Shown one piece after another: positions 1 to 64,000 of a stretch of 64,000 nt of DNA (positions within the stretch are counted from its first letter, which is position 1; every line of letters starts with the position of its first letter). The position numbers were made by a program, and so were the translations under genes. The notes below the pieces were generated by a model. It was not told where the DNA came from and did not search any database. It saw only the letters and a program-made list of their open reading frames with translations. Source of the stretch: Candidatus Azotimanducaceae bacterium (GTDB taxonomy: Bacteria; Pseudomonadota; Gammaproteobacteria; Pseudomonadales; Azotimanducaceae); contig JBJKYX010000034.1 of assembly GCA_045560825.1 (NCBI GenBank), positions 18,120 to 82,119 on the forward strand, given 5' to 3'.

Positions 1-457
1 AACTTTCTTCCCGGACATAGCCAACTCGTGTTGTTTTATAGTGCGTTAGAGGAAACCCTAGTTCCTCTATATTTTTAAGGACAGCCTCACTCACATTTCC
101 ATATATTTCTATAGAGAAACCGTCTCCTAACTCGCCGTGCTGACCCACATACTCTAGAACTGGTGGATTGGATGTGTGAGCTAAAAACGCCTCGCTATTT
201 TTATAGACCTCCGTCCAGGTAAACGCGAGAGGGTCATTTGGATCTGAATCAAAATTATGGAATAGCATGCCAGGTTCGGTTTTCTCAACAGCCTCATCAA
301 CAGTCTGAGCCGCGTCAAGGTATCGTTCTACCATGCCTTCTTTAACATGGACTCTTGCGATAAGTATAAAGGGGTTGGAACCCACGGCGCCCTCGTGATG
401 CGCGGAATAAGTTAGCCCGCTAACCACCAGCAAACTTGCAATAATAAGTAACTTCAA
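1..457 (-). CDS. Exported antibiotic-biosynthesis-monooxygenase (ABM)-like dimeric alpha/beta barrel protein, 3' end outside the window; not in the ORF track
   Basis: Hand translation: TTG at 457 after AGGAGG (alternative ATG at 475) gives MKLLIIASLLVVSGLTYSAHHEG..FILIARVHVKEGMVERY..EPGMLFHNFDSDPNDPLAFTWTEVYKNSEAFLAH; frame open to base 1. Confidence 0.8.
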   Translation of the reverse strand, partial: MKLLIIASLLVVSGLTYSAHHEGAVGSNPFILIARVHVKEGMVERYLDAAQTVDEAVEKTEPGMLFHNFDSDPNDPLAFTWTEVYKNSEAFLAHTSNPPVLEYVGQHGELGDGFSIEIYGNVSEAVLKNIEELGFPLTHYKTTRVGYVREES

Positions 458-557
458 CTTGTGCCTCCTGTTCATGTATGTTCGCATTTAACTAAAAAAT
501 CAATGTGATCAGATTAGAGTGACGGCCTCTGATACACAACTCTATGATTCCAGATCC

Positions 558-1925
558 TTATTCTGGCCAGGCCTCGCTCGCTTCTTCGGTTAATCGAGCA
601 ACCTCACGAGGCATCAAGACACCCTCTTCCACAGCCAACTTTGCCGCAGACTCGAATGCTTTCAGGAAGGAGCTCCGGTCAACGTGTCTTGCCAGCACCT
701 CCTCTTTGGAAAACGGGTGTGAAGAACCCCCGAGATAGGCAAAGATATCGGACTTTAAAGGAATCGCGCTGTTTATCGCCAGGGGAACCTCCACCTGAGG
801 AAGACGGATGCCCCCTTTTGCTATCCCGTCATCGTCACGAACAATCGACCCAGAGGCCTCAAACTCGATCCTTGGCTGAATTGGAGGTGCGACGCCTTCG
901 CTCAACCAACGATGCATGTGATAGAAAGCCGAATCGTAAAGCGGTCCTATTGGGATAGCGTTGATTCCATCGTCAGCGTCTACCGTGGCCAATCGATCTC
1001 GATCAGCCATAAGCTTTCGAGCTGCACGACTCTGCTGAGACACATGACAGGTGCCAGCCGATTCCCACCACCTTAATTTGCTGCTGTCAGGCTGACGCAC
1101 GCCGTAACAAGCAATCGCCTCTAGCTCGGAATTCACAATAAAAACTGGCCGATCTAGATCATCTCGCAGCACGTTGGCTCCGCGTAATATATCTGCCGGA
1201 GAGTCATTGTATTGAGCATTATTGATATTGACGAGCTCATCTCCGACCTGAAGAGGCGTTCCACGGCCAAAATAGATACTGAGAATAAACCCATCAAAAC
1301 TCTTATCGAAGGGCGCGATTGCATTAAAGTAAGTCCCCAAGCGGCCAGCAGACTGGGACGCGCCTTGGGCAATCACCCTCTTGATTTGTAATCCTGCCAT
1401 CGGATCAGGGGCTGACAAATCTCGATCAGGACCGACCGACGACCCTATCTGTGAAAAAATATCGTAGGAAAAGTCGTCGCTAGGGATATTAAGCGAGCCA
1501 TAGCGCTCCGAATCCCAGTCAGCAAGACCCTGTTTTATGGGCGGAAGCCCCTCAATCCCTGCTCTCTGAACGCTAGCACAAACCAAAGCATAACCGCCTT
1601 CGAGCACCTCAAGACTGTCTGCACCAAACAACTCATATCCCGCTGTGACGTTGTTCCAGGTAACAATTACGGTGCCATTGAATCGTTCAGGTTCAGTCGG
1701 TCGGTAAACCAATAAACGGGTTTTATATGCACCGGACTTGTCGGGCTCCGCCTGCCATTTGCCATCTCTCCCCCAATCGGTTCCGCCAACCTGCCGATAG
1801 CTGGTCGCCTCACCCTCGATGAAGTATTCAGCCTCTTCATAACCGTAAGAAGCCACATCGAGCATTGATTTGGCAAATGGCCAACCGTAATTTCCATCGT
1901 TAATCGGACCTGAAATAACCCCCAT
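558..1925 (-). CDS. Alpha/beta hydrolase domain protein
   Basis: 455 aa; YKTRLLVYRP..RFNGTVIV, nucleophile-like GASQSAG, C-terminal GGIRLP typical of this family; GAGGA RBS. Confidence 0.75.
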   Translation of the reverse strand: MGVISGPINDGNYGWPFAKSMLDVASYGYEEAEYFIEGEATSYRQVGGTDWGRDGKWQAEPDKSGAYKTRLLVYRPTEPERFNGTVIVTWNNVTAGYELFGADSLEVLEGGYALVCASVQRAGIEGLPPIKQGLADWDSERYGSLNIPSDDFSYDIFSQIGSSVGPDRDLSAPDPMAGLQIKRVIAQGASQSAGRLGTYFNAIAPFDKSFDGFILSIYFGRGTPLQVGDELVNINNAQYNDSPADILRGANVLRDDLDRPVFIVNSELEAIACYGVRQPDSSKLRWWESAGTCHVSQQSRAARKLMADRDRLATVDADDGINAIPIGPLYDSAFYHMHRWLSEGVAPPIQPRIEFEASGSIVRDDDGIAKGGIRLPQVEVPLAINSAIPLKSDIFAYLGGSSHPFSKEEVLARHVDRSSFLKAFESAAKLAVEEGVLMPREVARLTEEASEAWPE

Positions 1926-2498
1926 TAATTCCTCCTATAAACCAAAATAATCTGAGACTGGTTTTTTCATAATTTTATCCGGAAGCCAACAAGCTTGCCA
2001 TCTTGAAAGGCGCAGCAAACATGGCTCATAGAATAAACAAGACTGTCTACACAAATAATTTAACGCACCTGCTTGATCACCCCTCGAATATGGCAGCCAG
2101 CACCACATTGCCAACAGCTTAATGGCAGCCCAGACTCGATCGCGCACTTCAAATCAACAAGCCTAATCAGTTCCTTATGTTACCGCACAACGATCACAAC
2201 AATTCCAAACAGGAAGAATGAAATGGACTTAAGAACCTTCTTGACCCACTCCTTTCTTTTTCAAATGGAATGTGTTCGATAATCCATCAGACTAAAGGAG
2301 CGTTCAAGAGACTCCCCGAGAAGTCTTAGAGCAGCTAAATAATAATGATCGCTTGACTCTCATTGTGAATTTCTTGGTAATACCAAATCCAGGGTTGGCA
2401 ATTATTCTGAACTTAACCTAGCTGGATCTATAAAAAGATTCTTAGGAACACACAAATAAATAACAACATTCTTTCCAATACGAAACACAGGAAAGCAC

Positions 2499-2882
2499 AT
2501 GAGCGACTTACGCGATCTTCAAATAGACGGTCAATGGGTAAATCAAAATGGATCTATCTTAGAAGTCATCGAGCATAAAGGAACCTTGGAAGGTTCGTAC
2601 ATTTCCAGAAAGGGACGCTCGGCTTCAGGCAAGAATTACCCGCTGATTGGCCAACGCAACGGAAGCGTCCTAGCATTCCTAGTTAACTGGGAAGATGAAA
2701 AGAGTAATTTGGAATCCATTACTTCCTTTTCAGGCCGACTAATCATGGACCCATCTGGTGTTCCAACAATCCACACAATGTGGGTCCTTGTACGTCAATG
2801 GGAAGACCAAGACCAAAAAAAGCCAACGGGAGCCTGGAATTCGTTTCTAACTAACGCCGACACCTTTATTCCTATGGATTAG
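2499..2882 (+). CDS. Avidin/streptavidin family protein without signal peptide
   Basis: GQWVNQNGS, GSYIS, FLVNW, SITSFSG, TMWVL, AWNSFLTNADTF align by eye with the streptavidin/avidin strands and biotin-contact residues. Confidence 0.85.
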   Translation: MSDLRDLQIDGQWVNQNGSILEVIEHKGTLEGSYISRKGRSASGKNYPLIGQRNGSVLAFLVNWEDEKSNLESITSFSGRLIMDPSGVPTIHTMWVLVRQWEDQDQKKPTGAWNSFLTNADTFIPMD

Positions 2883-2985
2883 AAACCAACCGATGACATA
2901 AACCATTTATTACGGGGCTTAGCTGACGCATCAAAATTTCGATTATCTAACAGCCGAAGAATAACCAAAAGGTCAAAAATTAGTT

Positions 2986-3014
2986 TTGACAAAACCCGCA
3001 TAAATGTTAAGAAT
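2986..3014 (+). promoter_or_regulatory. Putative sigma70 promoter of the pan/fol operon
   Basis: TTGACA (2986-2991), 17 nt, AAGAAT (3009-3014), about 170 nt upstream of panB. Confidence 0.5.
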
Positions 3015-3024
3015 TCCGCCGCTT

Positions 3025-3184
3025 AGCTTAACCTCCGGCAAATTCGCTTGAAGTTGAGTTATTAAAATAGGTTATAGGTTTAGGACTCGATCAATTATAG
3101 ACGGGTACCGGAATAAGCCGCTATCGGAGATTGAGCAAACCCTGCTCACTCACGTGCTTTCCGAGTATCTAGGGAGGGAGCGTA
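3025..3184 (+). promoter_or_regulatory. Structured 5' leader of panB (candidate cis-regulatory RNA)
   Basis: Hairpins at 3025-3060 and 3124-3164 (inner TGAGCA-AACCC-TGCTCA); TGCTTTC 3155-3161 can alternatively pair with the SD-overlapping GGGAGCG 3176-3182. Confidence 0.35.
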
Positions 3185-3973
3185 GTGAACATTCTTGATT
3201 TTTCCAACAAAAAACAGCGCGATGAAAAGATTTCAATGGTAGCGTGCTATGACTACTGGTCTGCTAATCTTCTAGAAAAAACAGATATAGACTCGCTCCT
3301 CGTGGGCGATAGCCTTGCTATGGTCATGCATGGATACCCTTCTACCGTCCATGCAACCCTAGAACTTATGGAATTGCACGTTCTTGCTGTGAGAAAAGGG
3401 GCACCTACTAAATTTCTGGTAGGAGATGTGCCTTTCTTAAAGGCAAGGTATCGAACCGACCTAGTTCTCGACAGCGTCTGTAGTTTAATGCAAGCCGGCT
3501 GCAACGCAGTTAAAATTGAGGGCGCAACCGGTCACTTGGAAGCCATAAGGCACGTTGTTGAATCTGGTATTCCCGTTATGGGGCATCTCGGGCTCACCCC
3601 TCAGTCAATAGAGAAATTAGGAGGCCACAAAGTTCAGGGAAAATCCGACGACTCCTCAAAAAAAATACTGGATGAGGCAGCGAAACTTGAGGATTCCGGT
3701 TGTTTTGCGTTAGTCCTTGAATGCATACCTGATGCGCTTGCAGCTCAGATAACAACTAATTTAACCATCCCCACTATTGGAATCGGCGCAGGTCCATTCA
3801 CAAATGGTCAAGTTTTAGTATTTCAAGATTTACTTGGAATGCAAAAGGACTTCAAACCAAAATTCTTGCGTCATTACGTCTCGGGGGAATGCATAATCAC
3901 CGAAGCTATAAATCAATTCCACAAAGACGTTATCCAATCCGATTTCCCGTCAATCCAAGAGTCCTATCGATGA
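3185..3973 (+). CDS. panB: 3-methyl-2-oxobutanoate hydroxymethyltransferase
   Basis: LLVGDSLAMV, AVKIEG, MGHLGLTPQS, IPTIGIGAG; GTG start after GGAGG. Confidence 0.95.
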   Translation: MNILDFSNKKQRDEKISMVACYDYWSANLLEKTDIDSLLVGDSLAMVMHGYPSTVHATLELMELHVLAVRKGAPTKFLVGDVPFLKARYRTDLVLDSVCSLMQAGCNAVKIEGATGHLEAIRHVVESGIPVMGHLGLTPQSIEKLGGHKVQGKSDDSSKKILDEAAKLEDSGCFALVLECIPDALAAQITTNLTIPTIGIGAGPFTNGQVLVFQDLLGMQKDFKPKFLRHYVSGECIITEAINQFHKDVIQSDFPSIQESYR

Positions 3974-4755
3974 AAGAAATAACTAATATCGACGAAGTTC
4001 GATGTTTGCGCGGAAACTTGTCTGCTGGATCAAAATTAGGATTCGTTCCCACCATGGGAGCCTTGCATGAAGGGCATGTGTCATTGATCTCGGAAAGCAT
4101 AAAGGCGAACGATCGAACAATATTGAGCATATTTGTTAACCCAACACAATTCAACGATCCTAAGGATTTACAGTCTTACCCTTCCAATCTAAAGCAAGAT
4201 ATAGAAATTGCCGAAAAAGCCGGGGTCGATTTCGTCTTTTTACCTCGGCACGAAGATGTATATAGAGATAAGTTCGAATATCAAATTCACGAGACTCGAC
4301 TAAGCAAAGAACTTTGTGGTGCGGACCGACCAGGGCACTTTACGGGCGTACTGACCGTCGTAATGAAGCTATTAAACTTGATTGCTCCCGATCGAGCTTA
4401 TTTTGGCCTTAAAGATTTTCAGCAGTACGAATTAATTAGAGGCATGTGCGAGGCATTTTTTTTAAACGTGGAGATCTGCGCTGTAGAAACCATCAGAGAC
4501 TCTAAGGGTTTGGCTATCTCATCAAGAAATAGATTACTAAACCATGAATCAAAAGAAATGGCTTGCAAACTTAATAAAACTCTATCGTTAGATACGCACG
4601 ATGAAGCCATTCACGAATTGCTGGAGGAGCTAGGATTCACAGTCAACTACGTGGAGACAAGGAAAGGAAGAAGGTTTGGTAGTGTCACGATCTCCTCCAA
4701 TGAAAACGAAATACGCTTAATAGATAATATTAAGTTGGAGGATTCTTACCAATGA
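3970..4755 (+). CDS. panC: Pantoate--beta-alanine ligase
   Basis: GFVPTMGALHEGH, SIFVNPTQF, RPGHFTGV, YFGLKDFQQ, LAISSRN, RLIDN; ATG overlaps the panB stop (ATGA). Confidence 0.95.
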   Translation: MKEITNIDEVRCLRGNLSAGSKLGFVPTMGALHEGHVSLISESIKANDRTILSIFVNPTQFNDPKDLQSYPSNLKQDIEIAEKAGVDFVFLPRHEDVYRDKFEYQIHETRLSKELCGADRPGHFTGVLTVVMKLLNLIAPDRAYFGLKDFQQYELIRGMCEAFFLNVEICAVETIRDSKGLAISSRNRLLNHESKEMACKLNKTLSLDTHDEAIHELLEELGFTVNYVETRKGRRFGSVTISSNENEIRLIDNIKLEDSYQ

Positions 4756-5537
4756 TCTTAGCTCTAGATATCGGCAACAGTCAGATATTTTGCGGTGTAT
4801 TTGATGGAGACCAGCTAAAAGTACAGGTGCGCTATGCTTCCAAGGCACAGATTTCATCAGATGAATTTGGTGTTTTTCTGCGAGGCGCGCTTAGAGAGAA
4901 CGATATTGATCCTGAGTCTATCGAGGTTATAGGAATATCCTCGGTCGTTCCCGAACTCAATTATGCTTTGAGAGCTTGCTGTCAAAAATACTTCAACATT
5001 GAACCCATGCTAATGCAGCCTGGAATAAAAACAGGGCTAAAAATAGATTACAAAGACCCGAAAGAGGTTGGGAGTGATCGGGTCGCAGATTCGATTGGCG
5101 CTGTTAAGATGTTTCCAGATCAGGATTTAATTTTGATCGATTTTGGAACAGCCACAACTATCTGCGCGATTTCCAAAGATCGAGTATTTCTAGGTGGAAA
5201 CATCATGCCAGGCATAAGACTTTCTATGGAAGCCCTCGAATCCAAGACGTCCAAGCTGCCATCTGTTGAAATAAGAGCAACAAATGAGGTCGTAGGCAAG
5301 ACTACGATAGATAGCATCCAAAACGGTTTGTATTGGAGCAACGTAGGAATGATCAAAGAAATCACATCAAGGATTTCTCAGGAAGTTTTTGGGGGCAACA
5401 CACCTTTGAGAATTGCCACCGGGGGTTTCTCCCATCTATTCGACAGAGAGAACTTGTTTGATCATGTCGTTACAGACCTAATCTTGGTCGGTATCGTCGA
5501 GGCACTAACAATCAACGGTTACCTTGAGCGCAATTAG
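4752..5537 (+). CDS. coaX: Type III pantothenate kinase
   Basis: LALDIGNS, SSVVP, VGSDR, IDFGTATT, IATGG. Confidence 0.95.
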   Translation: MILALDIGNSQIFCGVFDGDQLKVQVRYASKAQISSDEFGVFLRGALRENDIDPESIEVIGISSVVPELNYALRACCQKYFNIEPMLMQPGIKTGLKIDYKDPKEVGSDRVADSIGAVKMFPDQDLILIDFGTATTICAISKDRVFLGGNIMPGIRLSMEALESKTSKLPSVEIRATNEVVGKTTIDSIQNGLYWSNVGMIKEITSRISQEVFGGNTPLRIATGGFSHLFDRENLFDHVVTDLILVGIVEALTINGYLERN

Positions 5538-5561
5538 ACGTTTTTTCCGAATACCCGAACA

Positions 5562-5948
5562 ATGAAATTCAGAGCCGACAAACTCAATTCTAAAATCCAG
5601 TTAGACGAATTGGAGATACAATTGCACCTGGGAGTCTCTGAAGATGAAAGAGCGACAATCCAAAGCGTTTGGGTTTCGCTTGTTTTCGACTTTTTATCTA
5701 TACCAGAGTCGACTTCGTCAGACCTGATCTCCGGAACGGTTAACTATTCCAGTCTTTGTAAACTATTAAAAAGCGAATTCAGCGGAAGCAATATCAAAAC
5801 CATAGAGTACATGGGTTTCCAGGCGTTCGATTTGATTTCTGAAAACATTGGACAGACCGGTCGGCTGTCACTGTCCATACGAAAATTCCCATCGATAAGC
5901 GGATTGAAAGGGGGCGCTCTTTTTGAGTTATCGGGAGACATCAACTGA
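5562..5948 (+). CDS. folB: Dihydroneopterin aldolase
   Basis: LHLGVSEDER..Q, TVNYS, TIEY, SIRK; directly upstream of folK-folP. Confidence 0.8.
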   Translation: MKFRADKLNSKIQLDELEIQLHLGVSEDERATIQSVWVSLVFDFLSIPESTSSDLISGTVNYSSLCKLLKSEFSGSNIKTIEYMGFQAFDLISENIGQTGRLSLSIRKFPSISGLKGGALFELSGDIN

Positions 5949-7198
5949 AAGCAACCCTCAGTCTCGGCTCTAACCTCGGCGACAGCGTCAATATTCTTAA
6001 TGAGACCGCTTCGCTTATAAATTCCATAGCGTCGAGCAAAATTCTAAAAACCTCCTCTATTTTCCGATCTGCTCCGTTGCTACCAGAAAATGCGCCTAGC
6101 TCTTGGCGTAAGGTTTTTTTAAATTGCGCCGCGCTGATTGAGACCGAATTAAATCCCATCGAACTCTTGTCATCCCTACAAGAGATCGAGAGAAAAATAG
6201 GAAGACAGCGCGCTGAGCGTTGGAGTCCTAGAACTGTGGATATAGACATCATCTCCTTTGGTAGTCAGAAAGTTGAACAGCCTAACCTGACTATCCCCCA
6301 CCCCGAAGCCCTTAAGAGAAATTTCGTTCTCTCGCCTTTATGTGAGATCTGTCCTGATCTGACTATCAATGGAAAGACCGTTTTAGAACACAAGCGCGCC
6401 CTACCCTCTCAGCTTTCTTCGTGGATGCAGATCGTCAACGTGACGCCCGATTCATTTTCCGGAGACGGACTACTGCAAACCGATCGACGAGATTCAATAT
6501 CGCCGTCGCACATCCCAAATTATTTCGATATCGGCGGCGAGTCCACTCGTCCTGGCGCAAAAACGCTTACGACCAGCGAAGAGTGGGCTCGACTTGAGAA
6601 AATTCTTCTCTCATTCGACACTCAATCTTGGTTCCGTCCAAAAGTAAGTCTCGACACTCGTAATGCGCTGACAGCCGCAAAAGCAATAGATCTTGGTATT
6701 GATCTTATTAACGATGTTAGCGGCCTAGGAGATCCTGAGATGCTAGAGGTAATAAAATCGGGGGAGGTAGACGTTGTCGTAATGCACAATTTGGGCATCC
6801 CTGCGAATCCAAAACAGACAATCCCGGTCGAAGAAAATCCTGTTGTAGCCGTAACACGTTTTCTTAGCGACAAATTAGAAATGCTAGACAAGGAAGGTAT
6901 CAGCAAAGCGCGAGTTCTAATTGACCCAGGTATCGGCTTTGGGAAGACTGCTAATCATTCCTGGCAATTACTCCAAAATATAGATCAACTGAACCACCTG
7001 GGTGTCAGACTCATGGTGGGTCACAGCAGAAAATCTTTCTTAAAAGAGATCACCGATGCTGCTCCTGAAGACAGAGACCTACACACTATCGCCATATCCC
7101 AACAACTGGAGGGAAAGGCGGTCGACGTCATCAGAGTACACAACCTTGAGGCTCATTATCATTTTCTAGAAACCGTCTGGCGTATGACCAACCAATAA
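5945..7198 (+). CDS. folKP: Bifunctional HPPK-dihydropteroate synthase (FolK-FolP fusion); probable CTG start
   Basis: In frame upstream of the tracked ORF: CTG AAA GCA ACC CTC AGT CTC GGC TCT AAC CTC GGC (KATLSLGSNLG). HPPK motifs FLN, RWSPRTVDIDI, IPHP; DHPS motifs IVNVTPDSFS, GGESTRPG, DPGIGFGK, GHSRKSF, RVHN. Confidence 0.9.
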   Translation: MKATLSLGSNLGDSVNILNETASLINSIASSKILKTSSIFRSAPLLPENAPSSWRKVFLNCAALIETELNPIELLSSLQEIERKIGRQRAERWSPRTVDIDIISFGSQKVEQPNLTIPHPEALKRNFVLSPLCEICPDLTINGKTVLEHKRALPSQLSSWMQIVNVTPDSFSGDGLLQTDRRDSISPSHIPNYFDIGGESTRPGAKTLTTSEEWARLEKILLSFDTQSWFRPKVSLDTRNALTAAKAIDLGIDLINDVSGLGDPEMLEVIKSGEVDVVVMHNLGIPANPKQTIPVEENPVVAVTRFLSDKLEMLDKEGISKARVLIDPGIGFGKTANHSWQLLQNIDQLNHLGVRLMVGHSRKSFLKEITDAAPEDRDLHTIAISQQLEGKAVDVIRVHNLEAHYHFLETVWRMTNQ

Positions 7199-7470
7199 TT
7201 TTTAGATTGGAACCGAAGACAACAGTCTCTCAGTTACGAACAACAGTAGGGACTTACACGACAGCTAAAGGCCACTGCCCGCCCACCAAAAAGCAACTGC
7301 AGGGCGAGTCAATACCAAAATCTTGTAGAGTGCTCCCAGACTAATCACTTGGAGGTAATCCAAGAATCTCAGCTGCGTTAGTGGACAAGACTATTACCAG
7401 CGCCAAAACTACTTTTATTTTCTACGAAACAAATACTCCTTTCCCGACAATTTGAATAATCAAATATGAA

Positions 7471-7489
7471 AATGTTATGTTATAACATT
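7471..7489 (+). promoter_or_regulatory. Zur box
   Basis: Perfect inverted repeat AATGTTAT-gtt-ATAACATT 22 nt upstream of the COG0523 gene; matches the gammaproteobacterial Zur consensus AAATGTTATAnTATAACATTT. Confidence 0.85.
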
Positions 7490-7511
7490 ATTGAGTAGAA
7501 GGTGATTTAAA

Positions 7512-8723
7512 GTGGAAAGTGCAGAAGTATCTAAGCTTCCTGTGACTGTTCTCTCGGGTTTTCTTGGGGCAGGAAAAACAACCGTTCTAAGTAACATCTT
7601 AAACAACCGAGACAACAAAAAAGTAGCCGTCATTGTTAATGACATGAGCGAAATTAATATTGACTCCGCAATCGTGCAGAACGAGGTTTCCTTAAACCGC
7701 AGCGAAGAAAAGCTTGTCGAGATGAGTAACGGGTGCATTTGCTGCACACTTCGTGAAGATCTCCTGGAAGAAGTTACCAAACTTGCTAAAGAGGGGCGTT
7801 TTGACTACTTGGTAATCGAGTCTACTGGCATTTCAGAACCCCTACCGGTAGCAGAAACATTTACTTTTGCTGACGAGGATGGCGTTTCACTGTCTGATGT
7901 TGCAAAACTGGATACCATGGTCACCGTAGTGGACGCGGTTAATTTTCTGAAGGATTACGAAGAAGCAAAGTATCTTCAAGAAAAAGGTGAATCGCTAGGC
8001 GAAGATGACGACCGCAGTGTCGCAGATCTACTCGTTGATCAGATAGAGTTTGCCGACCTTATTCTTATCAGCAAAACTGATTTAGTACGTCCCTCTGACA
8101 AAGAACGGCTCACCGCAATCCTAAAAGCGCTTAATACTGACGCAAAAATAATTCCAATCGAGCAGGGTAAGGTCGATATAGATGAAGTGCTAAACACTGG
8201 GTTATTCGATTTTGAAAAAGCGCAGCAGGCGCCTGGGTGGCTTAAGGAAATGCGGGGCGAGCACGTTCCCGAAACGGAAGAATACGGAATCGGCAGCTTC
8301 AGCTACGAAGCGCGAAGACCTTTTCATCCTGAAAAATTTCATCAATTTCTCCACTCCACGGAAAAATTTGGAAAACTATTGCGATCCAAAGGTTACTTCT
8401 GGCTGGCAACACGCCCGCAACTCGCGGGTCAATGGAGCCAAGCTGGCGGCATTGCTTCTTACGGGTTCGCAGGCATGTTCTGGAAAGCCATCCCTGAGAA
8501 AGATTGGCCCGACGATGAGGATTATCTTGCTTCTATCAAAAAGCAATGGGTGGAACCTTTCGGCGACATGCGACAAGAACTGGTCTTTATCGGTCAGGGT
8601 TTAGATCAAAGCAAAATGATCGAGGCACTTGATGAATGCCTTTTGAGCGAAGAAGAGGTACTCAAGGGCAAATCCTATTGGTCAACACTGTCAGATCCGT
8701 TCCCAGCTTGGAACCAGGCATGA
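7512..8723 (+). CDS. zigA: Zinc metallochaperone GTPase (COG0523, ZigA/YciC type)
   Basis: LSGFLGAGKTT, NGCICCTL, IESTGISEP, SKTD, CobW C-terminal domain RQELVFIGQ. Confidence 0.92.
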   Translation: MESAEVSKLPVTVLSGFLGAGKTTVLSNILNNRDNKKVAVIVNDMSEINIDSAIVQNEVSLNRSEEKLVEMSNGCICCTLREDLLEEVTKLAKEGRFDYLVIESTGISEPLPVAETFTFADEDGVSLSDVAKLDTMVTVVDAVNFLKDYEEAKYLQEKGESLGEDDDRSVADLLVDQIEFADLILISKTDLVRPSDKERLTAILKALNTDAKIIPIEQGKVDIDEVLNTGLFDFEKAQQAPGWLKEMRGEHVPETEEYGIGSFSYEARRPFHPEKFHQFLHSTEKFGKLLRSKGYFWLATRPQLAGQWSQAGGIASYGFAGMFWKAIPEKDWPDDEDYLASIKKQWVEPFGDMRQELVFIGQGLDQSKMIEALDECLLSEEEVLKGKSYWSTLSDPFPAWNQA

Positions 8724-8816
8724 GCGTTTTGAGTTCGTGGCTGATTGCTAGAGCTGGGGCTCTAAGTCGTCAAACCATACTTACCGACGCACGGCTTCTC
8801 AAAAAAAGGCGGTCTG

Positions 8817-9422
8817 ATGCAACTAGTTGAGAGCAATCAACTTAGTGACCTTAAGATGATCTATTCAGACGACGTAGAACTTGTCAGCATCGCGAGGACC
8901 AATTCCACGACCGTTCAAGAACTATCACAAAGATTGCTAGAGCTAAGAACCCCATTAAAATTACAATGGAAGCAGACTCTCAAAGATCGCGAAACAGCGG
9001 ATTCCCAACTGCCAGAATCCATAGACATTGAGCTTCGCACGATGCTGGTTGATCTGATAGGAGAGAGTTGCGAGATATTCGGCGAGCTGATGGGGTGCTC
9101 TCAAATCGGAGTAAGGTTAGCAACCTTGAGATCCCCCATGTGCCCTCGATTCCACGTGGACCAGATTCCATGTCGTATGATTATTACGATGGTCGGTACT
9201 GGTACCGAGTGGATCCCTAATACGGGGGTCAATTGGTCAGATTTTTCCGATCTTTCAAATGATAAAGCACCTCTAAACGATTCAGGAAAGATTCAACAAT
9301 TAGAAACAGGAAACTGGTCAATTTTAAAAGGGGGCGCTAGGGGTTATCAGGGTTTAGTTCACCGATCACCTCATGATTATTCGGAAAGGCTGCTACTCTC
9401 TCTGGATCCGATTTCCGAGTAA
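8817..9422 (+). CDS. DUF1826 family protein
   Basis: MCPRFHVD..RMIITMVGTGTEW..LKG..GLVHRSP..RLLLSLD; usual neighbour of COG0523. Confidence 0.85.
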   Translation: MQLVESNQLSDLKMIYSDDVELVSIARTNSTTVQELSQRLLELRTPLKLQWKQTLKDRETADSQLPESIDIELRTMLVDLIGESCEIFGELMGCSQIGVRLATLRSPMCPRFHVDQIPCRMIITMVGTGTEWIPNTGVNWSDFSDLSNDKAPLNDSGKIQQLETGNWSILKGGARGYQGLVHRSPHDYSERLLLSLDPISE

Positions 9423-9510
9423 TCTATTGCAAGCAAGAGCAGGAAACCACTTATAATTGGTCATACCTAATCTCCCAAACACCGCAACAAAAATTCCGGA
9501 ACAAGTAAAC

Positions 9511-9552
9511 ACAGTCATAGTCACAGTCACAGTCACAGTCACAGTCACAGTC
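9511..9552 (+). repeat. Hexanucleotide tandem repeat (ACAGTC)x7, one unit ATAGTC, abutting the ATG at 9553
   Basis: acagtc atagtc acagtc acagtc acagtc acagtc acagtc ATG. Confidence 0.9.
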
Positions 9553-11154
9553 ATGAATTATCTATCAAGAATCACCTTAGCGATCGCTCTTCTTCTTTTT
9601 TCACAACTGAATGCACATGATAAATGGGAGGCTGTAGAGTATTCGCGGGAAGCCGCACATGCCCCGACTCCTCTGCCAGACCGCGTCGTCCTAACCTGGG
9701 AGGGCGACCCCTCAACAACTCAGTCAGTCACCTGGCGCACAGATGTATCTGTCAAAAAAGGGATCGCACAGCTGGCAATCGCCAACTCAAACGGTAGAGC
9801 GTTGGAAACTGAGGCTTTCGAAGCAAACACCTCGTATTTTAAAAGCGATATCAATGAAGCTCACTACCACACTGCCACATTTACGAAACTGACACCCGAT
9901 ATGCTTTACGCTTATCGCGTAGGAGACGGCGTTAACTGGACTGAGTACTATCATTTCAAGACCGCGAGCGACCGCGCTCGACCTTTCAGCTTCATTTACT
10001 TTGGAGACGCGCAAAACGAAGTGCGGACTCACTGGTCAAGGGTCTTTAGAGAAGCATTTCGAGATGCTCCTAAGGCCGCATTTACGCTGCATGCTGGAGA
10101 CCTTGTCGACAACAATGATTGGGACTCTGAGTGGGGCGAATGGCACCAAGGGCCGGATTGGGTTAATGGAACTCTCCCAGTAATTGCAACTCCCGGAAAC
10201 CATGAATATCGCCGTGTTGACGCTGGCTCCCGATCGGAGCGCTATTGGACGACCAGCGATGGTCAGACTATTGAAGTCGACATGACCTCGTTCAAGCCAG
10301 TATCAAAAGAGAACGGCACAACCTATAAGATTTATTTCGTCGGCCCAAAAGGTAATGACACCTACTTAGAAATAAACGACGGAGGCAACATCATCAGCGT
10401 CGATGGAGGAGTAGAAAAAATAACCGGTCACAAAAGAGACGAACTGTTAGGAACTAGCTTCTATGCGGCTCCACTCTATGACAAACAGCGCAAACCTGGA
10501 AAGCCAGCCGTCAGCACCCACTGGCAGCCACAATTTGCTTTCCCAATTCAGAATGTACCGAGCGACAATCTCAGAGAGACAGTCTATTTCATCGACTATC
10601 AGGGCGTGCGCTTTATCTCGCTTGATTCAAACGCTGAAACCGAGTTGCAGGCACCTTGGCTTCGAAAGGCACTCGAAGAAAACCCCAACCGGTGGACAAT
10701 ATTAACTTTCCACCATCCAATTTTTTCGCCAGGATCAGATCGCGACAATAAAGACCTCAGAGAGCTATGGAAGCCGATCCTGGATGAGTTCAAAGTCGAC
10801 TTGGTTCTCAGCGTCAGCGGTCACGATCACACTTACGCGCGTACTGGAAAGATAGATACTCTAGCACTAACTAATGTCCCTGAAGGCTACCAGCAGGCTT
10901 ATGATCCTGAAATTGGGACCGTCTATGTTGTTTCCGTGAGTGGCCCAAAAATGTACCCCATCACAAAGGGGGCCTACGCCAAGAGAGTTGCCGAAAATAC
11001 ACAGCTTTATCAAATAATACACGTTGGTGATCTTAATTTGAGGTACGAGGCTTACGAGGCGACAGGAGATCTTTACGATACTTTTACTTTAAGAAAAAGA
11101 GAGGGATTGCCTAACCTTCTTATCGAAGCATTACCGCCTGAAAATCGACGTTGA
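9553..11154 (+). CDS. Exported purple acid phosphatase-like metallophosphoesterase (FN3-like N-domain)
   Basis: Signal peptide MNYLSRITLAIALLLFSQLNA; motifs GDAQ, AGDLV, PGNHE, FHHP, GHDH. Confidence 0.85.
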   Translation: MNYLSRITLAIALLLFSQLNAHDKWEAVEYSREAAHAPTPLPDRVVLTWEGDPSTTQSVTWRTDVSVKKGIAQLAIANSNGRALETEAFEANTSYFKSDINEAHYHTATFTKLTPDMLYAYRVGDGVNWTEYYHFKTASDRARPFSFIYFGDAQNEVRTHWSRVFREAFRDAPKAAFTLHAGDLVDNNDWDSEWGEWHQGPDWVNGTLPVIATPGNHEYRRVDAGSRSERYWTTSDGQTIEVDMTSFKPVSKENGTTYKIYFVGPKGNDTYLEINDGGNIISVDGGVEKITGHKRDELLGTSFYAAPLYDKQRKPGKPAVSTHWQPQFAFPIQNVPSDNLRETVYFIDYQGVRFISLDSNAETELQAPWLRKALEENPNRWTILTFHHPIFSPGSDRDNKDLRELWKPILDEFKVDLVLSVSGHDHTYARTGKIDTLALTNVPEGYQQAYDPEIGTVYVVSVSGPKMYPITKGAYAKRVAENTQLYQIIHVGDLNLRYEAYEATGDLYDTFTLRKREGLPNLLIEALPPENRR

Positions 11155-11284
11155 TACCTCTGGAGATCTTGTTACTGCCTAATTTCTCGATTTCCAAAAG
11201 AGCACTGCAAAAGATTCCTATTTCGTAGCAACTTTAATGTACTCTTTTCGCCGGACAGGTGATTTCATTGAGTAGGACTTAGGA

Positions 11285-11875
11285 ATGGAAGGCTTTTCGA
11301 AAGCAGCAGACACTAACAAGACCCCGATTCTAAATACGTTCAGTGAATGGCTTTCAAATGATGAACTCGTGCTTGAGATAGGTAGCGGTTCAGGCCAACA
11401 TGCGATCCACATCGCGAAAGCCCTTCGGAAAATCCGATGGCAGCCCACTGAGCACCCTAGCGCGCTGCAACCCCTTATGAACAATATTTCTAGTTTCGGC
11501 AGCCCAAACATCCTAGCACCCGAAAGCCTTGATCTCGCTTCAGTAGAATGGCCCACCGAGTCAGTAGATTGTGTCTATTCTGCCAACGTTATTCATATAA
11601 TTGACGAAACTCTGGGAAGAAGGCTCATCCAAACTGCTGCCGAAAGCCTTAGAGCTGGTGGATTGCTTGCCTTGTACGGACCATTTAAATATCAAGGAGA
11701 ATTCACGACCACCTCGAACGCCGAATTTGATGACTGGTTAAAGGATAGAAACTCACGCAGCGGCATCCGAGATTTTGAATGGGTAATGAGGCTCGCCCAA
11801 GACTCAGGCCTAACATTTATGGAAGACCGTTCGATGCCCGCGAACAATCAGTTTCTGGCATTTCGACGCTTGTAA
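11285..11875 (+). CDS. DUF938 family SAM-dependent methyltransferase
   Basis: VLEIGSGSGQHA, WQPTE, LYGPF, FDDWLK, MPANN. Confidence 0.88.
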   Translation: MEGFSKAADTNKTPILNTFSEWLSNDELVLEIGSGSGQHAIHIAKALRKIRWQPTEHPSALQPLMNNISSFGSPNILAPESLDLASVEWPTESVDCVYSANVIHIIDETLGRRLIQTAAESLRAGGLLALYGPFKYQGEFTTTSNAEFDDWLKDRNSRSGIRDFEWVMRLAQDSGLTFMEDRSMPANNQFLAFRRL

Positions 11876-11903
11876 AAAACCGCCAACAACCAGCTGGGCT
11901 TTA

Positions 11904-12701
11904 CTAGTAGATTTGTGGAAAACCCTCGTGCCTAAATGGACTTCCGTCCTGCTGGACACTGACTTGATTCAGAGGATGACCATTTTTACCAGTTCGTTTA
12001 GCGCGAGGGCGCGAGGCCACTACCGCATCATCACCAAAAAAACGAAGAGAGAGTGTGCGCCTGGTTTCGCTCTGATGAGTAGGACCGCCTCCATGCAAAG
12101 TGCTCGGATGAAATACGACTACGTCGCCTGGCTCAACAGGAAAGGAAACCAGATCAAAATCATCCCTCCTAGACTCTATGTCTGGCAGCAGAGGATAAGC
12201 AGGATCATTGTATAACCCGCGAGTGTCGTCAATCGGATCGAAAGCGGAGCCATCATAAAGAATGCCACGGTGCGATTTTCTAACGAATTCTAATGATCTC
12301 TGTGCATCGAGTGCATCAAAGGAAATCCAGAGCACAGCGAGATCATTACCTCGTACTGGCAGGTAGGGAGTATCCTGATGCCAAGGAGTTCTTCTAGTAT
12401 CTCCTCCATATTTTTTGAACACCTGCTCATACATAAACCAAGCATGATCACCCGAAAACAACTTCCGGATAATAGCCACAATATCCGGGTGTCTTGTTAG
12501 GGTCTCATAGACGGGAAAGGCTTCTGGATTGGCAAGATCTTGATAAAAGGTGCCCGGATTTTTGCTCGGTATGTTCCCTGCCCCTGGACCAGGATAGTCC
12601 AGGCTCCACTGGTATGCTTCTCTTGCAAGTTGCAAAGACTCATTCGTCAATGCTCCAGGCCAATAAATCACACCGTCATCATAGAATCTTTCGCGCATCA
12701 A
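11904..12701 (-). CDS. Phytanoyl-CoA dioxygenase (PhyH) family 2OG-Fe(II) oxygenase
   Basis: TPWHQD, PGDVVVFH..TLHGG, RRTLSLRF. Confidence 0.88.
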   Translation of the reverse strand: MMRERFYDDGVIYWPGALTNESLQLAREAYQWSLDYPGPGAGNIPSKNPGTFYQDLANPEAFPVYETLTRHPDIVAIIRKLFSGDHAWFMYEQVFKKYGGDTRRTPWHQDTPYLPVRGNDLAVLWISFDALDAQRSLEFVRKSHRGILYDGSAFDPIDDTRGLYNDPAYPLLPDIESRRDDFDLVSFPVEPGDVVVFHPSTLHGGGPTHQSETRRTLSLRFFGDDAVVASRPRAKRTGKNGHPLNQVSVQQDGSPFRHEGFPQIY

Positions 12702-12848
12702 TTTAGTCTAGACCCTTTTAAAAACCGATCAAAGAACCTCAATTAGAGACTATTCGAAAAAATGAGGCTATAAGTCTTTACGAGATATATTGGTGAAGGT
12801 CCTAATTTAACTTAAAGTTAAGCTCATTAAGTCGAATTTGGAAAACCA

Positions 12849-13346
12849 ATGAAAATAAGCATTATCCTTATGACCAGCTTGTTAGCTGTTTGCCTTTCTA
12901 CAAACGCGGGCCATCATGAACAAAACTCAGCCTCCCAGAATATCGCAGCTGCCTCCAAATTCATGGAAACGCTTCTGACCGACAGAGAGACTGCCGATTC
13001 ACTGTTACATCCAGACTTTGATTTCTTATTTATGGGAATTTCCCCTCACCTCTCGAATGTTCCTTACAACAAGGAAACCTACTGGTCAGTCTGGATGGAC
13101 GAGGTGATAGCACCCTTGGTACCAGATGGTTTTAAAAAAGTGGAAGTCGTAGATGCGATTGGCGATGAAAAAGGTGTCGCTCTTATGGTCGAAGGGGATG
13201 CTGATGGTATCAACGGACGATATAACAACAATTACGTATTTATCTTCAAATTTAAAGACGGGAAGATCCTCTCCTTAAGAGAATATACAAGCGACTTGAT
13301 GGTAGAAACTCGACTTTACAAACAAAAGCTTTCTCCAGACCAGTAA
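12849..13346 (+). CDS. Exported SnoaL/NTF2-like protein
   Basis: Signal peptide ..STNA-GHHE; C-terminal YNNNYVFIFKFKDGKILSLREY. Confidence 0.8.
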   Translation: MKISIILMTSLLAVCLSTNAGHHEQNSASQNIAAASKFMETLLTDRETADSLLHPDFDFLFMGISPHLSNVPYNKETYWSVWMDEVIAPLVPDGFKKVEVVDAIGDEKGVALMVEGDADGINGRYNNNYVFIFKFKDGKILSLREYTSDLMVETRLYKQKLSPDQ

Positions 13347-13571
13347 CCGCTTTAGTAAATCGGCACAGCGGGCATCCCTGAATCGGACGTTGGCATGCAC
13401 TATATTCAAAATTCATTTAGCTCGAGCTATCAGTAGCCATGGTCCGACAAGCAAGTCTTTCTTCTTGCGGCGATGAAACATGAAAGCTAAACTTTCGATC
13501 ACGACTCCTGTGATAAGTCCATAGAAGTTGTAAACCAAACCTGACGAATACATGGCGTTAAGGAGATAACA

Positions 13572-14177
13572 GTGGAAAGAAATTACCGAATATTGAACTG
13601 TTTCCACAATTACGCGCGCATTCTGCTCGCCATTTTGGCGATCAGCCTTACTCACTTTGCCTCAGCTAATGAGAACCATGCAGCCAGTTGGGGACCCAAA
13701 GTAGGTAGCACTGCGCCCATGCTAGAAGCTGAAGATCAGGCAGGAAAAACTCAGACGTTAAATAGCTTGAGAGGCCCAAAGGGCTTGTTGGTTGTTTTCA
13801 ACAGATCAGTCGACTGGTGACCATTCTGCATGCGTCAGTTCGTGAAACTGAATGACATCCAAAACAAATTCGAAGAATTAGGGATCGCCGTTGCGGGAAT
13901 GACCTATGATGCTCCTGAAGCCATTCAGAAATTTCATGAAAGATGGGATATTCAATATCCGCTTCTACGGGACGTTGACGCGCAGCACGTAGAAGCTTGG
14001 GGAATTCGCAACCAGGAATACGTGGAAGGCAACTTTGCGGGCATCCCGAATCCTGGTGTGGCGCTTCTATCTCCTGAAGGGGAGATTCTAGCAAAGTTTG
14101 CAGAACCCGGTTACCGGGGAAGACCCGACTGGTCGAGCGTCCTATCATCAGTCGAATCGATCGTTGGTGGCGAGTAA
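13572..14177 (+). CDS. Exported AhpC/TSA peroxiredoxin-like selenoprotein (UxxC), Sec at TGA 13818-13820
   Basis: Tracked ORFs 13572-13820 and 13830-14177 are in frame; joined they read FNRSVDW-U-PFCMRQ, a thioredoxin-fold active site; SECIS-like hairpin follows; about 201 aa. Confidence 0.9.
13835..13851 (+). promoter_or_regulatory. Bacterial SECIS-like hairpin
   Basis: TCAGTT-CGTGA-AACTGA; 20 nt between UGA and loop; G at loop position 2. Confidence 0.75.
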
Positions 14178-14202
14178 AGGTTCTTATTTTACTTCTTGAA
14201 AG

Positions 14203-14592
14203 ATGAGTAAGATCCGCAAAAAAATCAACTGGGCTCTGGTTATCCTTCTTGGGTTGGTGAACGGGATACTTGAAGACCTTCTGTTTATCTCAGTCCTAGT
14301 GCCGAACATGCCCGCTAGCCTTGACCTTACTGGGGATCTATTCTGGATTTTCACGGTACCCCTCGCCCAGATTATGGCGCTGACTTTATCAGGAACAGCA
14401 GCCTGGTTTTTAGGTATAAAACACTTGCCCCAGCTCATTACCTTTTGGGCATGTTGGGTTTTGGCTCGTACCACTTTTCTTTCCTTAGTGAATAATCCTA
14501 TTGAAGATATAGCCATTTATCTCGTGTGGATTACTTTCTGGTGTGTGCTGATCGGTTTAGCGGGCTTTCTCAAAAGGTCAAAAGCCTCTTAG
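14203..14592 (+). CDS. Hypothetical membrane protein (about 4 TM)
   Basis: 129 aa, four hydrophobic segments. Confidence 0.65.
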   Translation: MSKIRKKINWALVILLGLVNGILEDLLFISVLVPNMPASLDLTGDLFWIFTVPLAQIMALTLSGTAAWFLGIKHLPQLITFWACWVLARTTFLSLVNNPIEDIAIYLVWITFWCVLIGLAGFLKRSKAS

Positions 14593-14692
14593 CGCCAAAA
14601 TAACCAAAATGCAAAAGCGATGCTCTTAACGGAACAACCAAAAGACCTGTTCCCAACTAGATGTTCTTCTACGGCACAAACCCAAAGAAAAT

Positions 14693-15526
14693 TTACCCAC
14701 TCCGCACTGAGGGCTGGCAGACTGGACATGAATATAGCCGTCGACCATTAGTTTCCGATCGAACTATTTTTTCGCCACATTCGTAACAAGGTAACCCAGC
14801 TCTTGCAAAAACAGCGAATCGATATTTAGAACGACTTAGGCCTTGTTCTTTTAGTCTCGACACTCTTGAGAGGTCATTGGTGACTCCGGCAGTCAGATAA
14901 GCCTGCTCTGTTAAACGAAGAACCTCCTTTGAAAGGGTTCGCTTCTGTTCTCCCGGAAGATCCTTGGGCCTATCAACAGGGTTAAGACTACAAACATATA
15001 ATATTTCCGAACGCAGGTAATTACCGATACCGCCAACGAAATGTTGATCTAAAAGCAACGCCCCAAGAGAGCGCCCTTCGAATTTAGGGGAGGTTAGCTG
15101 CTGATAGACCTGTTCCCAATTAGTTTTTTCACCAAGGGCATCTGGTCCCAGTTTAACCAGGTACGGATGCACTTCCAGGTCTTCAGGTTCAAGAAGTTCG
15201 ATATTAGATGCGCTATATAAAAAAGCACTGTGTCTCGATGTCGAAATGACTAACCTCTGAGTGCGGTTAGTCTTAGGCTTTTTACCTTTTCTCACAATGA
15301 GCCATTTCCCGTACAATTGATTATGAGAGTAAAGAGTCAAGCCAGATTCAAAATAAACAAGAAGGGCCTTGCCCCTGCTATCGACTTGTGTGATCTTCTG
15401 AGCTCGGAGCCGGTCGTTATACCTGGCAAGATCCCGGAAACTAAATCGGAGCTCTTCAAGTGATTGGTTAGCCAAAACTTTATCTAGTCTAGTGGCTAAC
15501 CTTTTGATTTCGGGTCCTTCTGGCAC
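14693..15526 (-). CDS. nei: Endonuclease VIII
   Basis: GTG start gives MPEGPE; RGKALL, LYSHNQLYGKW, GIGNYLRSEIL, zinc finger CYEC..CPVCQ. Confidence 0.93.
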   Translation of the reverse strand: MPEGPEIKRLATRLDKVLANQSLEELRFSFRDLARYNDRLRAQKITQVDSRGKALLVYFESGLTLYSHNQLYGKWLIVRKGKKPKTNRTQRLVISTSRHSAFLYSASNIELLEPEDLEVHPYLVKLGPDALGEKTNWEQVYQQLTSPKFEGRSLGALLLDQHFVGGIGNYLRSEILYVCSLNPVDRPKDLPGEQKRTLSKEVLRLTEQAYLTAGVTNDLSRVSRLKEQGLSRSKYRFAVFARAGLPCYECGEKIVRSETNGRRLYSCPVCQPSVRSG

Positions 15527-15666
15527 TTCAGGTCTCTTTCGAAAACCCTTCAAACATTAGGGCGTCTAGCCCAAATTACAAGACTTTAAAAACTGCAAAA
15601 AGGACACATCATCAGTTTGGAAGGTGCCGCCCCTTAAACTTTAAATCAGCCTAGGTTCAATAGATC

Positions 15667-16380
15667 ATGATCGAAATTCGAAGAGCTTTTGCCATCATTT
15701 TAGTTTTTATGATTTTGTTCTTCTGGTTTGGCCTCGCCGCCGCAAACGAATTAGGCTCGCCGGCAGTTTCCAATACTACCAACAGCAACAGCAACACAAA
15801 AATCCTCTTCGACGTCTTCATCGGAAAAAAAAGAATCGGCGAACATTTATTTCTGCTTGGAAAAAGTTCTGATGGTGTGAAAGTTAAATCGAGAGCTTCG
15901 TTCGACTACCGTTTATTTAATATCTCGCTCTATAAATACAATCACTCCTCAGAGGAGAACTACGACTCTAAAAATTGTCTTACAAAAATAAATAGTTCAA
16001 CCCTTACTGAGACTAAGGTTCGGGGTTCACTCAGAGAAAAAGTAACAGGAGAAAGGAGACACAACGGCTTTTGGATAACGGGATCAAACGAGGAAAAACT
16101 AGACAAAAATTGCCTCATGCCCTTCGCCTACTGGAATCCCAAAATTCTTGAACAAACGTCCTTGCTGAACGCGCAAACTGGTAAAGAGGTTCAGATCGCG
16201 GTGCGTAAGCTTCCAGAAACCACGTCCGGATCAATTTATCTACTGGAAGGGGAAAAACTTAGTATCGAAGTGAGTTATTCTCCAAAGGGTTCTTGGATTT
16301 CACTAGAATCGAAAATAGGCAAAGGAAGAAATTTGAAGTACGTTCTTGCCAGTGAAGAAAACCTTTTGGGGCCATTATAG
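15667..16380 (+). CDS. Exported DUF6134-like protein
   Basis: Signal peptide; FDVFIGKKRIGEH, LYKYNH, FAYWN..LLNAQTG. Confidence 0.7.
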   Translation: MIEIRRAFAIILVFMILFFWFGLAAANELGSPAVSNTTNSNSNTKILFDVFIGKKRIGEHLFLLGKSSDGVKVKSRASFDYRLFNISLYKYNHSSEENYDSKNCLTKINSSTLTETKVRGSLREKVTGERRHNGFWITGSNEEKLDKNCLMPFAYWNPKILEQTSLLNAQTGKEVQIAVRKLPETTSGSIYLLEGEKLSIEVSYSPKGSWISLESKIGKGRNLKYVLASEENLLGPL

Positions 16381-16465
16381 TTATAAACTTCTACGCAAAA
16401 ATAAAACTCCTTTCTGCAAACGGTCTTTCTCGCCTTCTGTCAGGGCTTTTGAGGACGATACGCCT

Positions 16466-16732
16466 TCAACTGCTACGCTTTAAATTCCGCCAGTCCTGCC
16501 CAGCCGCTCTCTTTCTCAATCGCTCTGTTTGCCAAGCGGGTAACTTAACACGCGTATCGAAATCCTGATCAGGCTCAAAGTCGCCAGAATATTCGATCGG
16601 TAATTGCTTTATCTTTTCCAAAATCTTTTTATATCTGTTCTTAAGAGACACTTTTAAATCACTCTGCTTCACCCTCTCTAATACTACATGAAAATGCCAG
16701 ATTAGACCTGTACGGAGCGAGTTATGAATCAA
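16466..16732 (-). CDS. Small hypothetical protein (start uncertain)
   Basis: 88-aa ORF filling an intergenic gap; no motif recognised. Confidence 0.35.
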   Translation of the reverse strand: MIHNSLRTGLIWHFHVVLERVKQSDLKVSLKNRYKKILEKIKQLPIEYSGDFEPDQDFDTRVKLPAWQTERLRKRAAGQDWRNLKRSS

Positions 16733-16863
16733 AATTCAAGCGCCATTTTCAAAAATTGTTGATGCTTAACTCACCTCAAAGAACAACCTAAACATTTTGA
16801 CTAAAACAGAAAATATCTGCTCTACTTAGCCGATCGCAAAAACAAATTGAGGCTCGAAAAAAA

Positions 16864-17421
16864 ATGTCAAAAATAAAAATCACCATGATTTCACTTTTCG
16901 CTATTGCGCTCCCATTTACAACATTGACGGCCGATGTCGAAAAAACAGTGATAGGTGGCGTTGAAATGCCAGAAGTTCAAAATAGCGACGCTTTCAAACA
17001 AATTAAGAAAAAGTTGGGTAAGTGGGAAGGAAAGATGACACAAAATTTAACGGGCGAGGTAATTGATGTCTCGTACGAATGGAAACTGACTTCAGGGGGA
17101 AACACTATAACTGAAACTATCGTTGAAGACGGGGTAGAAATGCTCACTACCTATGCCGACGACGATGGTAAATTAGTGGTAAAGCACTATTGCGCCCTGG
17201 GTACTCAACCAGTCTTCAAAGTGTCACAAGCCTCAGATAGTGTCGTACAACTAACATTGGACGAATCTCGGGTTAATTTGCACTCCGAACACCATAGCTT
17301 TGTTACCGGTATGAAGTGGACGACGAACCCTTCCAATCCTGCAGTTATGACGTTCGAAAACACAGTCATGATAGATGGCGAACTAACAGACAACATAGCT
17401 AAAGTGAAAAGAATCAACTAA
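16864..17421 (+). CDS. Exported hypothetical beta-barrel protein
   Basis: Signal peptide; LGKWEG, EMLTTY..LVVKHYCALGTQP. Confidence 0.7.
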   Translation: MSKIKITMISLFAIALPFTTLTADVEKTVIGGVEMPEVQNSDAFKQIKKKLGKWEGKMTQNLTGEVIDVSYEWKLTSGGNTITETIVEDGVEMLTTYADDDGKLVVKHYCALGTQPVFKVSQASDSVVQLTLDESRVNLHSEHHSFVTGMKWTTNPSNPAVMTFENTVMIDGELTDNIAKVKRIN

Positions 17422-17455
17422 CCCGTTCTACAACAAATAACAGGAAAATGGAGGA

Positions 17456-17483
17456 CCTTGGAAAATTAAAAAAACTTCCAAGG
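17456..17483 (+). terminator. Inverted repeat, possible terminator
   Basis: CCTTGGAA..TTCCAAGG after the 17421 stop; no U-tract. Confidence 0.35.
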
Positions 17484-17554
17484 CACTCCAGATTAAAAAG
17501 ACATCCTAGTAAGTTTTTGACACCTAAACCCAACAACCGTAAAAGGACTTTTAT

Positions 17555-17992
17555 ATGCGTTACGTAGTTTTAACAACAGCACTATTACTGATCTCTTTCA
17601 CCCATTTTTCGACCGCAGATGATCACCCAACAATTACAATCCCATCTGAATCTCTTTCAGTAAAGGGTGAGGTAACCAATTTAGAACTCACCGAAACAGG
17701 TGGAGTCATCTCTGTAAAGGCTATCGCTGGAAAATACGGACTCGTATTCATAACTTACAACATGAGCACAAACCCCAACTCCAAAACACAAGGTACCTTT
17801 ACCGGACGAGGCATGGGCATAGACGATACCGGCAATAGAGAGTTCGCTCAAAGACGAGGCGTGTGGACGCGAGAAGGTACTCTACTAACTCTTCATTCGC
17901 TCGATGACTTGACTGACGGCACTCAAAACCTTTGCAAATCTGAGCTCAATCTCTCCAGCGGAGAGTTCGAGATGACCTTCTACCCAATGTGA
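17555..17992 (+). CDS. Exported hypothetical protein
   Basis: Signal peptide ..HFSTA-DDHP; AAGGA RBS. Confidence 0.7.
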   Translation: MRYVVLTTALLLISFTHFSTADDHPTITIPSESLSVKGEVTNLELTETGGVISVKAIAGKYGLVFITYNMSTNPNSKTQGTFTGRGMGIDDTGNREFAQRRGVWTREGTLLTLHSLDDLTDGTQNLCKSELNLSSGEFEMTFYPM

Positions 17993-18004
17993 TCGACCAG
18001 TTTG

Positions 18005-18031
18005 GGCGGCTCAGTGAACCGCTGAGCTGCC
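18005..18031 (+). terminator. GC-rich hairpin after the 17992 stop
   Basis: GGCGGCTCAGTG-AAC-CGCTGAGCTGCC. Confidence 0.5.
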
Positions 18032-18091
18032 TGGACACTCGTTCCTCGTTTCTAACCATCACAACTCAAGGCCACTTTTTTATAATGAGAG

Positions 18092-18166
18092 TTATAAATC
18101 TCTCAACGATGGCCTGACTTCTTCAGCAAATAAATGCAGACCGCCATTCAGCATATCTACATCAAC
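18092..18166 (-). pseudogene. C-terminal remnant resembling an LLM flavin-dependent oxidoreductase
   Basis: Reads VDVDMLNGGLHLFAEEVRPSLRDL*, like the L-x-LFAEEV-x-P tail of luciferase-like monooxygenases; no upstream gene body. Confidence 0.4.
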
Positions 18167-18264
18167 CGCACGTCAAATTTCATGCGACCGCACTATTTGC
18201 GAGAGACTTCCAATATGATGATGTAGACATGCAGGATACTCTGGAAAAATTTGTCTAAAAGTAG

Positions 18265-19239
18265 CTAATAAACAACCATGCAGCGCACTTCAATGCTCCA
18301 CCGATCTGGCGCGCCTTCCGGTGTTTCGGGATCATCAAACGCGCTATGAAAGCTAAACGTACACGGCCCGTCTCCTTGATAATCCGATTGCTCACCATTA
18401 CTGACAGCTAACTGACCGGCAGAATCCCATTGTTTTATTAACAACGCCTCATTCCGGGTCATGGCCGGGTAACTATAAAACGTATGTCCCTTGGCGTGTT
18501 TAGCCCAATAATTTTCTCCCACTCGATCAGGCATGTGGATCTCAAACACAACAAGATCCTCGGGCTTGACAGTCTGGCCGTCGCAAAGTGCTAGGGGATG
18601 AGTAGAAACTGGAGTGGATTCGATGTTCCGCCAAAGGTTAATAATCGCAAACCGCCCTTCTTTGGACAAAGCTCTCTCAGCAACCGCTTCCGGAATCAAG
18701 CCTCGCCCATCTGGAATCTGATCTCTCAGAGTATCATTCACACTTGGGGGTTGGGTGAGTTGGAGAAGCCTTTCTCGGGAAGATCGCAAGGTGTAATCAC
18801 CATGAACAATGTGAGCCGGTCCTTGTACATCCTGTCCGCCTTTTACCTGGCGCTTTTCTCTCAAACCCCCGGCAGATCGAATATTATGATCAAACGCCCA
18901 AACCTCAGCACCGGTCGATTCCCCTACTATTTTCTCGCAGTCCTGATAGTAGCCTCCGATTACGTCCTCGTGATCCAAAAAGTCATAGCTCTTTACAGGA
19001 GATTCGATAAGTTCAAAGCCATTCTTATCCAGCGTCATGGATTCCGATCGAGGGAGCTGCCTGGCGTTCTTTACCGAGAGTTCGTAGGCCTCCGTTGACA
19101 CGCCCTCACTTTCCACAAAATTACCTCGATCATCCCGAGTCATTCGGACCAAATCATTTCTATACAAAGACGATTCAGTATCCCTTGTTAGAAAATGGAA
19201 AACACCCGAGATCCCCGCCATACTTTCTGTAACAGTCAT
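18265..19239 (-). CDS. CmcJ/NvfI (AsaB / GA4 desaturase-like) oxidoreductase
   Basis: LDKNGFEL, FDHNIRS, VHGDYT, INLWR, PLALCD, KQWDS, FHSAF, RWSIEVR. Confidence 0.8.
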   Translation of the reverse strand: MTVTESMAGISGVFHFLTRDTESSLYRNDLVRMTRDDRGNFVESEGVSTEAYELSVKNARQLPRSESMTLDKNGFELIESPVKSYDFLDHEDVIGGYYQDCEKIVGESTGAEVWAFDHNIRSAGGLREKRQVKGGQDVQGPAHIVHGDYTLRSSRERLLQLTQPPSVNDTLRDQIPDGRGLIPEAVAERALSKEGRFAIINLWRNIESTPVSTHPLALCDGQTVKPEDLVVFEIHMPDRVGENYWAKHAKGHTFYSYPAMTRNEALLIKQWDSAGQLAVSNGEQSDYQGDGPCTFSFHSAFDDPETPEGAPDRWSIEVRCMVVY

Positions 19240-19970
19240 TAGGAACTTTGCTCTCTGTTTAAGGACATTGGGTCATCCGAGAACCAACGCGCATTGATCC
19301 GATCCACATAAGCCACAAGATTATTTTGGTTCAACGCAGCGTCTTTGAGTCGCGAAGTATACGGAGCATTCATAATCTGCCATAAAAAAGCATAGGTCGT
19401 AGCATCTACCGACGTCGCTTCATCACCCAGAAAATAGGATTGATCACCTAATAATATAGAAAGAGCTTCTACATCTTCTTTGGCCCGAGAATCAAGTTCG
19501 TCGTCGCTAAAACCACCCACCCCATGTTCAAGGCATTTACGCCGACTCTCGTCTCTAGCACCTTCATAACTCGCCTGATCCAGATCCTTGAGCATCCCTG
19601 GAGTGTCCCAGTAGGGGTTTTCTGGAGACCACCAACGTTCTCGAGCCATAATCCACCAAATATGTTCTTCCACCATTCGCCTGATTATATGGCCAGTCGC
19701 TTTTTTACTCGGCGTGAGAGATGAATCCAATGGATCACCGAAGTTTTCCTTTAAGTAATCAATAATAAAACCCGAGTCCGCCACTGTATTACCGTCGTGC
19801 TCGATGTAGGGCAACTTGCCTTTAGGTGCGGTTTCAGCAAAACCCATACCCAGACTTTTAGTTTCGAACTCTATTCCTGACATTCTCAGATAGGTTTCCA
19901 CTTTGAGCACGAACTGACTGATGCAACCAAATTTTTCCCATGCAGGACCAAACCGAAAAAGTGTGACCAT
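19239..19970 (-). CDS. Glutathione S-transferase family protein (metaxin/FAX-like subgroup)
   Basis: SQFVLKVETYLR, APKGKLPYI, DSGFII, YFLGDEATSVDAT; stop overlaps the next start (TAATG). Confidence 0.85.
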   Translation of the reverse strand: MVTLFRFGPAWEKFGCISQFVLKVETYLRMSGIEFETKSLGMGFAETAPKGKLPYIEHDGNTVADSGFIIDYLKENFGDPLDSSLTPSKKATGHIIRRMVEEHIWWIMARERWWSPENPYWDTPGMLKDLDQASYEGARDESRRKCLEHGVGGFSDDELDSRAKEDVEALSILLGDQSYFLGDEATSVDATTYAFLWQIMNAPYTSRLKDAALNQNNLVAYVDRINARWFSDDPMSLNREQSS

Positions 19971-20256
19971 TCATAGCCTCCCAACGCTCTGCTTAGATAT
20001 CGACTCACAGTAGTCATTCTTAAGACGACCACCGGAAAAATCAAGGCTCTGCATCTTAGCCTAAAGGCGATGAGGCAGAAAGCACCTCCCATCGTCATGA
20101 CAGTTTATCCATTTCATAAAGCCAACTTGAATCTTAGAGGTAGTCTTCACCGCGCACTGGATTGGGTTATAGATGACATTCCTTAAAGCTTAGGGTTAAA
20201 TCAAATCGCAGACACTCTGATACAACAACAATAGCAACAACAAAAAGGATCCCGTC

Positions 20257-21000
20257 ATGATCAATAAACTCTTAAGCCTGTTTGGCTTACTTTTAATTTC
20301 CTATCAGCTCAATGCAGCCTCTTTTAAGGTTTACGAAGGAGCAATTCCTTTAACAAAACAAGCAGCCGTTCTTGAAGCCGCCGATAAATTCATGAAGTCG
20401 GAGACCGGCAAGACATTTAAGGGTGGCTTTCACATAAACACTATTTTGGCGAATGGCATAAGCCCAGCCACCCACAATTTCGCGCTACTGATGCCGAGTC
20501 TTGAGGACATTCACAAATGGGAATCATCGCTGGTCGGAAACTCTGATATCCAAGAATTTTGGGAGGTTCTAGACCAACACTCGACGCCGGTTTCTGAATT
20601 TATGGGTAGCTTGATAAAAACCTGGGGAAACGTCTCCAATGAGGATCAGTTTTGGTTGCTGACAAAATTTAGAACAACAGACCCAGCTAAAGTTGTGGCA
20701 GCCCAAGACAGGCTCGACAAAGCTATGAGCGACAAGTTCCCAGGCCAGGTCATTCTGCACGCAATTTCAATCGGCAACAGAACTGGTCGAAATAACGACT
20801 ACTCCACCCATATGTTTATCGTTGGCTATGAGTCAGTTAAAGAAATGGAAAGCTGGACGAACTACATGAATATGCAACCAGCCTGGGCAGAGTATCTAAA
20901 TTCACTGCGGGATGTGGTGACGTGGCAAGGATCAGAGTTACTTCAAAATACCGTCATTTACGATAATGGTATGGACGTGGAAAGCTTTCACGGACAGTAG
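20257..21000 (+). CDS. Exported hypothetical protein, two-repeat ferredoxin-like/dimeric barrel
   Basis: Signal peptide; two similar halves (ATHNFALLMPSLEDI / STHMFIVGYESVKEM). Confidence 0.65.
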   Translation: MINKLLSLFGLLLISYQLNAASFKVYEGAIPLTKQAAVLEAADKFMKSETGKTFKGGFHINTILANGISPATHNFALLMPSLEDIHKWESSLVGNSDIQEFWEVLDQHSTPVSEFMGSLIKTWGNVSNEDQFWLLTKFRTTDPAKVVAAQDRLDKAMSDKFPGQVILHAISIGNRTGRNNDYSTHMFIVGYESVKEMESWTNYMNMQPAWAEYLNSLRDVVTWQGSELLQNTVIYDNGMDVESFHGQ

Positions 21001-21016
21001 TCCTTTTTTGAACTCG

Positions 21017-21041
21017 GGGGCTAAAGAAATTCTTTGGCCTC
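21017..21041. terminator. Hairpin between convergent genes
   Basis: GGGGCTAAAGA-AAT-TCTTTGGCCTC. Confidence 0.5.
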
Positions 21042-21101
21042 GCGTTCTAAGACAACAATCTGCGCTCTAAACCTCAAGACCTTACTACACAACTAGTTGG
21101 G

Positions 21102-21952
21102 TTAATCGACTATAAAATTTTTCATTACGTCGAAAGCTCTTGGATCATCTCGGTGGACCCCGTGTCCGCAATTCTCAAATAATTCAAACTCTCTTATTTT
21201 GTTTGGAATCTGAGCCGCCATTTCCTCCATCCCTTCCAAGGGTGTGACCGGATCGATGTCTCCGGCAGTAATAAGAGTCGGGCAAGTAATGGACTTCAGG
21301 CCTTCCCTGAAATCAAATGTCCAATTCTCTCCTCCTGGCTTGGAAAAATGCTCGATTACCGCAGGCGTCCATATTGCTCTTTGTTCAGCCTCTTCATCCC
21401 TGTTGGAGCGCGTATACAAGGGCACACATTCTCGAAGGTAATTTGCAGTATTCTCCTCATCTGGGCCTCCCCAAAACTCGATAGCTGCGTCCCTAGCCTT
21501 TTCTCCACCAAATCGATAGAAAGCATCAAATACGCGCTCGGGAAGCATTCTAGCAACCGTGCTTGCTAGAATGAGTTTGTGTAATCGATCCGGGTGTCTT
21601 ATCGCATAGTTCTGAGCAACGAAACCACCAAAAGAAAGTCCCAGTACAATGGGTTTTTCCACACCCAAGGCATCAATAAGCCCGTCAGATCGTCCGCCCA
21701 CTGATCTAGGTTCCAATTTTCGGGGTTATCATTATCACTCCTGCCCTGTCCCCGATGATCGTAATAGATTAACTGGGCAACCTCAGACAGAGGATCAAAA
21801 TCAGGCTTCATCGTCGTATGGTCCATGCCAGGACCACCATGAAGCAGGATAACCACCGGTCGCTCGCACATGGAGGTCCCTGCCGCTACCAACCCAGAAC
21901 CTACAACGTCCACAAACAAACGGCAGCCGTTGACCTCAATTCGCATGGTCAA
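21102..21952 (-). pseudogene. Alpha/beta hydrolase (proline iminopeptidase-like), frameshifted near 21681-21687
   Basis: HGGPG..YDHRGQGRS..QWADDL in one frame and GLIDALG..GLSFGG..D..H in another; one missing base restores the frame; may be a sequencing error. Confidence 0.8.
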
Positions 21953-22038
21953 TCTTCCTTTTCTATGCTCTCTCCGCTAAATGACCCAAATCAGACACAT
22001 AGCAAAACAACCAGAGCGCCTAGCTCCTTGACAACAAA

Positions 22039-23262
22039 TCAGCTCACTTTTTCGAGTGGCGGATGGCCTAATGCCTCTCGATAGTTATTATGAAAGTGAT
22101 GGAGAGCGGGTTCATTCCGGCCAAACATAATCTCTTTAAGTTGCCCATTTTCAGCGGCTCGTTGTTGCATCTCGCCCATATCGTAGTCCTCTTGTTCGAT
22201 CGTGCTACGAAAGACTTCGCGCGAACCCTCTAGGTTTGGCCCGGCGTCGCGACCATCTGGGTCATAGACATCGACTTCTTCAGCTCTCACGTTTTGCTCA
22301 GCGGCATAATCCATGGCGGCTTGAGAGTAATAGAAACTAATCTTTGTAACTGATCGACTAGGACCTTCCTCATGAGGGTATATACGAATCAGCGTCGTGG
22401 TATGGGGGCCAACAACCAACTGAATATTTGGAAACAGGTGATACAACACAAAAGTCCCATGATTAATTTCCCATTCTGACTCGGGCATTTGTCTCAACTG
22501 ATCGATTCCTCTACTGGCGGTCACGAAACGATGATGGCGGCCGAATTCCTTGAAGTGCAGATTATTTCCATAAAATATCCTACCTAGCGTGTCCTTGTGC
22601 AATTTCGCGAAATGGTAGGTTTCACCAAAGGTGTCGTTCGCGAACTTCCAGTTGAGGCGCTTATCAATTGTCGAGCTTCCCTGGTATAGGTGATTTTCCA
22701 TACCAAAGGAATCAAGTTCAGGACCCAATTCTCCCAACAGTTTATCTAAATTGATTTCACCGTCTGCCTTAGGGTGCACCCAAAGTAATCCACCGTGTTC
22801 AACCGCAGGTAATTCGATTAACCCATGACATGACTTATCAATAGAACCAAAGTGATCCTCATCCGGAATCGACATTAGATCGCCTTTGTTTGAGTAACTC
22901 CAGTGATGGAACGGACACATAAACACGGACTTCTTACCTCTTTCCTCAGAGGCCACTTTAACCGAGCGGTGCCTGCAAGCGTTCAAAAAAGCGTGGAACT
23001 TACCTTCTTTATCTCGGGTAGCTAAAATAGGAGTTCCAAAATCATCGAGCGTAAAGAAAGAACCTGGATCTGGCAGATCGTTAGTTAACCCAATTAATTG
23101 CGGATGATTCTGAAAAAACTCTTTCTTCTCAAGCGTCGCCATTTCCGGACAAACATAGGATGTTGTCGGCATTTTATATTGGACCCCAGCGTCGATGTTT
23201 CTTCCTTCATCGAGCTGAGTCATCAACTCTTTTAGAATCTCTACCTGAAGCGCGTGCTGCAT
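22039..23262 (-). CDS. Rieske aromatic ring-hydroxylating oxygenase alpha subunit
   Basis: CRH..CPFH Rieske motif, NWKFANDTFGETYHFAKLH, EQED, EPALHHFH. Confidence 0.9.
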   Translation of the reverse strand: MQHALQVEILKELMTQLDEGRNIDAGVQYKMPTTSYVCPEMATLEKKEFFQNHPQLIGLTNDLPDPGSFFTLDDFGTPILATRDKEGKFHAFLNACRHRSVKVASEERGKKSVFMCPFHHWSYSNKGDLMSIPDEDHFGSIDKSCHGLIELPAVEHGGLLWVHPKADGEINLDKLLGELGPELDSFGMENHLYQGSSTIDKRLNWKFANDTFGETYHFAKLHKDTLGRIFYGNNLHFKEFGRHHRFVTASRGIDQLRQMPESEWEINHGTFVLYHLFPNIQLVVGPHTTTLIRIYPHEEGPSRSVTKISFYYSQAAMDYAAEQNVRAEEVDVYDPDGRDAGPNLEGSREVFRSTIEQEDYDMGEMQQRAAENGQLKEIMFGRNEPALHHFHNNYREALGHPPLEKVS

Positions 23263-23290
23263 AGTGCTCTCCGATTATTAATTCAATTAC

Positions 23291-25009
23291 TCAAATAGTA
23301 TTCAATTTAAACGCTTTATACCACGATTGATCTGCGCCGGCGCCGACATTGGTAATGTGCACGTCCAGCAAATAAGGTTCTCCAGAAGCTTGTACCTCTT
23401 TAGCACGTTTAAGCGCTTTGTCGAGATCACCGGGCTCGTTCACATGCTGGCCTTCGATACCTTGTGCTTTGGCTAACAAAACGAAGTCAATCTCAGGATC
23501 ACCCAAAAATGTCTCAGGATATTTATTCATCTCGGCCATATTGCCGCCCCAGCGAGCGAAGTTAGTTCTCACCGTTTGATAATTCATGTTATTCCAAACC
23601 ACAGTCAAAATAGGTAAACCGTATCTCGCCATCGTCCAAAAACCAGAAGAGCTATACATCACCGAGCCGTCACCAATACTTAACACCACTGGTCGGTCAG
23701 GGTTTGCTAACTGCGCACCAACCGCAGCACCAACCCCATAACCCAGACTGCCACCATAAGCACGAACCAAGCGCCATTCATCTTGCGCAAAACCAAAGGG
23801 CATCAAGTGGTCAGCTGCCATAAAGTTTTCCGACACTACCGTCGTATTTCTCGCCAGAACCTCACCCATTCGATAACCCAAGAAATCAGGGTGGATAGGA
23901 TTAGCGTGTGACTCATTCGCCGCACGAGCATTTTGCGTATCAATACGCTCACGTGCATTCGAAGCCAGTTTCGCTTTTCGACTGGACAGGTGATGAAGAT
24001 TACTGTCCCCAGGGTTCCACTTGTTGTTGACAGCCGAGAGCCCAGACTTCACATCAGACCAAAGGCTAACATCCAGCGCAAAGGAGCCGTTCAACATCGC
24101 TGAATCATGTCCAATACCAATTTTGAAAGCACTCGGAAATCTTTCGTCAGTGGCGTTGGCTCGAGTATTAGGTCGGTATCCAACGCAACAGACGACGTCG
24201 TAATCATCAGGTGGCAAAGCATCCACCATCCCTTGAAAGTTTGGATGACTCCTAGGAAAGGAACCATAGTCAAAAAAACCGACCGCGACGGGCAAGCCAT
24301 AATTTTCAGCTAGCTCTAAAATCTCTTGCTGGGCAGACGCTTGTTGTATATCTGGACCAACTACCAACAAGGGGTTTTCAGCGTTTAGTAGTGCATCGTG
24401 AATCTGCTCAAGAGTACCCTCATCCGGAGCAACCCCCATATTTAAAGGGCGCCCGGGTTCAATTGTCGCTTCGATCCCCTTCTCGTCGAGCGCCTCGCCT
24501 GAAAACGCCAGATAAACTGGCCCAGAGGGCATCGTCAACGCTTCGCTAAAGGCTCTTCTAGTCGCCATGGGAATACCTTTAGCATCGCGAACCTCCCAAC
24601 GTTTCTTAGTGACATCCTGGACCATACTCATCTGAGAGAATCCACTACTTGCGGCCAGGGTCCCGTGGTCTCCAAAGGAGCCATTATCCCGTAAGGCTGC
24701 CGTAACAACCATTGGAACACCATCAAAGTGTGAGTTGAATAGCTGACCAGACCCTTGTCTGGTTCCTGCCGCCAAATGAACATTAACAAAAGCAGGATTG
24801 CGACTGGCTCTCGCATAACCATCAGCCGCAGATAGTACGAGCGATTCATTCAGCAACAGAATCGGTTGAACACCCGGAACGGTTAAAAAAGCGTCAAAAA
24901 AACCCGCTTCGGCACTTCCTGTATTGGTAAACGCGTATTCTACCCCTTGAGCTACTAGCTGATGCATTAACAACTCGCCACCAGTGCCAACCACTTTCTC
25001 TTTTTTCAC
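23291..25009 (-). CDS. ThDP-dependent enzyme, benzoylformate decarboxylase-like
   Basis: NTGSAE, NESLVLSAADGYARAS, GGSLGYG, IGDGS..WNNMNY. Confidence 0.85.
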   Translation of the reverse strand: MKKEKVVGTGGELLMHQLVAQGVEYAFTNTGSAEAGFFDAFLTVPGVQPILLLNESLVLSAADGYARASRNPAFVNVHLAAGTRQGSGQLFNSHFDGVPMVVTAALRDNGSFGDHGTLAASSGFSQMSMVQDVTKKRWEVRDAKGIPMATRRAFSEALTMPSGPVYLAFSGEALDEKGIEATIEPGRPLNMGVAPDEGTLEQIHDALLNAENPLLVVGPDIQQASAQQEILELAENYGLPVAVGFFDYGSFPRSHPNFQGMVDALPPDDYDVVCCVGYRPNTRANATDERFPSAFKIGIGHDSAMLNGSFALDVSLWSDVKSGLSAVNNKWNPGDSNLHHLSSRKAKLASNARERIDTQNARAANESHANPIHPDFLGYRMGEVLARNTTVVSENFMAADHLMPFGFAQDEWRLVRAYGGSLGYGVGAAVGAQLANPDRPVVLSIGDGSVMYSSSGFWTMARYGLPILTVVWNNMNYQTVRTNFARWGGNMAEMNKYPETFLGDPEIDFVLLAKAQGIEGQHVNEPGDLDKALKRAKEVQASGEPYLLDVHITNVGAGADQSWYKAFKLNTI

Positions 25010-25273
25010 CGAAACCTCCCTAAGATAAGATTTATTCAGGACCAGACTAAACTCCTGTCAAATCTACTGAAATCTGAAATCCCCGCCTCCCCAACAGATA
25101 ATAGTTGAATTCTTTGCTTTAAAGGAAGAGGTATGCGTGGACACCATCTCTCGATTCCATTCTGCAAACCGGTCTTGGTCTCAGACTACTATAGCCAGAA
25201 CTTCAGATCAGACTTTGTTATAATTCTAAAGCGAATACCGAGAATGCCCGTATCAAAACTCGCGCTAATAAGT

Positions 25274-25909
25274 ATGCGAACTAAAAACATCCAAACCAAC
25301 CCAATCGAACCATCAGGAACAAGAGAGAGAATCCTAATCGAGTCCGCGAAACTTTTTTCCAGGCAAGGCTATGCCGGCACATCAACACGTGAGATCACAG
25401 AGGCCGTCGGCATAAGCCAGCCCGGTCTATATCGGCATTTCAGGTCGAAAGAAGAAATTATTTTGGCACTAGGAGACGCGATACTCGATCCGCTAGTTCA
25501 TATCATCTCGGAAGAAAGGAAACAGAGTTCAACTCGAGCGGTCACTTTGGCCTCGTTTATATTCCGAGTTTGCTACCAACTAGTACAGTCGCCCTATAGT
25601 GCTCAGTTCTGGATCAGTTGGCCCTATGAAGCATCCCAATTCACCGCCGCAAAAACAAAATACACAAAAATCGGTAATTATCTCGATGAAATCATAAAAG
25701 AAGGGGTAAATAACGAAGAGTTCAGAGATATTCCGGTTGGATTGGCAAGAGAGACTATCCTTAACCTCATCATCTCTGGCGTCTTTCAGGGAGTTGGCGA
25801 TATTAAAAACCGAATAGAGTATGTGGTTGAGGTCTCCCTAAGAAGTGTCATAAAAAACAGCTCTAGCATAACGTTAGCAGTGTCAGCATCACGAAAGAGA
25901 CTTAGATAA
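25274..25909 (+). CDS. TetR/AcrR family regulator, divergent from the ThDP/Rieske genes
   Basis: TRERIL..GYAGTSTREITEAVGISQPGLYRHFRSKEEI; start chosen at MRTK. Confidence 0.88.
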   Translation: MRTKNIQTNPIEPSGTRERILIESAKLFSRQGYAGTSTREITEAVGISQPGLYRHFRSKEEIILALGDAILDPLVHIISEERKQSSTRAVTLASFIFRVCYQLVQSPYSAQFWISWPYEASQFTAAKTKYTKIGNYLDEIIKEGVNNEEFRDIPVGLARETILNLIISGVFQGVGDIKNRIEYVVEVSLRSVIKNSSSITLAVSASRKRLR

Positions 25910-25964
25910 GCCTGCCCCCACACCTTTACATTAACAGGGAGCCTTCCCTAAACAACATTTTAGT

Positions 25965-26795
25965 TCAGGACCATTCATCCCAAACAGGTTTACAGACCGC
26001 AGGAAGATTCTGAGTTTTACCCAACTGAGACCATCTTTTCTCCAGAGAATGAAAATCCGATCCGCATGAAGCACTTAGATTAAAGCGTGTGCATATGTCA
26101 GCAAGCAGTTTGGTTGTTTCTGGATTTTGATAGCCGGAGGTAACTTCAATAGATCGACCACCAAAAGATTTGAAATCCTCGATCATGGATACTAGTTTTG
26201 AAAGACTTGCTTTATATTTTGCTGGATGTGCAAGTACCGGAATCCCTCCTAACGATCTAATCCATCCAACCACCTCACTCATATGGGGCCATTCGTCCTT
26301 GACATCTCCTATTTTTCCCGCAGACAAATATAGCTTAAACGCAGCACGAGTATCTGAACATGAACCCATCTCCACCAGATACTGAGCAAAGTGAGGCCGA
26401 CCTATTGTGCCACCCTTGGCAATTTTTTTGACACCCTCCAAAGCTGCATCAACCGATCCAATCAGTTTCTTTGAGAGTAGTTTTTTGGCTATCTTTTCGG
26501 CTCTTCTTAATCGTCGCTTTGCTTGTTCGTTACAAACCGAGGTCATATCTACCGCATAGGGGTCAACATTCAAACCAACGACATGAACATCTAAGTTTCG
26601 CCAGGCACTGGAAAACTCAACACCAGGGACAAGGTGCAGACCAATTTCGCTGGGTAAATCTCTGTATGCCGATACCGTATCGTGATCGGTGATGGAAATC
26701 ATCGTGGCTTGGTTGGTTAAAGCAAGCTTAATCAAATCAGTTGGTGAAAGGCTACCATCTGAGTGCGTGCTATGGCAGTGAAGATCTATACCCAA
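25965..26795 (-). CDS. PHP domain phosphoesterase (TrpH/YciV/RNase AM-like)
   Basis: DLHCHSTHSDG, ITDHD, GRPHFA, LAHP, GSDFH. Confidence 0.9.
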   Translation of the reverse strand: MGIDLHCHSTHSDGSLSPTDLIKLALTNQATMISITDHDTVSAYRDLPSEIGLHLVPGVEFSSAWRNLDVHVVGLNVDPYAVDMTSVCNEQAKRRLRRAEKIAKKLLSKKLIGSVDAALEGVKKIAKGGTIGRPHFAQYLVEMGSCSDTRAAFKLYLSAGKIGDVKDEWPHMSEVVGWIRSLGGIPVLAHPAKYKASLSKLVSMIEDFKSFGGRSIEVTSGYQNPETTKLLADICTRFNLSASCGSDFHSLEKRWSQLGKTQNLPAVCKPVWDEWS

Positions 26796-26843
26796 CTATC
26801 ATCAACCTTGGTTAATTTCGTACTCTATCCAAGATTGGGAGAC

Positions 26844-28502
26844 TCACATCCCCCATTTGTTTGCCATGGCCAATACAGGCTCTTCTTTGGTAATGAATTC
26901 GAGAAGAGTTGGCACTCCTTCCTCGGTCTTTTTAATCCCTCGTTCGAGCGCCTCGCGAACATCGGACGCTTTTTCTATTCGTTCCGCATGACCACCCATC
27001 GCGATCGCCATACCAGTGTAATCCCCCCCTAATGAGCTCGACTGATATTTCTCTACCGCTTCAGGCATATAAGCACCGTAGCCGCCCATCACCCCATTAT
27101 TTACCAACACCGTGAGAATGGGCAGATTTGATCGAACTGCAGTTTCAAAATCGTTAGCTGTCTGTCCAAACCCAGCATCCCCAATGAAGTTCACTGATAA
27201 CCAATCTGGCTTTGCTAACTTACCACCCAAAGCCATGCCCAAAGAAGAGCCTAGATGCGTGGATTTACCCCACCCTAAATAACCTCTGGGTGTATGAGTC
27301 TCATAAAAAGGCACTATTTGATCACGAGGATTACCCGCATCGTGGGTAACCACTGTCTTTCCCTTGTCGAAGAGAGTATTCATTTCGTGGATCACCCGAT
27401 AGGGAGAGATTGGGCCTGGATCATCACAAAGCAGACGATCAGACCATTCGTCAAAAAATTCTTGTTTGAGTTTTTTAATCTCTTCAATGGTTTCCATTGC
27501 AGTTTCTCGGCCTTCCTGGCCCACACGTTTTTTTGCAGCTTCGATTAACTGATTCAACACCAATTTAGCATCGCCTACGGCTGCACAAGACACCGGTCTA
27601 CACTTGGCAATATCTGATGAAGCATTTGTGATCTGACCCAGGTTTGCATCTTTTGGCATCCTTGCGGTGAAATCATTAATAGTAAAACTGGTTCCGATTC
27701 CCAAAATGAAATCAGATTCATTAGCAAAATGACCAGCGGCCTTGGTAATTGTTCGACCAGAGACTCCAAGGGCTAAATCATGATTTTCTGGAAAAGCGCT
27801 TTTTCCTAAGAGCGAAGTTGTCACCGGAATCTGAAGTAACTCAGCCAGCTGCCTAAGCTCATTCCAAGCCTCAGCGTACAATACGCCATGGCCAGCAATA
27901 ATTATCGGATTGTTAGCATCCAACAACGTATCCAAGATTCTCTCCACATCATCAGGATCCGCCATGGACCGATGCCCCGCCGGCGACCGGTACTCTTTTT
28001 TGGATTCTTCGTCACTTTGACCCCAAAGCACATTAACTGTCGTTTCAAGTAACACGGGTCCGCTCTTGCTATTTTTTAATGCGGAAAAAGCCATTTCAAA
28101 CTTTCTCGATATGGACCCGGCATCATTTATTAATCCAGCCATCTTTGTAATGTCTTTAAATGAACGAGAAGCCATGAACTGAGGATCATAATCCTGCATC
28201 GCAAGGGAATGCGCACCCGGAAGCATTAGAATTGGCGTGTTGTCGCCGTAGGCTTGTGCAACCGCGGAAAAACTCGCTTCGATACCAGGACCATCTTGAA
28301 CAGCAATCACCCCTATTTTCTTTCCGTTATGCATTCTGGTGTACGCGTCCGCCATATTAATCGCTACTCTTTCTGTCCTTGCGATTATCGGTCGAATCGA
28401 ATGCGCCGCGGCAGAGTTAAACAGCCGGTTATTAGGGAAACCCGCCAAATATTCCACTCCCTCTTGTGCCAAGATCTCAATAATTACGTCCGCGTTACTC
28501 AT
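26844..28502 (-). CDS. ThDP-requiring protein (acetolactate synthase-like superfamily)
   Basis: RTERVAINMADAY, QDGPGIE, THDAGNPRDQ, GDAGFG..VNNGVMG. Confidence 0.88.
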   Translation of the reverse strand: MSNADVIIEILAQEGVEYLAGFPNNRLFNSAAAHSIRPIIARTERVAINMADAYTRMHNGKKIGVIAVQDGPGIEASFSAVAQAYGDNTPILMLPGAHSLAMQDYDPQFMASRSFKDITKMAGLINDAGSISRKFEMAFSALKNSKSGPVLLETTVNVLWGQSDEESKKEYRSPAGHRSMADPDDVERILDTLLDANNPIIIAGHGVLYAEAWNELRQLAELLQIPVTTSLLGKSAFPENHDLALGVSGRTITKAAGHFANESDFILGIGTSFTINDFTARMPKDANLGQITNASSDIAKCRPVSCAAVGDAKLVLNQLIEAAKKRVGQEGRETAMETIEEIKKLKQEFFDEWSDRLLCDDPGPISPYRVIHEMNTLFDKGKTVVTHDAGNPRDQIVPFYETHTPRGYLGWGKSTHLGSSLGMALGGKLAKPDWLSVNFIGDAGFGQTANDFETAVRSNLPILTVLVNNGVMGGYGAYMPEAVEKYQSSSLGGDYTGMAIAMGGHAERIEKASDVREALERGIKKTEEGVPTLLEFITKEEPVLAMANKWGM

Positions 28503-28629
28503 AAACCCCTCTAATTCTCTTTCAGTACTGTAATTGCATTAACAGTAAAACCAACCACTAAAAATTCCAAATAGTTTCGTGAAATTGCTTAACGACTAAC
28601 TCCAGCCTCTCAAACGAATTAAAAAAAAA

Positions 28630-29409
28630 CTATGCACACAAGCCACCATCAATGATTAACTCAGTGCCGGTCATATATCTAGATTCATCGCTGGCAAGGA
28701 ATAACACTCCGTTCGCAATATCCAATGGATAACCTAACTGCCCGGTTGGCACACTAAGTTCCGCCATCTCTTCACGGTCAATGATATTTGCTCCGCCCTG
28801 GAATACCTCCGGGTTTATTTTATCCCAAATCGGCGTCTCAATAATTCCAGGGTGAACGGAATTAACCCGTATTGGCCAGCGATTATTAGCACATTCAAGA
28901 GCGACACCTTTGGTTAAGAGTCTCACGCCTCCTTTTGTCGCGTTATAAGCCGACAAGGAAGCAGCCCCTTTTATCCCTGCAACAGAAGATAAATTAACAA
29001 TCGACCCGGACTCAGACTCGATCATCGGAGGTATACAATGTTTGATTCCCAAAAACACTCCATCCAAATTGATCGCTTGCTGTTTTTGCCAATCCTCTAG
29101 CGACAGCGTGACAATACTTCCTCCAATGGCAATACCGGCATTGTTCACAAGAACATGTAACCCGCCATAAACTTCAGCAGTTTTTACCACGATCCTCTGC
29201 CAGTCCTCTTCCTGAGTCACATCGTGGCTCAAAAATTCAGCAGTCCCTCCCGCATCCTTGATTTCCGAAACAGTAATCATCCCCATATCTTCCTGGATAT
29301 CGGTGACAACCACCTTAGCTCCTTCTTCGGCTAGGCGTTTGCTGACAGCCTTACCTATTCCAGAAGCCCCCCCTGTGACAATCGCAACCCGATCTTGAAC
29401 TCTTCCCAC
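28630..29409 (-). CDS. Short-chain dehydrogenase/reductase
   Basis: TGGASGIG, NNAG, YNATK, RVNSVHPG. Confidence 0.92.
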   Translation of the reverse strand: MGRVQDRVAIVTGGASGIGKAVSKRLAEEGAKVVVTDIQEDMGMITVSEIKDAGGTAEFLSHDVTQEEDWQRIVVKTAEVYGGLHVLVNNAGIAIGGSIVTLSLEDWQKQQAINLDGVFLGIKHCIPPMIESESGSIVNLSSVAGIKGAASLSAYNATKGGVRLLTKGVALECANNRWPIRVNSVHPGIIETPIWDKINPEVFQGGANIIDREEMAELSVPTGQLGYPLDIANGVLFLASDESRYMTGTELIIDGGLCA

Positions 29410-29593
29410 GTCAGAACCCCGACAATAATGATTCGAAAAGCCATCTTCTGGTTAAATCGAAGCAAGTGCAATGCTCGATCATAATTAATAATCTTTGACA
29501 AAGTGTTAAAGACAAATTTTGTGGTATTGTCTCTTTGGAAAAGGTTAGGAACCCCTAGTATATGAAATCGCTTCTCTATAACTATAGACATCT

Positions 29594-30418
29594 ATGGACA
29601 TCGATTTAGACACTGGCAAGCTAGGCGTCTTCATTGCTGGCCTTGCCTGTTTCTTTCTTATGGAACGGCTGTGGAGCGGCAGATCAGCGACTATGCCACT
29701 TGCGCCAAGAATTCTTTTGCATTCTGGGATAGCAATCTTAAATACAGTGGTAATTCGAACCCTATCCTACGTGCCGCTTCTACTTTGGATCGTACACGTG
29801 GAGCAAATGGGGTGGGGCATTTCTCGTTTGATTGGTTTATCAGGTTGGACGGAGTTTCTAATTTCCATAATCATCCTGGATCTCTTCGACTACATCTGGC
29901 ACCGCGCAAATCATAGGATCACTTTTCTTTGGCGTTTCCACAAAGCGCACCATTCAGATAACGATATGGACATCTTTACCGCTCTAAGGTTTCATCCAGG
30001 CGAACTGTTAATCTCTTTACTTGTTAAAGCAGGTTGGGTCTTTATCTGGGGTCCATCAGCCATAGCCTGGTTTTTATTTGAGGCCCTAGTAAGTCTGTCC
30101 GCGCAATTTCATCACTCAAATATCAATCTGCCAGATCAAATAGATAAACGTCTGTCGTCTTTTTTGGTGACACCAAAATTCCACACACTTCATCATTTAG
30201 TCAATCGATCCTATGGAGATAAGAATTTTTCGACAATCTTGAGCTGCTGGGACATCCTCTTTGGAACAAAAGCAAAATCACTTCCTAATTCTAAGCTTAG
30301 GACTCAGCAAATCGGTCTCCCCGAAGGACGTGACTTAACTTTGTCGGTCTCCCATTGGTTGCTCGAACCTATAAAACCCCGTAATCTCGTTCTCGCTAGG
30401 AGGCATGTCAGTCAGTAG
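29594..30418 (+). CDS. Sterol desaturase / fatty acid hydroxylase family membrane protein
   Basis: His boxes HRANH, HKAHH, FHHSN, HTLHH; RFHPGE. Confidence 0.88.
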   Translation: MDIDLDTGKLGVFIAGLACFFLMERLWSGRSATMPLAPRILLHSGIAILNTVVIRTLSYVPLLLWIVHVEQMGWGISRLIGLSGWTEFLISIIILDLFDYIWHRANHRITFLWRFHKAHHSDNDMDIFTALRFHPGELLISLLVKAGWVFIWGPSAIAWFLFEALVSLSAQFHHSNINLPDQIDKRLSSFLVTPKFHTLHHLVNRSYGDKNFSTILSCWDILFGTKAKSLPNSKLRTQQIGLPEGRDLTLSVSHWLLEPIKPRNLVLARRHVSQ

Positions 30419-30485
30419 GAAATTCGAGGTGTATTCTCTCTGAGCTTACTGTCGCGCTTAATCCATTAAATACTGGAGATCTCAA

Positions 30486-30722
30486 ATGTATAAACTCATA
30501 CTCGTTCTTTTTTTACTGATCACTCCCCTATCTCTCTATTCAGCTGGCCATAAAGAAGGCAAAGAGCATGGCGGAAAAGAAGCCCAATCCAAGGAACACG
30601 GTGGCAAAGAGGCTAAATCCAAAGAGCACGGCGGGAAAGAAGCCCAATCCAAGGAACACGGTGGCAAAGAGGCTAAATCCAAAGAGCACGGTGGAAAAGA
30701 AGCTAAATCCAAAACCGACTAG
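30486..30722 (+). CDS. Small exported protein made of KEHGGKEA(Q/K)S repeats
   Basis: GGAG RBS, hydrophobic signal peptide, then five decapeptide repeats. Confidence 0.85.
   Translation: MYKLILVLFLLITPLSLYSAGHKEGKEHGGKEAQSKEHGGKEAKSKEHGGKEAQSKEHGGKEAKSKEHGGKEAKSKTD
30561..30710 (+). repeat. 5 x 30-bp coding tandem repeat with 60-bp higher-order period
   Basis: Units alternate aaagagca(t/c)ggcgg(a/g)aaagaagcccaatcc and aaggaacacggtggcaaagaggctaaatcc. Confidence 0.95.
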
Positions 30723-30742
30723 GCAAAATCAACGATTGTCGG

Positions 30743-31213
30743 ATGCGCAATCAGACCCTGTTTATCCAGCAGCTTTCAACGATTCTGACGGTAATCTTTC
30801 TGTCGGGGTCGTTGTCGCAAGCTAGTGAACAACAGACCAGCCAGAATATCTTCTATGCCGAAGACATAAAAGAAGCTATGACTAGGCACTTAGCTGAAAC
30901 TGTCAGCAAAGAGGGTATTTTCGACATATACGATGAGATAACCGAAGAAGATCTCGAGCTGGTCTTTTCGCAAATTCACGACCCCGTCCGACAGATCGGT
31001 GAGGATGTCTACTTTGCTTGCACAGATTTCAAAGTAAAAACCCATGAAGAAAAAGTATATGACATCGATTTTTGGCTAAGAGAAGAAAACGGTTATCTCA
31101 AAGTCTTTCAAACAAAGATACATAAAGAGCCCAGAAATTCCCTGATTTACGGATGGTACAAACATCCCCGCTATACCTTCGTAAACGATGAAATCGAATA
31201 TTTATACGATTAA
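30743..31213 (+). CDS. Exported hypothetical protein
   Basis: Signal peptide; IHDPVR..YFACTDF..YDIDFWL..IHKEP; 20 nt after the His-repeat gene. Confidence 0.75.
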   Translation: MRNQTLFIQQLSTILTVIFLSGSLSQASEQQTSQNIFYAEDIKEAMTRHLAETVSKEGIFDIYDEITEEDLELVFSQIHDPVRQIGEDVYFACTDFKVKTHEEKVYDIDFWLREENGYLKVFQTKIHKEPRNSLIYGWYKHPRYTFVNDEIEYLYD

Positions 31214-31362
31214 TAACTCTTCATCGAAAGTCCGAAAAACCGCCGCCTTACGATCAAATTTTTTGAGTATTAAAGATCCCAAGAGTGGTCTGTGTTAACT
31301 TTTATCTAAAGATTTTGAAGCACACTTTATGGCTCAAAAAAGAGTCCCTGGAAAATTTAAAT

Positions 31363-32250
31363 ATGATTAAAACTAAATTAGGCATCATTGGAGGATCAGG
31401 TCTCTATCAATTTCCACAACTACAACACGCCAAGTGGGTTAACGTACAATCACCTTGGGGAGAAGTTTCTGATGATCTTCTTTTTGGCAAGATCGGCGAT
31501 TTAGAGATCGTTTTTTTACCCAGACACGGTCGAAAACATCGTCTGTCACCCTCCTATATCAATTACCGAGCGAACATAGACGCGCTAAAACAAGCCGGAG
31601 TTACCGACATCATATCGGTCTCTGCCTGCGGCTCCTTAAGAGAAGATCTTCCTCCAGGAGCTTTTTTACTAGTCGACCAATTCATTGATATGACGAAGTC
31701 TCGAAATAAAAGTTTTTTCGGTGACGGTATCGTAGCTCATGTCTCGTTCGCTGAACCTATCTCTCAGCGTTTGGTGGATCAGTTAAGCACCGTCATGACT
31801 TCAAAAAAAATTCAATATCAAGCAACAGGCACTTACCTCTGCATAGAGGGGCCCCAGTTTTCGACCAAAGCAGAAAGTCAACTTTATCGCTCATGGAGCT
31901 GCGACGTCATTGGGATGACTAACTTACCAGAAGTCCAATTAGCTCGTGAGGCCGAAATACCCTATGCGACTTTGGCTATGGTTACCGATTATGATTGCTG
32001 GCATCCGGACCACGACGCGGTCACCGTTGAGCAAGTCTCAAAAATCATGGCGCAAAACACGTTGATCGCTAAAGAAATTATTACTGAGTTCGCTATCCAC
32101 TTCCCTCAACATCGAGAGGCCTGTTCCTCCGGAGCCGACACAGCACTAGATGGCTCTATCATGTCGAGTCTACAATCCTTAGAACCCGAGAAATTAGAAA
32201 AATTTACAACTATCGCCGGTCGTTTATTAAATGAACAGGGAGGCAAGTGA
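31363..32250 (+). CDS. mtnP: S-methyl-5'-thioadenosine phosphorylase
   Basis: GIIGGSGLY, FLPRHG, INYRANI, EGPQFSTKAES, VIGMT, VTDYDCWH. Confidence 0.92.
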   Translation: MIKTKLGIIGGSGLYQFPQLQHAKWVNVQSPWGEVSDDLLFGKIGDLEIVFLPRHGRKHRLSPSYINYRANIDALKQAGVTDIISVSACGSLREDLPPGAFLLVDQFIDMTKSRNKSFFGDGIVAHVSFAEPISQRLVDQLSTVMTSKKIQYQATGTYLCIEGPQFSTKAESQLYRSWSCDVIGMTNLPEVQLAREAEIPYATLAMVTDYDCWHPDHDAVTVEQVSKIMAQNTLIAKEIITEFAIHFPQHREACSSGADTALDGSIMSSLQSLEPEKLEKFTTIAGRLLNEQGGK

Positions 32251-32774
32251 AAACCCTCAAAGAACTTATCAGAACAGTACCTGATTATCCCAAACCGGGC
32301 ATTCAATATAGAGACATCACAACGTTACTTAAAAGCGGTGAGGGCTTTCGAAGGAGCGTCGAGCAGATAGCGAGCTGGTCCAGCCAATTTGAGCCTGATT
32401 TAATTGCTGGCATCGACGCGAGAGGTTTTATATTTGGTTCCGCTGTAGCCTTCGAACTTAACTTAGGTTTCGTACCAATCAGGAAGGAAGGCAAGCTACC
32501 ACACAGAACGATCTCAGAGCGCTACGAATTAGAGTACGGCTCAGACTGTCTTGAGGTGCATGAAGATACAGTAGAAAAAGGAGCGAAAGTAGTCATAGTT
32601 GATGATTTACTGGCGACTGGCGGCACAGCTAAAGCGGCTCATCAACTGTTACACCGATGCGGTGCGGACGTGGTAGGTTTAGGTTTTCTTATCGAGCTAG
32701 CGTCACTCAAGGGAAGAGAACTACTAGAGAACCTCGATACTAAAGTTTTTTCGGTATTCCAGTTTGATGATTAA
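32247..32774 (+). CDS. apt: Adenine phosphoribosyltransferase
   Basis: PDYPKPGIQYRDIT, DARGF, IRKEGKLP, YELEYG, VDDLLATGGT. Confidence 0.95.
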   Translation: MKTLKELIRTVPDYPKPGIQYRDITTLLKSGEGFRRSVEQIASWSSQFEPDLIAGIDARGFIFGSAVAFELNLGFVPIRKEGKLPHRTISERYELEYGSDCLEVHEDTVEKGAKVVIVDDLLATGGTAKAAHQLLHRCGADVVGLGFLIELASLKGRELLENLDTKVFSVFQFDD

Positions 32775-32819
32775 ATATAACTCTTCGCTCACTGGTAAAA
32801 TAGAAAAGAGAGTCAACTC

Positions 32820-33506
32820 ATGAATACCATATTAGTCACAGGAACAAATAAAGGAGTTGGGCTAGAGATCACCAGACTGCTGAGCAACCGAGGTGATCGA
32901 GTCATAGCCTGCTGCAGGCGACCTCTTGAAGCTACCGCTTTGAGCAAATTAGAGGGAAATATAGATATCCAAGAAGTATCAGTTGGTGAGGATGAATCAG
33001 TTTCTCAACTAGCTAGTCGCTTAAACGGCGTTGCTATCGATACCATAATCAATAACGCCGGCACTATGGGGCCTGAAGCCAAGCGCCAATCGGTGTTGGA
33101 TATGGATTTCAGCGGTTGGGCAGATGCTTTCAATATAAACTCGATGGGGCCTGTTCGAATTATGCAGGCACTTCTCCCCAACTTAAAAATGACTGAGTCG
33201 CCCAAAGTTATGACTGTAACAAGCCAAATGGGCGCTTTGTCCTTGGATATGACCTCGGCACATGCCTATTGCTCAAGTAAGGCGGCTTTGAACAAGTTCA
33301 TGAGGCTTGCCTCTATCGACCTAAAACCTGATGGTATCGCGGTAGGGTTAGTTCACCCTGGCTGGGTTCGAACCGACATGGGAGGGCCTCGAGCCCATTT
33401 GTCGCCGGAAGAGAGCGCTGCAGGATGCATTGAAGTCACGGATACTCTGAGTCTGGATAACACCGGAGGGTTCTGGAAATGGAATGGTGAAACCCATGAC
33501 TGGTAA
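32820..33506 (+). CDS. SDR oxidoreductase, C-factor (CsgA)-like
   Basis: TGTNKGVG, NNAG, YCSSKAALN, HPGWVRTDMGG. Confidence 0.9.
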   Translation: MNTILVTGTNKGVGLEITRLLSNRGDRVIACCRRPLEATALSKLEGNIDIQEVSVGEDESVSQLASRLNGVAIDTIINNAGTMGPEAKRQSVLDMDFSGWADAFNINSMGPVRIMQALLPNLKMTESPKVMTVTSQMGALSLDMTSAHAYCSSKAALNKFMRLASIDLKPDGIAVGLVHPGWVRTDMGGPRAHLSPEESAAGCIEVTDTLSLDNTGGFWKWNGETHDW

Positions 33507-33529
33507 CGGACATGCAATCACAATCTGAC

Positions 33530-35261
33530 TCAACGAGGACTTTGTTGAGCACCTCTTAATAATTTTCCCGGAAGGATTCCCGTCGGCTCCCCCATAGAGT
33601 AAATCTGCTGGCCTCTTACAAAAGTGGCCTCAATTCCTGTCGCGTCCTGCAAAAATCGACTGCCACCACCCGGAAGGTCATGCACGATGCGAGGCGTCAT
33701 CAACTTCAGGTTATCAATATCAATGATATTAAAATCCGCTTTCATCCCATTTTTCAAAAGGCCCCGATCATTCAATGAGAAAAAATTTGCAGGCTCCGAA
33801 GTTAGCATTCGAACACCTTCTGCCAAACTAAAAACACCTTCATCTTTCACCCACTTTGTTAGGAGAAACAGGTTGGCGCTGGTATCACAAATCGAGCCTA
33901 CATGAGCCCCACCATCCCCTAGAGCCTCAATAGTATGGGGGTGCCTGAGTAATTCAGAGATCACTGATTTCGACTTGCTAGTCGCCGGAATATAAATCAA
34001 ATTCGAACCATCGTTTCCTAACAAGAAGTCATACAACCAATCAATAGGTGATTGATTGGCTCGCTTTGCTTGCTCCGCCACATTACGCTCTGATGCCGGG
34101 AGGTAATCAATAGGGTCTTCCATCGGGTACATGTTACTGAAATTGTCGGAGAGCAACTGTACGAAGATGTGGGGGTTCTCATTTTCTTCAGCCAATATTT
34201 TGGCTTTGATCAGAGGATCTCTGAGTTTTGCCATTCTCTTTTCGTGCGGCAACTGCTGACATGCCATAAAAGTAGGTCTACGATAAAAAGGACTCATCGT
34301 TGCGGGGTGACCCATTAAAATACCGATCGGGCGCGAAATGACCTGCCCTCTAATATCAAGACCCTTGCTTTGCGCTTCCTCAATACGAACAAGATGCTGA
34401 CGCCAGACCTCAGAGCTTTCCGTCACCTCTCCGAGAGGATTATCCGTTGCAATCAACGTAAAGGTGCCCTTTGCGCCTGTTTGAAGGCTAGTTTCTCGCA
34501 AAATATCGAATTCCTGTTCCGCTTCGGCAAAATCAGATATGAATTGCAGTACCTGACCTTGCTCACCAGAGAGACAGCTTCCAAGCTCCTTCACCTCATG
34601 GGTGGCTGCTTCGTAAGTCGGTACGTTATCCCCTGTACTGCTGAGGTGAAGCAGGGTTCTCGAACTAGAAATACCAACCGCTCCGGCGGCAAGACCCTCT
34701 CTGGCAATCTGCTTCATGGATTCTAGGTCTTCCTGAGATGCTTCTTCACGATTCACGCCCCCTCTTCCCCATGACATAAACCCGTAAAGGCCCGTGCGGT
34801 AAGAAAACCGCCAAATCGATATCTCGAGGCTTTTCATCAAGCGCGTCCATATACTCAGGAAAGCTTTCCCAATTCCATGGAATACCGGCCGCAAGAGCGC
34901 TCCCCGGAATTTCCTCGACTCCCTCCATCAGCTGAACAAGTACTTCTCTATCCTGAGGTTTACAAGGTGCAAACCCCACCCCGCAGTTGCCCGCAATGAC
35001 TGTCGTGGTACCCAAAGCAGAGGATGGATTGAGATGATTATCCCATGTCGCTTGTCCGTCATAGTGAGTATGTACGTCCACAAAACCAGGTGTAACCGTC
35101 TTGCCAGAAGCATCCACCTCGTGGTCAGAAGAACCCTCAACCTTGGGGCTGACCTCACATATAGTCCCATCTTTGATTGCAACATCACCGACAAACGGTT
35201 CCGACCCTGAGCCATCAACAATACGCCCACCTCGAATTATCAAATCATAATCAGACATCAC
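33530..35261 (-). pseudogene. N-acyl-D-amino-acid deacylase family amidohydrolase, +1 frameshift at a G5 run (34758-34762)
   Basis: PGFVDVHTHYD, GNCGVGFAP, HGPLRVYVMG continue into GVNREEAS..SSRTLLH..DGGAH if one G is removed; may be a sequencing error. Confidence 0.85.
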
Positions 35262-35433
35262 TCTACCAACCTTCCTTTAAAGAAGTTAACACTCGTCTCT
35301 TGCTCAACCCCAACACACTGGTCCTAAATAACTTTAAAGCAAACGAGCACGATAACTAAATTGCTACACACCTATACCCACACCTAGCATAGAATATATG
35401 ATGGCCTAAATAAGCATTTAACTCGAGGAACTC

Positions 35434-36021
35434 ATGGCGCTAATCTTAATCAAATTTCATGTCTTTGTAGTGACTTTACTTTTTTCCCTTAGTGGTTACG
35501 CGAATCATCACGAATTAAAAAGAGCAGACTACAAAAGCCAGGAGGCATACCTAAAAAGTATCATGGAAATTGCCATGTCGGCGGCACCTTCTAATGTCAG
35601 TTCTGAAGCGACGATCATGGGGGCAAACGGTGAAATTCTTCGAGAAGGCACTAATGGTTGGACTTGCATGCCGGGCACCCCGCCCAACGAGAACGTAAAT
35701 CCGATGTGCGTTGACAAGGCTTGGCAGAAGTGGCTCGACGCTTTTGTAAACAAAAAGCCCTACGACTCTGAGTCAGCGGCTTTTGGAATGTCCTATATGT
35801 TGGTTGGCGACGTGCCTGTCGACAACGACGATCCGCGTAACACCGACCGCTCAAAAGGAACCTGGGTTCAGGAGGGGCCTCACCTAATGATACTGCTTCC
35901 TGAAAGTATGATGAAAGATTTCCCCAGAGATCCCTATGCGGGAGGTCCTTACGTTATGTTTGACGGTACCGACTACGTCCATATGATGGTCCCGTTGACA
36001 GCCTTAGAAAGACCAGAATAA
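35434..36021 (+). CDS. Exported hypothetical protein
   Basis: Signal peptide ..SGYA-NHHE; AMSAAP, LREGTNGWTCMP, PMC, SYML, GPHLM, PYVM..HMM. Confidence 0.8.
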   Translation: MALILIKFHVFVVTLLFSLSGYANHHELKRADYKSQEAYLKSIMEIAMSAAPSNVSSEATIMGANGEILREGTNGWTCMPGTPPNENVNPMCVDKAWQKWLDAFVNKKPYDSESAAFGMSYMLVGDVPVDNDDPRNTDRSKGTWVQEGPHLMILLPESMMKDFPRDPYAGGPYVMFDGTDYVHMMVPLTALERPE

Positions 36022-36051
36022 AGAGATCAAAAAAACCTTCGCTGCTCCTTA

Positions 36052-36630
36052 TTAAGAATCAATGTTTGTCTGGTTAGGGAGCAATCTTTTAATCTCATCG
36101 TAGACCTCATTCAAAGGGGGTCGGTCGCGAAAACCTGGAACCGCGAACTTCGCCTTGATACTACCGTCTGGAGTAATCCAGAAAATACCGGGGTACGGAA
36201 TACCGTATGCGCTGCTATCTTTTTGGTAATCCAAATCACGAACCTGAAAAAGGTTAACGTGTTTGGCATCTTCATCACGTAATAGAGGAAACCCAATAGA
36301 CTCTGCTTGATGAAAACTCTTCAGGTTGGGTAATTCGTCATACGTCATCGCGGCAAGTCTCAACCCCAAACCTTCGAATCTCTCTCGCCATCCTGCCAGT
36401 TGGACCAACTGGCCTTTACAGTATCCTCACCAATCAGCAGAACGACTTAATATGAATAAAAGACCTTGCTTGCCAGACAGCGATTCGAAATTTCTTATTT
36501 GGCCATCCTGATCCTGAGCTTGGATTGGGGGAGAATCTGTCCCTACTCGCAAGCCCCATGTGTCTGAATATTGACTTCCTAAGGAAGTAAGACTTGTAAA
36601 CAACAGAACCAAAAACACTAATTTTTTCAT
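36052..36630 (-). CDS. Exported AhpC/TSA peroxiredoxin-like selenoprotein (UxxC), Sec at TGA 36427-36429
   Basis: Tracked ORFs 36427-36636 and 36052-36408 are in frame: LSRSADW-U-GYCKGQLVQL; paralog of 13572-14177; signal peptide MKKLVFLVLLF. Confidence 0.9.
36395..36413 (-). promoter_or_regulatory. Bacterial SECIS-like hairpin
   Basis: mRNA sense GCCAGTT-GGTCC-AACTGGC; 20 nt between UGA and loop; GGU loop as in the E. coli fdhF SECIS. Confidence 0.78.
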
Positions 36631-36649
36631 GACCAATTCAATCCAAGCT

Positions 36650-38983
36650 TCACTGACTACTCAGGCTCGCTTTAAATCTACCTCTTCGTTCAGCTGCTTT
36701 TGTAGATTTGTCAGCCTCATCTAATCTCGCTAGCGTAACACCAATAATTCTGCCATTGAATTCATAATTGTGTGGGTATGGACCCACCGGAGAGCCTGTA
36801 TCCCGGCCCACGTCAAAGGTCTCTCCGCTCATGGAATAGATCACTGGCACGGTTGCAGGAATTACCTTTTGAGAAACTAGTTGCTCATCTACGGATAAGT
36901 TCGCAATACCACCTGACCCAAACCCCCCTTCATGTCGATAGAGAAGCGAAACCGTGCAGGACCCAGCACCTAGCGCATGCGCGCTCGACAAGAAAGTCAG
37001 CTCATGACCAAACCAATTATAAAGATAGGTCACTCGACCCGACTCGTCAAAGTACAAGCTCCACCCACCCATATTGCCCCCCTGACAGGCAACGACCCCG
37101 GTCGTTATCTCTTCTTCTAGCACAAGCTCCGCCGTGATTTTGTGTGAAACGTTCTTCAGATTCATAACGGAATGCTCGGGCATTCGAACATGCGATCGGT
37201 TATAAGTGATCGCATCGTGACCTTCCAATGAATGAGGAACAGCATATTCGCCTCCCCGTCGTGCAGAAGCGTCACGCAACGGATAAATCAACATTCGCCG
37301 TGCTTCTTCATCGAAGAGCTCTTTCAGCGCCAACAATCGATCAGGTTCTGATGCCGCAAGATTTTCCGATTGAGAAAAATCTTCTTCGATATTATAAAGC
37401 TCCCAGACCTCATCCGGCCCATCAAACTCGAATCCCGCAAAACGGATCCACGGCAGGCGCCCATGAAAACACGAAGCAATCCAGCCCTCATGATAAATTG
37501 CACGATTGCCTAAAATCTCAAAGTATTGAGTCGTCCTTTTGCTCGCCACATTCGGTTCTGAAAAACAGTAACGCATACTTACGCCGTGTAGCGGCATTTG
37601 ATTAATACCATTCACTTTTTCAGGCGCTTCAATCTCTAGAGCGTCTAGGACAGTTGGCAAAACATCGATCACATGATGGAACTGTGAACGTCGATTATCA
37701 TTTCCACACTCGATGCCTTTTGGCCAGGAAATAGCAAGCGCATTGCGAGTTCCTCCAAAATGGGATGCCACCTGCTTCATCCACTGAAAGGGTGAATCCA
37801 ACGCCCAAGCCCAGCCAACGTTAAAATGGTTCTCACAACGATCACTACCAAAATCATCCATGTGCTCCAGCAACCATTCAGGATCCTCGTGTATTCCGTT
37901 CTGGAAAGATGGGGCACTCCAAGCGCCATGTATAGTCCCCTCTGCAGACGCCCCATTGTCCCCCGTCAAATAAATGATCAAGGTATCATCGAATTGCCCC
38001 ATTCGATCAAGCGCCTGAAACAGTCGATTAACCTGAGAATCTGTGTGCGCAAGAAAGCCAGCAAAAACCTCCATTAATCGGCTAGCAACCGGCTTATAAC
38101 GATCCGGATACGATAACCAACTCGGGACTTGTTCTGGCCTAGGGGTTAGTCTGGTTGTCGGCGGAATAACCCCCATTTTTAGTTGCCGCTCGTAAATCGT
38201 TGATCTGAGTTGATCCCAACCATCATCAAACTGACCTTTAAAAGGTCTGATCCATTCTTCAGATACGTGGTGAGGTGCATGAACTGCAGCCGGTGCAAAA
38301 TAACAAAAGAAGGGTTTATCTGGGGCTGAAGCTTTCTGACGCTCTATCCAAAGGATCGCCTGATCCGCCAGATCTTCAGTCAGATGATACTCAGAAACAT
38401 TCAGATGAGGCTCAATCGGCGTAGTCTGATCATAAACAGGCGGTTCCCAGTGGCTCGCCTCTGCTCCGAGGATCCCATAGAAACGCTCAAATCCAAGACC
38501 GGTTGGCCAACGATCAAAGGGGCCTGCCGGACTTTGCTCCCAGCTTGGAGTCAAATGCCATTTTCCAAAACAACCAGTTGAATACCCATTGAGTTTCAGG
38601 ATCTCCGCCATCGTCGCACTCTCTTTCGGTATTGCACTGTCATAAGCTGGGAAGCTGTTGGCAATTTCCGTAATACCTCCCATATGAACACTGTGATGAT
38701 TTCTGCCTGTTAATAACGAAGCTCTGGTAGGCGAACAAAGTGCAGTCGTGTGGAATTGATTGAAGGTTAGACCATTGGAAGCAATTCGATCTACGCCAGG
38801 ACTCGGAATAACACCGCCAAAAGTTTCACAGCTCCCAAAACCCACATCATCAAGCATGACTAGCAACACATTGGGCTTGCCAGCCGCTTGACTAGGAAGC
38901 CGCATTCGCACACCAGAAGAGTCCTCAATAAGGCGCTTGATGTCGCCCTCGAATGGTTCCGAACCTTTGGGGATTTCATTCAT
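36650..38983 (-). CDS. Arylsulfatase (Cys-type, formylglycine-dependent)
   Basis: MLDDVG, CSPTRASLLTGR, GKWH, GDNG; C-terminal LamG-like region; no signal peptide. Confidence 0.92.
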   Translation of the reverse strand: MNEIPKGSEPFEGDIKRLIEDSSGVRMRLPSQAAGKPNVLLVMLDDVGFGSCETFGGVIPSPGVDRIASNGLTFNQFHTTALCSPTRASLLTGRNHHSVHMGGITEIANSFPAYDSAIPKESATMAEILKLNGYSTGCFGKWHLTPSWEQSPAGPFDRWPTGLGFERFYGILGAEASHWEPPVYDQTTPIEPHLNVSEYHLTEDLADQAILWIERQKASAPDKPFFCYFAPAAVHAPHHVSEEWIRPFKGQFDDGWDQLRSTIYERQLKMGVIPPTTRLTPRPEQVPSWLSYPDRYKPVASRLMEVFAGFLAHTDSQVNRLFQALDRMGQFDDTLIIYLTGDNGASAEGTIHGAWSAPSFQNGIHEDPEWLLEHMDDFGSDRCENHFNVGWAWALDSPFQWMKQVASHFGGTRNALAISWPKGIECGNDNRRSQFHHVIDVLPTVLDALEIEAPEKVNGINQMPLHGVSMRYCFSEPNVASKRTTQYFEILGNRAIYHEGWIASCFHGRLPWIRFAGFEFDGPDEVWELYNIEEDFSQSENLAASEPDRLLALKELFDEEARRMLIYPLRDASARRGGEYAVPHSLEGHDAITYNRSHVRMPEHSVMNLKNVSHKITAELVLEEEITTGVVACQGGNMGGWSLYFDESGRVTYLYNWFGHELTFLSSAHALGAGSCTVSLLYRHEGGFGSGGIANLSVDEQLVSQKVIPATVPVIYSMSGETFDVGRDTGSPVGPYPHNYEFNGRIIGVTLARLDEADKSTKAAERRGRFKASLSSQ

Positions 38984-38997
38984 ATCCGATCCTTTGG

Positions 38998-40709
38998 CTA
39001 TCTCTGCAGACTTACTAAATCGAATGACGACAACAAGCTATAATGACTTTCTCACGTTCTTTTTCCGTCAAATCATTCACATCCTGAAGCACATCACTCA
39101 GAGAGACTTTCGTTCCTAGAAGTTTTGCCCAGGAGGTTTTGGTTAAATTCAATTTAATCTCGCAGTCTTCGGGGGCAATACCCACGGCAACTTGACTGCG
39201 AATAATCAAACCAGCAGATGAACCATCATCAAAATAGAACCCAATACTCCCCACTTGCTCACCTATTCTCTGCGGATCAAGTAGCACTCTTAAAATAGGA
39301 ACCCATCGCGCAGATTCGCCAGACAAAATCTCTTGTTCTCGAAAGCGATGTTTACGAAAACGAGATAAATCGATCTTCCCATCGAGCTCTAACGCTCTGG
39401 TCAAACACCAATTTCTGATATTTGAAGAGCTCGAGCAATAAGCGATAGCTCGCAATGCCGAGGCGAGGCGAAGTTTGTCTTCCTCTGAGTCTTCCTCAAC
39501 AACCAGAACAAGGTAAGTACCCAATTCTAAAGCCCAACGAAAGTCTTCTTCAGACATCGCTTGATCAAACATACTTCTTGCGGCTAAGTGACCCCCAAAG
39601 GCTTTAATCATCTTTTTTGCTCGGTCCGGCTGAGGCGTTGGAAACAACTTGCTAGGATCTTCATCAAACCAACCGAATAATCCGGTGTAGACCTGTCTGA
39701 CATGGTGTTCAACGACGCCATATAACTGCTGAGTACGAAAGTCTTGTTCATGAATCTCGGGCAACTTAATTCGATCGATTGCTTCATCTAGCGTAAGACC
39801 TTGATTTGCAGCTCGCACTGTCTGATCCCAAACAAACTGGATCGAATCACGATAGCGAACTATCGACCTTCTGATTTCTTCCTTCCCAGACATGGGAGGC
39901 CCATGCGCGCAGATCTGGTGCTCTGCATCCAAAGCCAACAAGTCATCCAGTCCAACAAGTAATATCCGGGGATCACGATACTCTTCACCTCGAATCGCAA
40001 AAATATTAAAAAAAGTGGGCCAAAGAATATTATTGATCGCCAGATCAAGTTCAGGAAACCATATATTTACTGAGTCGGTTGAATCCGAGGGAGCAGGATA
40101 GAATTCGACATCTAGGCCTGCAATGTTGGTTCGATACTCTTCGCTGAATGTTTGAGTCGCAGGCAAATGTCCGGGAGTGAATGGTGAATGCGATGGGTTT
40201 CTATAAAAACGCCCCAACCCTATATTCACCAAACCATCTGGACCTTGCTCCGGAAGAAGCATCGCAAACTGATGGACCATACCTCTTGATCCACGAGGGC
40301 CAACCTCCCCACCAAATCGATCCAAATTTGCTTGGATCCCCGCGTGACCATAAATCGGGAAATCATCGTCTCCTCGCTCTTCAACAATCGCGGTAGTGCC
40401 CGCAACGTAGTGAAAATGGGTGTAGATACAAGCAACAATCGGTACGTCTGTCTCTTTTCGAAGCCAATCTATCGCCTGCTTCATTTCTTCATGACACTCG
40501 CCAGTATCAATAGCTATGATGCCCTCGGGGCCCTCCACAAAAGTCTGATTTGACAATCCGTTACCAACCAAACACCAAGCATGCTCACCGACTTTATAAA
40601 AGGACTCTTTCAGTCTCTCAGAATGATCTAACAACTGGGGATGAGCAAGTTGTCCATCAGCTCCAACTGCCTGCTGACCCACTCTGAATGCATCGGTCGA
40701 TTTATTCAT
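38998..40709 (-). CDS. Alkyl sulfatase (SdsA1-like metallo-beta-lactamase); probable small indel near 39040 alters the C-terminus
   Basis: IYTHFHY, AIRGEEYRDP, HGPP, YGVVEHHVR..GWFD; the shifted frame gives a more natural end SLLSSFDLVSLQR* at 38998 (tracked stop 39015). Confidence 0.8.
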
Positions 40710-40802
40710 AACGATTTTTCCTCTTCGGTGACGAGTTTTTAGTTTCGAACCCGAATACGACTACAACCGCATTGCTGAGGTTACCAGTAATCTGCAGAGT
40801 GG

Positions 40803-41972
40803 CTAGATAGACAAGTCTTTTAGATTGTAATCTTTAATGACCCTGTTCCAATTTTCAGAATTGTAGGTGAGCGATTCCTCTCGACCCATCAAGGGTTGGT
40901 AGGCGTAGCGAGTTTCGTCGGGATAGAACTGCGAACGTGCATCAATAGCAACTCCAATCACTTCCGATCTCTCAAGAATTCTCCGCTCGTCGTAAACGAT
41001 ATCGGCGCTCTCAGCTAAAGCGCCCTTCGAGCCTAAAATTGACGACCGGCGGTGAAAGCCAAAAGTTAACGAAATTCGAGTTTCCGAGGAGGTATTCGCG
41101 AAAGAACAGTGCAGCGCCTGCCGATTTACAATAGTGACATCTCCTTGCTTACAGTGCAGAGGTACTGCATCAGGTAATCGCTCTCGATCCGGATTTTCTT
41201 CCACTCTTTTTCTAATGTCGATTCTGCCTAGCTTGTGTGTTCCAGGTACTACCCATAGGCAGCTCCTAGGGCTAGTTGGATACAACTGGACCTGAAAATT
41301 AAATCCATGTATGCCTTCGTCCCATTCCTCTGAATCCCAGTGAGTCACACCATCCTGATGCCAAGACACGGAGCCTCCCATGCCAGGCTGTTTTACAAAA
41401 GTGGCATCATTATAAGGAACAAAATCATCTCCATTTATTGACGCAGCTATCGTCAACAAATCAGGATGTCCATAAAGGCGCAAACCAGACTCCATTGTCT
41501 GACACATCCCGGACATGATAAATACCACCTTTTCCGGCAAACCTTCTTTCGGCTTTGGCTGTGACATTTGAATTGGGTGGCGACCATTTAACAACTCGGT
41601 TCCGCCCCAAGGATCGGATAGAGGTTTCACCAATTGATAAACCGGCCTCGCAAACTCCTGACCGAAGGCCGCTCGGCCTTTGCCGTCCACCTTAGCACCA
41701 TTATCAATCGGCGCTCGGTCGAGCAATTCACTCATCTCAGATCGAAGCTGTTCGATCTCAGCAACATCAACCAAGTCCTCAAAAACATAGAAGCCGGTCT
41801 CCCAGTAAGCCTTTAAAATATGTGACGCCAGCTTCCCTCGACTATCAAAAGCTATCGGGCCACGATTTCCTAAAGCGTAAGATCGAGAGGTCCCCTGCTC
41901 GACATACAATTCCATTGTTTCCGCATGATCTTCCGCGTGTTGCGTTTGCTCAGACATTGGTAATCTCTCCAC
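40803..41972 (-). CDS. PhyH family 2OG-Fe(II) dioxygenase
   Basis: VSWHQDG, WVVPGTH, GDVTI..LHCSFAN, RISLTFGF. Confidence 0.85.
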   Translation of the reverse strand: MERLPMSEQTQHAEDHAETMELYVEQGTSRSYALGNRGPIAFDSRGKLASHILKAYWETGFYVFEDLVDVAEIEQLRSEMSELLDRAPIDNGAKVDGKGRAAFGQEFARPVYQLVKPLSDPWGGTELLNGRHPIQMSQPKPKEGLPEKVVFIMSGMCQTMESGLRLYGHPDLLTIAASINGDDFVPYNDATFVKQPGMGGSVSWHQDGVTHWDSEEWDEGIHGFNFQVQLYPTSPRSCLWVVPGTHKLGRIDIRKRVEENPDRERLPDAVPLHCKQGDVTIVNRQALHCSFANTSSETRISLTFGFHRRSSILGSKGALAESADIVYDERRILERSEVIGVAIDARSQFYPDETRYAYQPLMGREESLTYNSENWNRVIKDYNLKDLSI

Positions 41973-42105
41973 GCCAATCCTCTGTTACTCCTCGATACTA
42001 GCACTCAATTCATTTCTTGTACTACTACCATCATCTTGAACTAGCGAGAGGGAAAATCTGTTAAGGTAAACGGATCGTCATGATTAATTCTATTAGGGAG
42101 GATTA

Positions 42106-43275
42106 TTGAAAACCTTGACAATCACACCACTGGTCAGAATAACGGTAGGCGCTTTTATTTTAATTGGCGCCTACGCGTGCAACACGCCTACAGCAGACGA
42201 TGCATCGATCAGTTCGCCTGAGGTCGAGATACAACTGCACGACCTCCAATCTGAAATCCGAAACGAAGTAGTTCCGGTCTCAGTCATTCTTCCGCCCAAC
42301 CACAGCGAATCCGATAAAGACCTGCCCTTACTGATACACCTCCATGGCGGCGGCGGCGACCGGAACTCACTGACCCGCCTGTCGAGTCTCTATACTCAGA
42401 TGTTTAACAATGAGACTCTGCCGTCCATGGTGATCGTCTCGTTTTCGAGCGGCCCGGGAAGTTTCTACCACGGCTCCTGGGAAGACTTCGTGACCAAGGA
42501 GTTACCGACTTGGGCAAATCACACTTTCGGTACGTCTCTGGATCCGGATAAAACCCTGATGACCGGTATCTCAATGGGCGGCTATGGCACCCTAAAGATT
42601 GCCTTCAAGAATCCAGATCGCTTTAAGGCTATCGCGCCAATGGAGCCCGCGATCATGCCCACCCTCGAGTGGCCAGAAGAAAACACTCGCGCTTCCTGGT
42701 GGTTACCAAAGGCTTCTGTAGAAGCAATTTGGGGTGACTCGTCGGGTACCGAAAAATTTCTGCGAGATAACCCGGCCAATCTGGCCCGCAGTAACGCACA
42801 AAAAATCAAAGCACGTAACCTCGATATCTATCTCGAGGTCGGAGATCAGGATTTCATCCAACTGCAGGACGGCGCAGAATTCTTGCACCGAGTGTTATGG
42901 GATCACGACATCCCACACGAGTACCATCTTGTAAGATGGGCGGACCACGTAGGACTGAGCATGAACGATCGAATCATAGAAGCGCACGCCTTTCTCGCGG
43001 CATCATTGAAAGGCGGAAAGGCAGAGCCTATTGATTTAGTGCTCACTGAGGCAGAAAGGGCCTACGCTGAAAACGCGATGAGTGGTACCAATGAGGAAGG
43101 CAACAGCGATGATCAAAATGGAGGAGAGGGAGAAGCAAATCAACTGCTATCGAACCCCGAGCGAGCTCCCTCGGTCCACGCGACTCTCTGGAGGCCACTC
43201 AAAAATCTGGCTGCAGATGACCCAGACATGAAAAGGACCTATGGAATACTCCCTGACACCCAGGCTAGTCCTTAG
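42106..43275 (+). CDS. Esterase (S-formylglutathione hydrolase-like), probable lipoprotein
   Basis: Lipobox-like AYAC; LHGGGG, GISMGGYG, VGDQD, ADH. Confidence 0.8.
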   Translation: MKTLTITPLVRITVGAFILIGAYACNTPTADDASISSPEVEIQLHDLQSEIRNEVVPVSVILPPNHSESDKDLPLLIHLHGGGGDRNSLTRLSSLYTQMFNNETLPSMVIVSFSSGPGSFYHGSWEDFVTKELPTWANHTFGTSLDPDKTLMTGISMGGYGTLKIAFKNPDRFKAIAPMEPAIMPTLEWPEENTRASWWLPKASVEAIWGDSSGTEKFLRDNPANLARSNAQKIKARNLDIYLEVGDQDFIQLQDGAEFLHRVLWDHDIPHEYHLVRWADHVGLSMNDRIIEAHAFLAASLKGGKAEPIDLVLTEAERAYAENAMSGTNEEGNSDDQNGGEGEANQLLSNPERAPSVHATLWRPLKNLAADDPDMKRTYGILPDTQASP

Positions 43276-43319
43276 TTTTTTCAATCCAACATTTTCAGAT
43301 TATTAAGCGAATCAAGCAT

Positions 43320-44363
43320 ATGAGCGAACCAGAACAGAACACAGTTACTCACTCTAAACCAGCACCCATCGTCTTAGGCGCGGTAGCCTTCGGAAAACCC
43401 AAGCCCACGACCCGCGATCATCCTCTGTCATCAGATGAGTCTTGTGACAGTTTGCTCAAGCTCTTCTACGAGCGAGGAGGACGAGAACTGGACACTGCTC
43501 GTGTATATCAGAACGGCAACTGCGAAGGCGTGCTCGGCAGACTAGATATCGCTAAGAAAATCCGAATCGCTACCAAATATAACCCCCACTTACCGGGGAC
43601 TCCGGAGCAACAGCTAGATGAATCTCTCGCTGCGTTACAACAAGATTCCGTACCCATCTTTTATCTCCACATGCCCGCTACCAACATCGACTTGGAAGAA
43701 ACCCTCGCGTCCGTACAGGCAGCTTACGAGGCAGGAAAATTTGAAGAGTTCGGTCTGTCGAATTTTCCGGCCTGGCAGGTAGTAGAGATATTACAATACT
43801 GCCAACGAAAGGGTATTGTCTTGCCCACCGTCTACCAAGGCGTCTATAACGCTCTAAATAGAACTTCCGAATACGAGCTGGTCCCAGTTCTACGAAATTA
43901 CGGAATCAAATATTACACTCACGGTTCACTGGCCAGCGGTTTTCTTACCGGCAAATATCAGAAGGGCGTAGCGCCAGTAGCAGGTGTCGATCGTTTCGCG
44001 CAAAAACGAAGAATCACTCAGTACGAGGAGCGATACCTAAAACGAGATGAAATGTTTTTGGCCCTTGATGCAATCTCAAGCGCCTCGTCTGCTGCGGGCA
44101 TCGACAGCATTTTAGAGGCCGCCGTCAGATGGACTCAATATCACTCGGCGGCAGACGGCAGTCGTGGAGATGCGGTACTGATAGGCGTCTCAAGGATCGA
44201 GCAACTCACACCAATCATGGACGCTTCAGACAATGGCCCGCTTCCCAAGCCTGTTCTGGAGGCATTTGAACAAGCAAGCGAATACGTGAAAATGAAATCG
44301 GAGTATTACTTACAGTACCCCTACCCCAAGGAGGGAAGCCCCTGGAACAACAGGCTCGGCTAA
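43320..44363 (+). CDS. Aldo/keto reductase (aflatoxin aldehyde reductase AKR7-like)
   Basis: LDTARVY, IATK, FYLHMP, GLSNFPAWQV, PTVYQGVYN, LASGFLTGKY, GDAVLIGVS. Confidence 0.85.
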   Translation: MSEPEQNTVTHSKPAPIVLGAVAFGKPKPTTRDHPLSSDESCDSLLKLFYERGGRELDTARVYQNGNCEGVLGRLDIAKKIRIATKYNPHLPGTPEQQLDESLAALQQDSVPIFYLHMPATNIDLEETLASVQAAYEAGKFEEFGLSNFPAWQVVEILQYCQRKGIVLPTVYQGVYNALNRTSEYELVPVLRNYGIKYYTHGSLASGFLTGKYQKGVAPVAGVDRFAQKRRITQYEERYLKRDEMFLALDAISSASSAAGIDSILEAAVRWTQYHSAADGSRGDAVLIGVSRIEQLTPIMDASDNGPLPKPVLEAFEQASEYVKMKSEYYLQYPYPKEGSPWNNRLG

Positions 44364-44401
44364 AAGCAAAACTATACAGTTAGTTTCTCCCTTAAACCAA
44401 A

Positions 44402-44881
44402 CTAATGCTCTCTTGTCGCCTTAATTTGTTCAGTATTAAAGCCCAGCCAATGCATGTGACCAAGATATCTAGCGTGTTCTATTTTGATGCAGCGGTCGAC
44501 GACACTCTGCATGCCCCCATTGGTTGCAATAGCCACCCCTTCAGAACTTATGACACCGAACTGCAACCAAAGAAACTCCGCACCTATCGCAACGGCCTCC
44601 TCAGCAATCTCCGGAACTGCCCCTGGATCCCTAAAAACATCGACAACGTCGACTGACCCTGGAATCTCCGTCAAATTGGGATAACAAGTCAACCCCAGTA
44701 TTTCTGTCTCTCTCGGGTTGACCGGCACCACATCATAACCGTTACGTAAAAGGTAGAAGCCAACAAAGTAACTAGCCCTTAGCTCCTTTGAAGACATTCC
44801 CACCACAGCAACTCTTTTTCTTGCCAGGGCAGCTCTTATCACACCAGGATCTTGCCAGTCTTCCAAGTTCAACTCATGCAC
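44402..44881 (-). CDS. CoA-binding protein (YccU-like)
   Basis: VAVVGMS, PVNP, VDVFR, WLQFGV, DRCIKIEH. Confidence 0.9.
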   Translation of the reverse strand: MHELNLEDWQDPGVIRAALARKRVAVVGMSSKELRASYFVGFYLLRNGYDVVPVNPRETEILGLTCYPNLTEIPGSVDVVDVFRDPGAVPEIAEEAVAIGAEFLWLQFGVISSEGVAIATNGGMQSVVDRCIKIEHARYLGHMHWLGFNTEQIKATREH

Positions 44882-44909
44882 CTTTCTAACCCCCTCTTAT
44901 CTCGCAACA

Positions 44910-46220
44910 TTAATTTAAATTATCCAAGCCAGACTTCAAATCTGATATCAAATCATCAGAATCCTCAATCCCGATCGATAATCTAATTGTCCCTGGACCG
45001 ATACCTGCATCAAGCAGTTCTGAATCAGATAGTTGTCGATGCGTTGTTGAAGCAGGGTGAATGACCAAGCTCTTTGCATCTCCCACATTAGCCAGATGAC
45101 TGAAGAGCTGTAGATTTTCAATAAACCTTATTCCTTCCTTGCGTCCCCCTGCTAAATCAAAGCAAAACACGGCTCCCCCGCTTCCTTTCAGATATTTATG
45201 AGCAAGTTCTTGTTGCGCCGGCGTTGAATAGTCTACGTAATGAACGTTCTCTACCCTATTAGAGCCGTGCAAAAACTCCGCTACAGTCGACGCGTTACGA
45301 ATATGCTGTTGCATTCTCAATGGTAATGTTTCAACACCTAGACCAATCAAAAATGCGTTGAAAGGACTCATACAAGCACCCAGATCGCGCAAGGTCTCAG
45401 CTCGCAACTTCATCAAATAACCAAAGGTACCGAAGGTTTCGTAAAACTCTAGATCGTGATACGCGGGTGATGGCTCGGCGACAATCGGAAAGCGTCCATT
45501 AGACCAATCAAATTCTCCCGACTCGAGTACGATACCTCCAATTGACGTGCCATGGCCACCCAAAAACTTCGTGACAGAGTGGACAACAATATCAGCTCCC
45601 CACTCCATAGGCCGACACAAATAAGGAGTCGCAAAGGTGTTATCGACCATTAAAGGCACTTCATTTTCCTTCGCTATTTTGGAAATAGCTTCGATGTCGA
45701 GAATAACACCCGAAGGATTGCCTATGGTTTCTCCAAATAACAGCTTGGTATTTCCTTTTATCGCATCTTTCCATTGATCAAGCTCTATCGCGTCGACAAA
45801 ATCCAAGTCAACGGAAAGTTTTCTCATTAAATGCTTCAACTGGGTCACGCTTCCGCCATACAATGATCTCGAAGCCACGATATGATCGCCAGGCTGCAGT
45901 AAAGTGAAAAGAGCTGCACTCTGAGCGGCTAAACCACTAGCGAATGCAACGCCCCCCACAGCCCCCTCTAGGTTCGCTATTCGCTCTTCCAGGGCGGCTA
46001 CGGTTGGATTCATGATTCTTGAATAAGTATTGCCATACTCTTGCAAGTTGAAGTACGCGGCTGCCGAATCCGGACTCTCGAAGACGTAACTCGTAGTTTG
46101 ATGAATCGGTTGAGCTCTGGAACCTGTAGTAGCATCTGGTCTTGCGCCGGCGTGTACAGAGCGAGTTCGAAACCCATTAAATTCGTTATTGGAGCCCAAC
46201 TTAAATTCCTCCCTAGCCAA
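44910..46220 (-). CDS. metY: O-acetylhomoserine aminocarboxypropyltransferase / sulfhydrylase
   Basis: PIHQTTSYVF, YSRIMNPT, HSVTKFLGGHG, HLANVGDAKSLVIHPASTTH. Confidence 0.9.
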   Translation of the reverse strand: MAREEFKLGSNNEFNGFRTRSVHAGARPDATTGSRAQPIHQTTSYVFESPDSAAAYFNLQEYGNTYSRIMNPTVAALEERIANLEGAVGGVAFASGLAAQSAALFTLLQPGDHIVASRSLYGGSVTQLKHLMRKLSVDLDFVDAIELDQWKDAIKGNTKLLFGETIGNPSGVILDIEAISKIAKENEVPLMVDNTFATPYLCRPMEWGADIVVHSVTKFLGGHGTSIGGIVLESGEFDWSNGRFPIVAEPSPAYHDLEFYETFGTFGYLMKLRAETLRDLGACMSPFNAFLIGLGVETLPLRMQQHIRNASTVAEFLHGSNRVENVHYVDYSTPAQQELAHKYLKGSGGAVFCFDLAGGRKEGIRFIENLQLFSHLANVGDAKSLVIHPASTTHRQLSDSELLDAGIGPGTIRLSIGIEDSDDLISDLKSGLDNLN

Positions 46221-46490
46221 TCCTCTCGTGGTTACTGTTCACTATAGATTAACTTGCGTCAAATATTGCGTTCTAAATTTCCTAGCAATTATATTTAGTA
46301 ACTGGGGGAACACACGAAAGACCAGGAATAGGCACGGAGACAACTCCATACAAAAACTCAGAACACTACTTCTTTACAGCAGATAAGTTCAAAAAAGAAA
46401 TTCAACAGTATTAAGCAAAAGTATCTATCTCTTCATTAACGGGCGACGAGGTTACTGATCAAATCAGTTTAGTAACCCATAAAGTTAAGC

Positions 46491-47522
46491 TTAAATTTCT
46501 ATGAGTTCGGGCAAAACCGAGTGATTAAAAACCTCATCCTGCAAACTCAGGTGGAGCATCTCAACACCCAATTCGCGGTATTCATGAATCCTACTCAAAA
46601 TTGTTTTTGGCGACCCTATCAGACGGCTTGCATAGCCTTCGTTAGTATCTAAGACACTCAGAGGATCGTCTTCGTCACCCCACATTCCTCTAGCGCCAGA
46701 GGTTCTGGTTTTCCGTTTTTCCACAAGATCCTTATTAACTCGACCAAGCATGTCTTCGATTGCTGCCCAGGCTTCTTCATCCGTTTTACGGCATAGCGGC
46801 GCAGCGTACATTGCAAAACGGACCTTTCGACCCGTCAGACGAGTTGCCGCTTCCACTCGCTCGATAACACTAGAAATTCTCTCTAAAGATCCACCATTTA
46901 AGAACATCCAATCTGAATGCTTAGCCCCCAATTCAATTGCAGCATCACTCTGCCCTCCCTGAAACACTTCAAGGTTACTTGTAGGCCTAGGCTCTAGTTG
47001 CAGATCGTCCGCTCGGTAATATTGGCCTTCATAATTAAACACTTCGTTTGACCAAGCGCCCCTGATCAATTCAATAAATTCTGCCGAACGCCGATAACGT
47101 TCATCATGTTCTAACTTGTCAACACCATACATGTCAAACTCCTGCATATTCCAACCGCTAGTCACATTAATGCCCCATCTGCCTCGGGTAAGGTTGTCTA
47201 TAGTCGTAGCCCATTTAGCAATGCTAGTAGGGTTGAAGAAACCAGGATGAATCGCAGTAATCAAGTTCATTTTTTTAGTGCAGGCCGCAAAGATTGCGGT
47301 CATCGCGAGACAGTCTAGAGAGGACCCTTCAATTTCCTGGCCAGTGCCCCACCAACGTTGCGCGATCAGAAGATCGCTTACCCCTAGATTCTCATAGTGT
47401 GTAACTAATTTTGTGGTCAGCTCGAACAGCCCTTCTCCGCTTGGAACCGAGAGAGGCTTAGCATCCCTCTCTATTATCCGAGTACCCTGAAAAGTGGTTG
47501 GAGCCCAAGTACAAGTTCTCAT
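46491..47522 (-). CDS. LLM class flavin-dependent monooxygenase (SfnG/SsuD-like)
   Basis: LLIAQRW, AIHPG, NVTSGW..EF, HDERY, FQGGQS, LIGSP. Confidence 0.85.
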   Translation of the reverse strand: MRTCTWAPTTFQGTRIIERDAKPLSVPSGEGLFELTTKLVTHYENLGVSDLLIAQRWWGTGQEIEGSSLDCLAMTAIFAACTKKMNLITAIHPGFFNPTSIAKWATTIDNLTRGRWGINVTSGWNMQEFDMYGVDKLEHDERYRRSAEFIELIRGAWSNEVFNYEGQYYRADDLQLEPRPTSNLEVFQGGQSDAAIELGAKHSDWMFLNGGSLERISSVIERVEAATRLTGRKVRFAMYAAPLCRKTDEEAWAAIEDMLGRVNKDLVEKRKTRTSGARGMWGDEDDPLSVLDTNEGYASRLIGSPKTILSRIHEYRELGVEMLHLSLQDEVFNHSVLPELIEI

Positions 47523-47787
47523 GTTGCCATCCTAAAGGAGAGGTTTATTCCTACGCTAATAATCGTTAATTATTTCATTAGAACCAGATAGCTCTGTAAT
47601 AGTTAGAGCCTTTAATTCGATCGCAGTTTAATCTCAACACTTAACAGGCTGGAAACCAACAGGGTAATGTATCAGCACACTAACTTTGTTATCTTTACTG
47701 GCAACCAAGAAACAATAAATTAATCTACAAATTCCACTACTGGACATCCGCCGCTAAAGAGCGTCTTTAAAAGGGAGAAATCAAACG

Positions 47788-49653
47788 ATGGCACGACGAA
47801 AAAGCCATAAAAGCCATAAAGGAAAAAGCCGGCAAAACAGTACACTCCTTCAAAACAGAACGCTTCAAGGCATCGGGCTAATTTTGCTGACTTTGTTTCT
47901 CGCAGTTTCATTATTTGAAACACAGTCAGCGTCTTCTCCAACACTAGGAGGCCTTGGCTCCTTAGCGGGCACGTTCTTGAATTATCTCTTTGGCTTCGCC
48001 TCTTGGCTAATAATTGCTTGGCTTTCAGCGTTTACGTATTTTTGGCTAAGATCGAGGCAGTCTCCCCTTATGCTAAAATTACCGTCATCTCTTCTGTTAC
48101 TTGCAAGCGCAGGAATTTTGGGTTCTTCAGGCGGACTAATAGGCGAATCATTATCCTTGTTACTTGAAGGTGCTATAGGCACCTGGGCTTCCAAGCTACT
48201 ATTCCTGATCATATCAGCGCTCTGTCTGATCAAGTTGAAGGGATATTCCAATCAACAGATAACAGATTTTTTCAAGAAATCTAGGATTAATAGGAACCAA
48301 AGTGCCGAGGGAAATTCTTCTCAAGAAAGAACAGGGCAACTCTCTGACAATATAAATTCAAGAGACCAAAACCAGGAACGCTCTTCTAAAACCAAGCACC
48401 AAGAAGTTGATTCAACGCCGGCTATGCAAGAGCACCAGGAAAGCGTTGAGGACACTATTACCGCTACAGAATCGAAACAGTCTTCTCCAAAACGCTTCGA
48501 TTCTCGTCCCACCCCCACTAACTATAGTATCCCTAGTTTTGAAAATTTGAACTCAATTGCTGAAGATAGCGGACCATCAGAGAGTGAATTAGAACAAACA
48601 GCAGAAGATCTCAGAAGGGCATTAGTGGGTTTTGACATCAAGTCAAAGGTAGTTGATTGGATGGTCGGGCCGATGGCTACCACTTTCCACATCGAACTGT
48701 CAGTAGGAGAGAGGGCGAAGAACATTGAAAACAGGCTTACAGACATAGAGCGCGCTATGGGGCTCGATGAGGATTGCATAAGACTGGCCGGAAACGTTGC
48801 GGGCAAAAAGAACACGATTGGAATAGAAATTCCAAATAAACAAAGACGAATCTGCGTGATCAAAGAAGCACTCTCTCACGACTCCTTCGTAAGCAGTAAT
48901 CAGTCCTTACCCATAGCTTTGGGAGTGGGTATAGACGGAGATAAAATCTGCGAGGATCTAGCTGAATTTCCTCACCTGATGGTGGCGGGGTCAACCGGAT
49001 CAGGCAAGTCAGTAGCTTTAAATGGGATTATTTTTTCGCTGCTGTTTAAAAAAACGCCCGCAGAACTGCAATTAGTGCTGATCGATCCTAAAGCCGTGGA
49101 ATTCTCTCCTTATAAAGAGATTCCCCACCTATTGACGGACGTTGTTACCGAGATGGAAGAAGCCGTCGATGTTCTACAAAAATTGTGTGAAGTAATGGAC
49201 GAACGCTATGAACTTCTCGAAAAAAATTCAGTCAGAAATATTGACGAATACCACGATTTAGTCGGGAACACTGAGAATATGCCTTTCATAGTGATAATAA
49301 TCGATGAGCTCGCTGATCTCATGATGACCCAAGGAAAACAGGTCGAAGATTTAGTAGGCAGATTATCGCAAAAAGCTCGAGCAGCAGGCATGCACCTCGT
49401 TTTAGCGACTCAGAGACCGACCTCAGATGTTATCAAAGGGCTTATCAAAACAAACGTACCGGCAAGATTGGCATTTAGAGTAGCAAACAACGTCGACTCA
49501 AGAGTAATTATCCAGGAAAAAGGCGCCGAAACTCTAATGGGTTTGGGAGATTGTTTGTTTCGAACCCCAAGAAAATCAGGACTAACTCGTATTCAATCCC
49601 CCCTAGTAACGGGCGAAGAAGTTCGAAACGTTGTTGGTCAGCTCAGCTTCTAA
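47788..49653 (+). CDS. ftsK: FtsK/SpoIIIE-family DNA translocase lacking the C-terminal gamma domain
   Basis: N-terminal TM helices, linker, PHLMVAGSTGSGKS, LIDPK, IIIDELADLM, LATQRP, GAETLMGLGD; ends right after the motor domain. Confidence 0.75.
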   Translation: MARRKSHKSHKGKSRQNSTLLQNRTLQGIGLILLTLFLAVSLFETQSASSPTLGGLGSLAGTFLNYLFGFASWLIIAWLSAFTYFWLRSRQSPLMLKLPSSLLLLASAGILGSSGGLIGESLSLLLEGAIGTWASKLLFLIISALCLIKLKGYSNQQITDFFKKSRINRNQSAEGNSSQERTGQLSDNINSRDQNQERSSKTKHQEVDSTPAMQEHQESVEDTITATESKQSSPKRFDSRPTPTNYSIPSFENLNSIAEDSGPSESELEQTAEDLRRALVGFDIKSKVVDWMVGPMATTFHIELSVGERAKNIENRLTDIERAMGLDEDCIRLAGNVAGKKNTIGIEIPNKQRRICVIKEALSHDSFVSSNQSLPIALGVGIDGDKICEDLAEFPHLMVAGSTGSGKSVALNGIIFSLLFKKTPAELQLVLIDPKAVEFSPYKEIPHLLTDVVTEMEEAVDVLQKLCEVMDERYELLEKNSVRNIDEYHDLVGNTENMPFIVIIIDELADLMMTQGKQVEDLVGRLSQKARAAGMHLVLATQRPTSDVIKGLIKTNVPARLAFRVANNVDSRVIIQEKGAETLMGLGDCLFRTPRKSGLTRIQSPLVTGEEVRNVVGQLSF

Positions 49654-49694
49654 ATACCCAACTTCCTAATCGCACCTCCATCGACCAAGAATAG

Positions 49695-50434
49695 CTATAC
49701 AATATTTTTAATGCCATTTGAGATGCCTTCACGCGCCCACCCTCTCCAGGGTAACGTGAAGAATCGAAAACCTCTCTCTATTAAGCCTTTAGGCTCCAGT
49801 TCTGGAGGCACCAAGTACAGTCCGGGAACTACTCCCGCGTTTATTGATGCTTCAGCTATTCGATTTAACGCGTCTTGATATTTAGGATTTGTGTAATCCA
49901 GAGCAACGTCCAAATTGATTGATAGATCGGAGGGTCCTATAAGGAGTACATCTATTCCTTTAACAGCAAGTATTTCTTCGATAACGTCTAAGGCCTCGGC
50001 AGTCTCAATCATTGGTACTATTAGAAGTTGTTCATTTACAGCATCCATATAATCACGGTAACCATCAAACTCACCCCGCTCATGCCAGCTGAGCTGCCAA
50101 CACCCTCATGAGGGTACTTGCACCAGCGCACCATATCCTCGACTTCTTTCGCGCTATTAACCATTGGAACAATGATCCCCTTAGCGCCTTGGTCCAGCGC
50201 ATAGCAAATCTGATCTGCGCGGTTTTCCCCTACCCGAACAATCGGCACACCCTCTCGGCCTCGCATTGACCTTATAACAGCTCCTAATTGCTTTATCTCG
50301 ACTGGCGCGTGCTGAGTATCAAAGAGTAAAAAATCGAAACCTGAATCCGCTAAAAACGCCACGTCATCACCAGGAAAAGCGGCTGAACCTATCACAGCGC
50401 CACCCCCTCCTAAAATCTCTTTCACGCGATTCAT
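49695..50434 (-). pseudogene. HpcH/HpaI aldolase family protein, frameshifted near 50070-50082
   Basis: FDTQHAP, LDQGAKGIIVPMV in one frame; GEFDGYRDYMDAVN..MIET..IGPSDLS in another. Confidence 0.8.
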
Positions 50435-50687
50435 ACTGCCCCTTCTGTCTATAGATCCCAAAGCGTTATCTACAACAGCAAAAAACCGTGATTGGTAGAA
50501 AAAAGGTCATTGGTATAGAAGGGTTTAAGTTAAACAGTAAGGTAAACCCCATCAAGTCTTCGCGTTCGTTCTTGAGATTAAAGAACCAGATTTCGTAGAG
50601 ATTGATTTTATTAGCAACAAGATTACTTTTCATTACGCCAATATTTGGCATACTCAAAGCACCTGTTTAGATAAGAGGTTATTTGTC

Positions 50688-51092
50688 ATGAACCTTGTTA
50701 AAAAAATTCTATTGATCGTTTTGATAATCTATATCGGTATCGTGGTGATTTTTGAATCTTGGTTGGGTTATTCACAGCCTCAAGGAGAGGGCATGGTAAC
50801 CATAAACACAACAAGTGACGAAGGTACTACCAGCGGACGAGTGGTTTCCTTGTTAAAAAGCAAGGACAACTTTTATATAGCGCGCAATCATTGGCCCAAA
50901 AGATGGTACGACCAAGCTCTCGCCAATCCAGAGATAACTGTTGAATCGGCGGGCACGACAACTAGTTATTTGGCGGCACCCGTAACCGGAGACGAATACG
51001 ATCGAGTGGATTCTGACAATCCTCTCCCTGCCTTTTTCAGATTTCTCACTGGATTCCCGCCAAGGTATTTTATCCGATTGGACCCGAGGTGA
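50688..51092 (+). CDS. Membrane-anchored deazaflavin-dependent nitroreductase-like (split beta-barrel) protein
   Basis: N-terminal TM; WY..ALANPEITV pattern; ends FIRLDPR. Confidence 0.55.
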   Translation: MNLVKKILLIVLIIYIGIVVIFESWLGYSQPQGEGMVTINTTSDEGTTSGRVVSLLKSKDNFYIARNHWPKRWYDQALANPEITVESAGTTTSYLAAPVTGDEYDRVDSDNPLPAFFRFLTGFPPRYFIRLDPR

Positions 51093-51182
51093 TTCGTTGC
51101 CATAATACAAAGGTGAATCTCCTAAGAAGTTAATTGTCATTCGCTTTCTAAGGTCAGTTAGCCTAATCATTAAGGAACTGTA

Positions 51183-52676
51183 GTGGCCGAAAAAACAGTC
51201 TCGGTACAAGATGCGTCAAATTCGACTATCTATACCTACGGTATAGGAGGTATTGGCGTTGGTATCAAAAATAATTTCTTAGGTACTTGGGCGCTTATTT
51301 ACTACAACCAGGTGCTTGGGCTAGACGCTTATTTAGTTACGATTGCCTTGGCAATAGCGCTCATCTTTGACGCGATATCCGATCCTCTTGTCGGAATCTG
51401 GTCGGATCGAGTCAGGACTCGTTGGGGACGAAGACACCCATTTATGTACGTTGCGGTAATCCCCTTTGCGCTTTCTTATTATTTCTTGCTGGCAGATCCA
51501 GGCGATATTGAGGATTCAGATCTATTTTATCGGTTGCTTATTTTAATGCTCATCCTAAGGCTCTCGATGACATTCTATGAGGTACCAAGGGGCGCTTTGG
51601 CTGCCGAGTTAACGAAAGACTATGATCAAAGAAATAAAATTCAGGGCGTCAGCATGGCTCTAGGCTGGGTAGGCGGTGCAGGAATAGGAGCGATACACCA
51701 ATATTTTTTCCTGGGCGATAGTTTTCTCAATGCTCAAGGCTATCAAACGCTAGCGTTCTGGGGCGGGCTAGGAATCTTCCTTAGTACACTGTACTCCGCA
51801 TTAGGCACACACCATCATATTCCTGATCTATACAAACCCCCGCAACGCAGTCTTGAATTCAAAGAATTTTTCAGAGAGTTAAAACAGACTCTGTCAAACA
51901 AATCCTGGGTCGTCCTCTTTCTTGCAGGGACTGTGTACGCAATGGCAACAGGCATCGACACAGGAGTAGGAACTTACTACAACCAATATCTCTGGAAATG
52001 GGAACCACAAGCCATCGCTATTTTTTCGGTATGCGCGGCGTTAACCGTGATCGCTGTATCGTTTTCTGCACCACTCATCGCACGGGGGCGCGACAAAAAG
52101 CAAATCGCAATCAAAGTATTTTTGTGTGCTGTGTTTATGGGCCCCCTGCCGGTTTTCTTGAGACTGATAGATCCTCATGTTGCATTCACAACTTTCCCTG
52201 CGAACGGCTCCGATCTTCTCTGGTGGGTTCTACTCCTTCATGCCTGTACAAGCTCAGGATTGGCGATGTTAGGCTTTATATTTGTGGCTTCCATGGGAAT
52301 GGAAATAGTTGAAGACCAGCAGACAAAAACTGGGCGGAGGGAGGAAGGATTATTAGGCACAGTCAATTCAATGATTCACAAACTGGTCGGTGCTGGCGGA
52401 GTCGTCATCGCCGGAGTGATAATAACAGTCTCGGGTTTCGACGACTCCTCCCTTGATCCAAGCGAGAAATACACGACGGCTATAAACACTTTTTCCTGGA
52501 TTCACGTTGGAGTAGGTTTCTTTTTACCGCTTTGCTCTACCTTGTTGATTACTCAATATTCCATCAACCGAGAAAGCCACATGGAAAATGTCTCAGAACT
52601 TGGGTACACCAATACCTCATCTAGTTCAGGCTATTCCGGGCTCGGTGATTCTGGCGATAGCTCTGGAGGGATTTAG
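51183..52676 (+). CDS. MFS transporter, glycoside-pentoside-hexuronide (MelB-like) family
   Basis: DAISDPLVGIWSDR.RTRWGRRHPF, ELTKDYDQR, TGRREEG; about 12 TM. Confidence 0.88.
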   Translation: MAEKTVSVQDASNSTIYTYGIGGIGVGIKNNFLGTWALIYYNQVLGLDAYLVTIALAIALIFDAISDPLVGIWSDRVRTRWGRRHPFMYVAVIPFALSYYFLLADPGDIEDSDLFYRLLILMLILRLSMTFYEVPRGALAAELTKDYDQRNKIQGVSMALGWVGGAGIGAIHQYFFLGDSFLNAQGYQTLAFWGGLGIFLSTLYSALGTHHHIPDLYKPPQRSLEFKEFFRELKQTLSNKSWVVLFLAGTVYAMATGIDTGVGTYYNQYLWKWEPQAIAIFSVCAALTVIAVSFSAPLIARGRDKKQIAIKVFLCAVFMGPLPVFLRLIDPHVAFTTFPANGSDLLWWVLLLHACTSSGLAMLGFIFVASMGMEIVEDQQTKTGRREEGLLGTVNSMIHKLVGAGGVVIAGVIITVSGFDDSSLDPSEKYTTAINTFSWIHVGVGFFLPLCSTLLITQYSINRESHMENVSELGYTNTSSSSGYSGLGDSGDSSGGI

Positions 52677-52728
52677 TTTTAAGAAGGCATTTCTGATCTA
52701 AGAGACACCAAAAAAATAATCTAAGTTA

Positions 52729-53136
52729 CTAAAACAGTAAGACTTCTGCTTCCCCAGGAGTTGTCACTTCTCCTTCAGAGTTCTTCACCCATAGCTCAAC
52801 CATGATTGTCTTATTGCCCTCATCGATAACAATAATTTCCCCTCCAGAGTAGAGCGTTTCTCCCAAATAAGTTGCGCGGCGATTACTGTAACCAAATCTT
52901 TTTATCAAGCCGAAATCGCCAATCCAATTGGAAACACATTGCGCTAACCAGTCTCCCTGAAGAGGACCATCGATCACAATGTCTGGATGCCCTTCCTGGT
53001 CCTTGGTATAAGTTTCATCGTAATGAATCCGGTGAGCATTCCAAACCGCTGCATTGTACAAAAATAATGAGACATTCGAGGGACAATGCTCTCGCTCTGT
53101 CAATACATCACCCACTTTTAAATCACTGATATTCAT
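52729..53136 (-). CDS. MaoC/hotdog-fold dehydratase subunit
   Basis: LFLYNAAVWNAHRIHYD..EGHPDIVIDGPLQG. Confidence 0.82.
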   Translation of the reverse strand: MNISDLKVGDVLTEREHCPSNVSLFLYNAAVWNAHRIHYDETYTKDQEGHPDIVIDGPLQGDWLAQCVSNWIGDFGLIKRFGYSNRRATYLGETLYSGGEIIVIDEGNKTIMVELWVKNSEGEVTTPGEAEVLLF

Positions 53137-53138
53137 TG

Positions 53139-53603
53139 CTAACGCGCGATGCTCGTTTCTGTTTCAGTGAAAACTGGAAGCCCAGTAGGATCTTTAACCT
53201 CAAACTCCCGCTCGGTAAATATCAAGGGACCCTGCTTACCCGACTTCTCATAGATATTCTTTATTCGGTTAATTCCGATTAATTTATCGCCTGGTCTAAT
53301 TGGTCGAAACACCTGGACATCCTTACCTCCAGCCATAACCCGCTTTAAAGGAAGTGAAGGCCCTCTTTGAACGCCCCTCGCTAATCCGTCGACCCTCAAT
53401 TGATCCACAGGAACGGGTTGCGCAAACAAATTGAAGATAAACATCAAGGGAGCCTCATCACCATCAAGATATTTTCGTTGTTTCTGCTCAGTCGCCATCG
53501 AATACTTGATAATGTCTCGACGACTGACCTCTATCTCAATGGGAGCATCTTCGTGCCCTATCCAGGACAGGTGTTCTTCAGATAACAGTTTTTTCTCACT
53601 CAT
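53139..53603 (-). CDS. MaoC dehydratase N-terminal (FAS1-like) hotdog subunit
   Basis: VSRRDIIKY, AP, MAGG..FRPIRPGD, YEKSGKQGPLIF. Confidence 0.82.
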   Translation of the reverse strand: MSEKKLLSEEHLSWIGHEDAPIEIEVSRRDIIKYSMATEQKQRKYLDGDEAPLMFIFNLFAQPVPVDQLRVDGLARGVQRGPSLPLKRVMAGGKDVQVFRPIRPGDKLIGINRIKNIYEKSGKQGPLIFTEREFEVKDPTGLPVFTETETSIAR

Positions 53604-53709
53604 AAAAGCAAGTGGCCAGTCAATAAGATGTGATTACTTTGCCTTAGTCAAACTAGAAGTCCAACACTAGAATTAAGGGATAAAGGTAATTGAGATGAAA
53701 AGTTGTGCT

Positions 53710-56700
53710 CTAACGCTTGAGTAGTTCTATTGCCATACGGGTGATTTCGTTGGCCTGCACTAAAACAGAGGCTCCTGCCTGTTGTATAACCTGATTCTTT
53801 GAAAGTCTCGCTGCTTCTAAGGCATAATCAGCGTCCTCTATGCGTGATCGAGAAACAGTGGTCTGTTCATTTATTCCAATTTGCTTTGAGATCACCTGAT
53901 TCAACCGAGTCTCCATCGCCCCCATATCAGACCGCATCAGGGACAATTTATCCAACGCATTGTCGATAATGTTGATGGATTTACTTGCGTCCCTCGCATT
54001 TGAAACATCGACATCGCTTACCTGGTAAAGAGTCGACTCTCCAGAATCATCAATTCGAAACTCAAAAGACTCGTTAGACATTACTGCTTTGAATGGCTGA
54101 GGAAAGCCTTCAGCGGTAGTGACTAAGCGTTGACCCAATTGCTGGATCGCTGCAGCACTCAATACTGGTGGACTAGCATCAATTTTTACATTATCTACAT
54201 AAAGCTGAGCGCCAGCCCACTCTCCACCAGAGGCGTCCCAAGTTCCAGCAATGAATACAAATTTATACTTACCCGCCTCGCTGACGCTTTTAGAAACCGT
54301 AGCCCAATTAGTTGAAGCCGAACCATTAGGTCCAGTCTGATTCAAAATCTCTTCTACTCGACCCGTGTCCTCGTCTACCAAATAACCCATAACATCATAT
54401 GCATCGCTGCCACCGGTGGCTCGCCAGTCAAACTCAATTTTGTCACCTGCTTGAAGCTTTACTGCCTTCTGGCTCGCCAAATAAGGTCCGTGCAAGATCC
54501 CATAAGAAGGGACCATCGCATCGGAATCGGACGATTTCATCATGACTGACTTACCACTTCCAGTAGATGTCTGTGAGGAAAGTGCAGTCTGAAAAACAGG
54601 CGCATTTGCGTTACTGAGAACGGTCGCGTCGTAGGGCGCGTTTTGTCCTGTGTCAACATTAGCAGGAAACACGGTATCGTCCGGAGTCGGGTGGCCAGCT
54701 ACCGTGCTGTTTCCATTCAGTCGAATCTGCTTATTGTAGACTTGCCATCCAGGTATGCTGGTATCACCAACGCTGCCTTCCTCAAAATCTCCATTTTCGA
54801 ATTCATAATTTAAGTTAAATTTGAAGGGTTCACCGTTTAGGCCATCTTTCGATGCATCGATCCGCCCAACGATTATTGCGCTTGTGCCAGTGCCTTCATA
54901 CAAAATATCTCCTACGAGCGACAACTGTCCAACACTCGTTAAAGCAGAAGCATCTTTCTGAACGTATAGATCCTGAGGGACAGCAAAGTAACCTGGTTGC
55001 GCTGATCCCCTAATTTCAGTCACCGCAGTTCCGCCTGTAATTTTCGTACCATCCGCCTTATAAATATCAAAATCACCATAGACTTTGGGACCTGTAATTT
55101 TCATCTCATCATCGTTGTTAGTTCCGCCATCAACCTCCACGACCGTAAACGCGTTATCGCCCGTTGCCGCCCGAATTTTAGCCTGGAACTCCGCTGTGGT
55201 AGCGGCAGTGGTCGTGAAATTGGTTCGCGTTCCATTGGAATTGATAATGTAATAATCGCCTGCGCCATATGTATTTACATTAGCTGTTGTGACTTTGACT
55301 GCGGCCGTCGCTTTGTCTCCCTGCTGTGAAACAGTAAAGTTCTCTGCAGAAGACAGCTTAATCGTACCTGAGACTCGCACAGAATCGTTGGCCCCAGCAA
55401 CACCGATCATGGAGGGCCCACCGATGGTTGAAACTCCATCATCCCCAACTTTTTGCAAGGCAAGTCCCTTACCAGCCGACAGATTTTCAACGGTAATATC
55501 GCCGCCATTCGGATCTGTTAGAACGACCTTGTGATCCTGCTGTGTCGCTATCACGCCCGTCTGTCCGGATATCTGGTTAATCGCCCAGACTGCCTCATCA
55601 GCAAAACTTTCGTTCATGACAAAGTTTCCGGTAGTAACTCCATTTACATTTAATCTAAAGCGAGCGCTTTTGACTCCAACAACTTCCGTTGTCGCGTTAC
55701 CCCCGGTTAGCTTAAAAAAATCATGCCCCAAGATCTCAAAGTCCCCAAAGGTTGCTGGACCCTCAAATTTCAGTTCATCATTATGGTCCGTACCGCCATC
55801 GACTTCGGTCACTTTGAAAGCATCGTCTCCCATCATCGCTCGAATCTTTGCTTGGAAGTCTGCAGCCGTCGCTGCAGCAGTGAAAAACTGATGCTTCGTA
55901 CCATCTGCTTCTTGAATGTAGTAAGTGCCGGCTGTGTAAACGTTAGCAACCGCCGTGGTTACTTTCACTGCAGGCGTACCAGTAAAAGACAGTAAGCCTA
56001 TGGTTTTAGCGTCGGCCCTGACCCCCGTTTCGCCCGTTGCCTTATTAATCTTGTTAGCCATCATTTCGGCTGTATCCGCTATATCAGATGTAATCAGCTT
56101 CGTCCCAGAATAGCCCGTAATCTCTACCCCGTGCGAAGCGGTCACTAGATTCCTATCTCCCACCATTGTGGTTGACGGCATAGCCTCTAAACCGTTCCCG
56201 ATATAGGTGTGTGCGCCTATCATCTCGGACGCAACAGAATCGACAGAGAATTTGATTTCATCGGACGACTCTGCTCCAACCATGAAACTCTGATTCTTAA
56301 AGCGTCCATCTAAAATCAATGCGCCGTTGTAACGCGTAGTTTCCGATACTCGTGTTATTTCCTTCTGCAACAATTCCACTTCTTCTTGCAGAAAACTTCT
56401 ATCAATGTTGGAGTTCGTCCCATTTGTTGACTGCATAGCCAACTCTCGCATTCGTTGCAGCATGTCGGTCAATGTACCAATCGCCCCTTCGATAGATCGC
56501 GTCAGAGCAATTCCATCATTCGCATTTTTGATTGCAGTATTAAGTGATTGAATCTGAGCAGACATCTTTTGACTGATCGAATGACCGATGGGATCATCGG
56601 CGGAATTATTGATTTTAGTCCCCGTGGCAAGACGCTCCATCGCCTCGGTCATATCCTTACCAGCGGAACTCATCGCTCTTTGCGTTGTCAGCATCGATAC

Positions 56701-56718
56701 AGAGTTATTAATCTGCAT
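53710..56718 (-). CDS. fliC: Giant multidomain flagellin (about 1000 aa)
   Basis: N-terminal MQINNS..MERLATGTKINNSADD..NANDG..LQRMRELAMQSTNGT; C-terminal RSDMGAMETRL..SRIEDADYA..QAN; ATG 56718 preceded by GAGGA. Confidence 0.92.
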   Translation of the reverse strand: MQINNSVSMLTTQRAMSSAGKDMTEAMERLATGTKINNSADDPIGHSISQKMSAQIQSLNTAIKNANDGIALTRSIEGAIGTLTDMLQRMRELAMQSTNGTNSNIDRSFLQEEVELLQKEITRVSETTRYNGALILDGRFKNQSFMVGAESSDEIKFSVDSVASEMIGAHTYIGNGLEAMPSTTMVGDRNLVTASHGVEITGYSGTKLITSDIADTAEMMANKINKATGETGVRADAKTIGLLSFTGTPAVKVTTAVANVYTAGTYYIQEADGTKHQFFTAAATAADFQAKIRAMMGDDAFKVTEVDGGTDHNDELKFEGPATFGDFEILGHDFFKLTGGNATTEVVGVKSARFRLNVNGVTTGNFVMNESFADEAVWAINQISGQTGVIATQQDHKVVLTDPNGGDITVENLSAGKGLALQKVGDDGVSTIGGPSMIGVAGANDSVRVSGTIKLSSAENFTVSQQGDKATAAVKVTTANVNTYGAGDYYIINSNGTRTNFTTTAATTAEFQAKIRAATGDNAFTVVEVDGGTNNDDEMKITGPKVYGDFDIYKADGTKITGGTAVTEIRGSAQPGYFAVPQDLYVQKDASALTSVGQLSLVGDILYEGTGTSAIIVGRIDASKDGLNGEPFKFNLNYEFENGDFEEGSVGDTSIPGWQVYNKQIRLNGNSTVAGHPTPDDTVFPANVDTGQNAPYDATVLSNANAPVFQTALSSQTSTGSGKSVMMKSSDSDAMVPSYGILHGPYLASQKAVKLQAGDKIEFDWRATGGSDAYDVMGYLVDEDTGRVEEILNQTGPNGSASTNWATVSKSVSEAGKYKFVFIAGTWDASGGEWAGAQLYVDNVKIDASPPVLSAAAIQQLGQRLVTTAEGFPQPFKAVMSNESFEFRIDDSGESTLYQVSDVDVSNARDASKSINIIDNALDKLSLMRSDMGAMETRLNQVISKQIGINEQTTVSRSRIEDADYALEAARLSKNQVIQQAGASVLVQANEITRMAIELLKR
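55006..55971 (-). repeat. Two diverged 99-aa internal domains in the flagellin (55675-55971 and 55006-55302)
   Basis: AVKVTTA..Y.AG.YYI...FQAKIRA..GD.AF.V.EVDGGT...DE.K..GP...GDF.I..TGG.A.TE in both. Confidence 0.9.
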
Positions 56719-56842
56719 TAGGTCCTCATCGATCAACCAAGTGTCTCTCATCAAACAAAGTGAGCGTTGTTGCTAAAGTGTGGAACAAAGCTACCGACTA
56801 CTTACTTTGGTCGAAGAAAATAAAAAACTACTCCTAGTTGAG

Positions 56843-56858
56843 AGCAAATCCTGTGCCA
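56843..56858 (-). promoter_or_regulatory. Sigma54 (-24/-12) promoter of the flagellin
   Basis: Minus strand TGGCACAGGATTTGCT matches TGGCAC-N5-TTGCW, about 125 nt upstream of the start. Confidence 0.85.
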
Positions 56859-57128
56859 TACCCAGCGCGGTAAAAACCGTTCCTACGGCGCTTTTACAGC
56901 TGTTTTTCTACCTTTTTGATCAATCATTACGGCAATGCATATTTAAATCGGCAAAAAGAAGCCACACGACGGGAAGATTGTTGCCAGATATAGAATGGCA
57001 ATCTTTATCATGAAGAGGTCAGGTAAAGGTTCTAATAGCTAGAGCTTTGAGATCTACTTAGACGAGGAAATCAGTGATAATCTATTTTTCAAAATACGCA
57101 ACATTAAAAATATTTAAAGGAATCTATT

Positions 57129-57899
57129 ATGAGTGAAGCATTAGAGATACCTACTGACATCAAGTCACAAGTTTCTGAGGAAGAATGGAAAACCAGAGAA
57201 GACCTAGCAGCAGCGTACCGCTTAGTTGCGAACTACGGTTGGGACGATATGGTTTTTACTCACTTATCTGCAAGAGTCCCTGGTCCAGATGAACACTTTT
57301 TACTAAATCCTTTCGGCGTTCTATTTGAAGAAGTCACAGCATCAAGTTTAGTCAAAATAGATTTAGATGGTACGGTGGTTCTCGACAACGGTTATCAGGT
57401 TAACGCTGCAGGTTTTACGATTCACTCGGCAATTCATGGCGCTCGAGAGGATGCCCAAGCGGTGATGCACTTGCATACAGACGCTGGAGTTGCCGTTTCG
57501 TGCATGAAAGAGGGTTTTTTACCCCTTAATCAACACGCCATGTTTGTCTACCATGATGTCGCCTACCACGACTGGGAAGGTGTCGCTCTAAATCTTGATG
57601 AAAGAGAACGGCTCATCGCAGATATCCAAGACAAGCACCTCATGATGTTGCGCAATCACGGCACCCTCGCGGTAGGTAGCAGTATCGCCTCTTGTTTTAT
57701 GCGTCTTTATTATTTAGAGCGAGCTTGCTCTATCCAGTTAAAAGCGATGAATGGCAATCTCCAGACGCCAAACCAAGAAGCTATCTCAATGATGAAGGAA
57801 ACCTTTAACAATCCCAACGCTTGGGAGGGCCTCGCGGCAACCGCCTGGCCAGCTATGATAAGGCTAGCTCAAAGAATTGATCCCAACTTCACAAACTAG
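57129..57899 (+). CDS. Class II aldolase/adducin family protein
   Basis: LAAAYRL, THLSARVPG, GFTIHSAIH, MHLHT, LRNHG. Confidence 0.9.
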   Translation: MSEALEIPTDIKSQVSEEEWKTREDLAAAYRLVANYGWDDMVFTHLSARVPGPDEHFLLNPFGVLFEEVTASSLVKIDLDGTVVLDNGYQVNAAGFTIHSAIHGAREDAQAVMHLHTDAGVAVSCMKEGFLPLNQHAMFVYHDVAYHDWEGVALNLDERERLIADIQDKHLMMLRNHGTLAVGSSIASCFMRLYYLERACSIQLKAMNGNLQTPNQEAISMMKETFNNPNAWEGLAATAWPAMIRLAQRIDPNFTN

Positions 57900-57910
57900 C
57901 AAATAGAGTA

Positions 57911-57947
57911 CCTTGGGCAGGAAATTCTTGAAAAACCATGCCCAAGG
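57911..57947. terminator. Inverted repeat between convergent genes
   Basis: CCTTGGGCA..TGCCCAAGG. Confidence 0.5.
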
Positions 57948-57967
57948 GAAAATCAGAGGCTACCTTT

Positions 57968-58819
57968 CTATATAGTACCGGGTCGAATGTTGATTTCCAC
58001 ATCGTATCTGAGCGGATCACTACAAGTCATAATCTCATCAAAGCTAGCCTGAATCTCTTGTCCACTTTCAGCATAAGCAGCCATACCAGAACTTTCTTCT
58101 GACTCACTAGCCCACGCATTCATCCAGATAAAGTCATAAGCATTAGGAACACCATCGCTGGCTTTGGATGCTTCCGGATCGAAATCGGGCGCAAAGTAGG
58201 CCCAGCTATATCCAGTTGCTCCATTCTTGGCTTCATAATCATCAAGCCAAGCTCCATAAGTATCTACGGCAACAGGACGTAAATCGCTACCTTCCTTGCC
58301 TTCGTTATAAGTGCAAAACTGATAACTCGCTATCCTTCCTTTACTTTCCTGACCGCCCATAGCCACCGTAGCTGGCCGTGGTTGATAAACATTGACTGCA
58401 AACAACTCGTCAGACCCATCACCCGCACAGGTTTCAACACCGGGGAATTTTTCCTGCAGATTTTCTTCAATACCTGACTCTATATAGGCCGCCCATCCCG
58501 CATCGCGGGAGGCCTTATCATTCCAAATCAAGCCTACAATTCGATCAAAGTTACTTTCATCGAACTTTGGAAAGAGACTAAAGTGCCCAAACGCAGGAAC
58601 ATCAGACTCGGCCACCATCTGTCGCCAATAGGCCTGCGAAGCTTCAAAACTCTCCTCTGAGAAATTAGACCCATTGTGGCACCACAAATATTCTTGATAC
58701 CTATCGGGTTCTCTAGGGCCCGAGTTATTGCTGGCAGCCGTATCCTCTTGAGGTCGCTCAGCCGGAGAGCAGGCCAATAACAACCCTAACATCAGTAGAT
58801 ATAAAAAATTATTCTTCAT
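57968..58819 (-). CDS. Lipoprotein of unknown function (paralog of 58845-59687)
   Basis: Lipobox LLAC-SPAERP; EYLWC, NFDR, RDAGW, YQFCTYNEGK, YDFIWMN. Confidence 0.8.
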   Translation of the reverse strand: MKNNFLYLLMLGLLLACSPAERPQEDTAASNNSGPREPDRYQEYLWCHNGSNFSEESFEASQAYWRQMVAESDVPAFGHFSLFPKFDESNFDRIVGLIWNDKASRDAGWAAYIESGIEENLQEKFPGVETCAGDGSDELFAVNVYQPRPATVAMGGQESKGRIASYQFCTYNEGKEGSDLRPVAVDTYGAWLDDYEAKNGATGYSWAYFAPDFDPEASKASDGVPNAYDFIWMNAWASESEESSGMAAYAESGQEIQASFDEIMTCSDPLRYDVEINIRPGTI

Positions 58820-58844
58820 TTTATCATCCTCATTTAATTCAGAA

Positions 58845-59687
58845 CTAAGACCGAGACTTCACACTCCTACCAGCCCAAACTTGCTCTTCACTACAAGTCG
58901 CGACATCGTTAGCCGCTTCCATCATAGTGTTTCCGTATTGTTCCACGGCAGACCATCCACTATCTCGCCCAGCCTCATCCGACCAGATATTCACCCATAG
59001 ATAATCAAAAGTATCCGGGACACCCTCGTGTACCTCAACTGCTTCATCATCAAAGTCTGGGACATTGACTGCAGTTCCAAAACTTATGTTGGGGTTTTCA
59101 GAATCGTAACGATCTAAAAAGTCGTTCCATGGCCCTGCCAAAAACTCCCTCAGGTTATCGCGACTTTTACCTTCATTAAAATTGCAAAACTGATAACCAA
59201 CCACAAAAGAATCAGAAGCTTCCCGCTCCCGTAGTCTGTAGGAATTCATGGGATATACGTTAGACCAGCCTTCGCCCCCACAACTTTCAACGCCAGGATG
59301 TGCTTGATTCAACCTTTCCTCTATTCCAGAACTCAAATAAGCTTCCCAGCCTGCATCACGTTCTGCTTTGTTCTCCCAAAATAGAACTGACACTCTGTCA
59401 AAATTCTCTGAAGACCAACCCAGCGGTGTTATCTCAGCCGATCCCATCCTGCTTAATCCCAACTGACCAACTTCTTCTAGCCAAATTTCTTCTCGAGCCT
59501 TCACAGACTCAACAGAATAATTCTCGCCATCAGAGCACCACAAATATTCAACGTATCCATTAGGTTCAGGGACGCTTTCTTGGGTAACATCAGAACCTGA
59601 CGAAGCTACCGATTTATCCGCAGGTCGCTCCGCTGGAGAACAGGCAAAAAGCCCGAACACCAAAAACAAAAACAATAATCTGAACAT
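58845..59687 (-). CDS. Lipoprotein of unknown function (tandem paralog)
   Basis: Lipobox LFAC-SPAERP; EYLWC, NFDR, RDAGW, YQFCNFNEGK, FDYLWVN. Confidence 0.8.
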   Translation of the reverse strand: MFRLLFLFLVFGLFACSPAERPADKSVASSGSDVTQESVPEPNGYVEYLWCSDGENYSVESVKAREEIWLEEVGQLGLSRMGSAEITPLGWSSENFDRVSVLFWENKAERDAGWEAYLSSGIEERLNQAHPGVESCGGEGWSNVYPMNSYRLREREASDSFVVGYQFCNFNEGKSRDNLREFLAGPWNDFLDRYDSENPNISFGTAVNVPDFDDEAVEVHEGVPDTFDYLWVNIWSDEAGRDSGWSAVEQYGNTMMEAANDVATCSEEQVWAGRSVKSRS

Positions 59688-60229
59688 GCTATTTTCCCTC
59701 TTATTCTTATAAATTTTTTTCAACTGATTCCAATTAACATCAAACCAGTTTCAATATGTTCTACCTCTTTAAAACAGGTTGTTCAACTACAAATTGAAAA
59801 ATTTGCAACACCAATTTTGATCTCGCCAGTAATCTGGGCTAAGAGTCGTCTTGCAGCCTCGTTTTCGCCTCACTCACCAAAGCCAACTGTCCAATGTGAC
59901 AGAAACCATCAAGCATTATTGGTTCCGCATCTTCCGAAATTCGTCCAAGCACGTAGATACAAACTTGCTGGCTTTCCTGATAAAAATGTTATCCAAAAAC
60001 ACAATTAACCGATCTTTTTGCCACCACCCTAGAAAAACCAGAATAGCCAAAAATATAAGTACGGCAAAAAGTCTTATAAAAAATGTTTTAAACATAATGA
60101 CCAGTACCAATGAGAATCAAATAAAGGAAAACCCGAACCAAAGAACAACGAAAGAATAAAATCGGTCTGACAAAATACTCTCTTAGAGTCATACTCTTAA
60201 TCAAACCGGAAGTTATAAAGGCCTTCAAC

Positions 60230-61297
60230 ATGGAACAATTTTTCAACTATAGCAATTCAGGCTTCGAGGTGAGAGATGAAATAGTAAATGCTCACCGAGA
60301 AAGTTGGAAGACGATATCTAATTCAGGCAGTTTCTGGAGTGGAGAAGACCGCGTGGAAATTGCTCAGCAAGCTCGATCAGCACGGCTCCAAAGAAGGGAA
60401 CTCCCCTTTAATAGATCGTATCCCTCTTGCTCGCTATCCAATGGAGCTCTTGAGACTACCTACACTATCGCAGCCGATGCCCATAAGATTGATAAAGTTT
60501 GGGCAGATAACCAGATAGCCAAACTCGGCAGCGGTGCTTACATAGAAATCGCATCTATCGTGGCAACAGTTTCCGCAATAGACGCCTTTTCAGAAGCACT
60601 CGGTCGTAATCATGAGGATTTTCCGGCACCGCAACCCGGGAAGCCTAACGGTAATCAAAATCCCAACGTAACGGATATTGGAGCCTATGTTCCAATGATG
60701 GAGCCTTGGAAAGGCCCCAATGTGGCCAGGGCATTCAGTCTGGTACCAACTGCTAACCAGCTATTCTTCTCAAACGTGCAACAAATGTACGCAAGCCATG
60801 GAGGGGGATTCTCTGAAATGGTCTGGAAGGGTCCATTGACTAGGCCACAAGCTGAGCTACTCGCCGCTCGCGTCTCGTCCGCCAACGAATGTTTTTACTG
60901 AACCACTTCACATGTTTTACTGCTTCGTGAAAGCAGCAAGGCTATATCACAGGAGGTCAATTTACAGTCTACTGTTTCGGGAGAGGATGCAGACCTTATT
61001 CCAGCAGGAGCCGAGCTCATCGAGTTTGGCGAAGCATTGTCACTTGGCTCCGATAATTTAGGCATAACGAGAAAAAAGCTACTAGACAAGGTCACTAAAG
61101 AAGCATTTGTGGAGGCGGCGTCTATAGCAGCAATTTTTAACGGGCTAGTCAGAACCGCAGATTCCAGTGGAATACCACTAGACGACTCTACAAAATCAGC
61201 CTCCGAAGCCTTCAGAGCCGACCTAGGATTAAATAGTTTCCCTGGGGCTGCAAATACCGAGAGAAATGCTCTTAAAAACGGCGGAAAACTAGTTTGA
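60230..61297 (+). CDS. AhpD/carboxymuconolactone decarboxylase-like selenoprotein (CxxU), Sec at TGA 60899-60901
   Basis: LTRPQAELLAARVSSANECFY-U-TTSHVLLLRES continues in frame to 61297 (355 aa), completing the AhpD E-x7-N-x-CxxC-x3-H motif. Confidence 0.88.
60920..60936 (+). promoter_or_regulatory. Bacterial SECIS-like hairpin
   Basis: CTGCTT-CGTGA-AAGCAG; 24 nt between UGA and loop; same loop as at 13841. Confidence 0.75.
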
Positions 61298-61340
61298 CCT
61301 AATAGTACTTCTCATCAAGAAATACTAAACTAGCACTAAA

Positions 61341-61428
61341 GCCCGGGTGGTGAAATTGGTAGACACAAGGGACTTAAAATCCCTCGGAATAATATTCCGT
61401 GCCGGTTCGAGTCCGGCCCCGGGCACCA
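61341..61428 (+). tRNA. tRNA-Leu (anticodon TAA), long variable arm, encoded CCA
   Basis: GCCCGGG acceptor, TGGTGAAATTGGTAGACAC D arm, AGGGA-CTTAAAA-TCCCT anticodon arm, GCCGG-TTCGAGT-CCGGC T arm, ACCA end. Confidence 0.97.
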
Positions 61429-61507
61429 ACAAATGTTCGTAACTTATTGTATTTATTATATTATTTAATAGATACTAAGCCTATAGGAGTCACTTTAAGG
61501 AGACACA

Positions 61508-62104
61508 ATGGGCTTAAAGTACATCGTTCTACATAAAGACGTTTTATATTACAGAAGACGTTATCCAAAGAATTTGAAACCAGCATTCGGCGGTAAAGAG
61601 TTTTACCGTCATAGTCTCAAACTGCCCAAGAATGCCCCGGACTCTAAAATCACTGCAGCATGGCAGAAAGCTAACGAAGATGCTGGCAAGACACCTTATG
61701 AAGATATTTGTGACCAGGCCAAGATAGACGATAGAGCTAGATGTAAGGCGTTCATTACTGTAGCTATGGGTGCTGATGACAGGACTAAAGCTGCTAACGC
61801 TCTAAGACAGCAGGGAATGAATACGAAGACATTTGAAGCCTTTGAAGCAGCTGCTCTAGAACGCTTCCCTAAAGTCAGTCTGTTCACTGGCTGGACTCAT
61901 CAAGCTCAGAACCTAGAGGGACAAATTCTTAAGGATGTGATGCTTAAAGGGGTTAGGGATAACATTGTCACGTTACCAGTTCATGATGCAGTGGCTGTAC
62001 AACGACGACATGCTAAATGGGCTGAGGAAGCCATGAAGGAAGCATGGCAATTTCATACAGGAGTTAAGTTTGAGCCGGTGTTGAAAGTGGATGAGGGGGA
62101 TTGA
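61508..62104 (+). pseudogene. Chimeric remnant: integrase-associated N-terminal domain (DUF6538-like) fused to a family-A-polymerase-like C-terminal fragment
   Basis: VLYYRRRYPKNL..F..SLK at the N-terminus; QNLEGQIL..VTLPVHDAVAV at the C-terminus; no tyrosine recombinase catalytic motifs. Confidence 0.55.
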
Positions 62105-62201
62105 GAAGAAACGTTAAGGTTGTGCAGCATTTGTCTAAAGTTTGCTGGAGTAGAGGGTTGCTTTCGAATAAGCTCCACGAAATCTGATTGGAGATAACCA
62201 C

Positions 62202-62651
62202 ATGAAAAACATAAAAAACGCGATGAAAGTTGCGACATTTTGCGGTGTTGCATTTACAGCATTTACTATGCCTGCTGTAGCCGACTACAAATTTTCTGTG
62301 AAGGTCAAAAACAATACAGATCATTTGCTCACAAATGTGAAAGGTTATTGGACAGCAAAGGGTAGTAATAACCAAAAGAATTGCTGGAGAGATAGTCAAG
62401 GTATATCCAAAAACAAATCTTACCAGCGAGTTTGTGGATCAACTGCTAATTCTAAAAAATGGCAAAGACGGATTAAGATACGTTTTAATTGTCCTAACTA
62501 CATGGTGAACAGCTCAAATCCAGCCGGGTCAAAAGTGAAGTATTTTCCTGCCGCTAATAAGTATTTCGCGAGAGACCACGCTATCAATAAGAAAGATACA
62601 TATACTGTCACGATTAAAAATAGTGATTGTTTTTTACCCCCAGCTGAGTAG
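62202..62651 (+). CDS. Secreted basic 4-Cys protein
   Basis: GGAG RBS, signal peptide ..PAVA; YKFSVKVKN, KWQRRI..FNCP, YFARDHA, YTVTIKNSDC. Confidence 0.8.
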   Translation: MKNIKNAMKVATFCGVAFTAFTMPAVADYKFSVKVKNNTDHLLTNVKGYWTAKGSNNQKNCWRDSQGISKNKSYQRVCGSTANSKKWQRRIKIRFNCPNYMVNSSNPAGSKVKYFPAANKYFARDHAINKKDTYTVTIKNSDCFLPPAE

Positions 62652-62751
62652 CTAGTATTCTAGCGTTTCCTATCTGAAAGCTAGGAATGGACCTATTTTT
62701 GGCTTGGATTCTTTTGTTATATTGAGGCAAGTTGTTAACGCGAAATCAGAA

Positions 62752-63009
62752 ATGTCTGGAGAACATCCGTACGATAAGTGGTTAAGGACGAGATCTAAGC
62801 TTGTGAGATTTTTGATTCGAATAATTGGAATCATAGTTTTGTATTACATTTTGCCTCCGCTCTCGTGTTTAGCAGCACTTCAGCACACCGGGATGGCACA
62901 GTTTGCTTGCTTACAGGAGAGTAATTGGGGAGATTGGCGAATGGACGTATTCTTTCCGGATCGTCCGGACCCTCTTGAGAGGCTCAATCTACCCAACCAG
63001 AACCAATAA
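62752..63009 (+). CDS. Small membrane protein of unknown function
   Basis: ATG 62752, one TM segment; 3' end overlaps the 68-bp repeat. Confidence 0.5.
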   Translation: MSGEHPYDKWLRTRSKLVRFLIRIIGIIVLYYILPPLSCLAALQHTGMAQFACLQESNWGDWRMDVFFPDRPDPLERLNLPNQNQ

Positions 63010-63057
63010 CAATTAGAGAAAGGCTAAAGCTCTCCCCGGGGTGTTAAAAAGAACCCA
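62990..63057 (+). repeat. 68-bp dispersed repeat, copy 1
   Basis: tacccaaccagaaccaataacaattagagaaa..gggtgttaaaaa..accca; 61/68 identical to copy 2 by hand alignment. Confidence 0.9.
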
Positions 63058-63173
63058 CCCCACTTGAGATTACCTTGGTTTCTTTTGTTATAGTTATAAA
63101 ATATTGGCTGTCACGTCAGGGAAAATACTGGTGTGGCTGCTCTATAAAGCTGTAACAAAGGGAACAAAAAAGG

Positions 63174-63569
63174 ATGAAAAGCATAGTTGTCATTTTGCTG
63201 ACTTTGGTTTTTTTGAGTTGGGCTAGCTTGGGTAATTCCGCCAAGTATCAGTTTGCCGTAAAGATAATTAATAAGACAGGCAAAGATTTAACTAAAGTCT
63301 CTGCGGTTTGGAATGTAAAAGGAACACCCGATGAGAATTGGTCTTGCTTTAAGTCAAGATCCATATCCGCAGGACAGAACTATCAAACGGATTGTTACCA
63401 TAAAGCGCTGGTAGAAAAGTGGCAACGACAGATAGTGGTTACTTTTACTTGTCCGAGCATGGGGGCTAGGACTATAACCTTCCCTAGAAACGCCAAGTAT
63501 TACAAAAGAGACCACGCTACCAGCAAGGGTGATAGATATACAGTGAGATTAAAAGCATCCGATTGCTAA
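63174..63569 (+). CDS. Secreted basic 4-Cys protein (paralog of 62202-62651)
   Basis: Signal peptide; YQFAVKIIN, KWQRQI..FTCP, YYKRDHA, YTVRLKASDC. Confidence 0.8.
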   Translation: MKSIVVILLTLVFLSWASLGNSAKYQFAVKIINKTGKDLTKVSAVWNVKGTPDENWSCFKSRSISAGQNYQTDCYHKALVEKWQRQIVVTFTCPSMGARTITFPRNAKYYKRDHATSKGDRYTVRLKASDC

Positions 63570-63677
63570 TCTTTTTTTGATAAGGGTCACAAAGCCTATA
63601 GTAGGACCAATCAGAACTAGATGCTTGAGGTGGAGCAACTCGAGCTTGCAGAATCAAGTCCTAAGAAGCTCTATAAG

Positions 63678-63745
63678 TACCCAACCAGAACCAATAACAA
63701 TTAGAGAAAAGCTAAAACTCTTCCGTGGGTGTTAAAAAAGACCCA
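63678..63745 (+). repeat. 68-bp dispersed repeat, copy 2
   Basis: First 32 nt identical to copy 1. Confidence 0.9.
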
Positions 63746-63847
63746 GTTCTTTTATCAATAATGGAAATCAACAGTATCCGTGCTAGGCTAAAAATGGCTT
63801 GTAATCATGCGGGCAAAAAGAAAAATAATACTTTAGGGGAATAAATC

Positions 63848-64000
63848 ATGAAATATTGGATAACGGCCTTTATTGCGACGACACTCGCAATCAACAGCTT
63901 TGCAGACAATCACGAACCTGATTGGGCTGTCCAAATTGGAGACGGGGTTTCGCAAACAGTTCATTTTTGCAAACTCATTAATGGCGCAACCATGGACGAT
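63848..64000 (+). CDS. Exported protein, 5' part only (runs off the window)
   Basis: MKYWITAFIATTLAINSFA-DNHEPDWAVQIGDGVSQTVHFCKLINGATMDD; GGGGA RBS. Confidence 0.75.
   Translation, partial: MKYWITAFIATTLAINSFADNHEPDWAVQIGDGVSQTVHFCKLINGATMDD

Follow-up and report, generated by a model that had tools for sequence, protein, structure and literature searches.

Recurrent X-X-His tips predicted at the mature N-termini of unrelated exported proteins of Candidatus Azotimanducaceae and other bacteria, a candidate export-activated copper site

ATCUN (NTS) sites have been described in serum albumin (DAH), hCtr1 (MDH), hepcidin and the histatins (PMC12929937, PMC10515390, PMC7701195). With a log K of 11-14.6, Cu(II) is held in a square-planar 4N site by a free NH2-X-X-His whose second residue is not Pro (PMC10515390, PMC12929937), and residues 1 and 2 are reported to be of little importance for Cu affinity (PMC10515390). 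The albumin site buffers and carries Cu(II). As in these proteins, where NH2-Xaa-Zaa-His is made by leader removal and exposed outside the cytoplasm, the three-residue starts considered here (hereafter tips) would arise at the signal-peptide cut; unlike the albumin-type sites, the tips are bacterial, lie on many unrelated exported proteins per genome, were gained more than once and have residues 1-2 that follow the genome, and their metal binding is predicted. CusF and ZinT are bacterial copper proteins with His-rich N-terminal tails, and the histidine brace of CopC and LPMO is a copper site formed by His1 together with another His that the fold supplies. The brace resembles the tip in being completed by signal-peptide cleavage (putatively so in the tip), but the His of the tip is residue 3, on a putatively disordered tail, and not residue 1. 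Caulobacter PcoB also has a His-rich N-terminal tail, in which the motifs are internal and merely ATCUN-like (PMC12509749). Like PcoB, CusF and ZinT, the tipped proteins would have a flexible His-bearing N-terminal extension in the periplasm, but those three are dedicated to metal handling whereas the carriers here are transport proteins, redox proteins and uncharacterised ones, and where the PcoB motifs are internal, the tip consists of the first three residues after the cut. Furthermore, L,D-transpeptidases link mature N-terminal Gly-Gly or Ala-Asp motifs of outer-membrane proteins to peptidoglycan (PMC12729407). These tethering motifs are likewise short, exposed by signal cleavage and common to different envelope proteins (one carrier here is a porin), but the tips have an invariant His3, a free residue 1 and mostly soluble carriers, and a linkage of this type would block the amine required by ATCUN. 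In the literature we found no paper describing such X-X-His tips across unrelated exported proteins.

The window, a stretch of 64,000 nucleotides from Candidatus Azotimanducaceae, contains six exported proteins to which the first-pass annotation had attributed His at mature position +3, and all six ORFs and motifs are present. The cut that places His at +3 was top-scored in five of them (TYS/AHH, TNA/GHH, STA/DDH, GYA/NHH and SFA/DNH, the slash marking the cut) and tied in the sixth, all cleavage sites being predictions from a home-made heuristic scorer, not SignalP, that is blind to residues past the cut. The first is an exported protein of 154 aa with an ABM (antibiotic biosynthesis monooxygenase) fold (1..457, minus strand; PF03992; its end lies just beyond the window), with a predicted Ala-His-His tip at 395-403 (minus). 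A SnoaL/NTF2-like exported protein of 165 aa (12849..13346, plus strand; PF12680, below the cut-off) has a predicted Gly-His-His tip at 12909-12917 (plus), and its relatives have AHH, GHH, GNH and DHH. The exported protein of 145 aa at 17555..17992 (plus), which had no Pfam match, has a predicted Asp-Asp-His tip at 17618-17626 (plus); its relatives have DGH, GHH and GHH, and two paralogs in the source genome are without a tip. RNA contigs covered this gene in four of the four runs examined, the runs having small word shares (0.05-0.14) and consisting of contigs only, from which no expression level is readable. Asn-His-His is predicted at 35503-35511 (plus) in an exported protein of 195 aa whose family is widespread but has no name (35434..36021, plus), and Asp-Asn-His at 63905-63913 (plus) in a 254-aa exported duplicated alpha+beta barrel (family A, NIPSNAP-like, the fold being taken from a paralog model), of which only the start is in the window (63848..64000, plus). 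A NIPSNAP Pfam search of the source genome gave no match anywhere, and the controls likewise gave none, which makes the search uninformative. The sixth, an exported His/Gly/Lys repeat peptide of 78 aa (30486..30722, plus), would start with Ala-Gly-His (30543-30551, plus) if cleaved after LYS; two cuts tie, SAG/HKE (2.6) and LYS/AGH (2.5), and the register proposed in the first-pass annotation is favoured because small repeat-bearing proteins resembling it in congeners read AQA/DGH (L310) and VMA/AGH (L311).

The genome-wide enrichment of His at +3 on which the original proposal hinged was observed in the source genome (G000, 65% complete), where 15 of 176 predicted soluble Sec proteins have His at +3 against a background of 1.7% (p 3.9e-7), with 6, 4 and 4 of the 176 having it at +1, +2 and +4, respectively. 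Nine of the 15 tipped proteins form one paralog family; with families collapsed, His at +3 occurs in 7 of 123 (p 0.031; 6, 4 and 4 at +1, +2 and +4), and outside the nine-member family in 6 of 167 (p 0.067). The family-level signal in this genome alone is weak. The suggestion that much of the periplasmic proteome is tagged is therefore overstated for this genome, whose tips sit on 8.5% of the predicted Sec proteins, 60% of them in that one family and all on proteins of ≤270 aa. Tips are denser in the window (5 of 18) than elsewhere in the genome (10 of 158), two of the 18 resembling miscalled lipoproteins. The carriers are not lipoproteins, with His at +1 to +5 in 0 of 36 predicted lipoproteins of this genome.

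Across 268 pooled proteins from the source genome, SAR86 and Porticoccaceae, His was enriched 5.0-fold at +3, while no other residue exceeded 3.0-fold at +1 to +6. The SAR86 genome G573 had His at +3 in 6 of 64 proteins, belonging to six families (p 3.5e-4; other positions ≤2), and a single 20-kb stretch of G584 held 8 tips among 9 well-scored signal proteins; the Porticoccaceae sample (1/28) and the Rhodobacteraceae G874 sample (2/28) were not significant alone. Tips were nearly absent from large-genome congeners, with 0 of 41 in G001 (400 kb sampled), which served as the non-marine protein-level control. What had been proposed as a trait of this lineage thus extends to SAR86 and some alphaproteobacteria and is nearly missing from large-genome congeners. 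The occurrence of the tip on unrelated folds was borne out and repeats itself in lineages beyond this one, a single genome having at least 18 tipped proteins. The distribution is patchy and not simply marine: in a sugar-binding ortholog set, one of the six named strains that are marine or marine-associated has the tip and none of the four from soil or plants does, and a simple marine-versus-soil rule, having failed on this set, was dropped. A second query gave no plasmid match. In Escherichia coli K-12 the pattern matched 11 times and its reversed controls 17 times, and no match was a clear tip. Matches in the chromids of Ruegeria and Pseudosulfitobacter numbered 2 and 1, not above controls, although the TctC of each has DGH, so the DNA tip pattern is insensitive; for a loose DNA pattern, the results from 251 genomes of the order were dropped as evidence because out-of-frame matches dominate GC-rich genomes.

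In the alphaproteobacterium G842, the DGH pattern gave 18 matches, versus 0 for reversed-pattern controls and 4 for DG followed by a non-C-starting codon. The tip profile A4 gave 1 match in this genome; its training set was AT-leaning gammaproteobacterial signals, it overlooks those of alphaproteobacteria, and its zero counts are floors. The DGH carriers include sugar, amino-acid, polyamine, TRAP and TctC binding proteins, a porin, a fasciclin, a metallo-beta-lactamase-fold protein and cytochrome c2, and they use Sec-type and twin-arginine-type signals; a wider pattern adds DSH, TSH and NGH. The loci of G842 and G910 were chosen by the DGH-only pattern, and their uniformity is partly built in. 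Ortholog tips largely switch with the host genome while His3 stays constant. TctC reads DGH, DGH, GGH and EGH in G842, G910, G942 and G934, and the branched-chain binding protein reads DGH, EGH and GGH in G842, G918 and G942, respectively; across genomes, polyamine binding proteins have DGH, ESH, EGH and GSH, and cytochrome c2 has DGH, DGH and EGH. The DGH pattern had 0 matches in G942, G934 and G918. Other genomes mix tips, such as G904 (ESH, GGH, GSH, DSH and EGH) and the source genome (DDH, GHH, AHH and NHH).

Of the distinct N-termini in the ABM family, 77 in number, 58 place His at +3, three do not and 16 are ambiguous between AIS/AHH and ISA/HH, a sister reading AIS/SHH; the linker from cut to domain varies from 10 to 18 aa, residue 1 is A, G, D, S, V, N or T, and three of three signal-less homologs are without the tip. 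Family A keeps Asp1 and His3 in at least 90% of 35 rows, with a mean column identity of 33%. Among homologs His thus keeps its distance from the cut, but the pair most similar to the 63848 protein (identities of 96% and 88%) read DND and DNQ. In the 35434 family the tip is found in 6 of 74 signal-bearing representatives, and a quick tree needs two changes; in cytochrome c2, the Gly at residue 3 of the solved 1cxa corresponds to residue 6 after DGH. The tip behaves as an add-on, gained and lost within families and gained more than once. In two structure models the tips are low-confidence tails before the first strand, with pLDDT <50 at residues 1-3 (in the ABM-fold protein) and at residues 1-4, which hints at disorder without demonstrating it. 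No proline was seen at position 2 in the six window tips or in 141 collected tips, the latter being biased by the patterns used to find them. Synonymous variation is seen among the tip codons, and the signal-peptide DNA of tipped genes is no more alike than that of other genes (0.334 vs 0.334), which argues that selection acts on the protein; a spread of copied signal-peptide cassettes was rejected on the same figures.

From the established chemistry of NH2-X-X-His, metal binding by the tips is predicted, and we give a probability of roughly one half to the reading that the tip is an export-activated ATCUN Cu(II)/Ni(II) site buffering periplasmic copper. Signal-peptide cleavage would leave the amine free and expose three residues forming a site for Cu(II) and, more weakly, Ni(II), on a flexible add-on that is probably dispensable for the fold; many unrelated exported proteins together would buffer copper in the periplasm in the manner of albumin. 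Where copper is low and fluctuating, lineages may tip whichever exported proteins are abundant, and the bound Cu(II) would be kept redox-quiet, protecting the envelope and leaving a reserve for an importer or reductant to tap. Several observations count against buffering: residues 1-2 track the genome though reported as of little weight for Cu affinity, which speaks against a pure form of it; the family-level signal of the source genome is weak, and His there is also raised at +1, +2 and +4; the closest homologs of the 63848 protein have lost the His; and the distribution is not simply marine.

The main rival to copper buffering, which we consider rather unlikely, has the tip serve as a tag that is recognised once the protein has been exported. 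Its reader would be encoded by the genome and co-evolve with the tips (a receptor or importer that takes up the metal-loaded form, a peptidase, or an enzyme that modifies or anchors the protein), metal binding being part of the recognition or incidental. This rival would suit the TctC, branched-chain and polyamine binding proteins and cytochrome c2, whose tips change with the genome while His3 stays, as well as the zero DGH counts in G942, G934 and G918, and mature N-terminal Gly-Gly and Ala-Asp read by L,D-transpeptidases provide a precedent (PMC12729407). However, G904 and the source genome each mix several tips, the uniformity of G842 and G910 owes something to locus choice, and no candidate reader gene was identified. 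A search for L,D-transpeptidases of the YkuD family found them in G078, G573 and G842, but not in the 65% complete source genome or in the tip-rich G021 (98% complete). None of the window tips (AHH, GHH, DDH, AGH, NHH and DNH) is a Gly-Gly or Ala-Asp start, and their carriers are soluble proteins and not beta-barrels. An aid to export or stability, whereby a peptidase prefers small or acidic residues and His past the cut or the tip blocks aminopeptidases, is improbable: Asp is generally raised at +1 (2.3-fold) and +2 (2.2-fold) in the pooled set, a per-genome preference would suit a single peptidase and the tipped proteins have no function in common, but about 90% of the exported proteins in the same genomes are cleaved without a tip, and we know of no signal peptidase that prefers or requires His three residues after the cut.

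That the tips are an artefact or neutral, arising from expanded paralogs, a gene-rich island, the copying of signal-peptide cassettes or misplaced cuts, we judge quite improbable. The nine-member family, the unusual tip density of the window and of the G584 stretch, the home-made predictor and the 56% DNA identity between the signal peptides of 30486 and C15 speak for it; against it, the pattern is replicated in unrelated families and classes, the predictor ignores residues past the cut, overall cassette likeness is absent with varied codons, and the controls (G001, E. coli K-12) are flat. Most tipped proteins of the source genome and SAR86 are small cavity-bearing folds, and the retention of Asp1 and His3 in family A would also fit a tip-bound Cu or Ni acting as a catalytic cofactor that lends redox chemistry to cofactor-free barrels (ABM, NIPSNAP-like, SnoaL, cupin). 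Such a role is very improbable, as solute-binding proteins, a porin and cytochrome c2 carry the tip too and require no such cofactor, the linker length is free and most 35434 family members are without a tip.

Returning to copper buffering, neither metal gene surveyed was linked to the tips. NiSOD occurs in 8 of 61 congeners and in 1 of the 15 with at least 5 tips, leaving a nickel supply to NiSOD unsupported; CusA-type pumps occur in 14 of 61, including the tip-rich G014, G021 and G602, leaving a replacement of CusA-type efflux equally unsupported. No copper genes were seen beside the tip genes of the source genome, whose neighbours were listed by position and length only. If the reading is true, a site of log K 11-14.6 on many exported proteins would add up to a large copper pool that has been overlooked. 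Such sites would also be a candidate, encoded in genes, for some of the strong copper ligands of seawater, which are chemically ill defined and whose K (>10^13.5; PMC7004168) falls inside the ATCUN range. One three-residue motif would have been added to unrelated proteins genome-wide, in a per-genome form, and would have escaped notice because the native terminus is usually replaced in recombinant and structural work; cultured roseobacters and proteins with native termini would allow an inexpensive test. More tentatively, and with doubt prevailing, several ocean lineages may have independently evolved a genome-wide export-activated X-X-His tag on many periplasmic proteins that would store Cu/Ni at high capacity in the periplasm and supply strong copper ligands to the sea, the per-genome tip being explained by a reader that co-evolves with it.

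Two further window proteins were near misses and not ATCUN, in agreement with the first-pass annotation. The purple acid phosphatase-like protein at 9553..11154 (plus; LNA/HDK) has His at +1, the position used by the histidine brace, and is alone in this, the window tips having His at +3. The AhpC/TSA-like redoxin at 13572..14177 (plus; ASA/NENH) has His at +4, and its in-frame TGA is likely read through as selenocysteine.

All six window ORFs for which the first-pass annotation had proposed an X-X-His tip (mature residues 1–3, with +n denoting the nth residue past the signal-peptide cut) were confirmed in place. ORFs and cut sites were obtained with a purpose-written gene caller and cut-site scorer, not SignalP, and all cut sites are predicted; the scorer takes only the n-, h- and c-regions as input and uses residues past the cut solely to drop proteins with a continuing hydrophobic stretch or membrane helices. 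His lies at +3 under the top-scoring cut in five of the six proteins, while the sixth, 30486, is a tie between two cuts. The source genome (2.26 Mb, 65% complete, with the window at C34:18120-82119) is a KI89A-clade gammaproteobacterium, whose RecA shares 91–93% identity with congeners, 87% with two Ca. Azotimanducaceae and 83% with one Porticoccaceae genome. His was observed at +3 in 15 of its 176 predicted soluble Sec proteins against a background of 1.7% (p 3.9e-7), a result stable to five choices of threshold, with 6, 4, 4 and 2 His at +1, +2, +4 and +5, respectively. The tips were DDH (nine), GHH (two), DNH, DGH, AHH and NHH (one each), and nine of the 15 proteins belong to one paralog family, that of the 63848 protein (family A). 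The enrichment seen at the protein level weakened when families were collapsed, to 7 of 123 (p 0.031, by the same scorer) versus 6, 4 and 4 at +1, +2 and +4. All 15 tipped proteins are ≤270 aa in length (15/85 small versus 0/91 larger). The tipped share is 5/18 in the window versus 10/158 in the rest of the genome, so the feature is real but locally concentrated.

The window carriers, named by window position, are an exported antibiotic biosynthesis monooxygenase (ABM)-fold protein (1-457), an exported SnoaL-like protein (12849), an exported 145-aa protein with no Pfam match (17555), an exported repeat peptide of 78 aa (30486), an exported 195-aa protein from an unnamed but widespread family (35434) and an exported member of family A (63848). 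Family A has no match in Pfam. Among named Atlas clusters it lies nearest to NIPSNAP (score 0.91, 61% of members), and one paralog is modelled (pLDDT 91.5) as a duplicated alpha+beta barrel, for which the closest structure is 2pgc from a marine metagenome. In both predicted models examined, the ABM protein and the family A paralog, the tip forms a low-confidence tail ahead of the first strand. Of a selection of 50 tipped proteins from other genomes, 31 match Pfam families, including SnoaL/NTF2 variants, cupin, NIPSNAP, carboxymuconolactone decarboxylase, tannase, fasciclin, EF-hand, FKBP and DUF4331. Contigs from four of four marine metatranscriptome runs (four studies) overlay parts of the 17555 gene with 0–12 differences; as the runs were picked by their match to this region and may hold DNA, they show its presence only. 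Two lipoproteins and one Sec protein of the window (57968-59723 (-), 20257-21000 (+)) align weakly to family A and carry no tip.

Among the best 120 of 951 ABM homologs, 70 carry XXH, 42 are ambiguous (AIS/AHH or ISA/HH, cut at the slash), three lack the His and five have no signal call, three of these being truly signal-less and tipless and two being missed FA/GHH. Residue 1 varies and the cut-to-domain linker ranges from 10 to 18 aa while His3 stays constant, so that on sequence comparison the His is tied to the predicted cut and not to the fold. Asp1 and His3 are retained in ≥90% of the family A rows (n = 35), many of which came from tip-based searches; however, the nearest two homologs of the 63848 protein carry DND and DNQ, and the His is gone. 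In the 35434 family, His at +3 is rare (6/74 signal-bearing representatives among the best 150 of 1162), and a quick unrooted tree of 86 rows, in which gain and loss are not separable without a root, requires two tip changes, with the SAR86 member placed separately from the clade of the window protein. The codons of the tip differ synonymously, and tipped genes do not resemble each other in signal-peptide DNA more than other genes do. A tannase-family pair that looks orthologous, L303:1501-3009 (another genome, GHH) and C34:1576-3075 of the source genome (DDD), suggests that the tip seems to have been gained or lost within the genus.

Overall, X-X-His tipping is a real, convergent and lineage-patchy feature. 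A profile of 24 tips, with rows from the source genome, G014, G018, G021, G078 and G431, matched 40 of the 60 congeners (E ≤0.05), including 34/36 genomes of ≤3.2 Mb (154 matches) versus 4/20 of ≥4.0 Mb (7 matches), these kin not being independent. More widely it matched 43/251 genomes of the order, 34/300 of the class and 34/301 of the phylum, nearly all with one or two matches. His at +3 was found in 6/64 predicted exported proteins of a SAR86 genome (777 kb read; six families, p 3.5e-4), 0/41 of a large-genome congener (400 kb read), 1/28 of a Porticoccaceae sample and 2/28 of a Rhodobacteraceae genome, both DGH. The strict DDH pattern occurs at no fewer than 120 loci across GTDB, 64 of which pass the signal test; at least nine of the 64 among the matches listed are titled SAR86, and the others are scattered over many phyla. 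E. coli K-12 showed no excess (11 pattern matches versus 17 controls). A 20-kb locus of another genome (L339, G584:C3:87000-106999) encodes, on both strands, eight small exported proteins that have XXH tips and belong to several folds.

An alphaproteobacterial family, by inference roseobacter-like because its orthologs are 72–74% identical in Ruegeria and Pseudosulfitobacter, showed the DGH pattern in 32 of 81 genomes, mostly with one match each. DGH matches numbered 18 in G842, 11 in G910, seven in G953 and six in G882, with no reversed-control match in any of the four. In G842, 17 of the 18 lie behind a called signal peptide and the remaining one appears to do so as well; the carriers include sugar, amino-acid, polyamine, TRAP, TAXI-like and TctC binding proteins, a porin, a fasciclin, a metallo-beta-lactamase-fold protein and cytochrome c2. 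Match counts for the wider XXH pattern versus the XXQ control were 22/6 in G842, 14/5 in G910, 13/3 in G904, 11/0 in G911 and 11/2 in G942, and there was no excess in many other genomes tested. TctC of the named roseobacters (Ruegeria, Pseudosulfitobacter) carries DGH, and the Photobacterium ortholog does not. A simple marine rule was countered by a sugar-binding ortholog: among 10 of its 25 matches, the tip occurs in 1/6 records of marine or marine-associated origin and in 0/4 from soil or plants.

NH2-X-X-His constitutes an ATCUN site when its amine is free and residue 2 is not Pro (PMC12929937); such a site binds Cu(II) with log K 11.0–14.6, residues 1–2 reportedly having little effect (PMC10515390), and surface-ocean copper is >99% ligand-bound, with a strong ligand class above 10^13.5 (PMC7004168). 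On this chemistry and ocean copper speciation we favour, at a probability of about one half, an export-activated Cu(II) site on many exported proteins acting as a collective buffer. The motif, its enrichment at +3, its register with the predicted cut and its add-on character are the observed parts of this reading; signal peptidase would cut at the predicted site and leave a free amine at the tip, which would be loaded with metal in vivo, and the buffering would benefit the cell. Gene-content tests did not support a nickel or efflux link to the tips.

Simple buffering explains least the form of the tip in each genome. Residues 1–2 of orthologs change with the genome while His3 is constant: among alphaproteobacteria, G842 and G910 carry DGH, G942 has GGH for the most part, G934 and G918 have EGH or AGH, and G929 has ESH or DSH. 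The tips of KI89A and SAR86 are mainly DDH and GHH. The dependence on genome keeps alive the rival that the tip is a tag recognized by a genome-encoded reader, although the tips of another alphaproteobacterium, G904, are mixed. A role as a peptidoglycan-tethering motif (PMC12729407) fits poorly, because no YkuD enzyme was found in the source genome or G021. In the literature searched on bacterial exported proteins, largely open-access papers, no description of a multi-protein bacterial X-X-His system was found, and the available parts of a review (PMC7701195) and a trace-metal survey (PMC4771312) do not mention one; the nearest case is PcoB, whose ATCUN-like motif is internal (PMC12509749). 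ATCUN chemistry is already known, and its multi-protein bacterial use appears undescribed, though an earlier remark may exist.

Several other features were observed in the window. Two exported AhpC/TSA-like redoxins (13572-14177 (+) and 36052-36630 (-)) each contain an in-frame TGA readthrough in a W-stop-x-x-C context; ORF calling has probably divided two UxxC selenoproteins here. A CobW/COG0523 GTPase adjoins DUF1826 (Pfam) at 7512-9422, a pairing typical of zinc limitation. A tandem hexamer repeat, (CAGTCA)n, at 9514-9552 immediately precedes the start codon of the purple acid phosphatase gene and may be an element of variable length where translation begins. At 61341-62104, a tRNA is followed by an integrase-like remnant (by eye) and low-GC small exported genes, which suggests an island edge. 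An ORF of ~1000 aa at 53710-56754 (-), labelled flagellin-like by eye, carries a very long central insert.
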